A DNA stretch of 64,000 nt from Chiloscyllium plagiosum (lineage: Eukaryota), in contig NC_057715.1 in the NCBI RefSeq assembly GCF_004010195.1, forward strand, positions 18,775,950 through 18,839,949. Direction: 5' to 3'. The position numbers and the translations under genes are program-made. The notes under the pieces were generated by a model that was given only the letters and a program-made list of their open reading frames with translations, was not told the origin of the DNA and ran no database searches. Shown here one piece after another: positions 1 through 64,000 of this stretch. How positions within the stretch are numbered: position 1 is the first letter of the stretch; each line of letters starts with the position of its first letter.

Positions 1-396
1 CATTTTTGCTCCTTCACAATCTACAGACCCAGAAAATAACACCGTCTTATTCCTGTACAAACACTGCTCCAGGTTAAATTAATAGCTATGGCTTATGTTT
101 TAAGTTTAATCAAGAGACTTATCTCCAAAAACATATAATCAAGAAAGAATCCACTATACTCACTATTGCAGCCTTTCTCTTGGACAGACTTAAAACAACA
201 ATTAACTTATCTGATTCTGTGCTGTGAACTTTGTCCAACAGTACCTCCAAGATTAGTTGTGAATTTCACTGTTTGTTAATTTTCCCAGATGCACTCCGAT
301 GTCCGACGATACACAAATTCAAACAGCAAAGGCGGTAACTGTGCAGGTTCTCTCTCTCTCTCTCTCTCCTGCACTGGCCTCACCATGTGCTTCCTT
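1..396 (-). mobile_element. Probable 5' UTR of a CR1 LINE, including (TC)10 at 349-368
   Basis: The microsatellite is seen directly. The CR1 5' UTR call rests on recalled resemblance only, with no coding motif. Confidence 0.35.
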
Positions 397-468
397 GAAA
401 TGTTGAATCTCCTGCTTCTCAGATGCTGCTTGATCGGCTGTGCTTTTCCAGCACCACACATTTTGACT
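397..468 (+). mobile_element. Fragment of PLE family A pLTR (3' half of hammerhead plus tail)
   Basis: GAAATGTTGAATCTCCTGCT...GATGCTGC...GTGCTTTTCCAGCACCACAC aligns with 15004-15075. Confidence 0.8.
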
Positions 469-834
469 TTGTGTTCTAAAAGTGGCCTAAATAATGTCTT
501 GTATAGTTGCAACAAGACCTCCCAACTCCTATACTCAATGCACATCTTTGCATCAGGTGGGATTTGACCATTACTGCGCTTCAAGATCCCCCTTAGATTC
601 CTAGAATCTACCGATCTATTGAATAGACTCCATGGCGAAACAGCCAATGACCTCCATGTTAACTGTATAGTAATTTCATGTTTAATTGTGTTTAGATGGG
701 GTACCTCACCAGTGAGTCACTTGTTTTCCTATATAAAGGAGCAGTCAAACTGTTTGTATCCTTTAGAGGTGTATGTTTGTCTCTTTAAATAAGTGTATAA
801 GGACTAACCTTCAGTTCCATCATTCAGCAAATAA

Positions 835-2317
835 AATACCAAAAGAACTACTGTTGCTGGAAATCAGAAACAGAAACAGAAATTGCTGGAAAAGCTCAGC
901 AGGTCTGGCAGCATCTGTGGAGAGAAATCAGAGTTAATGATTTGGGTCCAGTCTTCAGAACTGATGATAGCTAGGATGATACAAAAATTGGTAGAGTTGC
1001 GGATAGTAGGGAGGATTGTCAGAGGAAACAGCAGGATATAGATCAGTTGGAGGTATGGGCAGTAAAATGGCAATGGGCGTTTAATCCAGACAAATGTGAG
1101 GTGATGCATTATGGAAGGTCATGCAGCGGTGGAAATTACACAGTGAATGGCAGAACGCTTAGGAGTATTGATATGCAGAGGGATCTGGAATTGCAGATTC
1201 ACAGATCACTGAACGTAGCATTGCATGTAGATAAGGTAGTAAAAAAGGCCTAGAGCATTCTTGCCTTCATTGGAAGGGGCATTGAGTATAAGGATAGACA
1301 AGCTATGCTGCAGCTTTGTAGAACTTTAGTTAGGCCACAATTGGAATATTGCATGCAGTTCTGGTCACCACACTACCAGAAGGATGTGGATGCTTTGGAG
1401 AGGGTATAGAAAAGGATATGTCTGATATGGGGGATTTTGGCTGTGAAGAAAGGTTGGATAGACTGGGCTTGTTTTCACTGGAATGCAGGAGGTTGAGGGG
1501 TGAACCTGATAAAAACGTATAAGATAATGAATGGCATGAATAGGGTGGAAAGTATGAGGTTTTCTCCCCAGGGTGGAGGGGGTCAATTACTAGCGGACAC
1601 AGGTACAAGGAGCAATGTTGGGAGGGGTCGGTGGTTGGGGGTGGAGTTTAAAAATGTGTGAGGCAAGTTTTTCACTCAAAGGGTGGTGAGTGCCCGGAAC
1701 ACACTGAGGAAGCAGTGGAATCAGACCCAATAAAAGCATCCAAGAAACACCAGGACAAATACATGAATAGGAAGTCTCTCATGCAGAGAGTGGCAGCAGC
1801 CTGGAACGCACTGTCAAAAGAGCAGCTTTGGTGGAAGCTGGCACGTTGGCGAGATTTAAGAAGTGTCTGGTTGGTTACATGAATAGGGAGGGTACAGAGG
1901 GATATGAATTGAATAAGGGCAGAAGGTTTGCTTTTTAGCTTAGTTGGGGCACGATGATTGGTACAGGCTTGCATGGCCAAAAGGCCTGTTCCTCTACGAT
2001 ACTTGCGTCCTATAAGTGAAGACAGTTTTAGTATGGAAGGGCAAAATATGTTGGCGCAGACTTGGTGGGCCGAATGGTCTGTTCCTGTGTTGTATTGCTC
2101 TTTGTCTTATTCTAGGAAAAAGTTGTTTATATGCAGAAGATAGCATAGGGTGAGGGGGGTAAGGAGTAAATGATAGGTAGAGATAGAGCCCAAAGGTGAA
2201 CAGTTGAACAGACAAATGGATGGATAATGGTAAGTCTAGGAGAATGAATATCTGCTAATGGGGACTATTAGTGGCTAACAATGGGTTGTATGCAATAGCA
2301 GACTGTGTGATAACAAA
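835..2317 (-). mobile_element. PLE family E pLTR (835-976 and 2112-2317) split by a CR1 insertion
   Basis: The reverse complement matches 6011-6110 and 39030-39125. CTAGGA is repeated at 971-976 and 2112-2117 around the CR1. Confidence 0.7.
977..2111 (+). mobile_element. 5'-truncated CR1 LINE (RT C-terminus and 3' UTR) containing a second CR1 3' end at about 1780-2000
   Basis: DDTK-like start, WAVKWQWAFNPDKCEVMHYG, LVRPQLEYCMQFWSPHY and WNAL motifs, with frameshifts. Confidence 0.9.
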
Positions 2318-2939
2318 ATTATCACATTTCCTTTTGGTGTCTACCAAACCCCTTTCAAAAAGGCCAACATTTCATGAGCTTTCTTAATTACTTACTTTGC
2401 TTGTGTGTTAACTTTCTGTATTTTTTTCTATGAGGGCATCTAAATCCCATTTAGTTTTTTACCATTTCAAAATATCCTGTTTTTCTGTTATTGCAGGTGA
2501 ATAAGATGATATTTTCATATGCGCCATCTTCTTGCCAAGTCAGTAACCTGCATTCTCAGCAGTCTCATTTTTTTTGTGCCCACATTATATTCTCATATGG
2601 CACTATTATTAGCAAACTGGATATATTGTTCTCTGATACTTCATCTAATTCCTTAAAATAAGTAGCTGAAAACTTAACATGAGGAGAGACAGAAGGAGCC
2701 AGATTAAAATAAAAATGTGAGGAAGGAGAAAGGGAACCATTGCAACATTCAAGTGAGTACAGAAATATGTGGAGAATGTGTGGTTGGAAAAATGGTGCAG
2801 GAGGGAAGGCCTTCAGATTCCTGGGACACTGGGACTAGCTCTGGGGGAGATTGCACCTGTCAAAGGCAGATGGCAAAGAGAGCTGGGACCAATGTTCACT
2901 TTGAGCTGCTCTGTACTCGAAGGATCTACTTAAGGCAAG

Positions 2940-3150
2940 GGGAATTGGTTTAGCTCAGTTGGCTGGATCGTTGACGCTAAAAGCATGGGTTCAATTCCCA
3001 TCACTGGTTTGAAGTTACCATGAAGGACTCTCCTTCTCAACCTCTACACTTGCCTGAGGTCTAGTGGTTCTCAAGTTAAATTGCCACCAGTTGTTTGTCT
3101 CTAATGAGAGAGCAACCCCTATGGTCAGGTAAGACAATGGTGACAACTTA
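2940..3150 (+). mobile_element. tRNA-derived SINE
   Basis: A-box TAGCTCAGTTGG and B-box GGTTCAATTCC are followed by a non-tRNA body. Confidence 0.7.
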
Positions 3151-3460
3151 TGGCAATCAAAGCACTGGCTTCTTGTTCTGGAAGTGACTGGTGCTTGTGG
3201 ATATTGGGGTACACGCAAAAGAGGAAAAAGATTAGCTTGGACTGGGTTCCTTTCTGGGATATTTTGTTAATAATGTTGGGGAAAGTTTGAACTTAATCAG
3301 CAGGAGTGTTGGAAACAGAAGAGAATATTAAAACATAATATCACAGTGAGAGAGACAGGTAGTACTAAAATAAATATTAGTAAGCTAATATGTGGAGATG
3401 AAAGAAGGAAGAAGGTAGTGAAGTCTAAATTAGGGTTATGTTGCCTGTATGTAAATATAT

Positions 3461-3588
3461 GAGGAGAAAGTGAGGTCTGCAGATGCTGGAGATCAGAGCT
3501 GAAAATGTGTTGCTGGAAAAGCGCAGCAGGTCAGGCAGCATCCAGGGAACAGGAGAATCGACGTTTCGGGCATAAGCCCTTCTTCAGG
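3461..3588 (-). mobile_element. Stand-alone ~128-bp family A element (hammerhead plus tail)
   Basis: Flanked by ATGTAAATATAT (3449-3460) and ATGTAAATGTAC (3589-3600). It interrupts the CR1 endonuclease start. Confidence 0.85.
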
Positions 3589-3590
3589 AT
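3557..3590 (-). ncRNA. Minimal type-I hammerhead ribozyme, family A (best-preserved core)
   Basis: Minus strand reads AUC CUGAAGA A GGGC-UUAU-GCCC GAAAC GUC/GAU. Stem I is AUC:GAU and stem III is the palindrome ACGU. Confidence 0.8.
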
Positions 3591-4547
3591 GTAAATGTAC
3601 AATAATATAAGTATTAAGATAAAGGAGTTGCAGGTACAGATAAATAAATGTTTCATTCTTGTGGGATTATGAAGTGGCAATAACAGAGACCTGGGCTGAG
3701 GAAATGCAGGTCTAAGTATTAAATATTCCTGGTTTCAATTTGTTCTGAAAAGGTAGGGAAGGGTAAAAAAGGAGGAAGAGTGGTATTTTTGGCTGAAGAA
3801 AGTATTGCAGTACTGGAGATTCCTCGACAGAATCAATTTGGCTAGAAATACTGATTAAGAAGGGTGCAATAATATTGCTTGTCACAACTTACAGACCAGC
3901 AACTAGTAGGGTGGATGTACAGGAACAAATCTGCAGGAATTTACAAAGAGTTGCAACCATTTGGTTGTAGAGGGGAACTTTAATTACCTGTATCTAGACT
4001 GAGATAATGGTAATGTAAGGGGTAATGAAGGGCAGATGTTCCTAAATTGTGTTCAGGAAATTTTCTATATGAAAGGAGGCACTGGGTCTTGGAATGAAGT
4101 GGGCGAAGTCAAATTAAGCGTTAATGACATGGTATTTTTCAGCCAGGAGAAAGATTTCTAATGGAGTTCTCCTGGGATTAATATGCTTTTGCTTTTCTTG
4201 ATGTACATAAATGATCTAGGTCTTTGTGTACAGCGGACAATTTCAAAGTTTGCAGATGGCAGAAAATGTGGAAAAATCATAAACCATGAGGTAGACAATG
4301 TAAAACTTCAAAAGACATTAACAAGTTAGTTGACTGGACAGATAGGTAGCAGATGATGTTCAATGTGGAGAAATATGAGGGGATACCCTTTGATACAAAT
4401 AATGTGGAGTGACAGTGTGAAATGAAATGTACTATTCTAACGGACATGCATGGGTGTATATGTGTGTAAGTTATTAAAGATGGCAGGAGATTTAACGAGA
4501 ACTGTTAAAAATGACAATCAGTAATGGAGTACAAGGAAAGAAGTGAC

Positions 4548-4831
4548 GCGACACAGTGGATCAGTGGTTAGCACTGCTGCCTCACAGCTCCAGGAATGCG
4601 GGTTCAATTCCTGCCTCGGGCAACTGTCTGTGTAGAGTTTGCATATTCTCCCCGTGTCTGCATGGGTTTCCTCCAGGTATTCCGGTTTCCTCCCACAGTC
4701 CAAAGATGTGCAGTTTAGGTGAATTGGCCATGCTAAATTGCGCATAGCATTAGTCAGGGTAGGTTGTTCTTCGGAGGGTCGGTGTGGACTTGTTGGGCTG
4801 AAGAGCCTGTTTCCACACTGTAGGGAATCTA
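4548..4831 (+). mobile_element. HE1-like V-SINE
   Basis: tRNA head with A and B boxes, V-domain (GTTTGCATATTCTCCCCGTGTCTGC...CCCACAGTCCAAAGATGTGCAG) and CR1-like tail. Confidence 0.9.
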
Positions 4832-5948
4832 ACCAAGAGGAGTGTTATGCTGAATTTATATAGGACACTGGATAACTTACAGCTGGAGTATTGTGTACAG
4901 TTCTTGGTACCACATTTGGAAGAATGGTTCCGGGGATGAGAAACCTCAGTTATGAGGATAGTTTGGAGACTTTGGGACTGGTTTGCTTGAAGAGTAAGAG
5001 GTTGAGTGGAGATTTTAAAGAAGTTTTCAAATTCACGAGGTGTCGGGACACAGAAGATAGGGAGAAATCTGTTCCTGCTTGAACAAGGACCAAGAGTTTG
5101 AGGGCACACTTTCAAGTGGTTTGTATAAGAAACAACTATGAGATGAGAAAAAGAGAGGTTTTACACAGTGAGTGGCTGAGGTTTGCAAGGTACTGCCTGT
5201 AATTGTATTGGAGGTAGGTTCAAAGAAACAGTTTGTAGGTTATGGGGAAATAACAGGACTTTGGCACAAAATCAAAATGCTAAGAGAACGATTGCAAATA
5301 GAGTGGGCCAAATGGCCTGCCTCTTTACTGAAACAATTCTGTGATTCTGATCCTTGTGGCAACTCATAAGTAAGAATCTATCCACCTAAAAATGATTCAG
5401 TTACTCTCTGCTTTCAATCCTTCTATGATTAATTCATGCTACTGTATTGCCACCAACTCCAATGTGCCCTTACTATGACTAACAAGGTTGAGCGTGGCAC
5501 ATTATCAAATGCCTTTACTATTTCAACTTATTAGTTCACCAATGTTGGCTCTGTCTGGTCATAGTATGATTTTTTTCAAGTTCCTTGTTCATACTTAGTG
5601 AATAATAGATTTTACCATTCCTGACAACCGATAGGCTAATTGGCTATGGTTCCTTGTCTTCTTTTGTCTTCTTTTCTTGAATAATGATGTTTTGTTGGCT
5701 AACTTCTAATTTGTTCACACCATTCTTGAATCTGGGGAGTTTCGGAAGCTCACAGCTGCTGCACACATTGTCTTTGTAGCTGCTACTTTCGAATACTGGG
5801 ATGATGGCCATAAGATCCAGTTCCATTTAAATTCTTGATCCATTAATATCTCCAGTACCTTTGCATTTTTAACTATAATAACCTAATTTTCCTTACTATT
5901 TTTGTTAGTTAGCAAATCTTGATCAATGATACATGTCCTTATGTTATT

Positions 5949-6350
5949 GGGGAGGGGATTACCTAGTGGTATTACCTCAAAACTATTAATCTAGAAGTCT
6001 ACATAATGTTCTGAGGAAGGGTCACTGAACCTGAAATATTAACTCTGAGTCTCTTCACAGATGTTGCCAGACCTGCTGAGCTTTTCCAGCAACTTCTGTT
6101 TCCGTTGCTGATAATGTTCTGGGGAGACTTTGAATTTAATGCCAACTGTGGAATTGGGAGTCTAATGATGACCATGAAACTGTTGTTTCATATGGTTCAC
6201 TAATTCCCATCAGGAAAGGGAACTGCATCTTTACCTGTTCTGGCCTTCGTGTGACTCCGAATTCACAACAATGTGGTTGACTCTTAATTTGGGATGGGCA
6301 ATAAATATCAGCTGAGCCAGTGATGCCCATATCCCTTGAATGATTAAAAA
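5949..6350 (+). mobile_element. Short head-plus-tail derivative of the tRNA-headed LINE
   Basis: The 5' part matches 33043-33320. The 3' part GGGATGGGCAATAAAT...GAATGATTAAAAA matches the reverse complement of 34013-34075. Confidence 0.75.
6008..6110 (+). mobile_element. Stand-alone family E element starting with a hammerhead motif (6008-6043)
   Basis: GUU CUGAGGA AGGGUCACUGAACCU GAAA UAUU/AAC. TSD ATAATGTTCTG at 6003-6013 and 6111-6121. Confidence 0.8.
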
Positions 6351-7084
6351 CCTATAGTATTTGTGGGCTATTGATATTTAATTTCCATCATTTAATTTTA
6401 AATTTTGAGACTTTTGTGAATTCAAGACATTTTTAGAAGGACAAATACTAAACTAAGATGGTTGCAATGATCACCTGACCACAGATTGAGGCAAATCTAG
6501 CAGACCCATACAGTGTATACTAAGCTGGCTGAATTTCACTCAAAAACAATGAAATCAGACAAGTAAGTCAGCATGAAGAAATTTGCAATTCCTGCTTAAT
6601 TCATATTTGCTGGATAAGTCCACATATTGGACAATAAAGACTCTTGGCAGGTTATACAGCTGTGAAAAACAATGGATCTAGGCTCTGCCTCCTTCTGTCT
6701 GTTCTCTCTCCACTTCCACAGCCCACTGTTTCTCTTAATCCTTGAAGTCAGTGCCCAGTGAAAGAGAAACTTAGAAGAACAGTCATTCATGGAGAACTCC
6801 ATTTCACTATTGCTGAAGGAAATGTAATCATGGATTCAATTTTTCTTCCAACAGCTCCCAAACTAAGCCTCTAGGATCTTCAAATTGCTTTAACTCTCAT
6901 CTGTCTTTTTGTACTAGACACCTCTTCCACCTCTTTTTAAACTTATGACCAGTGTTATTCTGTGAGTTTGATGTCTTGTTCTTTTTTCTTGAGATTAATA
7001 CGTAGTAAACTTCCAATCTCTAGCTCAAAGAACAAGTTGGTGACTGGTTCCTTCATTTTGTTTAAGGAAACTATGCTTTCATTG

Positions 7085-7190
7085 AAATAATAACAGAAAA
7101 TGTTGGAGAAACTCAGCAGGTCTGGCAATATCAGTGGAGAGTGCAATAGAATTAACATTTCAAGTCTGAGATGACTTCTTTAGAACTGAA
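7085..7190 (-). mobile_element. Degraded family E pLTR fragment
   Basis: GAAACTCAGCAGGTCTGGCA...TTAACATTTCAAGTC...GACTTCTTTAGAACTG, with a decayed hammerhead core. Confidence 0.7.
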
Positions 7191-8139
7191 AGGGACAAGA
7201 GAACAACTGAACCACTGTATATGGTTTATACACTGTCAAAGGACACATGATAAGCCAATACAAAGAATAGACTAAACAGCATAAATTAAAAATCAGTGTC
7301 AATGATGTCCAAAATAGAGAGCCTCACAGGCCCAAGTAACTGTGACAAAGGAATGCTACATCTGTACAACTATAGGTCACTTCCAGAACATATGCCGAAA
7401 TAGGATGCAATTTCAGATCAGTAAAAGTCAAGTACCTAGTTATACAAAAATATTAGAGTAATTGAATTATAAAAGATACAATGTATTCCTTTGAGAAGTT
7501 GCTGATCCAGCTGAGTTACGTTTGGTAGAACCACTTTTACCAATGGACATCTTGTTGAGTGTAAGTCGGATGCTGGAGTGAGTTTTATTGTCTTGTAAGA
7601 TTGATTGCCATGGTTTAACAAACAGAAGGTACGGACTTACCAATCACATTGTCTGTTTTTATCCTGGAAAAAATCACCTGTAAATATGAGGTGATAATTT
7701 TGGAGAAGTAAAAATAAATTGCATTCACAAACAAAAATCATTTTGAAACTCACCAAACCATTTTGAAATAATAATGTCCACATAACGCTCCAATAGCAAA
7801 TAATAGAGAAGAGCTCAGCTAGGCAGGTCAAACGAAGAATACAGACACAAATAGAACCTTTATATCCACTGAACTGGCACAGATTGTATCAGATCTGAAA
7901 GCCCTAATTAAAGGTTGTTAACAGTGGCCTGTGAATAATGGTGACAGATTTAATCAGCATGAGAACAAATTAACTTCTTTCTTCTTGCTGATTTTCTTGC
8001 TTCCTCACTTGCCCTTCTGGAATTGATTAAACTTATGTCAGATCACCTCCAGTTCCTTATCCTTTGTTCACTCATGAGGGTGAAACTTGACATCAAGAAA
8101 AATCAGTTATTCAAATCCAGGTGAATTATATGGGCTGGA

Positions 8140-8530
8140 GTGATCCTTCAGTGAGTGTCAATTGTAACTTTGGGATTCTCAAAGTTTTGGATCCACATCC
8201 TACTTTAGAAATTGAGAGCAAAATCTAAGCTGACACTCTCAGAGTATTGCTGAGGGAGTGCTGCACTGTCTGAAGAGCTGCCTTTCAGATGAGATGTTAA
8301 ACTGAAGTCCCAAGCCCAATCAACTGGCTGTCTCAGATCCCACGGTTCCAGTTCAAAGAAGGGCAAGTGAGTTTTCTTTGACCAATGTTTATTACTCAAA
8401 CAGCCGTTATCATTCTTTTTGAAGCAGTTTGCTGCTGCTGTGTTCCCGTTTGAAACAGGGTGGACACTTTAAAAATACTTAATTGGTTATGAAGTGCAAT
8501 GGTTCATTCTGAACTCGTAAATGATGTGGG
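8140..8530 (+). mobile_element. Deu-domain SINE (SacSINE1/AmnSINE-like)
   Basis: GAGGGAGTGCTGCACTGTC...CTTTCAGATGAGATGTTAAACTGA...GATCCCA...AAGAAGGGCA core. Confidence 0.75.
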
Positions 8531-10129
8531 TTTTTCTTTCACTAACCTGCCATCTACATGCAGTGCTTTTGAGCAGATAAAGAAATAACAATCAGGAGGC
8601 AGGAAACCTGTTTAGTTATTTCCCATCCTTAACATAGGGCGTAGAGAATAAATACAATGCGTCTGTCTCTGACATACTTATCTCAACCCATTGCAAAGAG
8701 AGATTTTCAAGAATATTCAGGGGTGTGTCATATCATTTCTACAGTTTAAAGTAGTTTGTATTTTATATCTACTCATAATCTGAGAGCTTACATTTCAAAC
8801 TTCAGCTATTTAAGAGGGCTGCTCCTCTACTTGTGGTTGCATTTTAGCTCACCTTCCTGATCTAGGAAAGTATGTCAATGGACTGTGCTGCTTCTGGACA
8901 AGGCTGAATTAGCAGGTCCAGAATGAGCAGAGCCCTGTCGTTAGGGGAGCACTCTAGTTGACTACTTTTGTGGCATGGTATTGCCTGTATCTGGGTGGTC
9001 CTGAAGCAGGGCATGATATGCCAATGGGTATGCTGAAGATTGCATTTCATATGTCAATGACAATATCCTAACTAAATTGGTAAGCCCTTCTCTTTGGCTT
9101 ATTGAGTATATAAATCATGTGGGTATGTTTATGGTTCATTGCTCAAATCATTAGGTGTCCAATGGGCACTCAACATATAGTCCATATTTTATAAGAAAAT
9201 ACCTGTGAGGGTGATAGCACATCTACAAACATACCGCAGTGATCATCAGTTAGACATGGAGATCCAAACATTATGTCTGAGGTGGAACACCTTTTCTTTA
9301 GCTTCAGAAAAATGATATCTCATTCTCTGCTTCACCATTGAAATGTATGAAATGAACTGTACATTCAATATGTGAACTTGCTGTTTTGCATAATACACAA
9401 AAAGAATAGACAGATGATTTAAAGTCTAGGTACACATTTAAAGATGTGGTAGTATTACTTGCTATCTTGCTATCCGTCAACCAAATCTCACTGGCACTAA
9501 AAACGAACAATGACAAGTGTGCAGTTTCATTCTTACAGGTTGCAATTGTTGGAGCTTTACAACATGTTTTTGCTTTGCCATTCTCTCACATTTAATCTCA
9601 GCATGCTCTCCCTCATTTTCTTTTTCTGTACTAGGTTTGACATTGAATATACCTATTCTTAATTTTTAGTTTCCTTCAATATGTTGGATAATGTGATAAA
9701 CAGTTATTGCCACCTTCACTCAAGATCCAGATGTCCTTTCGGGAGCATCATGGTGTTTCCATTAGCCATCTCCAGCAATTTTCATTGATGTCAAGTGGGT
9801 GATGGGGAGCCGAACTAATTGACTCATCGTTTGTGATTCTGACACAGGACTTTCCAAGTCATTGACTTTGCATTTTCATTTGGTGATATTGTGCTGTCAA
9901 ATTTGGTGTTCAATTGCTGCAATCATAAAACTCCATCCCAGCTGAGGTTAGCTAATTTAATCTCTGATTAGGGATCAGACCTGCAAAATCTTTTCTCTCT
10001 GCTGTTGAAGAACAGAATAGGCACACCTTTACACTGAAAAGGGGAGGGGATTTACACAAATGTAAGATTTATCATCTTCATACAAAAGACATTGCATGTA
10101 CAGTTTGGGATCCTAAGAGAGCAGTTCAT

Positions 10130-10420
10130 GATTTGGTTTTGGACTCATAAAAAAGATTTGCATTCTATCCCTTGATTTTCATGACTTCAGGATATCACAA
10201 AGCATTTTGCAACCAGTGAGGTACTTTCTGAAGTGAAATTTTTTTTCAATGAGCCAACTCATGAGCCAATGTACACATAGCAATTCCCACAACCAGCAAT
10301 GCATTGATAACTAGGTAACCTGCTTTTTAGTTATCTTGATTGAGGAATAAATATTGGCCACAACGCTCGAGAGAACTCTGTGTTCTTCGTCAAAACAGAG
10401 CCATGGAATCTTTTAGCAAA
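10130..10420 (-). mobile_element. Deu-domain SINE fragment
   Basis: TTGATTGAGGAATAAATATTGGCCA...GAGAACTC...TCTTCGTCAAAACAGAGCCATGGAATCTTTTA. Confidence 0.7.
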
Positions 10421-10654
10421 TAGGGACAAGTGATGGGTAGGCATGGTGCACACCATTCACTTAAAGTTGCCTGCAAGAGCCAGAAATCATTTCGATGATT
10501 GGCTTGAATTTAATTTAACCCAGTGAACCTACTGCAAGATTTGAGAACTGATTGTTCAGGAAAATAAAGAAGTCTGTCTTGGCTTCATTGTTGGATTTAT
10601 TAGTGACCATCTTACATCTGTCACTCTTAGTCACTCGATAGTACAGAATATGCC

Positions 10655-10810
10655 TATTGCTGAAAAAGAGACATGACGTTGAAGTCTTTCATCTTGCACT
10701 CATGATGTAAGAATGCCACATTTTACAGGAAGCAATAATTTATACTGCATGAGAAAAGGATGCTGATTGGTTGGGAAGGAGATTCAATTGGATGAGAAAT
10801 TATTATGAGG
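10655..10810 (-). mobile_element. PLE family D pLTR fragment with decayed hammerhead
   Basis: Minus strand ATGAGTGCAAGATGAAAGACTTCAAC...ATGTCTCTTTTTCAGCAATA aligns with 56710-56836 joined to 58053-58097. Confidence 0.65.
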
Positions 10811-11939
10811 GAAATATTGTCCCTCAGGCTTTTATTCAATCCAAAAAAGGCACCATTCCTTCACAAACTCCTTTACTCCTAATGAAAACAGTTCCTGTTT
10901 ATAAACCTAAATTTGTTGTTGGTGTAGCACTTTAATAAGTGTTGCCCTGTCATGTAATTCCATCTATTATCTCTGTTTTTATCTTAGTAACAATAAGTCT
11001 GAAGCTATATCGAAACTATCCAACGTTTCTCATTTACTTAAACTTTCTTTCAAAGTTTACTTTGTGAGTAGATACCAAAAATTTTCGAAATGTACCCTTT
11101 TCTCCGTTGTCTTCCCAAATAACTGGCAAAACCTTTATCTCTGTGTTCCTAATACACTGAAGGCAGTTCCAAATTTCACCGGATGTTAGCGCAATCCTCG
11201 AATGATATGACCTGCTGTATCATCCTTAGAAGATCTTGACACGATATTAAGCTACAGTTAGAATCCAACACTTGAATGCGAAGCCACAGGGGAAATCTTT
11301 CAGACCCAAAGCATATCATTTGCAGCAAAGAGGCAGGTGTCAGCATCAGTGAAGCAGAGAACAATATAATATATTTAGTATCAGAAATGGAAACAAAATA
11401 CTGTCACTTCACCACTGGGAATGATGAGAGGAAATATCTTCGTCTTCAGCCCTGGAGAATGCTAATTTACTGACAGAATGAAATATGGTTTACCTACACC
11501 AGGTGCAGCCAATATGGGCCCCTGCTTCTGATATTAGTTTTGAATTGATGTCTTTGCTCTGCAGTTGAAGGATGGGAAACAGCTGTAACAGAAGGAGGAG
11601 GTAAAGCTTTTAATTAGAATTTGAAGTGCAGTCAATTCTCCTCATAACTTATTTAGCTTGCAATTTTCAACACTTATCAAGAGAATATTATTCACAGAAC
11701 TTTGAATGGCTATGCTGACACTTTCTTCTCAAGTTTGAGAACAGAAGGTATCTTCTACATGACAAGCTAATTAATCCAGAAGACTTTGTTCAGAGTTTTA
11801 CAAGTGTCCCCCCAGTTTTCCCTTTAATCGAGAAGTAGCTTATCTCACTGTCAGAACATCAATTCTCAAGAGATGTTTTATCAAAAGGAAAGTATGCTGT
11901 AAATATGAAACATTTTAAGCTATCAATCTTGCCCCAGCA

Positions 11940-12230
11940 AAAAGGTTGTTTTCCCTTGTGGCAGAATCGAGGACCAGAGGCCAAAGTCTCAAAGTCTCAT
12001 CCCACTGGGGTATAGGTAAGGAAGAATGTCTTCTCTCAGAGGGTAGTGAATCTGTGGAATTCTTTATCCCAGAGGGCTGTAAAGACTGGGTTATTGCTGA
12101 GATAGATTTTTAATCAGTAAGTTATTCAATGGTAATGGGAAAATGTAAAATGGAATTGAGGATGATCACATCCGCCATGATCTCATTGAATGGCTGAACA
12201 GACTGGATGGCCTAGTTCTGTTCCTACATC
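11940..12230 (+). mobile_element. CR1 3' fragment
   Basis: FSQRVVNLWNSL motif followed by 3' UTR. Confidence 0.8.
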
Positions 12231-12492
12231 ACTGGATGAGTGCTTCCGATGCCCAGATTAATGCTCTGGGGATAAAAACAGGAAGTGTGGGAAGTACTGG
12301 AAGCATATGTGGAGACAGAAGCAAAGTTAGGTTTTGGGTATGGGTACATGTGTTCACACCCCACTATGATTGCCAGTGGAATATTTTATAAAAATCCAAA
12401 TTAACTAATCTTATTTTTGTGAAGTTATTGCATAAATGCAATGCGAATTATATTATGTCATGTTGGAAAAAAAACAATAAAAATTCAATGGA

Positions 12493-12952
12493 TTACATCA
12501 GACAAACTAGCAGGAAACTTGCCACCAGGATAAATGAACACCAACTAGCCAGCAAAAGACATGACCGGCTATCACTAGTTTCTATACATACAGATGAAGA
12601 AGGACACCACTTTGACTGGGACAACACACACATCCAAGGACAGGTGAAACAAAGACATGCACAAGAATTCTTCCAGGCATGGCATTCTAACCAGAACTCC
12701 ATCAAAAAACACATTGATTTAGACTCTATCTACCTTCCCTTGAGAAAAAAGAGCCGGAAATGATATCACCAACCTTAAGAAACCAAAGCCTATAAATAGA
12801 GAGGTGGGACATACCACCAGCATCACTGGAAACTCTCACTGATGATGTTACCTAGTATGATGACGAAATGTCTGAAAACAAATCTTCGAGCTCAGTGAGC
12901 TAATTTACATACTTATCATCAACATGAGCTACAAATATTCTCAAAAATCGTT
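12493..12952 (+). mobile_element. PLE family B: GIY-YIG endonuclease C-terminus and pLTR
   Basis: YIRQTSRKLATRINEH...HHFDWD...QEFFQAWHS. Possible degenerate TSD AATTCA(A)TGGA at 12482 and 12953. Confidence 0.9.
12836..12875 (+). ncRNA. Minimal type-I hammerhead motif, family B
   Basis: UCA CUGAUGA UGUUACCUAGUAUGAUGAC GAAA UGUC/UGA, with stem I UCA:UGA. Confidence 0.75.
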
Positions 12953-13384
12953 AATTCATGGACTCTATGTATGTGTCAGTATACATAGATGTAGATCAAA
13001 ATTATGACATTTTATTCCTACTGCTGAAAGCTGTTTCTTTCATTGTTTTTTTTTTCTGTCTCACTGCCCACCCACCTGACACTGTGCCAGGTTTTGTTGC
13101 TTGTGTGTTTCTGTGCAGGTTCTGTGATTGTCTTGTTTGCCCAGTAATTCCACAGCTCCAGATTACAACAATGACTACATCAAAAAGTATTTTCTTTTCC
13201 TTAAAAGTTCTTTCTGTATACCTTGAGGTTGTGAGGGAAACTATATAATTGTATGACTTTTCCTTATAGAGGATCCCAAATACAATATTTTGTTGCATGT
13301 AAACTTACTATGATGACAAATAACTCATTACATAATCCACAAACAAATTCATGAAAAGCTCATTCATCTTTTTCCAAACTCGGT

Positions 13385-13740
13385 CCCAGGATGTGTGACA
13401 ATGTCAGGATTTATTCTCATCCCCTGGCGCTCTGAGAAGGCGTTAGATGTGTCTGCTTCTTAAATCACTGTTGTTTGTCTGGTGAAAATTCTTCCATAAT
13501 GGTTTTGTTTGAAACAAATTGTTACAAATCAGTGGGTTGCCACTTCAAAGGGCAGTCAAAGAGTCAAACTTGTTGATGTAGGACTGGAGTCATGTAGGGA
13601 GGAGCAAAGTGGATTGGAGGGCAGTGTTATTTCTCTGAAGGTCCAGTTGGGTTTTCACAACAATGCAAAAGATGTTTTTAAATATATGTTTTTGTGAGAT
13701 TTGGACTCACATTCCTTTGATTATTAGTCCAGGCCTCTGG
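13385..13740 (-). mobile_element. Degraded short head-plus-tail derivative of the tRNA-headed LINE
   Basis: A LINE 3' tail at the left is joined to 5'-UTR motifs (GGCAGTCAAAGAGTCAA...CTGGAGTCATGTAGG...GATTATTAGTCCAG). Confidence 0.6.
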
Positions 13741-14660
13741 CCTGTTGAAACAGAAATGTTCCAATCATTTCCATAGCAACATATATTTTCTAGATCTGAG
13801 TACATTAATTCTCCAGTAACTAATATTGTTGCTTCTACTACCTGGGTAGATGTTTGAAAATAGATATAAGTTTTTGACTGGATACATATTTACCCCATAT
13901 CTGTTCTTAATTTACTTTTAATCCATTTAAAGTTATATCCTTTGGTTTTATTTTGATCCACTTTTGAAATACTAATCCAGTTTTCTTCTTCAGGTAGCTC
14001 CCTTGATTATTTGAGATTTGCGGAATTACAGCTAATGCCTGATGTTTAGGTCACAAAATGATATCCCTTTTTAAGGACTCTTTTAAGGCTACTTTTTGAT
14101 GTACAATGGCTAATTTTTGGTCTTCAAGGGCTCCTTCTTCATACGTGCCTCATTCATTTATTAAGCTAATATTCATTTACTTGCAAAACCTATTATATTT
14201 ATGTTGAAATACATGGAATTCAGACTACCACAGTAGCAGAATTAGAAAAATTCATCAATATCCCCAATAATTATCAACCGTGCATTAGAGCTAAAAATGA
14301 AAGCACACAGGAAAAAGAAAATACCAAGACAACTCAGTATTTAGATTGGCATGAGATAAAGCATAAATCAGCAAAGGTTCTGTTCAAAATAATAGATAGA
14401 CACTTCTGTGCACAGAAAAAAAAGCAAACCTGTGCCCTAAGCATACATTCCACAGACTGGTGAAGCCAAAAACTGATGTGTTTCCATCACCAATGCTAAC
14501 ATGAGAAGGGAATGATTTAAAAGAGATTTGAGGGGCAACTTTTTCACCCAGAAGGTGGTTCCTGTATGGAATGAGCTGCCGAAGGAATTGGTAGAGGCGG
14601 GTTCAATTACAACATTTGAAAGACATTTGGACAAGTACTTGGATATGAAAGGTTTAGAAA

Positions 14661-15108
14661 GCCTGGAGGAAGAAAGTCTCATCTTCTGCATCAGGACCCC
14701 CCAACTCCAGGGCATCAATGTGGATTTCACCAGTTTCCTCATTTCCCCTCCCTCCACCTTATTCCAGATCCAACCTTCCAAATCGCATCTCATGACCTGT
14801 CCTACCTGTCCATCTTCCTTCCCATGTATCCGCTCCACCCTCCTCTCTGACTTATCACCTTTACCCCTACCTCCGTCTACCTATCGCACTCTCAGCTACC
14901 TCCCCCTACCCCCCACACATCAACCCCACACACCTCCCCCTTCCCATTTATCTCACCACCCCCTCAGCTTACAAGCCTCATTCCTGATGAAGGGCTTTTG
15001 CCCGAAACATCGATTCTCCTGCTCCTCGGATGCTGCCTGACCTGCTGTGCTTTTCCAGCACCACACCCTTGACTCTAATCTCCAGCATCTGTGGTCCTCA
15101 CTTTTGCT
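14661..15108 (+). mobile_element. PLE family A: GIY-YIG C-terminus and complete pLTR
   Basis: LEEESLIFCIRTPQLQGINVDFTSF, then a pyrimidine-rich UTR, hammerhead and tail. Confidence 0.9.
14980..15015 (+). ncRNA. Minimal type-I hammerhead motif, family A
   Basis: AUUC CUGAUGA A GGGC-UUUU-GCCC GAAAC AUC/GAUU. Confidence 0.75.
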
Positions 15109-15569
15109 TCGAGGAATATGGACCAATCACAGGTAATGGGACTAGTTCAGCTTCGGAAAACTGATTGGCATGTCCGAATCAGGCTGAAATGTGTATTTCT
15201 ATACTGTATGACTCTATGACTCTATTTTGAGCAGTTACTATTCACAAAAGACCTCTACTGTAGCTCACTTACTTTCATTCCTTCCCTTCTTACCAATCCT
15301 GCTTGCACCTTCTCCAATCACAGGCTCTTTTTCTTTCACACTTCTGATTCACTAAGAGCCTATCAGCAGCAACGAGAGAGTACCAGCCTGTGGTTGGACT
15401 ACCTCACCATTCCTATCCATTCCACTTACAGGGATGACTTTTGTCATGGTTTCTCTCATGATTCAATTTTCCTTGGTATTTTGGAGATCTTGGTGGTAAT
15501 TGACTCACCACGTCCATGTAGTTTCATCTCTAGTAAAATTACTACGGGTCAGGGTAAGGAAGGAGACCC

Positions 15570-16216
15570 TGTTATGGACCAGACCTGACCCCCACAAAAC
15601 ATTTTAAGAAGGTAGCCCTTGTGTTGTTTTGAGCAGGTGTAGAGTGGATATTTCAGGAGTGATGCAGCTGGCCCAACCACTTAGTTTTAAACAAAACAAA
15701 ATTTATTTGCAAGATTACCGAAAGAAACATAAACACAAGAGAACAGAATATAGAATAACTTAACTATTTAAAAACCCAACTTAATGATGCTGTTCCAAAT
15801 TCCTGCAACAATTCCCACAAATGCCTCTTGGCAAGAAAAGGTAAAATCAAAAACAGGGTCTTACAGGAGAGAGAGAGAGATGGCAGAGAGATTCAGCATG
15901 GAATTCCTTCTTCCATAACGCTGTTTCTTGGAGCGGCAGCCTCAAACAAACCGACTGCTTTCAGTGAACAGCCAGATGGCTAAAACCAAACCAAGCCAGC
16001 ATAAAGCTGAGCTGGGAGAAATGGTCAATCCTTTTTTTATTGAACAAGTGTATTTTTTAAACTTTAAAGCCTTTTTTCTGAGGCAGTATCCATTAGCTAT
16101 AATCCAATTGGTCCCAAATCCCATCTAAACCAGACATCCCGGAACCTCTTTGTTTATGACTCCTCTGAAAAAATCCAAGGACAACATATCCTTGTAAAAG
16201 GAACAGCATCATCACA
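15570..16216 (-). mobile_element. Solo LTR, 647 bp, probably Gypsy-type
   Basis: TGTTATG...CATCACA termini and 4-bp flanks ACCC/GCCC. Orientation is inferred from a minus-strand AATAAA near 15702. Confidence 0.7.
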
Positions 16217-16269
16217 GCCCCAATTCTATCTCAGCTGGAACAGCGATTGACCTCAGAGCTATATGCATT

Positions 16270-17430
16270 CTTCATAAGACCATAAGGTATAGGTGCAAAA
16301 TGTAGACCATTCAACCCATTAAGTCTGCTCCACTATTCAATCAATATTCATTCATTATTTCGCCATTTCTGACCCCCATTTTCCTGCCTTCTCCTTGTAA
16401 CCCTTGATCCCTTTACCAATCAACAACCTATCTATCTCTGACTTAAATGCACTCAATAATTGAGCTTTCGTGGCCCTCTGTGACAATCATTCACCACCCT
16501 CTGGCTGAAGAAAATCCTCCTCTTCTCAGTTCTAAAGGATTGTCCCTTCACTCCGAGGCTGTGCCCTTGGATTCTTGTCTCTCCAACTAGGGGAAACAAC
16601 TTCTCCAAGTCCATTCCATTCAAGCCTCTCAGTATTCTGTAAGTTTCAATGAGATCCCCCTCATCCTTCTAAACTCAATTGAGTAGACCCAACCACATAC
16701 ATTCACTGTCTAGCCAATTGAACTAACTGGTCGCACTAGCATGCTCTAAGTTGAGTATATTCAAGTCAGAGATTGATAGATCTTTACATAGTAAGGATAA
16801 CAAGAAATATGTGGTTCATATTGGGAAAGTATTATTGAGGTTGAAGGTCCGCCACGGTCTAGTTGTAAGGTGGAACAGGATCAAAGGGCTGAATAGATGT
16901 TTTGTGTTCTGAGGTCACATGTTCCTCCTTCAAATCCATAATGTAAAAGGCACAGTCACCAAAATTCCAGAGGAGCATTGATCGCTCAATACAGGTATGC
17001 AGTATAAAAACAGCCTAATCGGTTCAACTAGTTGTTGTGGTATTTATGCGTCTACCACTCAACAATATCTCACCCTATCAACATAACCTTCTATCTCTTT
17101 CTCCCTTATGTGGTTATTTGCTGCCCCTTAAACATATCTATACTTTTGCCTCAACCACTTCCTATGGTCAAGTGTTCTACAGGCTAACTTAGATAAAGAT
17201 GTTTCACCAGAATTCCCCGCTGGATTTATTAGTGGCCATCTTATATTTGTGACACTCAGTTTTGGTCTCTCTCACAAGTGGGAAAATCTTCTCTCTATCT
17301 ATCCTGTCAAATCCTGCATAGTTTTAAACACCTCCACCAGATGTCCTTTCAGTCTTCACTGTTCTAATGATTTCAGCCTCAGCACATTCAGCCTTTCCTG
17401 ATAAGTATAATCTCTCAGGTCTGCAAACTT
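16270..17430. mobile_element. Cluster of CR1 3' fragments (16270-16690 minus, 16750-16910 plus, 16990-17430 minus)
   Basis: CR1 tail ACCATAAG and reverse-complement RIFFSQRVV-type motifs. Confidence 0.75.
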
Positions 17431-17679
17431 CCCTTTTTCTCGAATGCAAAACCTAGGCTTATCTTTCTTTTCTTAATGTCTTAAATTATTGAAATGTCAG
17501 TGATGGGTGCAATTACTGTAGTATCCAAGAATCCAGAAAAATCATTCTGTACTGTAACCTTATTGAGAGCTCTAACAATATATCTCAGTCCTTTCCATTA
17601 ATACCGATAAATAAGTTGTATTGGATGTTTCAAGTTCAGAGCAATCTGTAAAATGATTCCTGATAAGAGAAGCTCTGAT

Positions 17680-17990
17680 ATAAAAATGGAAAAGGCTGGA
17701 AAGCACACAACAGTTTGGTGAAGGGAGAGGAAGTGTTAATATTCAGTGTGATGACCTTTCATCAGTGCTGGAGGAAGTTAAAGATATAACAATCTTTAAG
17801 CAAACGTTGAGCCAGGGAGAATTGACATTCTTGGAGGAAAGGGCAGGTTTGTGATAAGGTGAAAGACAAGAATAATGAATGGACATTGACCTGAAATGCC
17901 AGCTCTATTTCTGTCTCTATGGATGCTGAGCGTTTCAAGCATTTTTATTTTTATTTCATATTTACAGCGTTCATCATAATTTATCTTTGA
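17680..17990. mobile_element. Two old family E-like pLTR remnants in inverted orientation
   Basis: Minus-strand CTGATGAAAGGTCATCAC near 17748-17765, and plus-strand GACCTGAAATG...GGATGCTGAGCGTTTCAAGCATTT from 17888. Confidence 0.5.
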
Positions 17991-18367
17991 TTAAGCATCT
18001 AAAGGAATGATGACTCAAAACAAAAAGGGACTGGTGAGAGAAACAAAATGTGGTGTTTACTGGACTTGCTTTGATTCCCCCATACTATGAGCACAAAAGC
18101 ACTGGATATGTTTGTAGATGTTTATGGATGAAACTTCCTCAGGATTCCAATTGATTCTTTCAGTTACTCCATGAAATTTCCTGCGTTTCAGTAAATTAAC
18201 ATTGCAAATGATTCATTTCTTTTTGAAGTATTAATTCCAACTACCTATTACATGGCCTTTATTAAGCTGCCATTCCTTGTTTAAAATGCATCATTGTGAA
18301 CTCTCACACAAGAATAACTAACTGATATTTAAAGTCTGTAACCAAGAATACTGCCACAATTTGACCT

Positions 18368-18491
18368 CAGGTTATAGTCCAACAGCAGTCCGAAAGCTTG
18401 TGATTTCAAATAAACCTGTTGGACTATAACCTGGTGTCATGTGACTTCTGACCTTGTCCACCCCAGTCCAACATTGGCTTGTCCACAGCGT
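18368..18491 (+). mobile_element. Short PLE family C insertion with an 18-bp 5' inversion
   Basis: TSD AATTTGACCT at 18358-18367 and 18492-18501. 18368-18385 is the exact reverse complement of 18416-18433. Confidence 0.85.
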
Positions 18492-19039
18492 AATTTGACC
18501 TGAACTAACAATTTTTAATTTTCATTGAAATATTACTTCTGTCCCTCTCTCTTCCTTACTCTCCCAAACCTACAGATGTTGTCTGACCTGCTGAGTGTTT
18601 TGCAAAGATTTAGTTTTGCTTTGATAACAGGATCTAATGATGGACAATTAAGTAGGGACTGGAACAACCATGGTAAGACATGATTTGATTAATAGTATGG
18701 AGCATTTAGCTGCAATATACCTTCCTCTTTGTTCGTACTATGAGTCTTATCTAATAAATTAGTTGGTCACAACATACATATTATGTAATTTATAAACCAC
18801 CTTTCAAATGTTATGCTTGGTTTGTCTGTTAAAATTTACAATACCAAGAAGATATATGACTGCAGCAACTTAATTCACATCACTTGTCTATATTTTGCAG
18901 CAGTACATATGACAATAAGTGCAATGTGACTATTGAGGGAAGGAAGGCTGTCTTTACATTGCCTGTAAGATTTGTAGCTATCTCCAAAGTTGTTTGGTTA
19001 CACTACTGTAGACAGGAGGAAGTAATACATTTACAAAAG

Positions 19040-19470
19040 AAAGCATGTACTCATTTGGTGTCACCCATGATTTCAGGATACTCCAGACTGCTTTACAGCT
19101 AATAAAGTACTTTGTTTTTGAAATATAGTTACATTGAGATATATGAAAACTGGCAGCGTACTTATGCACAGCAAACTCCACCATCAGCAGATCATCACAT
19201 TATTACTGTTAGTTCAGGGTTACATATTGTTCCCTGAAGCATTGCTGAGAACTCTTTTTTGGAAAAGCGGTCATGGGATATTGGACATCCTCCTGAGAGG
19301 ATAAATGGGGACTCAGTTTAACATTGTATTCAAAAGACGACAAATCTGACAATGCAGCGCACTTTTCAATGGAAGAAATGGCCTGAAATTTATGCTTAAG
19401 TCTCTAGGGAGGGAGTTGAACTTGCTAGATCTTTTGTGTGGAGGTGCTCATACTGTTGGTTTTGAAGATG
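19040..19470 (-). mobile_element. Deu-domain SINE
   Basis: GGACTCAGTTTAACATTGTATTCAAAAGACGACAAATCTGACAATGCAGCGC is the reverse of the core at 8260-8310. Confidence 0.7.
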
Positions 19471-19949
19471 AACTACTGACACAACCACTACTGACACTGA
19501 GGAGATGTCTTCACAACATTTAGGAATTAAAACTTTAGGTGATGAACTCCTGTTGTCAGCCGAACCACCTCCCCCTCTAGAAGAAAATTACTTTGATTTA
19601 TATAGAACATACAGCACAAGAACAGACCATTTGACTAATCTAGCCTGTGCTGGTACTTATATTCCACACAAATCTCCTTGCATTCAATCTACCTCAGCTC
19701 AACCTTTGAGCATATCTTTCTGTTGTCTTTTCTTTCATGTGTTCACCTATTACTGGTTGGTGGAGGCTTTGAACTAGCTTGTCCTTCATAACCAGGTGAA
19801 AAACGTTAAAGCACTTGATAAAGAGCTCAAATTCCAAAAGAGAGTGCTTTCTGCAGTGTAAGCTGGTAATAACTTCATTCATTCATTTTGGAATTAAATG
19901 AAGTTCATTTCTTCAAAACAATCAAAAATAACATTTGGAATGGTGGATT

Positions 19950-20340
19950 TCATTTGTGTGAAGAGATTGAGAAGTTGGCATTGTTCCCCTTAGAGTAGAA
20001 AAGGTTTGATAGAGGTGCTCAAACATCACAAGAGGCTTTAATAGGATTGAGGGGAAATTGCTTCCATTTATTGGAAGATTTGAGAATCAAACTTAAGTTA
20101 TGTGGCAAACAAGCCAGAGATGAAATGGGAGAAAAACTGGATTAAGCTGCTTGAAAGGGTGGTGGATGCAGATTCAATAATAATTTTCAAAGGGGAATTA
20201 GATAAATATTGAAATTAAAAATTGCTGGGCTATGGAGGATGAGAAAGGAAGAGGTGTTCATTGGATAACTTTTCCAAAGAGACAAGACATGCTCTTCTCG
20301 TCTGGTATTTTCTGTGAGTTTTTGAAAAATCCATGTTGGG
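19950..20340 (+). mobile_element. Degraded CR1 3' fragment
   Basis: CEERLRSWHCSP/LE-type region and FQGELDKYL motif. Confidence 0.65.
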
Positions 20341-21859
20341 TATTTGACAAAATATATAGAACTGATTCAGTTGCCTTGCTATGTCTAAGGATCTGGTTTT
20401 GATAGCCACGACTGTGTTTTGTGACAACATGCTGTGGAACTGGTTCCAAATATTCTTGGGCCATAACAATGAGTATTGTGCAGCTGGTTTCACTATTGTA
20501 TAGAGCCAGTGTTTGTGAATTGATTTGGCGTGTGAACTAAGCTATTGATTCCAGGTGCCTTGTTCTGTACATCATTAAATTGTTAATGGGATATTTTCCA
20601 CAAATTTCACACATGTGGGGCTGACAGTGATGGAAACAATTAACATGAAGTATCCCTCCCAAGACTGTAATGATGAGGCTTGATTATAGTAATTTTGATG
20701 CATGGGAGTGTGTTCTATTAGGATGTTCGAGGAATTGATTGACTGTGTCCTGATGAATGAATGACTGGTCTGCAAAGAAATGTTATTTTTGGATCAGTTT
20801 CTTTTTTCAATAAACCAGATAAAAATAGCTATTTTGGAAATTGTGTTTCCTTTTATAATTGTTCACTTGACTATTAATTTTTAAATTCAATCTCAAAGAA
20901 GTTACAAAAATCTTATTTTTAGACTGATATCATTAGGCTTGTGAAATCTCCTGCAGTAGTTAAGTGAGCTACTTTACGTATGCCTCATCTTAAATTAGCT
21001 AGGTGAAATTTGAATTCCAAGCAAGTGAATGGTATATTCAACTTTTGTGTTCTGTCCAGGTTTCCTATTGATCTGCTGAATGTGGTTATTGTAACATTGT
21101 GAAAAATGAATGATAATCCTGCAAAGGAAGTGTTATTAATAATAACTACATTCGGAAATTACCATAAACAAACGCGAAAAGCATAGCACCATGAAACACT
21201 TTTGTCTTGCCAAATTAATAGGCATCTAAAGTGCAGTAGCAGTCTGGAATCTCAATTGCTTGAGCTTTAGCTCGACTTGTTCTCAAAACAAGTCTTTTCA
21301 CAGGTTTACAGTTAAAAGACATTTTAAAATATAAACCTTCACTATTTTGTTTCAGATTTCTCATTACTGTTTTACACAGTTTATCAAATACCGAGTAGTT
21401 TTCTTCTGACTTTCACTATCTAGCTGAGTTTCTTCCCGAAAGCTTAAGATCATTACAGCTCAATCAAGATATCCTTAGCAAGCTGTCACCACATTCTGCC
21501 AATGGCTGTTCAAGTTCCATAAAGCTGCTGAGCTTTTCTTGAGATGTTGACTGAGATTGGACTGAATGTCACATCAGACATTACACATGCACACAGCCTG
21601 TAGTACTGAATATTGGAGCCCTGTGTCAAAACGACACCACACATGAACAGTTAGTGAACCAAAGAAATCCAGTTAATATGTACTCACAAAAAGATGAACA
21701 ATTTTCATCTTGTCTGTTGAAGCAAAACAATAAACTAAAAACTGATGTTGAAAAGGATTGTAATTGTAAACAACTGCACTTGTTCAGAAAATAACTTAAC
21801 AGACTGTTTCACATCAACAAATCTGATTTATTTTTACTGTATTGTGTACTTCTGTAACT

Positions 21860-22520
21860 AACAGTGTGCCACAGGGATCAGTGCTGGGGCCATAATAACT
21901 TCCAATAAGTATGAATGTACAATAGTCAAATTTTAGGATGACACAAAAATCAATGGGAAGGCAAGAAATGAGGCTGAAACAAAGAATCTCCAGAGGTATA
22001 GAGATAGCTCATAAGACATTGGAGTAGAAGTAGGCCATTCAGCCCATTGAGTCTGCTTCACCATTCAATGAGATCATGGCTAATCTGATAATCCTCAACT
22101 CTATTTCCCCCAAAACTCCTTGATTCCCTTACTGATTAAAAATCTGTTTATATTTCATTGAGTAGTTCTTCCCCTCCAAAAGTTTGAAGATATCTTTTAG
22201 GAATCTCCAGTATGAAGGGAATGCTGTGCTATTGAACGTGTTGTTTTTCACATAAGGCACTTAAATCAAGTTCCCTCTTCTGCTCGCTCAGGAAGGGTCA
22301 GAGTATGCTATGGAATGCTTTGATGAAGAACAGGAGTAGTCTGGCTAATGTTGATTCCTGTACTAATATCACTATCGGAGCTTATCACGTTATTGTCACA
22401 CTTCTGAAGTGGGATAATACTGCTATCATTTAGCCCCTCTCCCTATATTGCGACATGGGCAACAATTCAGAATGAGCTGTAAAATACTCTACAACCATAA
22501 GTGCAAACATTTTTTCGTAA
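21860..22520. mobile_element. CR1 RT fragment (plus), CR1 tail (minus, 22010-22150) and Deu-SINE (plus, about 22150-22520)
   Basis: VPQGSVLGP at 21865 followed by DDTK, a CATAAGAC tail, and a GAAGAACAGGAGTAGTCTGGCTAAT Deu-like core. Confidence 0.65.
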
Positions 22521-22713
22521 CCAGCGCATTCCACATTGCTGACTTTTAAAGACACATTGATCAAATTCCCTCTTTATCAAAGGATCTAAGGGCAGAGTAT
22601 GGTTATGGTAGATGGATGAGGTAAAAACAATGACTGCAGATGCCGGAAACCAGATTCTGGATTAGTGGTGCTGGAAGAGCACAGCAGTTTAGGCAGCATC
22701 CAAGGAGCAGCGA

Positions 22714-22749
22714 AATTGACATTTCGGGCATAAGCCCTTCATCAGGAAT
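22714..22749 (-). ncRNA. Hammerhead motif, family A
   Basis: AUUC CUGAUGA A GGGC-UUAU-GCCC GAAAU GUC/AAUU. Confidence 0.7.
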
Positions 22750-22808
22750 AAAGGCAGTGAGCCTGAAGCGTGGAGAGATAAGCTAGAGGAGGGTGGGGGA
22801 GGGGAGAA

Positions 22809-23573
22809 NNNNNNNNNNNNNNNNNNNNNNNNNNNNNNNNNNNNNNNNNNNNNNNNNNNNNNNNNNNNNNNNNNNNNNNNNNNNNNNNNNNNNNNNNNNN
22901 NNNNNNNNNNNNNNNNNNNNNNNNNNNNNNNNNNNNNNNNNNNNNNNNNNNNNNNNNNNNNNNNNNNNNNNNNNNNNNNNNNNNNNNNNNNNNNNNNNNN
23001 NNNNNNNNNNNNNNNNNNNNNNNNNNNNNNNNNNNNNNNNNNNNNNNNNNNNNNNNNNNNNNNNNNNNNNNNNNNNNNNNNNNNNNNNNNNNNNNNNNNN
23101 NNNNNNNNNNNNNNNNNNNNNNNNNNNNNNNNNNNNNNNNNNNNNNNNNNNNNNNNNNNNNNNNNNNNNNNNNNNNNNNNNNNNNNNNNNNNNNNNNNNN
23201 NNNNNNNNNNNNNNNNNNNNNNNNNNNNNNNNNNNNNNNNNNNNNNNNNNNNNNNNNNNNNNNNNNNNNNNNNNNNNNNNNNNNNNNNNNNNNNNNNNNN
23301 NNNNNNNNNNNNNNNNNNNNNNNNNNNNNNNNNNNNNNNNNNNNNNNNNNNNNNNNNNNNNNNNNNNNNNNNNNNNNNNNNNNNNNNNNNNNNNNNNNNN
23401 NNNNNNNNNNNNNNNNNNNNNNNNNNNNNNNNNNNNNNNNNNNNNNNNNNNNNNNNNNNNNNNNNNNNNNNNNNNNNNNNNNNNNNNNNNNNNNNNNNNN
23501 NNNNNNNNNNNNNNNNNNNNNNNNNNNNNNNNNNNNNNNNNNNNNNNNNNNNNNNNNNNNNNNNNNNNNNNNN
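22809..23573. other. Assembly gap (N run)
   Basis: Seen directly. Confidence 1.
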
Positions 23574-23735
23574 GTCCTACCTGCCTAACTCCTTTTCCAC
23601 CTATCCACTCCACCCTCTCCTCCCTGACCTATCACCTTCACCCCTCCCCCACTCACCCATTGTACTCTATGCTACTTTCTCCCCACCCCCACCCTCCTCT
23701 AGCTTATCTCTCCACACTCCCGGCTCACTGCCTTT

Positions 23736-23771
23736 ATTCCTGATGAAGGGCTTTTGCCCGAAATGTCGATT
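23736..23771 (+). ncRNA. Hammerhead motif, family A
   Basis: AUUC CUGAUGA A GGGC-UUUU-GCCC GAAAU GUC/GAUU. Confidence 0.75.
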
Positions 23772-24639
23772 TCGCTGCTCCTTGGATGCTGCCTGAACTG
23801 CTGTGCTCTTCTAGCACCAATAATCCAGAATATGGTAGATGGATGTTCATTCATATTTTTTTAATGCAATATTTTCTATTCTCTGGCATTCCAACTATCC
23901 CTTTGATATTCATTTTGCCATCCTGGTCAGACATCCTAAGTCATACAGTTACAATGGACAGATAATTTAAACAAGAACCAAACATGAAACTGATTGGAAT
24001 GCCTGATCCTTGGAAAATCATTATTTAATTTCATGCCAGAATCTCATGTGGTATGGGAATTCCACATTGCTACATGATCATACCTTCCCCACATTGTGCA
24101 ACACGAAGATGCATTTTGGGTGATATATTGAAAACATTTTACTCAATGTCTACTAATATCACTTGGCCGCATAGAATTACATAGAAAAGGCAGAGAGAAG
24201 GTTCATGTGGCTCAACAAGTCCATGCTAAATTTTTGTATTCAAACCTCTTTGTGTCCTTCCTCAGCTAATCCTCTATTATCTTCTCTGTCACGCATTTGC
24301 AATTTGTTTTAAACTCATTTTGTGGTAGCTAATTCCGCATTTTCACTAGTCTCTGTTGAAGTAAGTTTTTCTTGTATTTCAAGTTTAAATCTGAAGACAC
24401 TCATCAAATGAATCTAGGAATTAAACAGTAAAATTTAAATCAGAATCCAAGCTGTATGAGAATTTGAAATTTTGTTGGGAGTAAGTTCTCAGATAGTTTT
24501 GTAGACAAAAAGAGGAGTGAAATTGTTTTACCAGTCTTTGCTATACCTGCACCTGTAAGGTTGTTTACTGACGATTAGATGTCTGGAAGCCAAAGGGTGT
24601 ATGGTCCTCAAGAACCCTTTGTTGCTGTAAGATTAAAAA

Positions 24640-24760
24640 ATGCTCTTGTGGTGCAGTAGTAGTGTCCCTATCTCTGAGGCGGAGGCCCACCTTCAAGTCT
24701 GACCTGCTACATAGGTGTTTGATAACATCTCTGAACAGATTGATTAGAAAATATCTACAA
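24640..24760 (+). mobile_element. Short tRNA-like repeat head
   Basis: A-box-like TGGTGCAGTAGT and a decayed B-box TTCAAGTC. Confidence 0.5.
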
Positions 24761-26251
24761 AATGAACAATAGCAGCATGTTTGGTGGGCTACAAAAACAA
24801 AATTCTAAGAATCTATTATAAATTAGCCCACATGCAGACCTGAACATGCAGACCGTAACAATATTTTTCATTATGTGCTAAGAGTTGAGATCCATTTGCA
24901 AGTTGGGGCAAAGATTATAAAATCCTGATATGAAAGTATTCTGAATTATGACTGAGTATAATCTTCTCGATAGTGATTTGTTTGCTTATCCAATTGATCA
25001 AAAAGGTATTAAAATATGTATATTCAAATGTACAGGAAATCCTCATTTTAAGTCTCTCCTTTTAATCGTAGTTTGCATTTTAAAGTAGTTTTTTTATATC
25101 CTCTCTCATTCCCCATTTTTAACATTTTCCATTTAAACATTCCTTACTTCGAGGTCACACCTTGCATTGTTGCACCTTTTATGTCACTGTTGATTAAGTT
25201 ATCCTGATTATCCTGCTAGAGTTGGCACCACTGTGTCTGTGCACTGCTGTTGAAGATCGTTGGTTAATAGTTTGTTGCTGAAGTAAATTTGCTTTTTAAA
25301 TTTCTCTGCTGATTGTCCTTAACTAGTAGTGGAACTGCTCTGAATGGAGTTTCTAAAAAGAATTTTCTGCTGTATGGAACTCACAATACATTATCTATAC
25401 TGGTACGAAAGTTGAAGAAGTCTTACTGTGCTTGAACTGGACTTTAGGTTTCTTGCTTTCACTGTTTTGTATTGAAAGTTATTTCAGCTAAGAATGCATA
25501 TACTGTATATGGCACAGTATTTCAACTTTTACATTGGTTTTTCAGACAAAAACATCCCCAGGAACCTATTTCTGGCTTTAAATTGATACCTCTGGGAAAC
25601 TGTGCTTCACATAAAGCAATTTCGCTGAAAGTCACGATTTTCAGGAATGCAAGCCTGATATTAAGTGAAGACTCTGAATAAAATTGGCATGTTATAAATC
25701 TCTTTAAATACATATACGCTATAATACAGTACTCATTACTATAATAAAGTCCAGAATTAATTTTTCAATAAATATTCATAAGCAAATATTAAAAATAATC
25801 TCATAATCTACTGATCACAATCCGAAAACAGATAACAATATCCTAGAATTGTAACACTCGGAATCCAGGTGCTGATATTGATCAACTGAGACAATTGTTT
25901 TTGTCACACTACAGCTGCAAATTTACTGTATCCTGAATAATTTTGCTAGTCTGGAAACACATGTGGGGAGGGCATTTCATTGTTGGACTTTGTCTATATC
26001 TAATAATGCTGACTAAGTACCTTTAATGATCTGAAACTTTTCTCAGTGAGGTTTTAGCCTGACAATAAATTTGACTAAATAGGTTTACTTTGCTGGTGAA
26101 TTGCAAGATAAAAGAACAATTGACATGATTTCTTGTGGCAATCTTATATTAATGGCTTCTTGTATTCTCTTGGGGAAATACTGCTTCTGTATTTAGTCTG
26201 TCAAAATACTTTTATTATTTTAGAAGTTTCTATTTAAGTCACTTGTCAGCC

Positions 26252-26605
26252 TTGATTTGATTTGATTGATTATTGTCACATGTACTTAGTACAGTGAAAA
26301 GTTTTGTTTTGGATGCAGTACAGGTAGATCATACCATCCAAAGTGCATGTGGGGTAATAGAACAGAGTGAGGAATACAACGGTATGGCTGCAGAGAAGGT
26401 GCACAAACAGTGAGATCAACATTAAATTTAAAATTTGAGAGGTCCATGAAAAGTCTAAAAAGAGTGGAGAAGAAGCTGTTCTTGAATCTGTTGGTACGCG
26501 TGTTTAAGCTTTTATGTCTTCTACCTGATGGAAGAGATTGGAAGAGCCTGTAACTAGGCTGGGAAGGGTCTTTGATTATGTTGGCTGCCTTCCTGAGTCA
26601 GCAAG
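26252..26605 (-). mobile_element. Rex1/Babar-like LINE 3' fragment
   Basis: (TTTGA)n tail. Minus strand encodes LFHQVEDIKA/PSGRRHKSLNTRTNRFKNSFF-type C-terminus. Confidence 0.75.
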
Positions 26606-26619
26606 AAGAGACCCAGCCT

Positions 26620-26790
26620 ATTTATTTTCGTATTACAAAATATACTTTATGCATAAGATTTTATTATTGACATTCACAGGTCTGAAAGCAGTTCTGTACA
26701 GTCTGCCCAGACTATTCATACTGAACCAATAGTTATATCTATGTTTTTCATGGTATTGTGAATGCAAGGTATTCTTGCACCTTGTCCATT
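26620..26790 (-). mobile_element. Tx1-like LINE 3' UTR fragment
   Basis: The reverse complement TTATGCATAAAGTATATTTTG matches 58578-58600. Confidence 0.55.
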
Positions 26791-27159
26791 GACAGTATAA
26801 CGCCTTTTAAAATATGGTCACCTAAAGCACAGTAGAACAAGCGTGATCTAAAGAATATTTACTTAATTTCTGCTTTTTAATACTATTCCTTGAGAAGAAA
26901 ATCTTAGTTCTTGTTTTTTTTTTCAGTCGCCTTCTAAAGCTGTGTTGTTGCTTTGAGTGATGTCTGTATTTGTATTCTGTTTGTTTCCTTCTCCCATACA
27001 CATTCTTAGTTCTCACCAATGGATCAGAAGAAGAGCATGATTTACAGCAGACTTTTACTCTAAATTATTTGTACACTGCACTACTGACAAAAGACTACAG
27101 AGTCTATTTAAACAGCACATTAAAGTAGCTGACCATGTAATTTATGTCTTGAATAAAGG

Positions 27160-27450
27160 AAGCAGCTGTTCCCCATAGCTGAAGGGTCAATAACAAAGCG
27201 ATATAATTATAAACTGAAAGCCAGGAGGTTTAGAAGGGATTTGGCAAAATGTGGGTGTTGAAATGCACTGCCTGGGAACATTGTGTGGTGGGTAACCTCA
27301 CTACCTTTGAAAAGTACTTGGATAAGCATCTGAAATGTCAAAACATTGAAGTCTGTGGGCCTAGGGCTGGCAAATGGGATTTGTGTAGATTGTGGTACAG
27401 ACATAATGAGCTGAAGGACCTCTTCTATACCGTATGATCCATGCAACAGA
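27160..27450 (+). mobile_element. CR1 3' fragment
   Basis: NLTTFEKYLDKHLK motif and 3' UTR. Confidence 0.75.
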
Positions 27451-27959
27451 ACTGATGACTAAAACTGCAGAAGCGTTTCCTGTTACAAGTGCTGTTATTT
27501 CTCCAGCAAAGTATGCAAGATAGTTATATAATGCAAACTGATCCAGGCCTGCCTTCCCTAATAGCAGTGAATGTTTGTCACTATTAATGAATGCAGCTGA
27601 GTTACAAATACTGGGGACTCCACAATCAAATTTGGAAGCTGTGTTTTGCCTCTAAGGACTGATGGACTCGCTGAGCTCTGTAATTTGGGAATTTGTGCTG
27701 GTTGTCCAGAACTTATGCTAAATGTTAATTTTGATTTATTTAGCACTGATATCAATGGGTGTGAAGTATACTAAGGAGCTCATCCTCTGATTGTCATTTC
27801 AAGGGCGGCTTCAAGAGGACTGATTGAGTTTTAGAAATGGATTGACTACCAATAGAAATGATTTTTAAAAGGTCAATAATTATGAGCTATAAAAAAAAAA
27901 CTTTTGCATGGAATCTGTGCTTCAGAGTGAGAATGAAATGTTTCTCCAAAGTTGAATGC

Positions 27960-28155
27960 TATGTCATCAAGTCAGAGAGTCTTACAGCACTGAAACAGAT
28001 CCTTCTGTCCAATTAGCCCATGCCGACCATAATCGCAAACTAAACTAGTGCCATCTACTTGTGCTTGATCCATATCTCTCTAGACGTTGCTTATTCACAT
28101 ACTTATCTAAATGTCTTTTAAAAGTTGTAACTGTACCTGCATCCTCCACTTGCTC
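27960..28155 (-). mobile_element. CR1 3' end
   Basis: Reverse strand reads AGTVTTFKRHLDKYVN followed by UTR. Confidence 0.75.
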
Positions 28156-30319
28156 GAGAGACAAATGAGGAAAAAGGGGGAATTCATTATTTATTGAGAC
28201 ATTTTCTCAATTTCTGAGGATGATCAGATAGAGTATTTTAGTATCAAAGACTGTTAATTCTCTTGCAAGGAAATTCACGTGTCTGAATGCAGCCAGATTG
28301 TAACAGGATGAACTGAGACAAATCAGGCAAACAACAGTAAATCTTTAAAGATCTGTTAATTAATGATCACACTAAGTCCTATCCCTTATGGGGAGGACTA
28401 GTTTAAAAATGTGGAGAGAGTGAGGTTGTAACATTATGAATTCTCAATAGATTGTGCCTACTTAAGATAAAACATATTCCATAATTTTATAATGCCACTA
28501 ACTAAGTTATTATTTCATTGTTTCTTTTGTTTGGTAGTTGGTGAGATATCGATCTCCCTCACAATACTCCAAGCAAAATGAAAAAATAGCTGTAATAAAA
28601 AAAAATCACAAATATGAAATAAACTATATTTCCTTCTCAGAAAACAGGATGTTGGAGTCCAGTGGACAGTGAGAGGAGAATGGATTGCACCACATGCTGA
28701 TTTTCAGACTGTCCAGCTAGTTAAAGGTGAAATGAAATCCTTACCCAAACACTACTGCAGTCAACTTCAGACTTGCTCCTAATCAATTATGAACAAAATG
28801 TTTAAATGTTTCAAAAAGTATTTAGAGGTGATGAGAAGTATTTAAAAGTTTGAAAAAGTTTTCAAAGTACTGAAATGATTATTAAAGTTTATTTAAGCAT
28901 TTAAAAGCAATGGAAGTTTTAAAAGTTCAAAAGTACTTAATCAATACAGCGCATTGTAAAGTATTAACCCAAACAGTGACAGATTGACATCAAAAGATGT
29001 GAATTCTGCTAATGATGCTAATGGGGCTTTACTACTAGGCTTTGGAGATTAGTTTGTTGCTGGATCCAGGCTGTGCAGATGGGCCAACAAGTTCTGACTG
29101 CAATCTAAGGTTTCATTTCCCTTGTTCTTGAGAAGATGATGGGAGCTGTATTCTTGAACTGGTGCAGTCCATTTCCTGTCAGTAACACCACAATGCCATT
29201 AAGGAGGGAGCTCCAGGCTTATGGACCAGTGGTAGTGGTTAGCTGTGGGTGATTTGCTGTACAGTTGAAAATTTGAGTCACTGTTTCTGTATCCTGCTAT
29301 TAATTGCAAACCTACCAATCGTACAATGCTTTGTAATGCTGTAATGTTGGTTCCTTTTTTCAAGTGCAGACTATATTGGAACAGCAGTGACTGGAAACCC
29401 ATGTCGATATGTATGACCTGAGGAGAATGCTGCTGTGTCCTGTCTCCAGAGTACATAGGTAATAGGTGTCACATCCTGCCTCATGGTGAATAATGAAGGA
29501 CAACATTTTTAAAAAATTGCCCCATAAAGGCCCATGCATATTATAACAATGAATCCCAGTCACCTACAGCAGTGTGGGACTCCAGATGTGAGTGACAATG
29601 TAATTAAATGGTCGTCATCACTTTGGCTGGCAATAATGTCACCAAATGCATCCCCTTTTCGTCTCCCTTTATATGTCTATTGTCTTGTCTTTGTGCAAGT
29701 CCTTAATTCCATGTGGCTGAATTTCTGCATTTTTCCTTTTTTTTCTGCAACTTCAGTTGTCCTACTTCATGTTGTCATGTGCTGTGCAGAAAACAAATTG
29801 TCTGCCTGGTGTGCAATCATCTCACCAGCAGAACGCCTGAGCATTAACTCAATCACCTCGCTTTTTTGATACAGCATCAGCAGCTGTTACTGCTGTCACT
29901 GCACAGGTTTTACATCAATTCACAACTTAACTCCATATTTTTGAAATGATTGAGAGAACTGCAAAATAACTAACCAGATTGCTGTTTTGCATTACTTACA
30001 CAGAGATAGATTTTTCAAGCCAATTTTCTCATACAACGTGCAAGTTATTTGTCGGCCTTACTGACAAGGTGATTCATAGCTTCTGTAGCTCAGCAGGGGA
30101 GTCGTTTCAGGCTTCACTAAGTAAGAAAAGGATGCCTAATGATGGATCTCTAAGTGTTCATTTAACTAAAATTAAATCTGCTACTTTTCATCTCAGTCAA
30201 TTCATTCAAGGTGGCAAAATCCCACTATATTTTTGGGGTAGATATTGACCATTTTTTAAGAGAAGGTGACCATGTGGCAATGCTTATCGAATCTTTTGCT
30301 AGTGTGATACCCATGTTAA

Positions 30320-32118
30320 TTCCTGATGTCCTGAAGTTGAAATGACTGGCCTCCGCAAACCACAACCAGGGTTTGTGCTCAGTGTGAGGACAGACAATAG
30401 AGAGTTTTCTTCCTAATTCCCACTGATTCCAGTTTTGCTAGGGTTCCTTGATGTCATACTTGGTCAAATGCAGCCTGATATCAAAGGTAGTCACTCTCAC
30501 CACACTTCTGTAATTCAGCCCTTTTGTCCATGTTTGACGTAAGGCAGTGATGAGGTCAGGAGCTGTGTGGCCCTGGCAGAACCCAAACTGGGCATCACTG
30601 AACAGGTTATTGCTGAGCAGGTACTGCTTGACAGCACTGTTCCAGCACCTTACTGATGACTGAGAGTAGACAGATGAGGTGGTAATTGGCTATGTTGGAA
30701 TTGGCCTGCTGGTGCAATTTTTCACATTGTTGGGTAGATTTTGGTGTTGCAGTTGTACTAGAAGAGTTTGGCTAGTACAGCACCAAGTTCTGGAGCACTA
30801 TTCTTCAGTACTATTGCCGGAATGTTGCTAGAGCCCATAGGTTTTGCAATATCTAGTGCCTCCAACCATTTCTTGATATTATGTGGAGTGAATTAAATTG
30901 ACTGAAGACTGATGATGCTGGGGGCTTCTGGAGGATGTCCAAAGGATCATTCCTCTCAGCATTTCTGGCTGAATATTGTTGCAAATGTTTCAGCCTTCCC
31001 TTTTGCACTGTTGTGTTTGGGTTCTTCATCATTGATGATGGGAGATACTTGTGGAGCCTCCTCCTCCAGTGAGCTGCTTAATTACCCATCACCGTTCACA
31101 ACTGCATATGACAGGACTGTAGAGTTTAGATCTGATCTGTCCATTGTGACATCTCTTAAACTTTTGCTTAGCACTTGCTGCTTATGCTGTTTGGATCACA
31201 AGCAGTCAGGTATTGTAGCTTCACTAGGTAGATACTTAATTTTTTTAGATATTCCTGATGTTGCTTCTGTCATGCTCTCCTGCAAACTCCATTGAACCAG
31301 GGTTGATCCCTGGGCTTGATGGTAATGTTAGAGTGGGGATGTGCCATGCAGTGAGGTTACAGATTGTGATAGATTGCTATTCTGCTGCTGTTGTTGACCC
31401 ATTGTGCCTCATGGATGTCAAGGCTTGAATTGCCAGCTTTGTTTAAAGTATATCTTAGCATAGTGATACTGCCATGCAGCATGATGGCGGGTAATATCAA
31501 TGTCAGTGTATAGATGGGTCTTTGTCTCTACAAAGTGGACTGTGATGTGGTAAATCTAATTGTTCCTCTCATAGACTAATGCATCTGCGCAAGTAGATTA
31601 GTGAGGATGAGGTTAAATACATTTCCCTCACTTGTTGGTTCCCTCACCACCTGCTGCAAACCCAATCAAGCATCTATTTCTTTTTTTGACTCGACCAGCT
31701 CGATCAGGAGTGCTGCTGCTGAGCCATTCCTGGTGGTGGTCATTGAAACCTTCGACCCAGAGTATATTCTGTGCTCCTGCCACACTTAGTGCTTCTTCAA
31801 GCTTTCTTCAACATGGTCAGGTGGTCTGTCTGGTTTTGTCCTTTTTTGAGACTTTTAAGGTTTTCTTGGCCATTTCAGAGAGCAGTTAAAACATTTGCAG
31901 TGGGTCTGGAGTCATGCATGGGCCAGACCAAGTGAGGACACCACTTATCCTTTCCTACAGAGTATTAATGAACTATATAGGTTTTCTATGTCAATGGATA
32001 TCATTCCAGATTTTTTTATTAAATTCAAATTTCATCATCTGTCATGGTGGGATTCAAACACAAGCTTCCAGAATATTACCTGGGTCTCTGGATTGTTAGT
32101 CCAGTGACAATACCACTC
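30320..32118 (-). mobile_element. tRNA-headed CR1-group LINE, 5' half (head, endonuclease, RT N-terminus), degraded
   Basis: Colinear with 53545-55270 and 35030-35350. The head ends at CCAGTGACAATACCACT (32101-32117). Confidence 0.8.
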
Positions 32119-33042
32119 TGTCTTCCTTATGGTTTGCCTAGTCTGTGTGACAGCGCTCCTAAACTTTGGAACAACCCTCAGATCTTGACAAGGAGAATTT
32201 TTCAGAGTCAACAGGACTGTGTTTGCAATTGTTGTTTCAGGTGCCGAGATTGATCCCGGGTGTTCCCTCCAATTTCGTTCCTTTCTTTAGACACAAGTGA
32301 CTGACTTACTCGACAATTCATAGAGCAGTTAACGGTCAGCCACATTGCTGTGGCTCTTGAGGCACATGTAGGCCAGACCACATAAGGACAGCATTCTCTA
32401 AAGGACATTAATGAACCAGACATTGCCAGTATGTGTTCACCTCCTCTTACTCACTGCATGTCCAAGAGGAGTTGAAAATAAAAATCGGAGAACTTTCTAT
32501 ACAAAGCATTGTCAACTATTTCATTATTTAGAAATTGAGAGTCAGCAGATAACAGCAACTTTCACTGATCTGAGCTGAGTTAAGCAAAAACACTGAAAAT
32601 GGAAATGACAGTTTACTAATTCTTGCAGATAACTGTTCTCATTTTACATAAATCTTGTGGTGCTCATCAAATAGAGTGATATCAGCTAGAATATGTTGTT
32701 GCTTTGAATTTGTTTAACAGCTTCAAGATTTGACATAGCTGACAGACTCGATGTAAATCAAGACCTGCACAATTTTGGCAATATTTATACCTTTAAGAGT
32801 AAGCTAGTTCAGTAGATGAGAGACAGAGATATGCTGGCAAGATTTAGTAAAGAGGCACATGTGGAGTACAATCACAAGCATAATTTAGATGGGTCAAATG
32901 GCCTACTGCAGTATTATACTGTAAATCTTATAAGAGACTTGTCCAAACTGCACTGATGGAAAACAAACCAAAACAAATTGGCGAGTATAGAAATGTTCTG
33001 AATGAGATTCATGACATGAGGTGATACCAATCCTGAAAATAA

Positions 33043-33485
33043 GAGGTGGTGATGGTATTATCACTAGACTATTAATCCAGTGACCCATGTAATATTCTGG
33101 GGATGTGGGTTCAAAACCCACCATGACCAATGGGGGAATTTGAATTCAATATAAATCTGGAATTATGAGTCTAATAATGATCATGAAGTCATTGCTGTAA
33201 ATTGGGAAAATCCCACCTGTGACACTAATGCTCTTTAGGGAAGGATAATTGCTTTCCTCACTTAGTGTGGTGTACATGTGATTCCAGACCCACAGTAATG
33301 TGGATGAGTCTTAACTACTGCCTGAAATGGCCTAGCCAGTGACCCAGTTGTAACAATCGCGATAAAACAAAAAAGGCTTAATACTGGACAGACCACCTAA
33401 CATTGAATAAGGCACCAGAAATAATAGCAACAAATGACCCTGCAAAGTCCTTCTTACCAATCTCTGGGAAGGGGCTTGTGCCAAA
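33043..33485 (+). mobile_element. 5' end of the tRNA-headed LINE
   Basis: GGTGGTGATGGTATTATCACTAGACTATTAATCCAG...GGTTCAAAACCC, continuing to AAGTCCTTCTTACCAATCTCTGGG (start of the endonuclease region). Confidence 0.75.
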
Positions 33486-34012
33486 AGGGTTAACTATCAT
33501 CTCAAGATAAGCTCCATCCTTCAGAATATAAAGAACTACTCCAGAGAGAAGCTAACTAGTTTCTAAGTTACCAGTTTGCTCTTTGTTGTTTTCATTCTGA
33601 GCTCGATGTAAGTAGCAGTCATGTTTATAAACTCTGAAGTCTCAATGTAAGTCTTACAAAGGACCCTCATTTGCCTCAATTGTAATACAAGCACTATTAA
33701 GTACCACATAATAAATCTACTCTTGTTCAACAAGAGCAAGCCTCTCTTCTGCTAAAGACTGTGTGTATGTGTGTTTGAGTGTTCCAATGTTACAGATTCA
33801 GATGCAGGTATTCAGATCAATGTAGCTAGCATAATGTATATTTAAAGTCAACTTGACATGATCATCTCTCTTAGGTGTAATATAAATAGCTATTAAGCAT
33901 TACGTAATAAACGATTGCTATTCATTGAGATTGGGTCCATCTTCCACCAAGGAGACAGTGAGGCAGCATTTCTCACTTGGTATCAGGAATTTAGACCAAC
34001 ACCAATTAAAGG

Positions 34013-35350
34013 TTTTTTTACTTATTCATTTTAGGAGATGTTTGTGCTGGCTGGCCAGTATTTATTGCCCGTCCCAAGTTGCTCTTGAGAAGGTGGTGGT
34101 GAGCTACCTTCTGGCTGTAGTCCACCTGCTGTAGGTTCACCCAGAATGCCATTAGGCAGAGAATTCCAGGATTCAGTGTTCTATTTTCAAGTCAGGATGG
34201 TGAGTGTCTTGGAGGGGAACTTGAAGGTGGTGGTGTTCCATATATCTGCTGCCCTTGTATCTAGGTAGAAGTGGTCATGGGTTTGGAAGGTGCTGTCTGA
34301 GGATCTTTGGTGAATTTCTGCAGTGCATCTTGTAGATTGTACACACTGCTGCCACTAATAGTCGGTGGAGGAGGGTATGGATGCTTGTGGATGTTGTGCC
34401 AATCAAGCGGGCTGTTTTGTCCTGGACAGTGTCAAGCTTCTTGAGTATTGTTGGGGCTGCACCCATCCAGGCAAGTGAGGAGTATTCCATCACACTCCTG
34501 ACTTATGCTTTGAAGATGGTGACAGGCTTTCAGGAGTCAGGAGGTGAGTTACTTGGTGCAGTATTCCTAGCCTTTCACCTGCTCTTGCAGCCATTGCATT
34601 TATGTGGCAAGTCTAGTGGAGTTTCTGGTCAATGGTAACCCTCAGGATATTGATAATTGGGAATCCAGTGATGGTAACATCACTGAATGTCAGGGGACAG
34701 TGGTTAGATTCTCTCTTATTGGTGATGGTCATAGCCTGGCATTTGTTTGGCATGAATGTTACTTGCCACTTGTCAGCCCAAGCCTGGATGTTGTCCAGAT
34801 CTTGTTGCATTTGGAGACAGACTGCTTCAGAGTCTGAGAAGTCACGTTTGGTGCTGAATATTGTGCAATCATTGGCGAACATCCCCAGTTCTGACCTTAT
34901 GATAGAAGAAAGGTCATTGATGAAACAGTTGAAGATGGCTGAGCATCGGACACTACCCTGAGGAACTCCTGCAGAGGTGTCCTGGAGCTGAGATGACTGA
35001 CCTCCAACAACCCCAACCATCTTTCTGTGTGTCAGATATGACTCTAACCACAGGAGAGTTTGCCCGCTAATACTCATTGATTCCAGTTGTGCTAGGGTTC
35101 CTTGATGCCACACTCAGTTGAATGCAGCCTTGATGTCAAGGGCTGTCACTCTCACAGTATTTCTGGAACTTAGCTCTTTTGTCCATGTTTGAACCAAGGC
35201 TATAATGAGGCTTGGAGCTGAGTGACCCTGGCAGAACCCAAGCTGGGCGTCACTGAGTAGGTTATTGTTGAGCAGGTGCTGCTTGATAGCACTGTTGATG
35301 ACACCTTCCACCACTTTATTGATGATGAGAGTAGACTGATGGGGTGGTGT
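34013..35350 (-). mobile_element. CR1-group LINE 3' half (RT and tail) of the tRNA-headed family
   Basis: ALDIKAAFN, GVPQGSV, GMFANDCT, LDNIQAWADKWQVTF and MEYSSLAWMGAAPT in ORFs 35114-35548, 34613-35113 and 34275-34493. Confidence 0.92.
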
Positions 35351-35894
35351 TTGGTGGCAGTGAACACATTTCAAGCCAATAACCTTCTCCTCCGGCAACA
35401 GTACATACTGGTGGAATGATTTAAAATTAAGGAGAAGACTGACAGGAAGTCGTAGAGAAGAATTCCTACAGTATTTCTGTACCAACAGTGGTGGACTGAA
35501 CTTTTCCTTCCTTTTTTTCACAATAGTAGTGATTTTAACCTGAGCCAATTATGAGGAGAAGGAGAGTCAGCTGAAAGTGCTGACCTTGTTTCTGGGGACT
35601 TAGGGCCACAACAAAGTGCTTAAAAATTTCTTCTGTTCGTTTGTTCCATTGCCCCATGTGAAACTGACCCATCCTGTGTACAGGCTACAGTGAGCTAAAC
35701 AATCGGCCAGTGCTCTCTTTGCCATTGATATTCTGCTGTATGATGACATTATTGCATACATATGAGGAACGGATACTGGAAACAAGGAAGTGGACATGCT
35801 CTAGTTTCTCGGAATACTTTCTCCGGGGACTGATGGGGAGTTCAGTAGGCCTTCCTACTGGAGGCCTACATATAAGTTTGTTATTAATAAACCC

Positions 35895-36250
35895 AGCAGG
35901 AAATTCAGGAGAAATATCTTCACCCATATAGCGGTTAACGTGTGAAACTCACTATCACAGAGCAATTGAGATGAATGCATTTGCAAAACACTTGAAAGAG
36001 AAAGGGGTGAAGATAGGATAAGAGGGCAGGGTTAAGAGGGGTAGATTATAGACAGATCTCAATGCGGGGGAGCTTGGAGACTGGAATGAAGAACATTGAC
36101 CCTCAGATAAGTACATGAATAGGAAAGATTTGGAGGGATATGGGCCAGGAGCAGGCAGGTGAGACTAGTTTAGTTTGGGATTCTGTGCAGCATGGACTGG
36201 TTGGACTGAAAGGTCTGTTTTCATGCTATATGACTCTACGACTCTATGAT
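35895..36250 (+). mobile_element. Two CR1 3' fragments
   Basis: RRNIFTH motif, DKYMNRK motif and ATGACTCT tail. Confidence 0.7.
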
Positions 36251-37071
36251 GTATAATAAGGTGAGATGGCAGGATACCTGAACACTGCCACCATCTGCCC
36301 TCTGTCCGAATTAAATTTTGGTCAGGAAGGCCCTTGATCCACCTTCATGTCCTGTCATTTGAGAACCTTAAATCTCCAATCTTCCCATCTTGAATCCTAT
36401 CCTACCACCCGATGAAGAGGCTGCACCTCGAAAGCTCATGCTTCCAAATAAACTTGGCAGAAGTGAGGACTGCAGATGCTAAAGAGTTGAGTTGAGGAGG
36501 CAGGGTGGGAGGAGGTGTAATCTCTAAAATCCTGTAAAAATGCTATCCCGTATTCCCAATTTCTCCGCCTCCGCAGCATCTGGTCCCAGGAGGACCAGTC
36601 CCAACACTGAACACACCAGCTGGCTTCCTTCTTTAAAGACTATAATTTCCCCTCCCATGTGGTTGATGATGCCCTCCAGTGCATCGCATCCACTTCCCGG
36701 ACCTCTGCCCTCGAATCCCACTCCTCCAATTGCAACAAGGTCCTCACCTTCCACCCTACTAATGTCTGTATACATCGTATCATCCTCTGCCAATTCTGCC
36801 ACCTATGAACAGACACCACCACCAGAGATATATTTCCCTCTCCACCCCTATCCGCTTTCCGTAAAGACTGTTCCCTCCGCAACTACCTCGTCAGGTCCAC
36901 GCCCCCCACCAACCACCCTCCTCTCCCACACCTTCCTCTGCCACCGCAGAAATTGCAAAACCTGTGCCCACACCTTCTCCCTCACCTCTGTCCAAGACCC
37001 CAAAGAAGACTTCCACATCCATCAGAGTTTCACCTGCATTTCCACACGTCATTTACTGTATCCATTGCTCC

Positions 37072-37199
37072 TTTTGCATGGACGTACATGGAATAGTGTA
37101 GGTTAGATGGGCTTCAGATTGGTATGACAGGTCGTTGCAACATCGAGAGCCGAAGGGCCTGTACTGCGTTGTAATGTTCTATGTTATAATGTTCTATAT
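37072..37199 (+). mobile_element. CR1 3' UTR inserted in the PLE endonuclease
   Basis: Matches 53435-53546 and ends in ATGTTCT repeats. Confidence 0.85.
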
Positions 37200-37700
37200 G
37201 ATGCGGTCATCTCTATTTTTGGGAGACAGGATGCCTACTCGCAGAGCGCTTCAGAGGACATCTCCGGGACACCTGCACCAACCAACCCCACAGCCCCATG
37301 GCTAAACACTACAACTACTCCTCCCACTCCGCCAAGGACATGCAGGTCCTGGGCTTCCTCCATCGCCACTCCCTCACCACCTTACGCCTGGAGGAAGAAC
37401 GCCTCATCCTCCACCTCGGAACCCTCCGACGCCATGGCATCGATGTGGATTTCACCAGTTTCCTCATGTTCCCTCCCTCCACCTTACCCCAGTTCCAAAT
37501 TTCCAACTCAGCACCGCCCTCATGACCTCTCCTATCTGTCTATCTTCCTTCCCACCTATCTGCTCCATCCTCTTCTCCGACCTATCATCTTTACCCCCAC
37601 CTCCATCCATCTATTGCACTCTCAGCTACCTTCCCCCAGCCCAACCCCAATCCATTTATCTCTCCACCCACGAGGCTCCCAGCCACATTCCTGATGAAGG

Positions 37701-38013
37701 ATTAGATTAGATTACTTACAGTGTGGAAACAGGCCCTTCGGCCCAACAAGTCCACACCGCCCCGCCGAAGCGCAACCCACCCATACCCCTACATTTACCC
37801 CTTACCTAACACTACGGGCAATTTAGCATGGCCAATTCACCTGACCTGCACATCTTTGGACTGTGGGAGGAAACCGGAGCACCCGGAGGAAACCCACGCA
37901 GACACGGGGAGAATGTGCAAACTCCACACAGTCAGTCGCCTGAGGCAGGAATTGAAGCCGGGTCTCTAGCGCTGTGAGGCAGCAGTGCTAACCACTGTGC
38001 CACCGTGCCGCCC
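37701..38013 (-). mobile_element. Young HE1-like V-SINE inserted in hammerhead stem II
   Basis: Full head GGGCGGCACGGTGGCACAGTGG, V-domain and (TCTAA)n tail. CTGATGAAGG lies to the left and GAAATGTC to the right. Confidence 0.92.
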
Positions 38014-38179
38014 TTCAGCAGAAATGTCCATTTTCCTGCTCCTCGGATGCTGCCTGATTTGCTGTGCTTTTCCAGTGCCACACTCTCAATTCCGAATAAA
38101 CCTGTTGGACTATGAGCTGGTGTTGCATGATTTTTTACTGTATCTTGATTTTTTTCTCTCTTTGTTTGGTCCCTTTCCA

Positions 38180-39128
38180 TTTTATATACATGATTGTCCT
38201 GATGCTTTAAGGCAGTTTCAAAATCTCCATTTCGAGAGCCTCTGCAGCTTCCTCTTCACCATGGGCATACAATTCTTTTACACGTCCATTCCCCCAACAG
38301 GGCAGTCTCAGAACTCTTCCTCAAGAAAAGGCCTGATCTGTCCCCATCTATCAAGACCCTTCTCTGCTTGGCTGAGCTTGTCCTCATTTTGATTTGAACA
38401 ACTTCTCGTTTAGCTCCTCTCATTTTCACCTGATCAAAGGTGTGGTCATGTGTCCCCACATGGACCCCAGTTATGCCCTGCCTCTTTGTGAGGTATGTGG
38501 AACACTCTTTGTGGATCACTTCCAATGACTCTTTCTCCGGTACATCCATGACATTATCGGTGCTGCTTCCCTCTCTTGGGCAGGATTGGAAAAGTTTATT
38601 AATTTCGTTTCCAATTTCCACCCTGCTCTCACTTTCATCTTGTCCATCTCTTATTCCTGCCTTCCCTTCCTCAACATTTCTCCTTCCATTTCCGGAGATA
38701 GGTTGGCCACTGATAACCATTACAAACCCACCTGCTCCCACAGTTACCTGGATTCTCCATCCTCACACTCTGAATTTGTAATTTTAGAACCTGAACACCT
38801 TCTTTCATGTTTTTTGCCCACCCCCACACCTCAGGTCCTGTCTTGAAGTGGCCCACTTCCAGAACAGCCAACACATTTTCACCTGTTATCAGCTCTTCTT
38901 CCTCCCTGGTTTATCATGATCTATCCCTTTATCTGCCTCACTGTCTTTCTGTCCCTCTGGGCTCTGTTTTTCCCTGTCCTTTCCCACACCCTCCCTTCAG
39001 CATATATAACACTTTTTTCTAGCTACTATCAATTCTGTAACAGGGCGCAAAAGATTAACTCTGCTTTCTCGCCAGAGATGCTGCTAGACCTGCTGAGTTT
39101 CTCCAGCCATTTCTGCTTTTGTTCTTTT
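38180..39128 (+). mobile_element. Degraded, internally deleted PLE (RT region and family E pLTR)
   Basis: PSYA/CLFVRYVE, RYIHDI, FVSNFHPALTF, LPFLNI and YKPTCSHSYLD RT motifs, with the family E tail at 39055-39125. Confidence 0.85.
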
Positions 39129-39162
39129 TGCAAACTTGTCGTCGTTTTATTGCATTAGGTTT

Positions 39163-39440
39163 TAGATTAGATTAGACTTTCGACAGTGTGGAAACAGGCC
39201 CTTCGCCCCAACTGACCCTCCGCAGAGTAACCCACCCACCTCTGATTAATGCACCTATCACTAGGGGCAATTTACCATGGCTAAATTACCGAACCTGCAC
39301 ATCTTTGGAGTGTGGGAGGAAACCTATGCAGACACAGGGAGAACGTGCAAACTCCACACAGACAGTCACCCGAGGCTGGAATCGAACCTGGGACCCTGGT
39401 GCTGTGAGACAGCAGTGCTAACCACTGAGCCACTGTGACA
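39163..39440 (-). mobile_element. HE1-like V-SINE
   Basis: Colinear with 37701-38013. Confidence 0.9.
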
Positions 39441-40049
39441 TCCATATGTACTTCTTATTTGGAAGCTTAATTAGATAATTACATATCCAATGAGTCTATC
39501 AGTAGTTACAGATTAGAACAGAAGTTACAACACATAACACTGAAGCTACGAGGTTGTGCCTATTGTTTTCTCTCGGCTGAACATTTGATTCATACCATTG
39601 ATGAAGCTTAAATTTTTGCAATGATGAATATATTTTCAGTATTTTACATTTTTGTTTTATCATGCTCATAAATTATATATTTCACAACTGTTGAAAGTAT
39701 TTAGCTATGAATATTTGTGTTAAAAATTTATGTTTTCAATTTTGCCATTCAATATTTTAGTCATGACTTTTGTTCGGGATTTTGTTTGTTTGCTATCTCA
39801 TCTCTCATGTTAAACTGAATGAATCTGAGTTCTTACAGGAACAGAACTGTCAGGTGCAGCAATTTTGCCAAGGACACTAATTTATCAGCGTTATAGGGTT
39901 GACATTATGTGGAGTTAGCACCATTAGGAAGGTGGTCTTAGTGTCCAACAATATTATAAAGAGGCTTCTCAAAACTTGTTCTCCTGGATATCCAGGAAGG
40001 TGGAGCAGAGAGGACAGAAATGGAGTTTGTGTTGCAAATGCCAATAAAT

Positions 40050-40445
40050 ACCCCCCACTCTCCAGACTGTAACACTGGCCTCACCCTCGCTGCGGTCAGT
40101 CCCCACCCCGCAGACAATACCAAAGCCCCCCCCCCCCCCCCCCCCCCCCCCCCGCTGGTTATAATCTCTTCCAACCTCTTCGTTCGGGCAGAAGATATAA
40201 AAGCTTAAACGCATGGACCAAGAGATTAAAGAACAGCTTCTTCCCTGCTGTTATTCAACTTCTAGATGGACCTCCCAAATTTCAAATTTAACCCCCACCC
40301 CTCCAGGCTGTACCATAGGCCTCACCCTCACTGCTATTTGCCCCCACACCCCACACTGCACCATAGGCCTCACCCTCACTGGTGTCTGCACCCACACCCC
40401 AGGCTGTACCATAGGCCTCACTCTCACTACTGTCGGCCCCCACCT
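40050..40445. repeat. 48-bp minisatellite (3 tandem units at about 40292-40440 plus one separated unit) and a C28 run at 40126-40153
   Basis: CATAGGCCTCAC recurs at 40314, 40362 and 40410. Confidence 0.85.
40155..40290 (+). mobile_element. Rex1/Babar-like LINE C-terminal fragment
   Basis: GYNLFQPLRSGRRYKSLNAWTKRLKNSFFPAVIQLL. Confidence 0.8.
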
Positions 40446-41082
40446 TGCAGCTGAATCACTGGTCTAACCCTCTCTGCTCCCCCATCGCTCCTATTGCTAG
40501 GCAGATCCGCAGGCCTCAAAGCCCTCCAACCCCGAGGCTGTTTCTCTGGCCTAACCCTCACTGCATCGTTTACCACTTTGCTCAGTGAGTGGGGCAGTGA
40601 GTGAGATGGCAGGTGAGGCACTGACAGCTCTTTGTAAGTGTGCCTCCGAGCCAATAGTTTGCAAATTCATTTCAGCAAAATCATTTGCATGGCCTGTTTT
40701 AGCAGCACAGGGCAGCAAGTTTAACAAAACCACACCCTGAGATATCAATTCTGCCGCACTATATAATGTCCATGGAATTTTAGTGAGCTGTGGTTTGGAT
40801 TTAACTCTGTTTCTGTGTGTTCGCAATCACTGTGCCACCTAGCAGGGTTGTTGGTAATAAACTCCACCGAAGGGAAACTATGTGTGGAATCTTCCCGTCT
40901 TTGGACAATGTAGGCATTGACAGGTCAGTTGGGAAATTAGGAAGAGAGCAGCAGAAATTAAATTTGTGATGGTGACACAAAAGAAATCAGATTCACCAAT
41001 CAAATTTTGAACAATGAGATGTGGCATGAGACCTATTTGTAACAATTTATATTCATTATCATATTAAGATTTGGTCGTAAAG

Positions 41083-41470
41083 GGCAAAATGGTGGCTCAG
41101 TGGTTAGCATGGCTGCCTCACAAATAGGGACCCGGGTTCAATTCCAGCCTCGGGCCACTGTCTGTGTGGAGTTTGCACATTCTCCCTCTATTTGCGTGGG
41201 TTTCCTCTTGGTGCTCTGCCACTGTCTGTGTGGAGTTTGCACATTCTCCCTCTATTTGCGTGGGTTTCCTCTTGGTGCTCTGGTTTCTTCCCACACTCCA
41301 AACATCTGCAGGGTTGGTTGATCGGCCATGCTAAATTGGCCATAGTGTTCAAGGTTAGGTAGATTAACCATGGGAAATGCAGGATTACAGTGATAGGATG
41401 GGTCTGGGTGGGATGTTCTTTGGAGGGATGGGCTGAATGTCCTGCTTCCAACTGTAGGGTTTCTACAATT
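41083..41470 (+). mobile_element. HE1-like V-SINE with an internal perfect 64-bp tandem duplication
   Basis: A and B boxes are present, and 41154-41217 is identical to 41218-41281. Confidence 0.9.
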
Positions 41471-41559
41471 CTATAAATCTCACCTCATTGATATGTAGTT
41501 TCCTATTGTCCCACCAGAGACTAGAACTATGGCAGTTCCCATCACGAGAGTCAGAGCAT

Positions 41560-44500
41560 ACACCTGGTGACTCCAGCTCACCACTTACTTGCTCACCCAG
41601 ACCTCCATCTTGGACATGAGGCACCAACATTGTTGCTTCTGCAATCGACTTCAATGCCATCCACAGACTTTGGCATCGGATACATGTCAGCTTCACTGCA
41701 CCCTCATGGCAGATATCTGTGGATTTATAATTACACTCACAATAAGATTCTGTAATTCATTGCTGCACTTTGGAGAAGTCTGTTTGTAAGTCTGCTGCTG
41801 GGACAATTTGCGTGCAGGGACAGGCGCTCAACCTTTGGATTGGGCCAAGGTCCCCCAGGGCTCCTTGCTTGCTCTCTTAGCGCTCCCTCACTTTGTACCA
41901 GCTTTGACACACAGCATCTTCGCATTCCCTTGCTGTTGTGAGTTTTGCCTTCTTAGCTAGAGCTTAAAGGCTCAGGACATCTGTCTAGTCTTGCTGTTTA
42001 GCATAAAGCCAGGCAGTATGTAATGTTTGTCAGCAGTCATCAGTCAAGGGAGGGGTGGATAAGTTACTGTACAATACTTTGCTACATCATCCTGCAGCGG
42101 CACCACATGCCAGCAGCCAACATGACAAACTCAGTTACAGAGCTTCAAACGAATGACCATGTCTCTAGTACTGAGGGGAGCAGTCCTCATCAAGTCAAGG
42201 GAGACAGCCTACAGTCAGGGGCTCCCAGCACTGTAAGTCAAGGGGTGCATCTGCTATCAACCCCCAGGCTGTAACATGGACAGTGGCTGCTTGGGCTATT
42301 CAGGGTCATGGGTCCATATCACAATGATCCAGGTAGTGAGCAATGGTCAGTCCTGTAGGTCTACTGCAGCCAGTCCATGGAGTCACAGTAAATCAGCTGG
42401 GGAACTGGACAAAGCTCACTCAGGATCCATTCCCTCATTCATTGGGGACTATCTGTCAAAGGAGGTCACAGGAATGGACTACTGTCACTCCTGAGGGTCT
42501 GTTAACTTTGAGTCAAGGTTGGAGGTGGGGGACAGTGGCGAAACGATGGTTAGCACTGCTGCCTCACAGCGCCAAGAGCCCAGGTTCAATTCCAGCTTTT
42601 GCTGACTGTTGTGGAATTAGTATGTTCTCCCCATATTTGCAAGGGTTTACTCCAAGTGTTCCAGTTTCCTCTAAAGTTGTGCAGGTTAGGTGGATTTTTT
42701 GTGCGGGGGGGGGGGTTACAGGAATAGAGTAGGGCTGTGTCTGTTTGGGACGCTGAGGGTTGGTGCAGACTTGATGGTCTCAATGCACTGTAGGGATTCT
42801 ATGACTTACCAAGGGCCACTACTATGGTAGGGAATCTAGGGAACTTAATTGCAGGGATTAGAAACAGCATACTGGGATACATCATAGATGATAATTGTGA
42901 AGGGGCAGCAACTCTATATATAAAAGGGGAGATGATAGACAAGAGGAGTTCATTAACAGCACCCTCTTCGACTTTGATGGGTGACATTGAACGACTAAGT
43001 CTGGCATGAGGATATGATGCACCTGGGATTCAGGGGTAAAGTGGCGAGATGAACAATTAATTATTGGGCTGGATTAGAATATGGGGTAAGTCAAAACCAA
43101 TGGAATGATAGGGAGGACAATAAGGATGATTTAGAAGGCTATCTTTATCGAAAGGCTGAGTCAACGACTCACTCCGTTAAGCTGACAGCTATTTCCTTCC
43201 CACTTTGTCCAAATAACAAGTGCACTGTGCAAATCAAAATGGCTGCCATCATGCTGGGAGTGAGCAGAGGAAGTGTTTTTCTATTGTGAGGGATGGAGCT
43301 CCACCTTGCGCATTGAGAAGCCCTTCACAGAGCAGCAGCATTAAACAGACACCAACAGTGCAGGTGAAAGACATGTGTGAGCACTAAACATTGCATGTGA
43401 ACTTTACACATTGTGTTGACTACAAATCCTGGCCACCAGCAACATGGATGACATGTGCAAAGTTACAAATCAATTCCACTGATAGCTGTGATGCACACAC
43501 AATGTTTTGCTGCCTGGAAAGTTTTGTCCTAGTTGCGTAAGTGTCAATCACCTTCCAAGCTTCTGCAGGAGCTGCTCACTTCACATTCTGAACCATAAAA
43601 AAATTATGCAGTGCAAAGGATGCCTAGCTTCTGAATCTTCAATGTTGTGTTGGCTGTTTAAATGATATTCACTCTCACATGTAAAATGAACACATATTTA
43701 CAAATGTGAGAATGTATTTATAATGAAGTGTCACCTGGTGCTCCAATGTGCTGTGAGAAATTCTTCTTCTTTCTTTCCCTCCCACTGTGTCTTGGTGCAA
43801 TCCTGGTATTCTGCAGATGGGCTGGAGGGAGTCTACCCTGCAGTGGGGGAACCCATTGGCCTGGGAGTTTTGAGTTGGGCAACTCTGGAGCGTTTGTGCT
43901 TAGAAGGACCAAGCTTGCTGAACAGATGTAGTGCAGCATCCTGAAGTTAAACTCCGACAGGGTTGAGGGGGAGTCAGGCAGAGTGAAGCATGAAGGCCCA
44001 GGAGTGCCATGAGTGAAGATTTCTGGGAGAAATATTGGTTCCTACTCTGGTTGGGTCCATCCTGGCAGTCCCCTGTCTCCTCATGAGGGAACGGCACTTG
44101 GTGTGAGTTCCAGGCTGCCTGTCCTCCTGGATGTTGGTGCTGAGCAGGAGCAATGGAGCGTATGTCCGTGTGCACATCCTGCCTACCGTAAGGTCGCTGG
44201 ACCTGGCTCACTGTGGCAGCTGACAAACATATTCATGGATGCAACCAGATACTGGCATTCCCAGAGTGGCATGGTGTACACGGCTTTGTTACGGTCCCGT
44301 AACCTTTTAGGTCAGTTTGTGCAGTGCCTGTGATGGACCTGCCTGCTGCTCCTGTGAGTGCATGTGTGTGTTATTGATGTTCTGAATGGTCAACACCATG
44401 GGGGTCCTCTCCTGGCTGGGGCTGAGCCGTGCATGGGTTTTGACAGTCCTCTGAGTGCCACTGACCTTGGGCACTAATCCCTTTCCCAGCTGAGGAGTTA

Positions 44501-44815
44501 TGGCAGTGATGTGCCCCCTGGAACATGCTTTCAACTCTAAGCTGACTAAAATATCCAGCGAGGTGCCTGTACCTGAGCTGGTGGAGGGTGGAGGGGTCAG
44601 GCTTCCTACTCCATCCTCTGAGAGATCTATGGCTTCTTCCTCAGAGTAGGAGGAGGAGGAGCTGTCTAGCAGGGCTGCCCCCTTGAAGGTGGGCAGTGTA
44701 AATACGATGCCAGTGCTGAAATCCTGGGAGAGTCCCAGAGGTGGTGAATGCTTCTGCCTCTGGTGAAAGGGAAGATGAGATGAGAAGGATGCCAATGAGG
44801 CATGCTGCATAGATA
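41560..44815. mobile_element. Putative decayed PIF/Harbinger element (transposase remnants on plus, partner-ORF remnants on minus)
   Basis: LDMR..LMADIC (41610-41722) and SGSIPSFIGDYLSKEVT (about 42420-42470) resemble the HARBI1-type N-terminus. SEEE..SED..PPPSTSSGTGTS occurs in ORF 44307-44810. Confidence 0.45.
42528..42805 (+). mobile_element. Degraded HE1-like V-SINE
   Basis: GGTTAGCACTGCTGCCTCACAGCGCCA...GGTTCAATTCC and tail CTGTAGGGATTCTATGA. Confidence 0.85.
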
Positions 44816-44816
44816 A

Positions 44817-44926
44817 TGAGGTGAATTTTGGAGAATAATGTGAGAAATCTCGCCATGAATCACAGAGAGAAACCTGTGAAACTTGCCAAAATTGCCACTT
44901 TGTTGATTTCTGCTAAAATTCACTCA
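44817..44926. mobile_element. 110-bp Tourist-like MITE candidate
   Basis: Imperfect terminal inverted repeats TGAGGTGAATTTTGGAGAA / TTCTGCTAAAATTCACTCA, flanked by TAA at 44814-44816 and 44927-44929. Confidence 0.55.
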
Positions 44927-45854
44927 TAATTCCTTCAGAAAAAGAATTACTTGCATTTCTGTATAATCTTTTATGCCTTTGCATTGTTTCTCTGTTTAAG
45001 TGTAGGAAATATGGTTACCAATTTACAGTTGGCAAGATCCTTTCATAACTTCAAAACACCACATAGTATTTCAGTCATTAAAGTACCATTAAGTCAGGTC
45101 ATGTTAATACTAGGCTAAGTAGCCCAAGAGACCTTAAAAGGACAATCTATTGTTTCTGTTTCATCTCTCCTGGAGTAGAACAAGTCTTGGTTCTTCTCTG
45201 CTGACCATTTTGTTGGAACTTTGCCATCATTTCCTGTGTAGGATTAATGTGATTTCAGAAGGCCTCATTGATTTTATTTCCTGCAGTGGCTTCGCACATT
45301 TTAATTTTTCTGAACAGAAGCCTCTTTATTCTTCATAGTTGCTGCCTTTTCACATCAAATTCTCCTGAGTCCATCTGTTCCTCTCCCTGCATTATACCAA
45401 CAACAAAGTTGCACTGGAATAATTTTGACAGTAAAAATTAAGAATGCACCTTGTTTGTTCACTCATGTGAATCCTGAACATGTTCAGTTAAAGTAAACAG
45501 CAGGGCATGTTACATTGTTCTCATCCATGTTGGCATAGTTTGTGACCTATGGGAGGTATATCTGAAGGATTATAAACTGGACATGGTTTAATCTGTATAC
45601 ATTAGTAATTATAATAAAGTACAATAATCAACCTTTCACATTTTATTCTATAGAGACAAGCTGCATTATTGACAGAATAGTGTAACAGCTTATGAAATTC
45701 ATATTGATTTTCTGTTCTGACCGAATCCTACATATTCATTCTGGAACCTAAATTTGTGTGTGAGACAATCTGTTTCTGTATGACAGAATCCACACAGTGT
45801 GTATTTACTGTAAATAAGACCTATATGCATGATAACCTGACAGGTAGTACTTAT

Positions 45855-47150
45855 TGATTCAGTGATGGATGTCACTGGCTAGGCCATCGTTTATTGCTCA
45901 AATGCTAATTGCTCTTGGGTAGGTGATGATGGGCTGTCTTCATGAACCATTGTAGTCCATTCAGTGTAAGTACACTCACAGCATTGTTGTGGAGAGAGTT
46001 CCAGGAATTTGTCCCAGTGACGGTGAACAGACTAAGATACAGTTCCAGGCCAGGGTGGCGTTTGATTTGGAGGATAACTTACTGATGTGGTATTGTTACC
46101 TTGAATCTGCTGCATTAGTTCTTCCAGGCAATAGAGGTCTTGAATTTGTTTTTTTTTGCATTCATTCATGGGATATGATGTCGATGGCTGGGCCAGCATT
46201 TATTGACCATCTCTAGTTGCTATTGAGAAGCTGGTGGTGAGCTGCCTTTTTTGAACTGCGGCAGTCTGTGTGCTGTAGGTAGACTCCTCAATGGTGTTCG
46301 GGTGGGAGTTCCACATTTTGTCTCAGCAAGATTGAAGGAACGGTAATATATTTTCATGTCAGATGGTGAACTTGCCATTGGCTGGTGCTCCCCTGTCCTT
46401 CTATATGGAAATGGTTGTGTGTTTAGTAGGTGCTGTCTGAGGATCTTTGGTGAATTTCTGCAATGCATCATGCACACTGCTTTTACTGAGTGTCAGGAGC
46501 TGAAGGTTCATGGATGTGGTGCATCTAAGGCTGGCGAAAGTGAGGACTGCAGATGCTGGTGATTAGAGTTGAGAGTGCGGTACTGGAAAAGCACAGCAGG
46601 TCAGGCAGCATCCGCGGGGCAAATGCTATTTCGGGCAAAAGCCCTTCATCAGGAAGCATCGAAGGAAGTCTTGGCAAATTGTGGTTGGTATATACTACAA
46701 CCACGTTGTGCCAGTAGTGGAGGGATTGAATGTTTAAGATGATGTATGAGGTGCTGATCAAATGATTTGCTTTCTCCTGTTTGGTGTGGAGCGTTTTGAC
46801 TGCTGTTGGAGCTTCACTCTGACTGGAAAGTGAAGTTATTCCATAACATTCCTGACTTGTAGATGATGGACAGGTACTGGGGAGTCAAGACGTGAGTTAC
46901 TTGCTGTAGAATCCTTACTTTTAACATGCCAGAGTATTTTTATGGCTGGTTCAGTTATATTCCTGGTTTCAGGATGTTGATAACAGAGGATTCAATGATG
47001 TTTATGCCATTGAATGTCAAGGGGAGCTGGTTAGACTCTTCTTAGTTGGAGATGAATATTACTTGGCACTCGTTTGGCCTGAATTTTACTTGGTACTTGG
47101 TATCCCAAGCCTGAATACTGCCCAGTTCTTGCTACATATAGCCATAGACG
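45855..47150 (-). mobile_element. Two nested or tandem 3' fragments of the tRNA-headed LINE
   Basis: Colinear with 34013-34820. MHCRNSPKILRQHL in ORF 46220-46477. Confidence 0.8.
46531..46655 (-). mobile_element. Stand-alone 125-bp family A element (hammerhead plus tail)
   Basis: Minus strand TTCCTGATGAAGGGCTTTTGCCCGAAA, with the cleavage-site region disrupted. TSD GCATCTAAGG (46521-46530) / GCATCGAAGG (46656-46665). Confidence 0.85.
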
Positions 47151-47729
47151 ATTACAGCATCTCTGGAGGCAAAATAGAACAGAACACTGTTAAATCATTT
47201 TTTATTTTTTGGAACACTTGAAATAAAATGGAAGAATTGACTAGGCTAGAATCTGAGCTTAAAGCAATGAATGCATACCACAGGGGATTCTGAAGATAAA
47301 AAATAAACATGTCAGGGCATTTAGGTGCTGGACATGTAAGCACAGCTACCAGAAAAAAATCCAGACTCAAAATAGAAGCACCATTTGCTCTGTTGGCCTT
47401 TAATCATCTTAAGCATTTCAGTAAGATCGTCCATTAATCTGCAATACTCACAGGAATACAAGTCAAGACTGTGGATCCTATCCCCATAATTTAACCCCTC
47501 TGACCCTGATTCAAAAGAAATGGAATGCTGTTTCCAGTACATCTTGAGTCATTAATGTTTCCTGCCACCAGACCCCTCCTCCCCAACATCTCAGGATATA
47601 GAACCTCTGCTGCATCATTTTTATTTTATTTTCACAAATTAGTCTTAATTAAACATGTGTTAATCAGGCATAATGTTGTTTTGGGGGAAGATGTTAAAGT
47701 TAAGTCTGTGAGGTTACCCATTATACCTG

Positions 47730-47950
47730 AGGAGCAATGGTTTCTGGGAAGATCTAACATTGAAAAAAGAGACCATTCCACAAACAGCAATGCACTAATG
47801 ACCAGATTGTCTGTTTTGTTTGAGATTAGTTGAGGACTCTGATGAACTCCCCTGCTCATCTTTGAAACAGTACCACAGGATATTTTGCATTCGCCCAAGA
47901 GAGCCAATGGGAATTTGGTTGAACATTTCATTGGAATGGCAGCATTGAAA
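47730..47950 (-). mobile_element. Deu-domain SINE fragment
   Basis: GAACTCCCCTGCTCATCTTTGAAACAGTACCACAGGATATTTTGCAT. Confidence 0.65.
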
Positions 47951-48654
47951 TGACAAATGAGTTTGGGAATTGTTACTGATTTGAAAATGGAGAAAATGGT
48001 ACTGGCAGTGACTGCGTTGACATGACCACGGCTTGATACTGACCTGTTTGTATAATTTGAAAAGATAATAACACAGCTGAGAGGCAGAACAATATTCTGA
48101 GGAATGAGTGAGCAGTAAACAGAATTTTGAGAACAGTCTACTACAACAAAGTTCTCTTTACAATTCATCTTATCTTTGTCTGCAGACATTTTACTTATAT
48201 TAAATTTGTTGGCACAGCCCTAAGGTGCTATGTTCACGTAGATATGGAAAAGATAAATAGCTTACCAATGAAAGAGAATGACAGCTAAGATTAATACATC
48301 AAGCGCACCAGAATAAATGGGGAAAGGAATCTTGAGCTGTTTTTGTTTTAATCATTTGCAAACTATTAAAAATCCTATCCTGTGCTCTGAGACTAGTTTT
48401 AGAAATATCCATGCTAGGTATCAGTGATTTTATTTTACTCCAATCTTTGTCTTTATTCCTGAAGGTGAATTTTGTTCTTTCTTAAACCCAACCACATTGG
48501 GTTTTGTTACTTTACTCAAGTGACTGTTTTTAAATTGCAAAGTGCTTGTTTGTTCAACTTGCAGGATGCAGCATGTTCACATATCAGCATGGCGATAACA
48601 GTGGGATCTGTTTCATGATACTCCTGCTCTGACAGTTCCCCCTTTCTTTCGGTG

Positions 48655-48925
48655 TTAGCTGCAGCTTAGTTGGTAGTAATTTGCCACTGAGTCAGAAGAT
48701 TCAAGTCCCAGTCCAGGACTGGAGCAAAACAATTGAGTTTGACATTATAGTGTAATGCATTAGAAGTACCTAATTTTTTCAGATAAGATGTACTTGATAC
48801 CCCTCAAGTCTGCCTCTGCAGCCGGTTGAAAAGATATCACCATATACTTTATTGAGGAACAACAAATGAATATTGTTGAAAAGAGAGATACATTGCTAAA
48901 CTTTTTCATCTCACAGCCATCAAGA
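48655..48925. mobile_element. Deu-SINE (plus, 48655-48870) followed by a family D pLTR remnant (minus, 48871-48925)
   Basis: TAGCTGCAGCTTAGTTGGTAG head and TCAGATAAGATG core. Minus strand TCTTGATGGCTGTGAGATGAAAAAGTTTAGC is a decayed hammerhead. Confidence 0.6.
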
Positions 48926-49969
48926 ACTGGATGAACTTGGGAACATTCGGGAGGCAGAGACAGTCATAGGTAAAAGCTCCAATGAGGTGGTTACTCCTAG
49001 AAATGAAGATAGTTGGGTGACTGTTAGAAAAGGTAAAAAGCAATCAGTGCAGGTATTCCCTGTGGCCATTCCCCTGTATAACAAGTATACCGTTTTTAAT
49101 ACTGTTGGGGGGCTCGACTTACCAGGGGTAAGCCATTGGGTATAGGTCTCTGTCAAAGAGTTTGTCCCTGTTGCTCAGAAGGGAAGCAGGAAGAGGAGCA
49201 GAGCATTAGTCATTGGGGACTCCTTAGTTAGGGGGAACAGATAGCTGATTTGATGGGAACTAAAGATACCCGCAGCTGGTGTGTTGCCTCCCAGGTGGCA
49301 GGCTCTGTCATATCTCGGATTGTGTTTTTGGGATCCTTGAGGGTGAGGGGGAGCATCCCCACATTGTGGTTGACATTGTAACCAACGACATAGGCAGGAA
49401 TAGTGATAAGGGGATGGAAGGCAGTTATTCAGGGAGCTGGGGGGAAGCTTAGAGCTAGAACAAATAGAGTTGCTATCTCTGATTTGTTACCTGTACCACG
49501 GGGCAAGGAATAGGGAGAGAGAGCAGTTAAACACGTGACTACAGGAATAGTGCAGGAGAGAGGGATTCAGATACCTGGATGATTGGAGCTTATTCTAGGG
49601 TGAGTGGGACGTCTACAAACAGGATGGTCTATACTTGAACCAGAGGGATACCAATATTGTGGGGGGGAGATTTGCTGATGTTCTTTGGGTGGGTTTAAAC
49701 TAACTCAGTAGGGGGATGGGAACCTGAATTGTAGCTCCAGTGTACAGGAAGTTGAGAGTAGTGAGGTCATGAATAAAGTTCCAAGGTTGCAGGAGTGTTC
49801 TGATAGGCAGGAAGGTGGTTTGAAGTGTGTCTACTTCAACGCCAGGAGCATCCGGAATTAGGTGGGTGGATTTGCAGCATGGGTTGGGACTTCGATGTTG
49901 TGGCCATTTCAGAGACATGGATGGAGAAAGGAGAGGAATGGTTGTTGCAGGTTCTAGATGTTTCAGTAA

Positions 49970-50644
49970 CTGGATGTAAGTTTGTTTGTTGAGCTGGAAG
50001 GTTCGTTTTCAGATGTTTCATCACCATTCTAGGTAACATCATCAGTGAGCCTCCATTGAAGCACTGGTGTTAGTGACCCACTTTCTATTTATGTATTTAG
50101 GTTTCCTTGTGTTGGTGATGTCATTTCCTGTGGTGATGTCATTTCCTGTTCTTTTCCTCAGAGGGTGTTTAATGGGGTTCATGTCAATGTGTCTGTTGAG
50201 TTGGAATGCCATGCTTCTAGGAATTATCGTGCAATTCCCTATTTGACTTGTCCTAAGATGGATGTGCTGTCCCAGTCAAAGTGGTGTCCTTCCCTATCTG
50301 TATATAAGGACACTAGTGAGAGTGGGTCATGTCTTTTTGTGGCTAGTTGATGTTCATGTATCCTGGTGGCTAGTTTTCTGCCTGTTTGTCCAATGTAGTG
50401 TTTCTTGTAGTTCGTGCAAGGTATTTTGTAAATGACATTAGTTTTGCTTGTTGTCTGTATAGAGTCTTTCAAGTTTGTTAGCTGCTGTTTTAGTGTGTTG
50501 GTGTGTTTGTGGGCTACCAAGATGCCAAGAGGTCTGAATAGTCTGGCAGTTATTTCCGAGATGTTTTTGATGTAGGGGAGAGTGGCCAGGGTTTTTTGAT
50601 GCGTTTTGTCTGCTTATTTGTGTTTGTTACTGAGAAACTCGCTA
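49970..50644 (-). mobile_element. PLE family B (GIY-YIG endonuclease and pLTR) inserted in CR1
   Basis: NVIYKIPCTNYKKHYIGQTGRKLATRIHEH. Perfect TSD ATGTTTCAGTAA at 49958-49969 and 50645-50656. Confidence 0.93.
50009..50048 (-). ncRNA. Hammerhead motif, family B
   Basis: UCA CUGAUGA U GUUACC-UAGAAU-GGUGAU GAAAC AUC/UGA. Confidence 0.72.
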
Positions 50645-51549
50645 ATGTTTCAGTAAGATCAGGGAAGGTGGTAAAAGAGGGGGAAGTGTGGCATTATTAG
50701 TCATGGACAGTATTACAGTGGCAAAAAGGACATTTGAGGACTCATCTATTGAGATAGTATGAGCTAAGGTTAGAAACAGGAAAAGAAAAGGTCACCCTGT
50801 TGGGAATTTTCTCTAGGCCTCTGAATAGTTCCAGAGTTATAGAGGAAAGGATTGCAAAGATGATTCTGGATAGGAGCGAAAGTAACAAGGTTATGGGGTC
50901 TGAAACTTTCCAAATATTGACTGGAAGCGCTATAGTTCGAGTACTTTAGATGAGTCAGTTTTTGTCTAATGTGTGCAGGAGGGATTCCTGACACAGTATA
51001 TAGATAGGCCAACAAGGGGCGAGACCATATTGGATTTGGTACTGGGTATTGAACCAGGCCAGGTGTTAGATTTGGAGGTAGATGAGCACTTTGATGATAG
51101 TAACCACATTTCGGTTATGTTTACTTTAGCGATGGAAAGGGATAGGTATATAGCGCAAGAGTTATAGTTGGGGGAAAGGCAGTTATGATGTGATTGGGCA
51201 AGATTTAAGATGCATAGGATGGGGAAGGAAACTGCAGAGGGTGGGCACAATCGAAGTGTGGAGCTTGTTCAAGGAACAGCTACTGCATGTTCTTGATGTG
51301 TATATACCTGTCAGGCAGGGAGGAAGTGGTCAAATGAGGGAACTGTGGTTTACTAAATAAGTTGAATCTCTTTTCAAGAGGAAGAAGGATGCTTATGTAA
51401 AGATAAGAAGTGAAGGCTCATTAGGGCACTTGAGAATTACACGTTAACCAGGAAGGACCTAAAGAGAGAGCTAAGAAGAGCCAGGAGGGGACATGAGAAG
51501 TCTTTGGCAGGTAGGATAAAAAAAAACAAAAGCTTTCGATAGGTTTAGG

Positions 51550-51817
51550 ATTCCTGATGAAGGACTTATGCCTGAAACATTGATTCTCCTGCTCCTTGAT
51601 GCTGCCTGACAAAAACAGCCTCAAGACCCTCAGCCTTTCCTCATAAGACGTTCCCTCCATACCAGGTAATGTTCTGGTAAATCTCCTCTGCACCCTTTCC
51701 AATGCTTCCACAACCTTTCTATAATGTGATGACCAGAACTGTACGCAATACCAAGTGCTTTTCTAGCACTACACTCTCGACCCTGATCTCCAGCATCTGC
51801 AGTACTCATTTTCTCCT
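51550..51817 (+). mobile_element. Family A hammerhead-headed short element carrying an inverted CR1 patch (51611-51754)
   Basis: ATTCCTGATGAAGGACTTATGCCTGAAACATTGATT...CCTGAC[patch]GTGCTTTTCTAGCA...TTCTCCT. Confidence 0.85.
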
Positions 51818-53546
51818 AAGATTAGACCAGTCAAGGACACTATTGGGAAGTTGTGCGTGGAATCGAAAGAGATAGGAGAGGCATTAAATGAATATTTTTT
51901 CTCAGTATTTACACAGGAAAAAGACAATGTTGTCAAGGAGAATAATGAGATACAGGCTATTAGACTAGACGGGATTGCGGTTCACAAGGAGAACATGTTA
52001 GCAATTCTGGAAAGTGTGAAAATAGATAAGTCCCTTGGCCTGGATGGGATTTATCGTAAGATTTTCTGGGAAGCTAGGGAGGAGATTGCAGAGCATTTGG
52101 CTTTGATACTTATGGCATCATTGTCTACAGGAATAGTTCCAGAAGACTGGAGGATAGCAAATGTTGTCCCCTTTTTCAAGAAAGGGAGTAGAGAAAACCC
52201 TGGTAATTATAGACCAGTGAGCTTTACTTCTGTTGTGGGCAAAGTTTTGGAAACGATTCTAAGAGACAGGATTTATAATAATCTAGAAAGGAATCATTTG
52301 ATTAGGGATAGTCAACATGGTTTTGTGAAGAGTAGATCGTGCCTCACAAACCTTTTTGCATTTTTTGTAAACGTGACCAAACAGGTGGATGAGGGTGAAG
52401 CAGTGATTTGGTGTATATGGATTTCAGTAAGGTGTTTGATAAGGTTCCCCATGGTAGGCTATTGCAGAAAATACGGAGGCACGGGATTGAGAGTGATTTA
52501 GCAGTTTGGATCAGAAATGGGTGAGCTATAAGAAGACAGAGGATGGTGGATGATGGGAAATGTTCATCCTGGCTAGAGGTAACTGAACTGCAAGGATTTT
52601 TTGGGGGGCCACTACTGTTTGTCATTTTTATAAATGACTTGGATGAATGGCTAGAAGGATGGTTTAGTAAATTTGAGATGACACTAAAGTTGGTGGAGTT
52701 ATGGACAATGTGGAAGGATGTTGCAGGTTACAGAGGGACATAGATAAGCTGCAGACCTGGGCCAAGCGGTGGCAAATGGAGTTTAATGTGGATAAGTGTG
52801 AGGTGATTCACTTTAGAAGGAATAACAGTACTGGGCTAATGGTAAGATTGGTAGTGTGGATGAGCAGAGAGATCTCAGTGTCCATGTGCATAGATCCCTG
52901 AAAGTTTCAACTTAGGTTGATAGTGTTGTTAAGAAGATGTACGGTGTGTTCACTTTTATTGGTAGAGGGATTGAGTTTCGGATCCATGAGGTTATGTTGC
53001 AGCTGTACAAAACTCTGGTGTGGCCGCACTTGGTATTGCATACAGTTCTGGTCGTCACATTATAGGAAGGTTGTGGAAGCATTGGAAAGGGTGCAGAGGA
53101 GATTTACCAGAACATTTCCTGGTATGGGTCTTATGAGGAAAGGCTGAGGGTCTTGAGGCTGTTTTTGTTAGATAGAAGTAGGTTAAGAGGTGACTTAATA
53201 GAGGCATACAAAATGATCAGAGGTTTAGATAGGGTGGACCGTGAGAGCCTTTTTCCTCAGATGGTGATGGCTAGCAGAAGGGGCCATAGCTTTAAATTGA
53301 GGGGTGATAGGTAGAGGACAGATGTCAGAGGTAGGTTCTTTACTCAGAGAGTGTTAAGGGTGTGGAATGCTCTGCCTGCAACAGTATTGGACTTGCCAAC
53401 ATTAAGGGCATTTAAATGGTCATTGGATAAACATATGTATGATAATGGAATAGTGTAAATTAGATGGGCTTTAGATTGGTTTTACAGGTTGCTGCAACAT
53501 CAAGGGCTGAAGGGCATGTACTGCGCTGTAATGGTCTATGTTCTAT

Positions 53547-56219
53547 TGTCGGGTAAATGCCAGCATTGAGGCAGGGGAATAGCTTGGCTAGGGGAGCAGC
53601 AAGATGTGGAGCACAAGTCTTCAATGCTATTACCGGAATGTTATCAGGGCCCATAGCCTTTTCAGTATACAGTATCTCCAACTGTTTCTTGATATCAAGT
53701 GAAGTGAATTGAATATACTGAAGACTGGTATCTGTAATTCTGGGGACAACTGGAGGTAGCTGAGATGGATCATCCACTTGACACTTTTGGCTGATGATTG
53801 TTGCAAATGCTTCAGCCTTATCATTTGAGCTGCTGCACTGGGATCTTCCATCATTGAGGATGGAGATATTTGTGGAGCGTCCTCCTCAAGTGAGTTGTTC
53901 AATTGTCCACCACCATTCTCGACTGGATGGGGCAGGACTGCAGAGCTTAGATCTGATCCGTTGGTTGTGGGTTCGCTAAGCTCTGTCCATCACTTGCTCC
54001 TTGTGCTGTTTGGCATGCAATTAGTTTTGTTTGTTTGATACCTCATTTTTTGGTATGCCTGGTGCTGCTCCTGCCATGCTGTCCTGCACTCTCCATTGAA
54101 CCATGGTCGATCCCCTGGCTTCAATGGGGGATATGCCAGACCATGAGGTTACATATGGCGCTGGAGTATAATTCGGCTGCTGTTGATGACCCACAGTGCC
54201 TCATGGTTGCTCGATCGGTTCGAAGTCTGTCCCATTTAGCATGGTGCTAGTGCCACACAACATGATGGAAGATATTCTCAATGTGAAGAGGGGACTTCAT
54301 CTCCAAAAGGACTGCGTGGTGGTCACTCTTACCGATACTGTCACGGACAGATGCAAGTGCAGCTTGCAGATTGGCAAGGATAAAGTCAAATATTTTCTTC
54401 ACGCTTGTTAGTTCCCTCACCACCTGCTGTGGACCCAGTCCAGCAGTTATGTCCTTTAAGACCCAACCAGCTAGGTCAGTAGTGTTTCTGCCAAGCCACT
54501 CTTGGTGGTGGGCATTGAAATCCCCCAACCAGAGTACATTAGTGCCCTTGCCATCCTCAGTGCTTCCTCCAAGTGTTGTTCAACATGAAGGAGTATCGAT
54601 TCATCAGCCGAGGGAGGATGGTATGTGGTAATCAGGAGATTTCCTTGCTCATGTTCAACCTAAAGCCATGAGACATCATAGGGTCTGAGTCAATGTTGAA
54701 GCCTTCCAGGGCTAAATAGTCTGAAGCCTCCACCTTTGCTGGGTCTGTCTTTCTGGTAGGACAGGGATGGTGTCTGGGACATTGTCTCTGAGGTGTGATT
54801 TTATGAGTATGACTATGTCAGACTGTTTTTTGACTAGTCTGTGAGACAGCCCTTCGAATTTTGGCACTAACCCTCAGATGTCTATGAGGAAGATTTTGCA
54901 GAATCGACAGATTTCTGCCGTTCTCCTTTCTGGTGCTTTGGACAGTGATCTGTCCGGTTTCATTTCTTTGAAGAAATTAATATAAATGAGTGGCTTGCTG
55001 AACCATTTCACAAGGCAGATGAGAGTCAACTATATTGCTGTGTGTCTGGAGTCACATGTAGGCCAGAGCAGTGGAGAATGGCAGATTTCCTTCCCTGAAG
55101 GACATTAATGAACAGATGGGCTTTTCTGACATTTAACAATGTTTTCATGGTCATCAGTAGATTCTTAATTCCAGATTTTTAAAAATTGAATTAAAATTCC
55201 ACCATCTACCGTAGTGGGTTTTGAACTGTGGTCCCCAGAACATTAGCTGAATTTCTGGATTAACAGTTGAACAATATATGACACAGAGATTGGTGGAGTA
55301 GCAGAAAGCATAAGGGACTGTCAAAGAATACAGGAGGATATAGATAGACTGGAGAGTTAGGCGGAAAAGTGGCAGATGGATTTCAATCCAGACAAATGTG
55401 AGGTGATGCATTTAGGCAAGACTAATTCTAGAGCAAATTATACAATGAATGGAAGAGCCTTGGGAAAAGTTGATGGGCAGAGAGATCTGGGAGTGCAGGT
55501 CCATTGTACCCTGAAGGTTGCTGCACAAGTGGATAGAGTGGTCAAGAAGGCATATAGTATGCTTGCCTTTATTGGACGGGGTATTAAGTATTAGAGCTGG
55601 CAAGTCATGTTAAAATTGTACAAGACATTGGTTTGGCTGCATTTAGAATACTGTGTACAGTTCTGGTCGCCACATTACCAAAACGATGTGGATGCTTTGG
55701 AGAGGGTGCAGAGAAGGTTTACGAGGATGTTGCCTGGTATGGAAGGTGCTGGCTATGAAGAGAGGTTGAGTAGGTTTGGTTTGTTTTCATTAGAAAAACG
55801 GAGATTGAGGGGGGACTTGATTGAGGTTTACAAATCATGAAGGCTATAGACAGGGTGGATAGAGACAAGTTTTTTTTCCCAGCGTGAAGGATTCAATAAG
55901 GAGAGGTCATGCTTTCAAGGTGAGAGGTGGAAAGTTTAAGGGGGATACATGTGGCAAGCACTTCACATAGAGGGTGGTGGGTGTCTGGAATGCGTTGCCA
56001 GCAGAGGTGGTAGAGGCAGGCACGGTAGATTCATTTAAGATGCGTCTGGACAGATGCATGAGTAGGTGGGGAGCAGAGGGATACAGATTCTTAGGAATTG
56101 ACTGTCAGGTTTAGATAGTACATTTGGATTGGCTCAGGCTTGGAGGGCCGAAGGGCTTGTTCCTGGGCTGTAAATTTTCTTTGTTCTTTGTAATAATACC
56201 ACTATGCCATTGCCTCCCC
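53547..56219 (-). mobile_element. tRNA-headed CR1-group LINE 5' half, with the head split by a CR1 insertion
   Basis: GDFNAHHQEWLG, SDHHAVL and KAMGPDNIP..LAAPLAKLF motifs. B-box GTTCAAAACCC near 55216-55226 and A-box TGGCATAGTGG at 56199-56210. Confidence 0.9.
55277..56191 (+). mobile_element. 5'-truncated CR1 LINE, relatively young
   Basis: FNPDKCEVMHLG, LYKTLVWLHLEYCVQFWSPHY and TGTTCTT tail. Flanks AACAATA / AATAATA. Confidence 0.93.
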
Positions 56220-56836
56220 TTAAGTACAAATTTAAGATAAGTCAAGCATATAATGTGAGTCATTATGTTTGCTGGAAGCAACATACATTCATATGCAAGG
56301 GTGCATTCTCTACAAACAAGAGAAATATGCTCTGGTTTGGGAGGCTAGAACCAGGAGACACAGTCTCAGGATTCAGGGTAGATCATTTGGGGCTGAGATG
56401 AGAAAACAAATCTTCACTCAACAGGCACTGAACTTGTGGAATTCTCTGTCAACAAAGGCTGTGGAAGTCAAGTCACTGAATACATTCAAGAAACATAGAT
56501 ACATTTTTGGATTTTAAAGACATCAAGAAGTATGGGGAAAAGCATGACTATGACATTGAAACAGAGGATTAGCCATGATCCAATTGCATGGTGGAGCAAG
56601 CTTGAAGGGCTGAATGGTCTACAGCTGCTCCCGGTTTCTATGTTCTATGCTTAATCCTTGCACTTTCTTCAAATACTTGGGTATTTAGGAGTCTACAACT
56701 CCCCACTTCTCCATGGCAACACCTCAGCCAATCGAAATCTGCTTCCAATAAATCAGCACCCTTTTCTCCTACAGTATAAATTGTTGTGATAGGTTGAAAT
56801 AAGGCATTATTGTGTTTGTCTTGATGAGTACAAGAC

Positions 56837-58052
56837 GGCTTTCAGGAAAACTCCATACCGCCCTGTCACATTCGGTGCTGCAAGACGTGACAGAGTGTGG
56901 ACATGGATACCACCATTACACGTGGGGACACCTCCCACCTTGTACGTGGCCAGTACTGATGTGACTCAGCCAACGTTGTCTATCTTATGCGTTGCAGGCA
57001 AGGATGCCCGGAGGCATGGTACATTGGGGAAACCGAGCAAAGGCTACGGCAACGGATGAATGGGCACCGCACACCATTCAACAGACAGGAGTGTTTTCTC
57101 CCAGTTGGGGAACACTTCAGCGGCCCAGGACATTCATCCTCGGACCTTCGGGTGACCATCGTCCAAGGTGGACTTCAGGGAAGGCAGCAGCGAAAAGGGC
57201 CGAGCAGAGGCTGATAGCTAAGTTCCGTACCCATAGGGAGGGCCTCAACCGGGACCTTGGGTTCATGTCACACTACAGGTGACCACCATTGCACTACACA
57301 AACACAGACTCTCCTACAAACACACACACAGACACTCCCATACACACACATACACATAGACACACGTATACACAGACATGCACACAGACACTCACGCACA
57401 CCCCTACAGACACACACACTCACACATGCATCCTCTCACAGACTTAGACCACTCTACACTCACAAACACACACATATACACTCTCTCACACTCACAACCC
57501 CCTACCCCAGACACACACCCACACACAAAAACCCACACACTAAAACCCACATGCACACATATACATATACGTTTGTGGGGTGAGTTTGTACTTGCAGAGT
57601 TACATTGTACTTTGCTCATAAACTGCATGCATTCATGTAAGACTCTGTTAACTCACTTTTTAAATTAGAATCAGTTTAAATGTTATGGCACAGACAGAGA
57701 ACACAGGGGGCTAACACCTTCAACATATTATCTGCCTAACACAAATTGTTACAGTTAACCTGAGAATGTAACTTTTAAAAAAATGTCTTGTGATTTACAT
57801 ATGAAAAAAGTGAAACTATCATGGTCATTCTAACAGATGAAAGACTCAACAAACAATCAAGGTATTTTTCAATGTATAATTTCAGTTACATCACACTGTA
57901 AACTTTTGCTATAAATTCTGTGTCTTATAATTGTGTCCTCCACAACCATCTGATGAAGGAGCTAGTGTGTTTCCAAATAAACCTGTTGGACTATAACCTG
58001 GTGTTGTGTGATTTTTAACTTTGTACACCCCAGTCCAACACCATCTCCAAAT
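56837..58052 (+). mobile_element. PLE family C (Neptune-like): Cys linker, GIY-YIG, CA-rich UTR, pLTR
   Basis: NVVYLMRCRQGCPEAWYIGETEQRLRQRMNGHR...AEQRLIAKFRTHREGLNRDLGF. TSD CAAGAC at 56831-56836 and 58053-58058. Confidence 0.92.
57293..57570. repeat. Degenerate (CA)n tract inside the PLE 3' UTR
   Basis: Seen directly. Confidence 0.9.
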
Positions 58053-58261
58053 CAAGACAAAAGGCATTGGCACGATGTCTGTCTTCTCAGAAATATTCTA
58101 AACAGCAAGATCAAGAATAGGTGAGTTATACACAGTGTTTTGTCTAATATTTGTCTCTCCATCAACATTACAGAAACAGGTTGTCCAGCCGTTACCACAT
58201 TGCCGTAGTAGGAGCTTGCTGTTTGCAAGCTGGCTGCTGCATTACCAGATCGCAACAGTGA

Positions 58262-58610
58262 TTCAGAAAACTTGTTGGTCTTCTGAAGCAAGGAGCTGGC
58301 CTTGACTGAGTTTTGCAGACTGGCACTTTCCAAGGTTCAGGACTCTGTGCCAAGGTGCAGTGGAGAATGGCCACCATTTAAGTCTTTCTGTCAAAGTTAA
58401 ATGGGACTCCATTCAGTTACTCGACCCTCCTGGTGCCTCAAATGTATAGCCTTGTACAAGTAAGAAATGCCCTGGGGTTGTTTGTTGGATAGAGTCAAAC
58501 TCCGATATTTGTTTGTTCTTTTATATGCTATGCACAGACTGAACTGCTTCAGTACCATGTACGTATGTAAAGATATTTTATGAATAAAGTATATTTTTGA
58601 AATAAGAAAA
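58262..58610 (+). mobile_element. Tx1-like (L1 group) LINE 3' fragment
   Basis: NLLVF*SKELALTEFCRLALSKVQD C-terminal motif, then TTTATGAATAAAGTATATTTT and an A-rich end. Confidence 0.7.
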
Positions 58611-59869
58611 ATTACACTTCAAATATACATAATTGGCTGTAAAACCCTGGGACAACCTCAGGTTGAAAAGGTGCTGTATAAATGCAAGTCTTTCTTTCTT
58701 TGATCATCATTGTGAAAACTTGCAGATGAGGACTACTTCTGATACTCATGGCTCAATAGCCACCTCCATGACCCTTGGCACAGTTGCAGGACCTAACACA
58801 ACTCTGTACAACACATCTGGTTACATTGACAAGCAGTGATATTCTTGGTTTAAGATTTCTGCGATACTGATCTTGTAAGTTTAAAAAAAAAGCACAATTT
58901 GTTACATTCGTGTATCAGTCTGTTTCATTACTCCATGTTAATCAACCCACTATCACAGGAAGCAACTGATTGTAAACAACGGCATGTGTTGGATTAAAAA
59001 GGTCTTCTTTTTGTTCCAGCACATGGAGATATGGAAGATCACATTTCACACTTAAGTTCACACCTATTGACTTAATTATCTGCTTAACTGAGCAATGAGA
59101 GCAGGGAAGTACGCTGGTAGAACTTACACTCGGCATAACTTTGATTGCTCTGCAATTAATAATGCTCCAAATCTACTGCAGCCTATCCCTTGTCATTATA
59201 TTATGTGGATACATTGTTTATACAATAAAAGGTTTAATAATTTTTCTTAAAAAAAACCAAGTACCTTCTCTCAAAGTCATACATTGCAGCAGCGGGGGAT
59301 TTAATGTTTGGAAGTTGTTCATTGTGTTCTTCATTATGTAACTACCACATTGCTGCAAACCCATCCAATGGAGAAAATTAGTCCGAATGGGAAAATCTGA
59401 AGCTCACTGAAAGGCTGACACAATGGGGTGTAGCCCAGGATTTACTTCTTGTCCAGTTTTACTCCCTACTGGAATAATTGGAGAGTAATATTGGTGTGTA
59501 AATTCTGTGTTTTATCTGATCTTTTTGGTTGTCACACACAGTCAGGTTAAATTGCCTCCAATCAGAAACTGCTACGTTTTGCACTTATAAGCGTGTGGAA
59601 CACTGAGCTTCAAGGGTCCATTTTCACTTGTGTTGCTTGGTTTTAAAGGATTGCTAAGGGTCTAGAGTCTTATATATAATTTTTTATATATACATTATAG
59701 TTAATTAAATGGTACTGGTTTTGTGAAGACTTATAAACATTTTCCTGTATTTTCACAAATATAAGTAACAATACATCTCTAATTTCTATCTTATTGCGAT
59801 GTCACACCAATGAAGAGTTGAGTTATGTTTTACAAGCATCAGAGCCCTCTAATATTTTAGGCAGTAAGC

Positions 59870-60435
59870 CTTTATTTAGTATTTAGGGTACTGCACTGAG
59901 GTCTGGACATTTCTCCTTCAGAAGGATATGTTGACCTTGGAGGAGGTGCACTGTGGATTCATCAGAAAGATAGAGGAGCTGAAAACTGAACATTACAAAC
60001 TGGATTCACTTGATTATAAAAGATTAAGGAATGAGCTGATTGTAGCTTTTAAGATAATTGAAGGAGTTGATAGAGTAGATGGGAACAATTTCATTAGCTA
60101 TGGCGCTGCAGGTGAGTGGACAATTGGATGGTGGGTGGGGGGAATCCAGAACAAGAGGGTACAATCTTCAAATAACACTGACATTGTTCAGGGGTGATCA
60201 GGCAGGAAACATTTCTTCATACAAAGGGGAATGGAAGTACAGAACTCCCTTTCCCACCAAAATACCATTAACTATGGGCTCAGTTAATGATTTATGAACT
60301 AAGTTTAATGTATTTTGTGAGGAAAGGGGTATTTAATCAAGAGAGGGAGATGGAATTAAGATACAGCTCAGCCATGATCTGACTGAATGGCAGAATAAGC
60401 TTCAGAAACTAAATAGCTTTCTCCTGCCCCTATGC
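59870..60435 (+). mobile_element. Degraded CR1 3' fragment
   Basis: LTLEEVHCGF and RLRNELIVAFKIIEGVDRVD. Confidence 0.75.
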
Positions 60436-61709
60436 AAATTCTGGCATATTATCATTGTATTTTCAAAATTGACCAATTCTTTATGGTGCATTTGAATTAA
60501 TAAAATGTTTCTTTGCTGTGAGAAGTTTGACGCCTTTTGCATTTCATTAATCATAGTAAAACCACCGTGTCCAATGCAAATTATTTGAATGTGGTAAGAT
60601 ACATACCTTTGAATTATTTACATTGATCAAAAGAAACTTAGGGTATGGTTCAGCTGATGGCTTTAAGGAATATTCACATCACTTTTTAATGTCAGCTTGC
60701 AGACTTCAAATCAGTGATGCGTGCTTAATATTATCATACTTGGGGCACAATAACTCATTTTGTGTGGTAATACTTAGTTTGACACATTCGTGCACATGTG
60801 CACACACGCAGATCCCTACATGGAACCAGTCTGATGAACTCCCACTGGGAACTTCTGCTTATCTCAAATGAATTGTCTCCAATACATATTTATTTAGTCT
60901 CAGGACATCCAAAGATCTCTTGAAGGCTTGTCCTAGTCTACATTACACCTAGTTTGTTATGTGAAATCCACAGAGAATTTTGTAAACAGTAACTAGGGAC
61001 ACACGTTTACCAAATGCCAGATGTCATTTGAGAATACAGGAAAAACAACAGGCTGTGAATCCATCTGCTCAGGATGCAGGCTTATGAACAGCTTAGGCTT
61101 AATGTTTCAATCCAGAAAGTAAATGCGAGCAAAGAAGACAAAGAATTTCTTACTTTTCTCCCACATCTTTGAGTGCTTTAATACAAGTGCATTTAATAAA
61201 AAAAACCCAGCAATATTTGTCAAGACCCATATGCTTTGATCAGTAGAAATGCTGGGTTGGAATTGGTTATTTTAGAGTCTGAAAGCTCTCTGAAAGCTTT
61301 CGCTTGATGTCCCTTATATCAATGCGAGAGCTGCATTATAAGAAAGGATTTTAATAGAATACCATAGGAGTGAATACATATAGGACAGAATGCATGCAGG
61401 CATGAAATCTAAAGAAAATATCCACAGAGCCAGAGAGTAGTCACAGAAATAGTGTGTGAATTGCTATGGTATACTTCCACATCTGTGCTGAAAAGGAAGA
61501 TAGTCTGAATTCAGTTATCTTTTTAAGGGGTTAGCAGTCCAAATGCAGATACACAAGGCATAACAACAATAACTTACATTAATGTGGTGCCAAGGTCTTT
61601 TGGCATATTGTCAGATATTAAGCCATAGGACAGAAAACAGAGCAGTCAACCAAAAGCTTGATGAATGAAATAACTGTTAATCAGCCTTTTAACAGAAGAG
61701 AAAGAGACA

Positions 61710-62210
61710 TTGGAATAGACTGGGCCATTTAGACTGCCCCATTGTTTGAGAACATGGCTGGTCATCTTTCCAATGCTATTTTCCCACACTATCCCCAAAT
61801 CCCTTGATGCCATCAGTTGATTAGAAAATCAGTGATTTCTGTTTTGAACCAGATCAACAATTGAGCTTGCACAGCCCTCTGGGCTAGAGAATTCGAAAGG
61901 TTGACTGTCGTCAAAGAACAGAAATTCCTCCTTATTTCAGTCTTAAAAATGGCCTGCCCCTTTATTCTGAGGTTACATCTCCTTGCTCTATACTGACCGT
62001 CCAGTGGAAACACCCCTGTCTACATCCACCCTATCAGGCCATATAAGAATTTTATATGTGCCAATGAGTTTACCTCTCATTCTTCAAAAACTTTAGGGAA
62101 CACATACCCATTCTCTTCATCAGAAAATCCCACCATCCAAGGCATTAATCTAGTGATCAATGGCAAGTATATAATTCCTCAGACAAGGGGAGCGTAACTA
62201 TATGCCATCC
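61710..62210 (-). mobile_element. CR1 3' fragment
   Basis: MFPLDGQYRARRCNLRIKG..KTEIRRNFCSLTTVNLSNSL. Confidence 0.8.
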
Positions 62211-64000
62211 TTCACACTTTTCAAGATGGCGGCATCAGCATGGCATGGCTCCTGAATCCATCTGCTCCAGGCCAGCGGCATCTTTTCTCCCCCTCCTTTT
62301 CATCTTTCTTTCTTTTCTTTCTTCATCTTTGAGTCTGAAGTGGTGTCAGTGGAGTGGATTGGGAGTCCTAGTGACGCTAGGCGCAGAGCAGGGCCTCCTG
62401 GCTGCATTAGGCGCAGAAGGTAGAATCTTGGTGGTGGCAGTGCCCAGAGTGACTTTGCTATGGTCAGTCATGGGACCCGTACCTGAACAATCCAGAGAGT
62501 AGGCCAATGTCAGTGCTGTGATCTAGGTCATACAGTTGGGAACATGGTAGTGGTACTGAACGGATATTAGTCAAGGGCCTGGTCACTTGTTGTCTGGCTA
62601 AGTCACTCAAGGGATGAACCACTGTCTGTCCTGGAGGGCTGGCTGCTACGGGTAAAAACGGGATTATTAGGTTCTATTGGTGTGGGAGAGAGGCCAGGGA
62701 ACTTAGTTGTGGCAATTGGAACTGGAATGCTTGGGTACAGAGGGTAAGAGTGAAGGAGGTGGGGAAGAGATCCTTATTGGAATGCTGGAAGTCCCTACCC
62801 CGGTATCTCCTCAGTTTTCTCCACCATTATACCAAACTGAAGAAGTCTTTCGAGTGTTGCAGATTTTCCGTGGTCTCCTCCCACTCCAGCAAGTGTGTGC
62901 AGGTAGGTCATCCCCCCTTACAACAGCAAGCTTACACCCCCATCCATCTCAGCACCATGCCACACCTCCCCTTTCATCCCGCAGACCCAGTAACCACCCT
63001 TCATTACCAACACGTGCTATCTGAGATGAGAAAGGAGAGGTGGCTACGATCCAAGTAAATTCAGAAGTAAGCTTGGCAGGCTGCAAAGTCCCTGGTAGTG
63101 AAGCAGCATTATTAAACCTTCCTTGCTTGCATAAACAAAGATCTTGAATTGCAAGCACTGCAGGAACTGTTATGGAACCGATGGTCGATGGATCAAAAGC
63201 AGAAGTTTTGCTGTGGAGTAGCAGGATCCTCTTTTTGCATAATAAATAAAAGCAAAAATATGTCACAGGGACAGCAGGGGAACATTTGTTTTGGTCATTA
63301 AGTATATTAATTTATTCATGCTATTTGCATAATTATTCCAGTGAATATTCATTTACTTGTATAACACAGTGAAGGACTTGGTAACTGATTGTTATCACTT
63401 AGATGCAATGTTCTGGAGCTTGCTCTTTATTTATATTCCGACAACTCTGTGCTTACATTATTAGGCCCAAGCTGTATGATGTCGTGCAGAAATTACAGAT
63501 ATGCAAAATATTAGTTCTGCAGTGACTGGCATTAGCTTAAATTATGAAGGCCTAATATTTCATTGGACCCATATACATTAAGCAAAACCGATGAGAGATG
63601 AATTTTTTGTGTTGGATCCTTGTTTGCAAATCACACTGACTGCACTACTGGAATTTGGCAGCTACTTGCTCACTGTCACATTGTAATTAACAGTCTGCCG
63701 AGGAAATGGGGAGAAGGTCACGCTCATGAACAATATCTGAAGTTTCATGTTCTCCCTATCTCAGGGATCTAATGCAATGCAGTCCATATTACAATGTATT
63801 CAAGGGCAGAAGGCTTTGAAGCTAAGGCCTATATTTCTTAAAGTATCTTTAATGCAGATGTTTCCATCTACTTTTCGATAGCCCCTTTTTGAAAAAAATG
63901 TATATTCAATGATTTTGCTCACAAAGGATCTTAGCAATTTCAAAGAGTAAAGCAACACCTCTTGCACTATTTTCTGGCCAGTCAAAATGCTTCCGACAAA

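Follow-up and report, generated by a model that had tools for sequence, protein, structure and literature searches.

Hammerhead-like ribozyme motifs are genuinely present, as judged from sequence, in a 64,000-nucleotide stretch of the genome of the shark Chiloscyllium plagiosum (the window), where they lie in the tail ends of Penelope-like elements (PLEs). We consider it very probable that these motifs are minimal type-I hammerheads in the pLTRs of about four PLE lineages, and that the copies, which are truncated and mostly damaged, are likely inactive and likely derive from uncleaved RNA.

Canonical type-I hammerheads, such as those of the Rfam hammerhead families and Schistosoma Sm-alpha, have a catalytic core of CUGANGA, GAAA, and UH. 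The window motifs share this core but, unlike canonical type-I hammerheads, have no loop III, a short stem I, and no recognizable loop I-loop II contact. One 2014 report describes minimal hammerheads (min-HHRs) in metazoan PLE pLTRs (PMC4209133; Cervera and de la Pena 2014), and min-HHR cleavage as dimers is attributed to Lunse et al. in the citing text of PMC6765202.

An earlier note on this DNA had reported about 17 motifs or remnants, and a motif or remnant was found at 17 of 17 sites, at most about 35 nt from where each had been placed (minus-strand sites had been given as low-end coordinates). A CUGANGA box followed by a stem II of at least 3 bp and GAAA occurs 9 times in the window, compared with a mean of 0.73 (at most 4) across 15 dinucleotide shuffles. 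For the full core with A15.1-N2-U16.1-H17, the count is 8, versus 0.11 (maximum 2) in 200 shuffles, and the full core with a stem I of at least 3 bp occurs 4 times, versus 0.005 (200 shuffles). When one core mismatch was tolerated, 31 matches were obtained versus 14.5 (maximum 29 in shuffles); this excess is weak, about twice chance, and the remnant calls thus rest on family homology and not on the motif. Such homology reaches 60 to 400 nt beyond the motif. Six remnants missing from the earlier list were also found, one of family A (396-470) and five E-like (865-975, 39020-39125, 17688-17782, 17878-17956, and 18526-18599), the last three with non-seed E-values of 0.02, 0.0024, and 1e-5; a further candidate at 12272-12355 (E 0.012) was excluded from this count because it holds no core remnant. 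Seed copies match their own profiles by construction, and the E-values used are those of non-seed and cross-family matches only. Rfam covariance models detected no hammerhead in the window, their two matches at E<=5 both belonging to other families. Among 25 window open reading frames, Pfam gave one weak GIY-YIG match, two weak unrelated matches, and two RVT_1 matches (51767-52498 and 34616-35113) without a link to any motif.

In families A, B, C, and E, the motif follows RT or GIY-YIG remnants and is located in the 3' repeat. The labels Neptune and Poseidon used below rest on likeness to P0010 and P0011, database entries that carry no clade name, and, for A and C, on a Cys linker that precedes GIY-YIG, and not on an RT phylogeny. 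Family A comprises the following copies:

3460..3588, minus strand: short insertion of 129 bp; C3 3587, H17 3560; stem II GGGC/GCCC; stem III ACGU
14661..15107, plus strand: copy with the GIY-YIG-side coding tail end and 3' UTR; C3 14984
22619..23830, no single strand: one inverted insertion, spanning the assembly gap 22809-23573
36454..38089, plus strand: Neptune-type element; inverted tail piece 36454-36500; RT C-terminus and GIY-YIG remnant 36527-37453
46531..46655, minus strand: short insertion; C3 46652; 5' end 3 nt before the core; 10-bp duplication
51553..51816, plus strand: short copy; C3 51554; stem II damaged; weak duplication
396..470, plus strand: remnant, 3' half only, unlisted earlier; non-seed match E 1e-14

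The best hammerhead of the window is that of 3460..3588, an insertion with its 5' end 1 nt ahead of the core and an 11-bp target-site duplication. At 14984 the core is intact and stem III has decayed to ACAU. The sites at 22714 and 23736 are not separate events but parts of the one inverted insertion, with C3 at 22745 (minus) and 23740 (plus), stem III AUGU in both, a 36-nt tail at one end only, and a shared, exact 15-bp target-site duplication. The Neptune-type element sits inside a C pLTR with a 12-bp duplication, and its hammerhead consists of a 5' half at 37691, a dispersed repeat of ~310 bp, and a 3' half from 38021. A deletion at 46652 (listed as 46627) took out U16.1, and in 51553..51816 the pLTR is broken by another insertion at about 51606-51758. 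The coding remnant upstream of the A motif at 36527-37453 has E-values of 7e-4 and 0.002, which make for a modest link between A and PLE coding sequence, and a protein search with the family A coding piece returned 0 of 51 candidates at E<=0.001.

Family B comprises two copies:

12434..12950, plus strand: Poseidon-type GIY-YIG remnant (12434-12754); TATAAAT at -48
49970..50644, minus strand: 5'-truncated Poseidon-type element; RT end and GIY-YIG 50646-50242; C3 50045

PLE coding remnants lie directly upstream in both (tblastn E 6e-38 and 1e-76). The hammerhead of the plus-strand copy has C3 at 12839, H17 at 12872, and stem III AUGU, while that at 50045 has stem III ACAU and an exact 12-bp duplication. 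An AUG marks the beginning of stem II and precedes the cut site by 28 nt; the corresponding distance in the anole Poseidon is 26 nt (Frangieh et al. 2024, PMC11167929).

Family C comprises three copies:

36396..36453, plus strand: motif; C3 36409; stem II GAGG/CCUC; stem III AGCU; pLTR resumes at 38090-38141
56837..58052, plus strand: Neptune-type element; Cys linker and GIY-YIG 56837-57282; CA-rich tract; TATAAAT at -40
18370..18491, plus strand: short insertion; 16-nt inverted piece, then motif 3' half from 18386; 12-bp duplication

The 5' box at 36409 reads CCGAUGA (U4C). The Neptune-type element, with PLE coding at 56837-57282 (E 3e-61), is inserted into a D motif, and its own hammerhead 5' half at 57950 has an internal deletion and lacks both GAAA and the 3' strand of stem II. 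GAGG..CCUC, the stem II by which the family had been described, fits only one of the three copies.

Family E and its E-like remnants are as follows:

6008..6110, plus strand: short insertion; C3 6011, H17 6040; stem I GUU/AAC; stem III AUAU
7075..7190, minus strand: copy; C3 7183 (listed as 7155); core damaged, stem II damaged and unpaired
38400..39125, plus strand: PLE RT remnant (about 38400-38770), pyrimidine-rich tract, deleted family E motif 39035
865..975, minus strand: remnant; C3 958; 5' side of stem II deleted
17688..17782, minus strand: old E-like short insertion; core damaged; 5' end 17 nt before the core; 11-bp duplication
17878..17956, plus strand: old E-like remnant, 3' part, by profile match
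18526..18599, plus strand: old E-like remnant, 3' part, by profile match

The core at 6011 is intact, and a 14-bp duplication overlaps its start. The RT remnant upstream of 39035 was found at a profile E of 4e-4 and a pairwise E of 3e-5. The downstream pLTR is common to A and E, as evidenced by alignment and cross-family nhmmer (E 1e-9 to 1e-11), and since these two share one pLTR, we count about four lineages.

Family D is the least certain of the set:

56721..56836, plus strand: left piece; CCAAT, TATAAAT, then GUC-UUGAUGA-GU-ACAAG-AC
58053..58100, plus strand: right piece, resuming past the inserted C element; 6-bp duplication CAAGAC
10640..10799, minus strand: copy; 5' core box damaged; homologous to 56723-56836 (E 1.7e-9)
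48797..48929, minus strand: probable short insertion, 133 bp; 5' end 6 nt before the core; 10-bp duplication

The CAAGAC duplication around the C-in-D insertion, which splits the D motif listed at 56818, is alone not significant. Family D may have a U3 core and a 2-bp stem II. It could instead be a repeat with a chance likeness to the core and no hammerhead at all, which we think somewhat unlikely. A whole core is missing from all three copies, the two that retain a 5' half read CUUGAUG and not CUGAUGA, stem II reaches 2 bp at most, no PLE coding sequence was found upstream of the D copies, and the third copy (48797..48929) is only weakly homologous (leave-one-out E 0.11), all of which fit a chance likeness. 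Nevertheless, the layout resembles that of B and C, with TATAAAT 38 to 46 nt upstream; the 133-bp duplication-flanked unit begins 6 nt before the box, as A and E units do; and 2-bp stems II are frequent among natural hammerheads. The GIY-YIG at 56837-57282 does not belong to D, as it lies downstream of the D half-motif and ends in the C pLTR, after which D resumes. Scanning metagenomes with a 19-base D pattern yielded four hits, all outside hammerhead context and at least two in open frames, which we ascribe to chance; a shuffle test of the D pattern (3 vs 0.17) is circular and was not used.

The earlier note had described five lineages with diverged stems that still pair, and had placed at least one copy of each directly behind PLE coding sequence. 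Several families with differing stems are indeed present, although A and E are sisters and D is not shown to be a complete hammerhead. The coding link holds for A, B, C, and E (in E through 39035 only, a copy that had gone unlisted) and fails for D. Pairing likewise persists in A, B, C, and E. The identification as minimal type-I hammerheads in PLE pLTRs is borne out for A, B, C, and E.

All core nucleotides are kept at 8 of the 17 sites (3587, 6011, 12839, 14984, 22745, 23740, 50045, and 51554), that is, in five A copies, two B copies, and one E copy, with one C copy carrying U4C; the other nine sites are halves or damaged cores. A Watson-Crick palindromic stem III accompanies the whole core in two of the eight (3587, ACGU; 6011, AUAU), and at least one of these two properties is missing at 15 of the 17 sites. 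Palindromic stems III without a loop III are also seen as AGCU (36409 and 18386). Across 11 parsed A, B, and E copies, ACGU survives in one and a CpG-decay form of it is found in nine. Differences occur at CpG sites in 10 of 36 cells, versus 16 of 192 elsewhere (p 0.002), and at non-CpG core positions in 1 of 60 cells versus the same 16 of 192 (p 0.08, not significant). The second comparison is biased by the picking of copies for the motif, and its figures do not demonstrate neutral decay of the core. An unpaired nucleotide precedes the G10.1-C11.1-closed stem II on its 5' side in A, B, C, and E, and G-U closes stem II in three CpG-decayed copies (51554, 50045, and 6011). Stem I has 3 bp in B (2/2) and in E 6011, two of three pairs in C 36409, and is weak in A (two pairs, U-U, one pair in 3/6 copies).

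Among 22 units tested for target-site duplications, 9 reached a null p<=0.02 and the other 13 were not significant, with flank windows picked after sequence inspection. Endonuclease-positive PLE insertions are known for 5' truncation, an adjacent inverted 5'-truncated copy, and a 30- to 40-bp tail on one end (Craig 2021). Both inverted A units (22619-23830 and 36454-38089) combine these three features, with the tail on one end only, and 18370 has an inverted piece; taken together, the target-site duplications, the inverted 5' pieces, and a tail of ~36 nt that may be present or absent agree with PLE insertions already known. Of the 9 units whose duplication is significant, 5 have their 5' end within -17 to +6 of C3, as do 7 of 12 once three weak ones are added; none of the 12 has its 5' end at the cut site. 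Many short copies begin a little upstream of the core, and not one starts where the ribozyme would cut, a pattern to be expected from the copying of uncleaved RNA. For the anole system, unprocessed RNA is reported as the chief substrate (Frangieh et al. 2024, PMC11167929).

By extension from that system (Frangieh 2024, PMC11167929), the element protein would nick the target and prime reverse transcription within the RNA about 75 to 125 nt past the motif, and reverse transcription would then proceed backwards through the motif. We suggest that on a template starting at a pLTR start site just upstream of the motif, the enzyme would run off after about 95 to 135 nt, leaving short copies. No TATA-like box was found upstream of the motif in any of three A copies checked, which leaves the proposed start site unsupported for the family richest in short copies. 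Within the RNA of the parent element, cleavage by the motif would require a stem III-paired dimer and probably protein help, a condition that single genomic copies would rarely encounter.

An origin of the motifs in chance matching or in an assembly artefact is exceedingly improbable: although the relaxed pattern is only about twice chance and one unit spans an N gap, the strict counts are at least 70-fold over chance, the homology continues well past the motif, and the zebra-shark gene model P0011 contains the B motif in translated form. Also, eight public runs in two studies, one of which may be the source, contain at least half of the sampled words of 4900-12000; RNA data sets were absent from the runs listed for this segment, which is evidence in neither direction. 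For A, B, C, and E, this reading is already refuted. The short 95- to 135-bp copies might alternatively be self-propagating, non-autonomous, retrozyme-like elements and not run-off products. Five of the nine well-bounded units do begin shortly ahead of the motif and are of similar length, and hammerhead-bearing non-autonomous PLE derivatives have been described, one chondrichthyan included. We nonetheless judge this unlikely; the same start position recurs across families (A, D, E, and weakly C), long A, C, D, and E copies with the same pLTR are present in the window, and the short C and D copies omit the upstream promoter-like boxes. A tandem retrozyme arrangement is rejected, as none of 16 tandem-repeat rows in the window covers a motif.

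The high density is real in the window. The earlier proposal of a ribozyme reservoir, taken to mean that a sizeable share of dispersed copies are working ribozymes cutting host transcripts, is quite improbable. Whole core nucleotides in 8 copies in 63 kb and the somewhat less changed non-CpG core sites speak for such activity. It is unsupported, however, because at 15 of the 17 sites either the core is incomplete or stem III is no Watson-Crick palindrome, because no same-strand tandem pair of motifs occurs in the window, and because the third stem I pair of 3557-3590 is flanking DNA within the target-site duplication. For 3587, the dimer hammerhead fold (-15.1 kcal/mol) is not the lowest in energy (the best dimer reaches -24.1 and two monomers -16.4), in a folding model that disregards core contacts. 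Moreover, single min-HHRs in published work did not cleave, and the anole min-HHR required its protein (Frangieh et al. 2024, PMC11167929). Since most copies are broken, they are likely relics, and not a store of working ribozymes.

Among known systems, A, B, C, and E are most like the min-HHRs of Cervera 2014, with type-I order, an extra nucleotide between 9 and 10.1, and G10.1-C11.1, whereas D has neither the 9.1 nucleotide nor C3. A palindromic 15.2-16.2 without loop III is likewise shared, as is the occurrence of several families per genome, mostly as single truncated copies. Stems are shorter in A, C, and E (stem II, 4 to 5 bp; stem I, 2 to 4 bp) than in Schistosoma (7 to 8 and 4 to 5 bp). 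In its accessible text, the same report places min-HHRs also in fish Poseidon and Neptune elements and names no shark (PMC4209133). Unlike the anole Poseidon PAc (Frangieh et al. 2024, PMC11167929), the window copies are all truncated or broken, and A, C, and E are Neptune-type by label. Non-LTR retrozymes (Li et al. 2026, 10.64898/2026.07.22.740005) similarly carry a type-I hammerhead in short, non-coding, PLE-derived units; those are tandem repeats with a motif in each unit, whereas the window units are never tandem. No literature on shark min-HHR counts or on 5' ends at the motif was found in a search that left Repbase/Dfam entries and most subscription papers outside its scope.

As it stands, this work extends a catalogue in existence since 2014 by shark families. 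The window density, if typical, would far surpass the 4,000 (coelacanth) and 9,000 (Xenopus) given in Cervera 2014. Tentatively, and with the odds leaning against all parts holding together, this shark lineage may have several hundred thousand core-intact hammerheads, far over published vertebrate counts; the short copies may be a fossil record of PLEs copying uncleaved RNA from just upstream of the ribozyme; and D may be a natural variant that has been amplified, in which U3 faces G8, stem II has 2 bp, and stem III is a 6-nt palindrome. If D is an active core variant missed by standard descriptors, the finding would gain in importance. If the 5'-end pattern is genome-wide, thousands of short copies would reveal which RNA was copied in vivo, and this would matter more because the role of the hammerhead in PLEs is still open (Craig 2021).

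The window, animal DNA with a single 765-base gap, holds a hammerhead motif or remnant at 17 of the 17 sites that the earlier note had distributed over five families (A to E), although its details were borne out only in part. CUGANGA-stem II-GAAA was counted 9 times, whereas 15 shuffles averaged 0.73; for the whole core, with U16.1 and H17 required, the count was 8 and the mean of 200 shuffles 0.11. The eight whole cores belong to A (3587, 14984, 22745, 23740, and 51554), B (both copies), and E (6011), and the remaining nine listed sites are halves, split or core-damaged. A profile search added six A- or E-type remnants outside that list, a weak match at 12272-12355 (E 0.012) being excluded. 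With one mismatch permitted, the motif is barely in excess (31 versus 14.5 by chance; shuffle maximum, 29), and remnants were therefore accepted solely by family homology.

For 12 copies, the structure surrounding the core was parsed manually. In A, stem II (GGGC/GCCC) is intact in five of six copies, while stem I is weak (two pairs, U-U, one pair) and stem III reads ACGU in one of six. The perfect 3-bp stem I of A copy 3587 is not the family state, because two of its bases lie within the target-site duplication. In B, stem II is 6 bp long, interrupted by wobbles or one mismatch, and stem I has 3 bp in both copies. The C copy at 36409 combines stem II GAGG/CCUC with AGCU but carries a U4C change; stem II opens with GGAGC in the broken copy at 57950 and closes with GUCC at 18386, which suggests a second C subfamily with swapped pairs. 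E pairs GUU with AAC in stem I, and its stem II GGGUC is matched by GACCC from a different copy. Because A and E have the 3' flank of the motif in common (cross-family E 1e-9 to 1e-11), their stem columns are homologous and changes in them can be compared: two are compensatory, C-G to U-A, one at the base of stem I and the other at the fourth stem II pair. Copies of A show no such change among themselves. The idea that stems diverged while still pairing is supported for A, B, C, and E; in D, stem II amounts to GU/AC at most.

Coding remnants were sought by tblastn of the window with six database proteins and with a profile of five Penelope-like element (PLE) proteins over six-frame windows. 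The best protein matches of the remnants are Hemiscyllium, Chiloscyllium, and Stegostoma gene models, which makes a carpet shark the likely source. By tblastn, Poseidon-type GIY-YIG sequence lies directly 5' of both B motifs, a Neptune-type reverse transcriptase (RT) end plus GIY-YIG (modest E-values) lies 5' of the A motif at 37691, and a Neptune-type GIY-YIG at 56837-57282 is followed by a CA tract and then by C57950; these labels reflect likeness and the Cys linker, not a tree. The profile placed an RT remnant at about 38400-38770 (E 4e-4), upstream of an E motif. PLE coding sequence upstream of at least one copy, claimed for every family, is therefore found for A, B, C, and E (E through that previously unlisted motif) but not for D. 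Two nested insertions and a feature shared by the C copies are as follows:

36396-38141: an A element (36454-38089), flanked by a 12-bp duplication, within the C terminal repeat (pLTR) of 36409; the A motif at 37691 is split by a dispersed repeat.
56721-58100: a C element inserted into the D motif near 56818.
36446-36451, 57975-57980, and 18409-18414 (+): AATAAA about 10-15 nt 3' of the cut position in all three C copies, a possible polyadenylation signal.

In both nested cases, one PLE family lies within or just behind the hammerhead of another. PLE pLTRs may be preferred insertion targets, and PLEs have been reported to insert in or beside earlier copies (available text of a review, PMC6765202). 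Separately, shark gene models P0001-P0003, P0009, and P0012 (CCDC62, PPP1R12A-like, and another) run out into translated PLE GIY-YIG sequence, either exonised fragments or annotation artefacts.

Tested against random flank pairs, target-site duplications reached p ≤ 0.02 in 9 of 22 units and not in 13, with flank windows picked after inspection. A copies 22745 and 23740 mark opposite ends of a single inverted insertion with a 15-bp exact duplication, one stopping at +90 and the other at +126 from core position C3; element 36454-38089 ends at +88, and its tail sits on its inverted 5' piece. These one-end tails are the optional 30-40-bp PLE tail (Craig 2021, in the part available), which has been attributed to RT starting at two internal sites (Frangieh 2024, PMC11167929, available sections). 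B and the anole element, as far as the latter is described in the accessible text, both have an AUG where stem II begins.

Five of nine well-bounded units begin at -17 to +6 of C3 (3587, 46652, 6011, 48923, and 17765), as do 7 of 12 when three weakly bounded units are added, and the cut site (+28 to +34) is the starting point of none of the 12. Under a rough model of geometric truncation, p ranged from 2e-3 (7/22, mean length 200) down to below 1e-6, values that lean on an interval chosen post hoc. Because the short copies retain the core, which lies 5' of the cut site, we infer that their templates were uncleaved. This agrees with in vitro work in which unprocessed RNA was the main substrate and the hammerhead cut only with protein present (Frangieh 2024, same sections). 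The short copies likely reflect RT run-off at a putative start site in the pLTR. TATAAAT or CATAAAT lies 38-48 nt 5' of the core in all five B, C, and D copies checked, and a weaker TATA-like match is present in one of two E copies; none of three A copies checked has such a box upstream. A Drosophila element is described, in the portion available, as having a TATA-less internal promoter.

Are the motifs simply decaying? Among 11 parsed A, B, and E copies, stem III is ACGU in one and ACAU, AUGU, or AUAU in nine, the pattern of CpG decay. Among the six A copies, differences fall in 10/36 cells at CpG sites versus 16/192 elsewhere (p 0.002). At core sites outside CpG the count is 1/60 (p 0.08 versus those other sites), which leans against neutral decay without reaching significance; these copies were selected for the motif, and two of the six represent one insertion event. 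No same-strand tandem of two motifs occurs in the window, and for 3587, the best copy, the dimer hammerhead fold was not predicted to be the lowest-energy one (a weak test). In the available text of Cervera 2014 (PMC4209133), single minimal hammerheads did not cleave and dimers cleaved weakly.

D stands apart. None of its three copies has a whole core, both 5' halves that survive read CUUGAUG, and the 3' parts would fit a palindrome of six bases and a stem I of GUC/GAC without demonstrating either. According to the accessible part of Perreault 2011, two-pair stems II are common among natural hammerheads and C3-G8 covaries to U3-A8; that part makes no mention of U3 opposite G8. The five-protein profile over six-frame windows found no PLE coding sequence upstream of any D copy; the stretch by 56818 is 3' of the half-motif and belongs to the inserted C element, past which D homology picks up again at 58053. 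We do not assign D to the PLE minimal hammerheads, and a D-like family may already be in the supplementary alignments of Cervera 2014. Both long D copies carry the following:

56728-56781 (+) and 10738-10791 (-): two CCAAT boxes and TATAAAT 5' of the motif, resembling a polymerase II promoter layout.

Other repeats lie in the window, and its LINE-type remnants have no relation to the hammerhead sites:

33045-33129 (+): a tRNA-like segment (Rfam tRNA, E 2.2, below threshold) heading a dispersed repeat that is probably an old tRNA-derived SINE; related pieces occur near 55003-55267 and 6122-6284.
51767-52498 (+), 34616-35113 (-), 30761-31815, and 53577-54587: decayed LINE-type RT remnants, the first two with Pfam RVT_1.
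40292-40443: a 48-bp unit, 3.1 repeats.
41154-41282: an exact 64-bp tandem duplication within a dispersed repeat, which may be recent or may reflect a slip in the assembly.

At eight whole cores per 63 kb, a genome of 3-4 Gb (a whale shark range from a partly available source, which may not be the host's) would hold ~400,000-500,000, and about 100,000 with an intact palindrome, set against reported counts of about 4,000 in coelacanth and 9,000 in Xenopus (Cervera 2014, available text). The published counts used other descriptors, and a single flagged window does not sample the genome at random, so the genome number is an extrapolation only. A 2026 preprint survey (10.64898/2026.07.22.740005) includes, in its available part, one chondrichthyan, and shark counts may already be in its supplements.

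The motifs of the window belong neither with retrozymes nor with the Rfam hammerheads, and families A, B, C, and E share every sequence feature of PLE minimal type-I hammerheads examined. Cervera 2014 describes, in the text available, several families per genome, covarying stems, and mostly single truncated copies; the window likewise has several families and mostly lone truncated copies. The hammerhead finding is thus real and of an ordinary, already known kind.

Follow-up and report, generated by a model that had tools for sequence, protein, structure and literature searches.

In the window, that is, the whole stretch of 64,000 nucleotides of Chiloscyllium plagiosum DNA analysed here, many of the short inserts that match the last 90-130 bases of Penelope-like elements (the module that closes long Neptune-type copies) have their start at a hammerhead motif's front edge, with 5' ends at -6 to +4 in six of the 18 copies scored, where the C of CUGANGA is +1. 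By sequence likeness, these stubs represent the hammerhead-plus-tail end module of Penelope-like (Neptune-type) retrotransposons, an element class that is itself already known. They may well have been made by the parent enzyme priming inside the repeat and running off at an RNA 5' end at about -4, probably a capped start, a reading that we would accept about as readily as reject.

Stubs and their parent elements

The hammerhead motif was identified by pattern reading of its features, and a search of Rfam returned no family at the gathering threshold. Long and short copies carry the core, a 4-bp stem II, GAAA and the cleavage triplet, with core or triplet changes in several copies, and the minimal hammerhead lies in the pseudo-LTR (pLTR); the cut site in family A is +28/+29, in line with the preliminary description. 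Two zones separated by some 40 nt, +81 to +88 and approximately +121 to +127, contain the 3'-side junctions, with peaks at 15064-66 and 15104 in public sequencing runs, and these two zones match the known optional tail.

Five copies had been named in a preliminary description as starting at the CUGANGA front edge, and each indeed begins within about 5 nt of the core; the three target site duplications (TSDs) claimed there were likewise recovered (Table 1). That only the pLTR tail follows the motif did not hold for two of the five: the stub at 51550..51817 is split at about 51611-51752 by an inverted CR1-type LINE piece of approximately 140 bp, and the family C stub at 36404 is divided by a family A insertion of 1.6 kb. 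The 5' end of the 6008..6110 stub can be given only as a range because its TSD overlaps the core, with 6 nt of microhomology. Moreover, the copy at 7084..7189 is a probable sixth stub, judged by its likeness to a long copy.

Table 1. Penelope-like copies located in the window, with 5' ends numbered from the core and the target site duplications scored for them
Feature	Position	Strand	Description	TSD (positions matching; random flanks as good)
Family A stub	3460..3588	-	5' end at -1/-2, core C at 3587; runs to tail end	3449-3459 / 3589-3599 (10/11; 1% of 400)
Family A stub	46531..46655	-	5' end at -3, core C at 46652; 5-nt deletion in a decayed cleavage triplet region	46521-46530 / 46656-46665 (9/10; 2%)
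Family A stub	51550..51817	+	5' end at -4, core C at 51554, G just before; inside CR1-type RT reading frame	none significant (46%)
Family E stub	6008..6110	+	5' end between -3 and +4	6003-6013 / 6111-6121 (11/11; 0.5%)
Family C stub, left half	36404..36456	+	5' end at about -5, core at 36409	none significant (18%)
Family C stub, right half	38090..38140	+	continuation after family A insertion	
Family E-related copy	7084..7189 (7183)	-	likeness to long family E copy begins at about -6	none significant (36%)
Family C short copy	18362..18490	+	starts at about +10; preceded by inverted 24-nt piece of itself	
Decayed family A copy	390..470	+	clear likeness from +10 to +20; exact 5' end in doubt	
Long family A (Neptune-type) copy	36457..38089	+	inserted into family C stub; ends at +88	(13/15)
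Long family A reference copy	14661..15107	+	ORF end, 3' UTR, hammerhead, tail to 15107	
Family A second-subfamily copy	22620..22808	-	runs into N gap; 63 nt or more present upstream of core	
Gap partner copy	23574..23836	+	across N gap from 22620..22808; at least 166 nt upstream of core	
Long family E copy	845..1000	-	reaches upstream of core at 958	
Long family E copy	38141..39125	+	internally deleted; decayed RT segment	
Long family C copy	56861..58055	+	Zn-linker/GIY-YIG remnant, 3' region and tail; hammerhead at 57950 decayed	
Long family D copy	12392..12945	+	GIY-YIG remnant, hammerhead at 12839	
Long family D copy	49965..50613	-	GIY-YIG E=0.0012, below Pfam cut-off; hammerhead at 50045; Zn linker not seen	

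No full-length Penelope-like copy was found in the window. The long copy at 36457..38089 opens with an inverted 36-nt tail (36457-36492) and about 26 nt of inverted coding DNA, and contains a decayed RT-thumb/Zn-linker/GIY-YIG region, the 3' UTR and a hammerhead that is split by a repeat of approximately 310 bp (37702-38015). In the reference copy, the core occupies 14984-15007, with the cut site after 15011 and the first 3' end zone at about 15064-15071. The two copies flanking the N gap are 94% alike and form a head-to-head pair; this pair and the 36457-36492 tail are the inverted copies and the optional 30-40 bp tail at either end that characterize such elements.

The ORF remnant at 37205-37519 has 326 relatives, of which the long ones P0106, P0085, P0047 and P0065 carry RVT_1 and GIY-YIG and map back on 36527-37468; the order of RT followed by a C-terminal GIY-YIG endonuclease, as in EN+ Penelope-like elements, was found through these relatives. 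The remnant by itself gave no Pfam GIY-YIG match, and a homologous-protein search at E 1e-10 returned no match. In a comparison on whether the ORF start is encoded by the tail, which used 8 of 150 relatives, these being distant ones, no tail match was obtained. The CX2-5CxxC linker is present as CHRRNCKTC in family A and in decayed form in family C and was not seen in family D; from the host range, the elements are probably Neptune rather than Nematis. This linker is common to both groups and lies before GIY-YIG (PMC8557442, accessible text).

Clustering of 5' ends in the window and in public runs

Copies were collected by BLAST and profile searches of the window, not by the core motif, and those at 11333, 12270, 17673 and 17876 were left out of the scoring as too decayed. 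The census contains nine long copies and three further copies that appear to start at +10 to +20, neither group having been considered previously. Among the 18 scored copies, none starts between -7 and -60 and none at +29. Under smooth exponential truncation, six of 18 ends in an 8-nt window chosen post hoc would have a chance of 7e-5 to 3e-9, and a stricter count of 5 of 22 in 11 nt, with the window also chosen post hoc, a chance of 0.008 to 3e-6. The earlier statements that the 5' ends are clustered and that self-cleavage does not explain them are borne out.

The public runs X1, X10, X21 and X23 were mapped, and the best six loose-end positions per run are reported, with 1,554 further ones; counting was saturated in X1 and X10, whose counts are thus lower bounds. 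Among the positions listed, the largest 5'-side junctions lie at -5/-4, in public DNA runs of two organisms. At 14979/14980, X1 has at least 809/839 5'-side loose ends (the next 5'-side position among those listed having 444, at 14789), X10 at least 848/965, plus 665 at 14981, and X23 89/132. The loose letters at 14980/14981 are AT-rich, with an agreement of 0.30-0.32 and a median length of 209-255, which is what unrelated flanks should give. The letters that precede 14980 in X21, by contrast, match the second subfamily's 3' UTR (agreement 0.46), and the loose ends at 14979 are pyrimidine-rich; part of the -5/-4 peak is subfamily divergence. Depth per bin did not serve to map ends, since families have the middle block in common and the upstream region differs by subfamily.

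Furthermore, head-to-tail joints from 15066 to 14980 (+83 back to -4) were found in 11 contigs of X1 and 15 contigs of X10, and 14980 is also the landing point of inverted joints. Inverted joints pair -4/-5 with exactly +29 (12+12 and 2+7 contigs), a position that is not among the top loose-end positions listed. For RNA, no start was detected: no site of many molecule starts was listed, and the sole raw-read RNA run is single-cell poly(A) and was sampled at 2%. A search among public runs listed no RNA run with the sequence, a result that has no bearing on expression.

Proposed origin and rival explanations

If the stubs arise by run-off at a defined RNA 5' end, the transcript would start at -4 in the upstream repeat, and no more than 85-125 nt would then separate the priming sites from that 5' end. 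Priming in the upstream repeat would give a short run-off copy, like retroviral strong-stop DNA, that could become integrated, and priming in the downstream repeat would give the ordinary long copies, variably truncated. The stubs would be by-products and not a self-propagating family, and ribozyme cutting would be unnecessary; a template whose 5' end is fixed immediately ahead of the motif would fit the short copies, which run through the whole of it, better than a stall at the fold. The initiator consensus is YYANWYY, and initiator-like matches with the A at -4 occur in three of four long family A copies (TCATTCC in the reference copy, with its A at 14980) and in 3/3 of families E/F, against a background of 1.2% per position; none was found at -4 in families C and D (0/3). 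Active Penelope-like elements are transcribed from an internal promoter with an initiator in the upstream repeat (PMC2377424), and on uncut RNA the enzyme of anole Poseidon initiates reverse transcription at two internal sites that lie 3' of the hammerhead (PMC11167929, accessible text).

According to the accessible part of PMC11702581, capped full-length insertions of L1 are marked by an additional G at the 5' end. Just before 14980, the consensus has G in X1 and X10 and T in X21 and X23; a single G stands in between in two of the four listed joints that land on 14980, and the other two end in A. The TSD-bounded stubs starting at -1/-2 and -3 have no extra G, and the G at 51549 may be target DNA. 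Taken together, the initiator-like motif and the extra-G hints favour a capped start; since helix I has its outer edge at -4 too, a start site and a protected end cannot be told apart by position alone. The -4 layout is not general, as the D. virilis start is 120 nt upstream of the intron 3' end, to which helix I maps. A splice acceptor was rejected as the source of the 5' edge, with AG present only in families E/F and the listed joints to 14979-14980 having no GT..AG ends, and a DPE-like match some 28 nt downstream of the proposed start (about +28) was discounted as weak, its letters being also needed for helix III. A wider version of the run-off reading, which we regard as rather doubtful, is that the hammerhead would mark the template start and not a cut, with helix I overlapping the transcription start and strong-stop-like copies of the first 85-125 bases being routinely integrated; some stubs or head-to-tail dimers would be re-transcribed and seed new stubs, which would make them a SINE-like class driven by Pol II and a source from which tandem retrozymes could arise.

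The main rival, which we consider unlikely, keeps the same enzyme and priming and has 5'-to-3' exonuclease decay stall at the folded or protein-bound hammerhead, helix I first; any transcribed copy could then feed new stubs. It would account for the fact that several unrelated families, among them family C with no initiator-like motif, have ends at the outer helix I edge, and for a spread from -6 to -1 that fits trimming; as far as the accessible texts go, the anole enzyme helps its hammerhead fold (PMC11167929) and a ribozyme fold of the HDV type resists exonucleases (PMC11371274). However, such a roadblock predicts no extra G, of which there are hints, helix I has just 3-4 bp, and folding of the monomer is weak, stem II excepted, the z-scores of seven copies ranging from -2.1 to +1.1. 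That the end is set in DNA, by a nuclease trimming at ATT at -4 or by microhomology joining there, seems improbable: the anole nuclease prefers ATT (PMC11167929, accessible text), family A has ATT at -4 and the 6008..6110 copy has its microhomology, but none of the three TSDs ends in ATT, the 46531..46655 stub has no microhomology, families E and C have no ATT at -4, and the loose-end positions listed do not include the ATT at +30. Very improbable, in turn, is ordinary random 5' truncation with a peak created by the hammerhead search and by alignment ends at subfamily divergence. Such divergence does contribute (X21 at 14980, and the 14979 ends), the sample is small with four copies unscored, and solo motifs have been put down to truncation (PMC4209133, accessible text), yet the TSDs set three ends independently of alignment, the census did not depend on the core, and P is at most 0.008 even at 5/22.

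The preliminary description had offered two origins, of which the first is not supported by the present data and the second fits them poorly. The first was a discrete non-autonomous mini-element or tiny retrozyme, copied once round a circular or ligated RNA from tandem masters, which we find as improbable as an end set in DNA. The head-to-tail joints speak for it, as do tandem non-LTR retrozymes derived from such repeats in vertebrates, one of them chondrichthyan (bioRxiv 10.64898/2026.07.22.740005, accessible text), but these joints are few beside about 1,650 and 1,800 junctions at -5/-4, and the joint was seen in none of 3,706 X21 reads, although poly(A) libraries would miss circles. Moreover, the window holds no tandem array, two 3' end zones and scattered 5' ends misfit one unit length, and stubs occur in at least three families, each with long copies. 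The three family A stubs form no clade apart from long copies: they are 82.8, 86.2 and 86.1% like the long copy at 14984 and 80.5, 82.8 and 79.5% like each other, each being as near or nearer to the long copy. The own clade, private changes and fixed ends of a SINE-like family were not found in this small sample. The other origin was reverse transcription ending at the folded ribozyme, which, together with a template beginning at the self-cleavage site, appears extremely improbable. The three window copies that appear to start within the motif and the inverted joints to +29 would suit it, but the whole motif is present in most short copies, no window copy starts at +29, and +29 is missing from the top loose-end positions listed; a stall would leave ends 3' of the fold, at about +29 to +35, a poor fit to copies that span the motif, and the weak folding of the monomer outside stem II adds to this misfit.

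Comparison with known systems

As described in the accessible text, metazoan Penelope-like pseudo-LTR hammerheads (Cervera and De la Pena, 2014; PMC4209133) share with those studied here the minimal type I form with a short helix I, the unpaired base before stem II, the palindromic helix III and the predominance of dispersed single copies, which were attributed there to truncated elements. Unlike in that text, where copy ends are unmapped, many stubs here begin at the 5' edge of the motif as TSD-bounded insertions. With Neptune-type EN+ elements (Craig et al., 2021, PMC8557442; Arkhipova et al., 2013, PMC3846280), again as far as the accessible texts go, our copies share the CX2-5CxxC linker before GIY-YIG, frequent 5' truncation, a tail of 30-40 bp that may stand at either end, inverted copies arranged head to head and TSDs of about 8-10 bp. 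Rotifer solo repeats, in the accessible accounts, have no TSD and are attributed to recombination or deletion, whereas the stubs have TSDs and a fixed 5' edge.

In the anole Poseidon element PAc (Frangieh et al., 2024; PMC11167929), the accessible text describes two RT start sites, one at each limit of the tail, with the hammerhead some 100-150 nt upstream of them, and the AC-rich start zone and the uncut RNA template are also shared. PAc belongs to a different clade, its ORF starts in stem II, and neither run-off stubs nor a 5'-end peak at the hammerhead is described in that portion of the text; hammerhead cleavage was dispensable in vitro, and no cleaved ends were recovered from RNA of the anole (PMC11167929, accessible text). 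In this context, independent insertion junctions record template ends, and for the role of the hammerhead in Penelope-like elements they point to its front edge and not to the cut site. The run-off model, if true, would explain why solo minimal hammerheads are common in animal genomes and would tie internal priming to a genome-scale footprint. A literature search of partial coverage, over sources accessible in part, returned no report of a hammerhead front-edge 5' peak or of strong-stop-like Penelope stubs, and a prior description is possible.

Pattern scans for further copies returned none in viral contigs and, twice, none in metagenome contigs; nine loci in prokaryote genomes matched over only 20-34 nt with no repeat context and were taken as chance. 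Non-LTR retrozymes (Cervera and de la Pena, 2020, PMC7229834; Li et al., 2026, bioRxiv 10.64898/2026.07.22.740005) resemble the stubs, in their accessible descriptions, in being non-coding, in the type I hammerhead, in pseudo-LTR kinship and in being likely moved by the same enzymes. Retrozymes are there described as tandem arrays giving circular RNA, with units of 150-450 bp (PMC7229834) or 51-972 bp (bioRxiv 10.64898/2026.07.22.740005). A tandem array with a hammerhead in each unit was not found in the window, and elsewhere there were only rare head-to-tail joints; unlike retrozymes, the stubs are dispersed monomers of 90-130 bp whose sequences are nested among the long copies.

5' ends of the short copies in the window

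The short copies of the hammerhead-plus-tail end module (stubs) share clustered 5' ends. The clustering is real and non-random, and the element class in which it occurs is a known one. That truncated Penelope-like elements leave solo minimal hammerheads has already been described (PMC4209133), and so have the tails, the inverted copies and the solo repeats of such elements (PMC3846280); neither the 5'-end peak nor the run-off explanation developed below was found in the literature searched, although Repbase entries and supplements outside that search may be relevant to both.

The window is repeat-rich animal DNA of shark-like character, in which 13.6 kb of 64 kb recurs and LINE-type reverse transcriptase (RT) remnants are present. 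A census by BLAST and profile searches, independent of the hammerhead core, returned 22 copies that fall into four groups. Of these, 18 could be scored: nine are long (two running into an N gap), six start at -6 to +4 (counted from the C of the CUGANGA core as +1), and three apparently start at +10 to +20, although a decayed sequence makes the 5' end of two of the three uncertain. No start among the 18 fell between -7 and -60. If truncation followed a smooth exponential, six clustered starts of 18 would have a chance of 7e-5 to 3e-9, and the harsher count, 5/22 in 11 nt, a chance of 0.008 to 3e-6, both for an interval chosen after the fact; random truncation fits the starts poorly, as the preliminary description had argued. 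Its objection to self-cleavage was likewise borne out, since none of the 18 begins at the cut site, +29.

All five copies reported to start 0-5 nt upstream of the core are real and lie at the front edge of the minimal hammerhead motif, and the target site duplications (TSDs) claimed for three hold against random flanks (Table).

Stubs and other repeat features in the window
Feature	Span	Core C	5' end	TSD	Random flanks (of 400) scoring as well
Family A stub	3460-3588	3587	-1/-2	10/11	1%
Family A stub	46531-46655	46652	-3	9/10	2%
Family E stub	6008-6110	6011	-3 to +4	11/11	0.5%
Family A copy	51550-51817	51554	-4	unsupported	46%
Family C copy	from 36404	36409	about -5	unsupported	18%
Probable stub, E-related		7183		unsupported	36%
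Young head-to-head pair, 94% alike, on either side of a 765-nt N gap	22620-23836
Head-to-head pair of decayed E-like copies, one with a recognisable core	17673-17968	17765(-)
48-bp unit, 3.1 repeats	40292-40443
Exact 64-bp duplication within a SINE-like copy	41154-41282
105-bp repeat in ORF of nested family A copy	37088-37192

The N gap is probably an assembly break due to the inverted repeat. The picture of plain stubs carrying only a tail fails for two copies, both interrupted by later DNA. Copy 51554 contains ~140 bp of inverted LINE DNA, 92% like 53026-53171, and a 1.6-kb family A insertion (TSD 13/15) divides the family C copy in two. The inverted piece (51611-51752) is only 76-80% like other copies, its source-like stretch belonging to the surrounding LINE 1.4 kb away; it replaces about 5 nt, has no TSD and looks locally templated. 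The nesting at 36404-38140 has three levels, a ~310-bp repeat, presumably SINE-like, sitting in stem II of the family A copy's hammerhead.

Junctions in public sequencing runs

Four public runs were aligned at 80% likeness to 14700-15120 of the long family A copy 14984 (14661-15107). Among the best six positions per run (1,554 further ones exist, and the counts for X1 and X10 are lower bounds), the largest 5'-side loose ends fell at 14979/14980 (-5/-4): at least 809 and at least 839 of 22,173 partly fitting records in X1, where the next listed 5'-side position had 444; at least 848 and at least 965, with at least 665 at 14981, of 25,258 in X10, a second organism; and 89 and 132 in X23. In contig runs, the loose letters at 14980/14981 were AT-rich with an agreement of 0.30-0.32, as expected of unrelated flanks. 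In the raw reads of X21, letters before 14980 matched another subfamily's 3' UTR (agreement 0.46). The loose letters listed for 14979 were pyrimidine-rich. Part of the -5/-4 peak therefore comes from subfamily divergence.

Listed 3'-side positions, 15064-15066 and 15104, lie about one tail apart and combine genuine ends with differences between subfamilies. Joints running head to tail from 15066 to 14980 occurred in 11 and 15 contigs, and inverted joints pairing -4/-5 with +29 (15012, the base immediately 3' of the predicted cut site) in 12+12 and 2+7; the inverted joints may stem from occasional cleaved templates, or helix I may have produced them through the alignment. The places listed for the four runs included none at which many molecules start.

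Origin of the stubs

The stubs had been proposed to be a discrete retrozyme-like unit. The three family A stubs compared were 82.8-86.2% like the long copy and 79.5-82.8% like each other, with no clade apart from long copies. Non-LTR retrozymes form tandem arrays yielding circular RNA (PMC7229834; bioRxiv 10.64898/2026.07.22.740005), whereas the window holds no tandem array of the stub unit. On this sample, sequence comparison indicates that the stubs are not a separate family. The other proposal, reverse transcription ending at the folded ribozyme, fits poorly, as an enzyme stall would put ends 3' of the fold, and monomers fold weakly.

The stubs are best read as a by-product recording the template's 5' end. 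The transcript would begin immediately 5' of the hammerhead; reverse transcription primed in its upstream repeat would then give a run-off copy of 85-125 nt, which would be integrated. The anole Poseidon enzyme is described as priming at two internal sites that lie 3' of the hammerhead, on uncut RNA, leaving a tail signature (PMC11167929), and Penelope transcription as using an internal initiator-type promoter within the upstream repeat (PMC2377424). A capped start at -4 is favoured by two hints, an initiator-like motif and a preceding G. By the general initiator consensus, the motif with A at -4 is found in 3/4 long A copies, 3/3 E/F and 0/3 C/D (background 1.2% per position). The base before 14980 is G in two of four run consensuses, and G is the sole inserted base in two of four listed joints landing there; in L1, an extra G is the mark of a capped template (PMC11702581). 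The capped start is weakened by T in the other two runs, by two TSD-bounded stubs lacking the extra G, and by -4 being the outer edge of helix I. This last coincidence agrees with a template 5' end left by decay stalled at a protein-bound hammerhead fold, which predicts the same place.

Parent elements

In the long family A copy the ORF is decayed but retains a CX4CxxC linker, of the type that marks Neptune and Nematis elements (PMC8557442); related proteins combine RT with GIY-YIG and map back onto the copy. Families C and E have long copies with comparable ORF remnants, and no linker is visible in family D. An inverted 36-nt piece (36457-36492) represents the optional tail, 30-40 bp long, known for these elements.

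The start of the nested family A copy and the break of a neighbouring deleted family E copy (36493-36530, 38141-38775) fall at the same RT spot, amino acids 218-221 of the relative P0047, of which ~26 nt are inverted at the family A copy's left end; this sharing may be coincidence or reflect a break hotspot. Finally, a 32-nt block is 90% alike in the otherwise divergent families A (15029-15060) and E (6060-6091) and adjoins the first 3' end zone on its upstream side, being a candidate enzyme recognition element.
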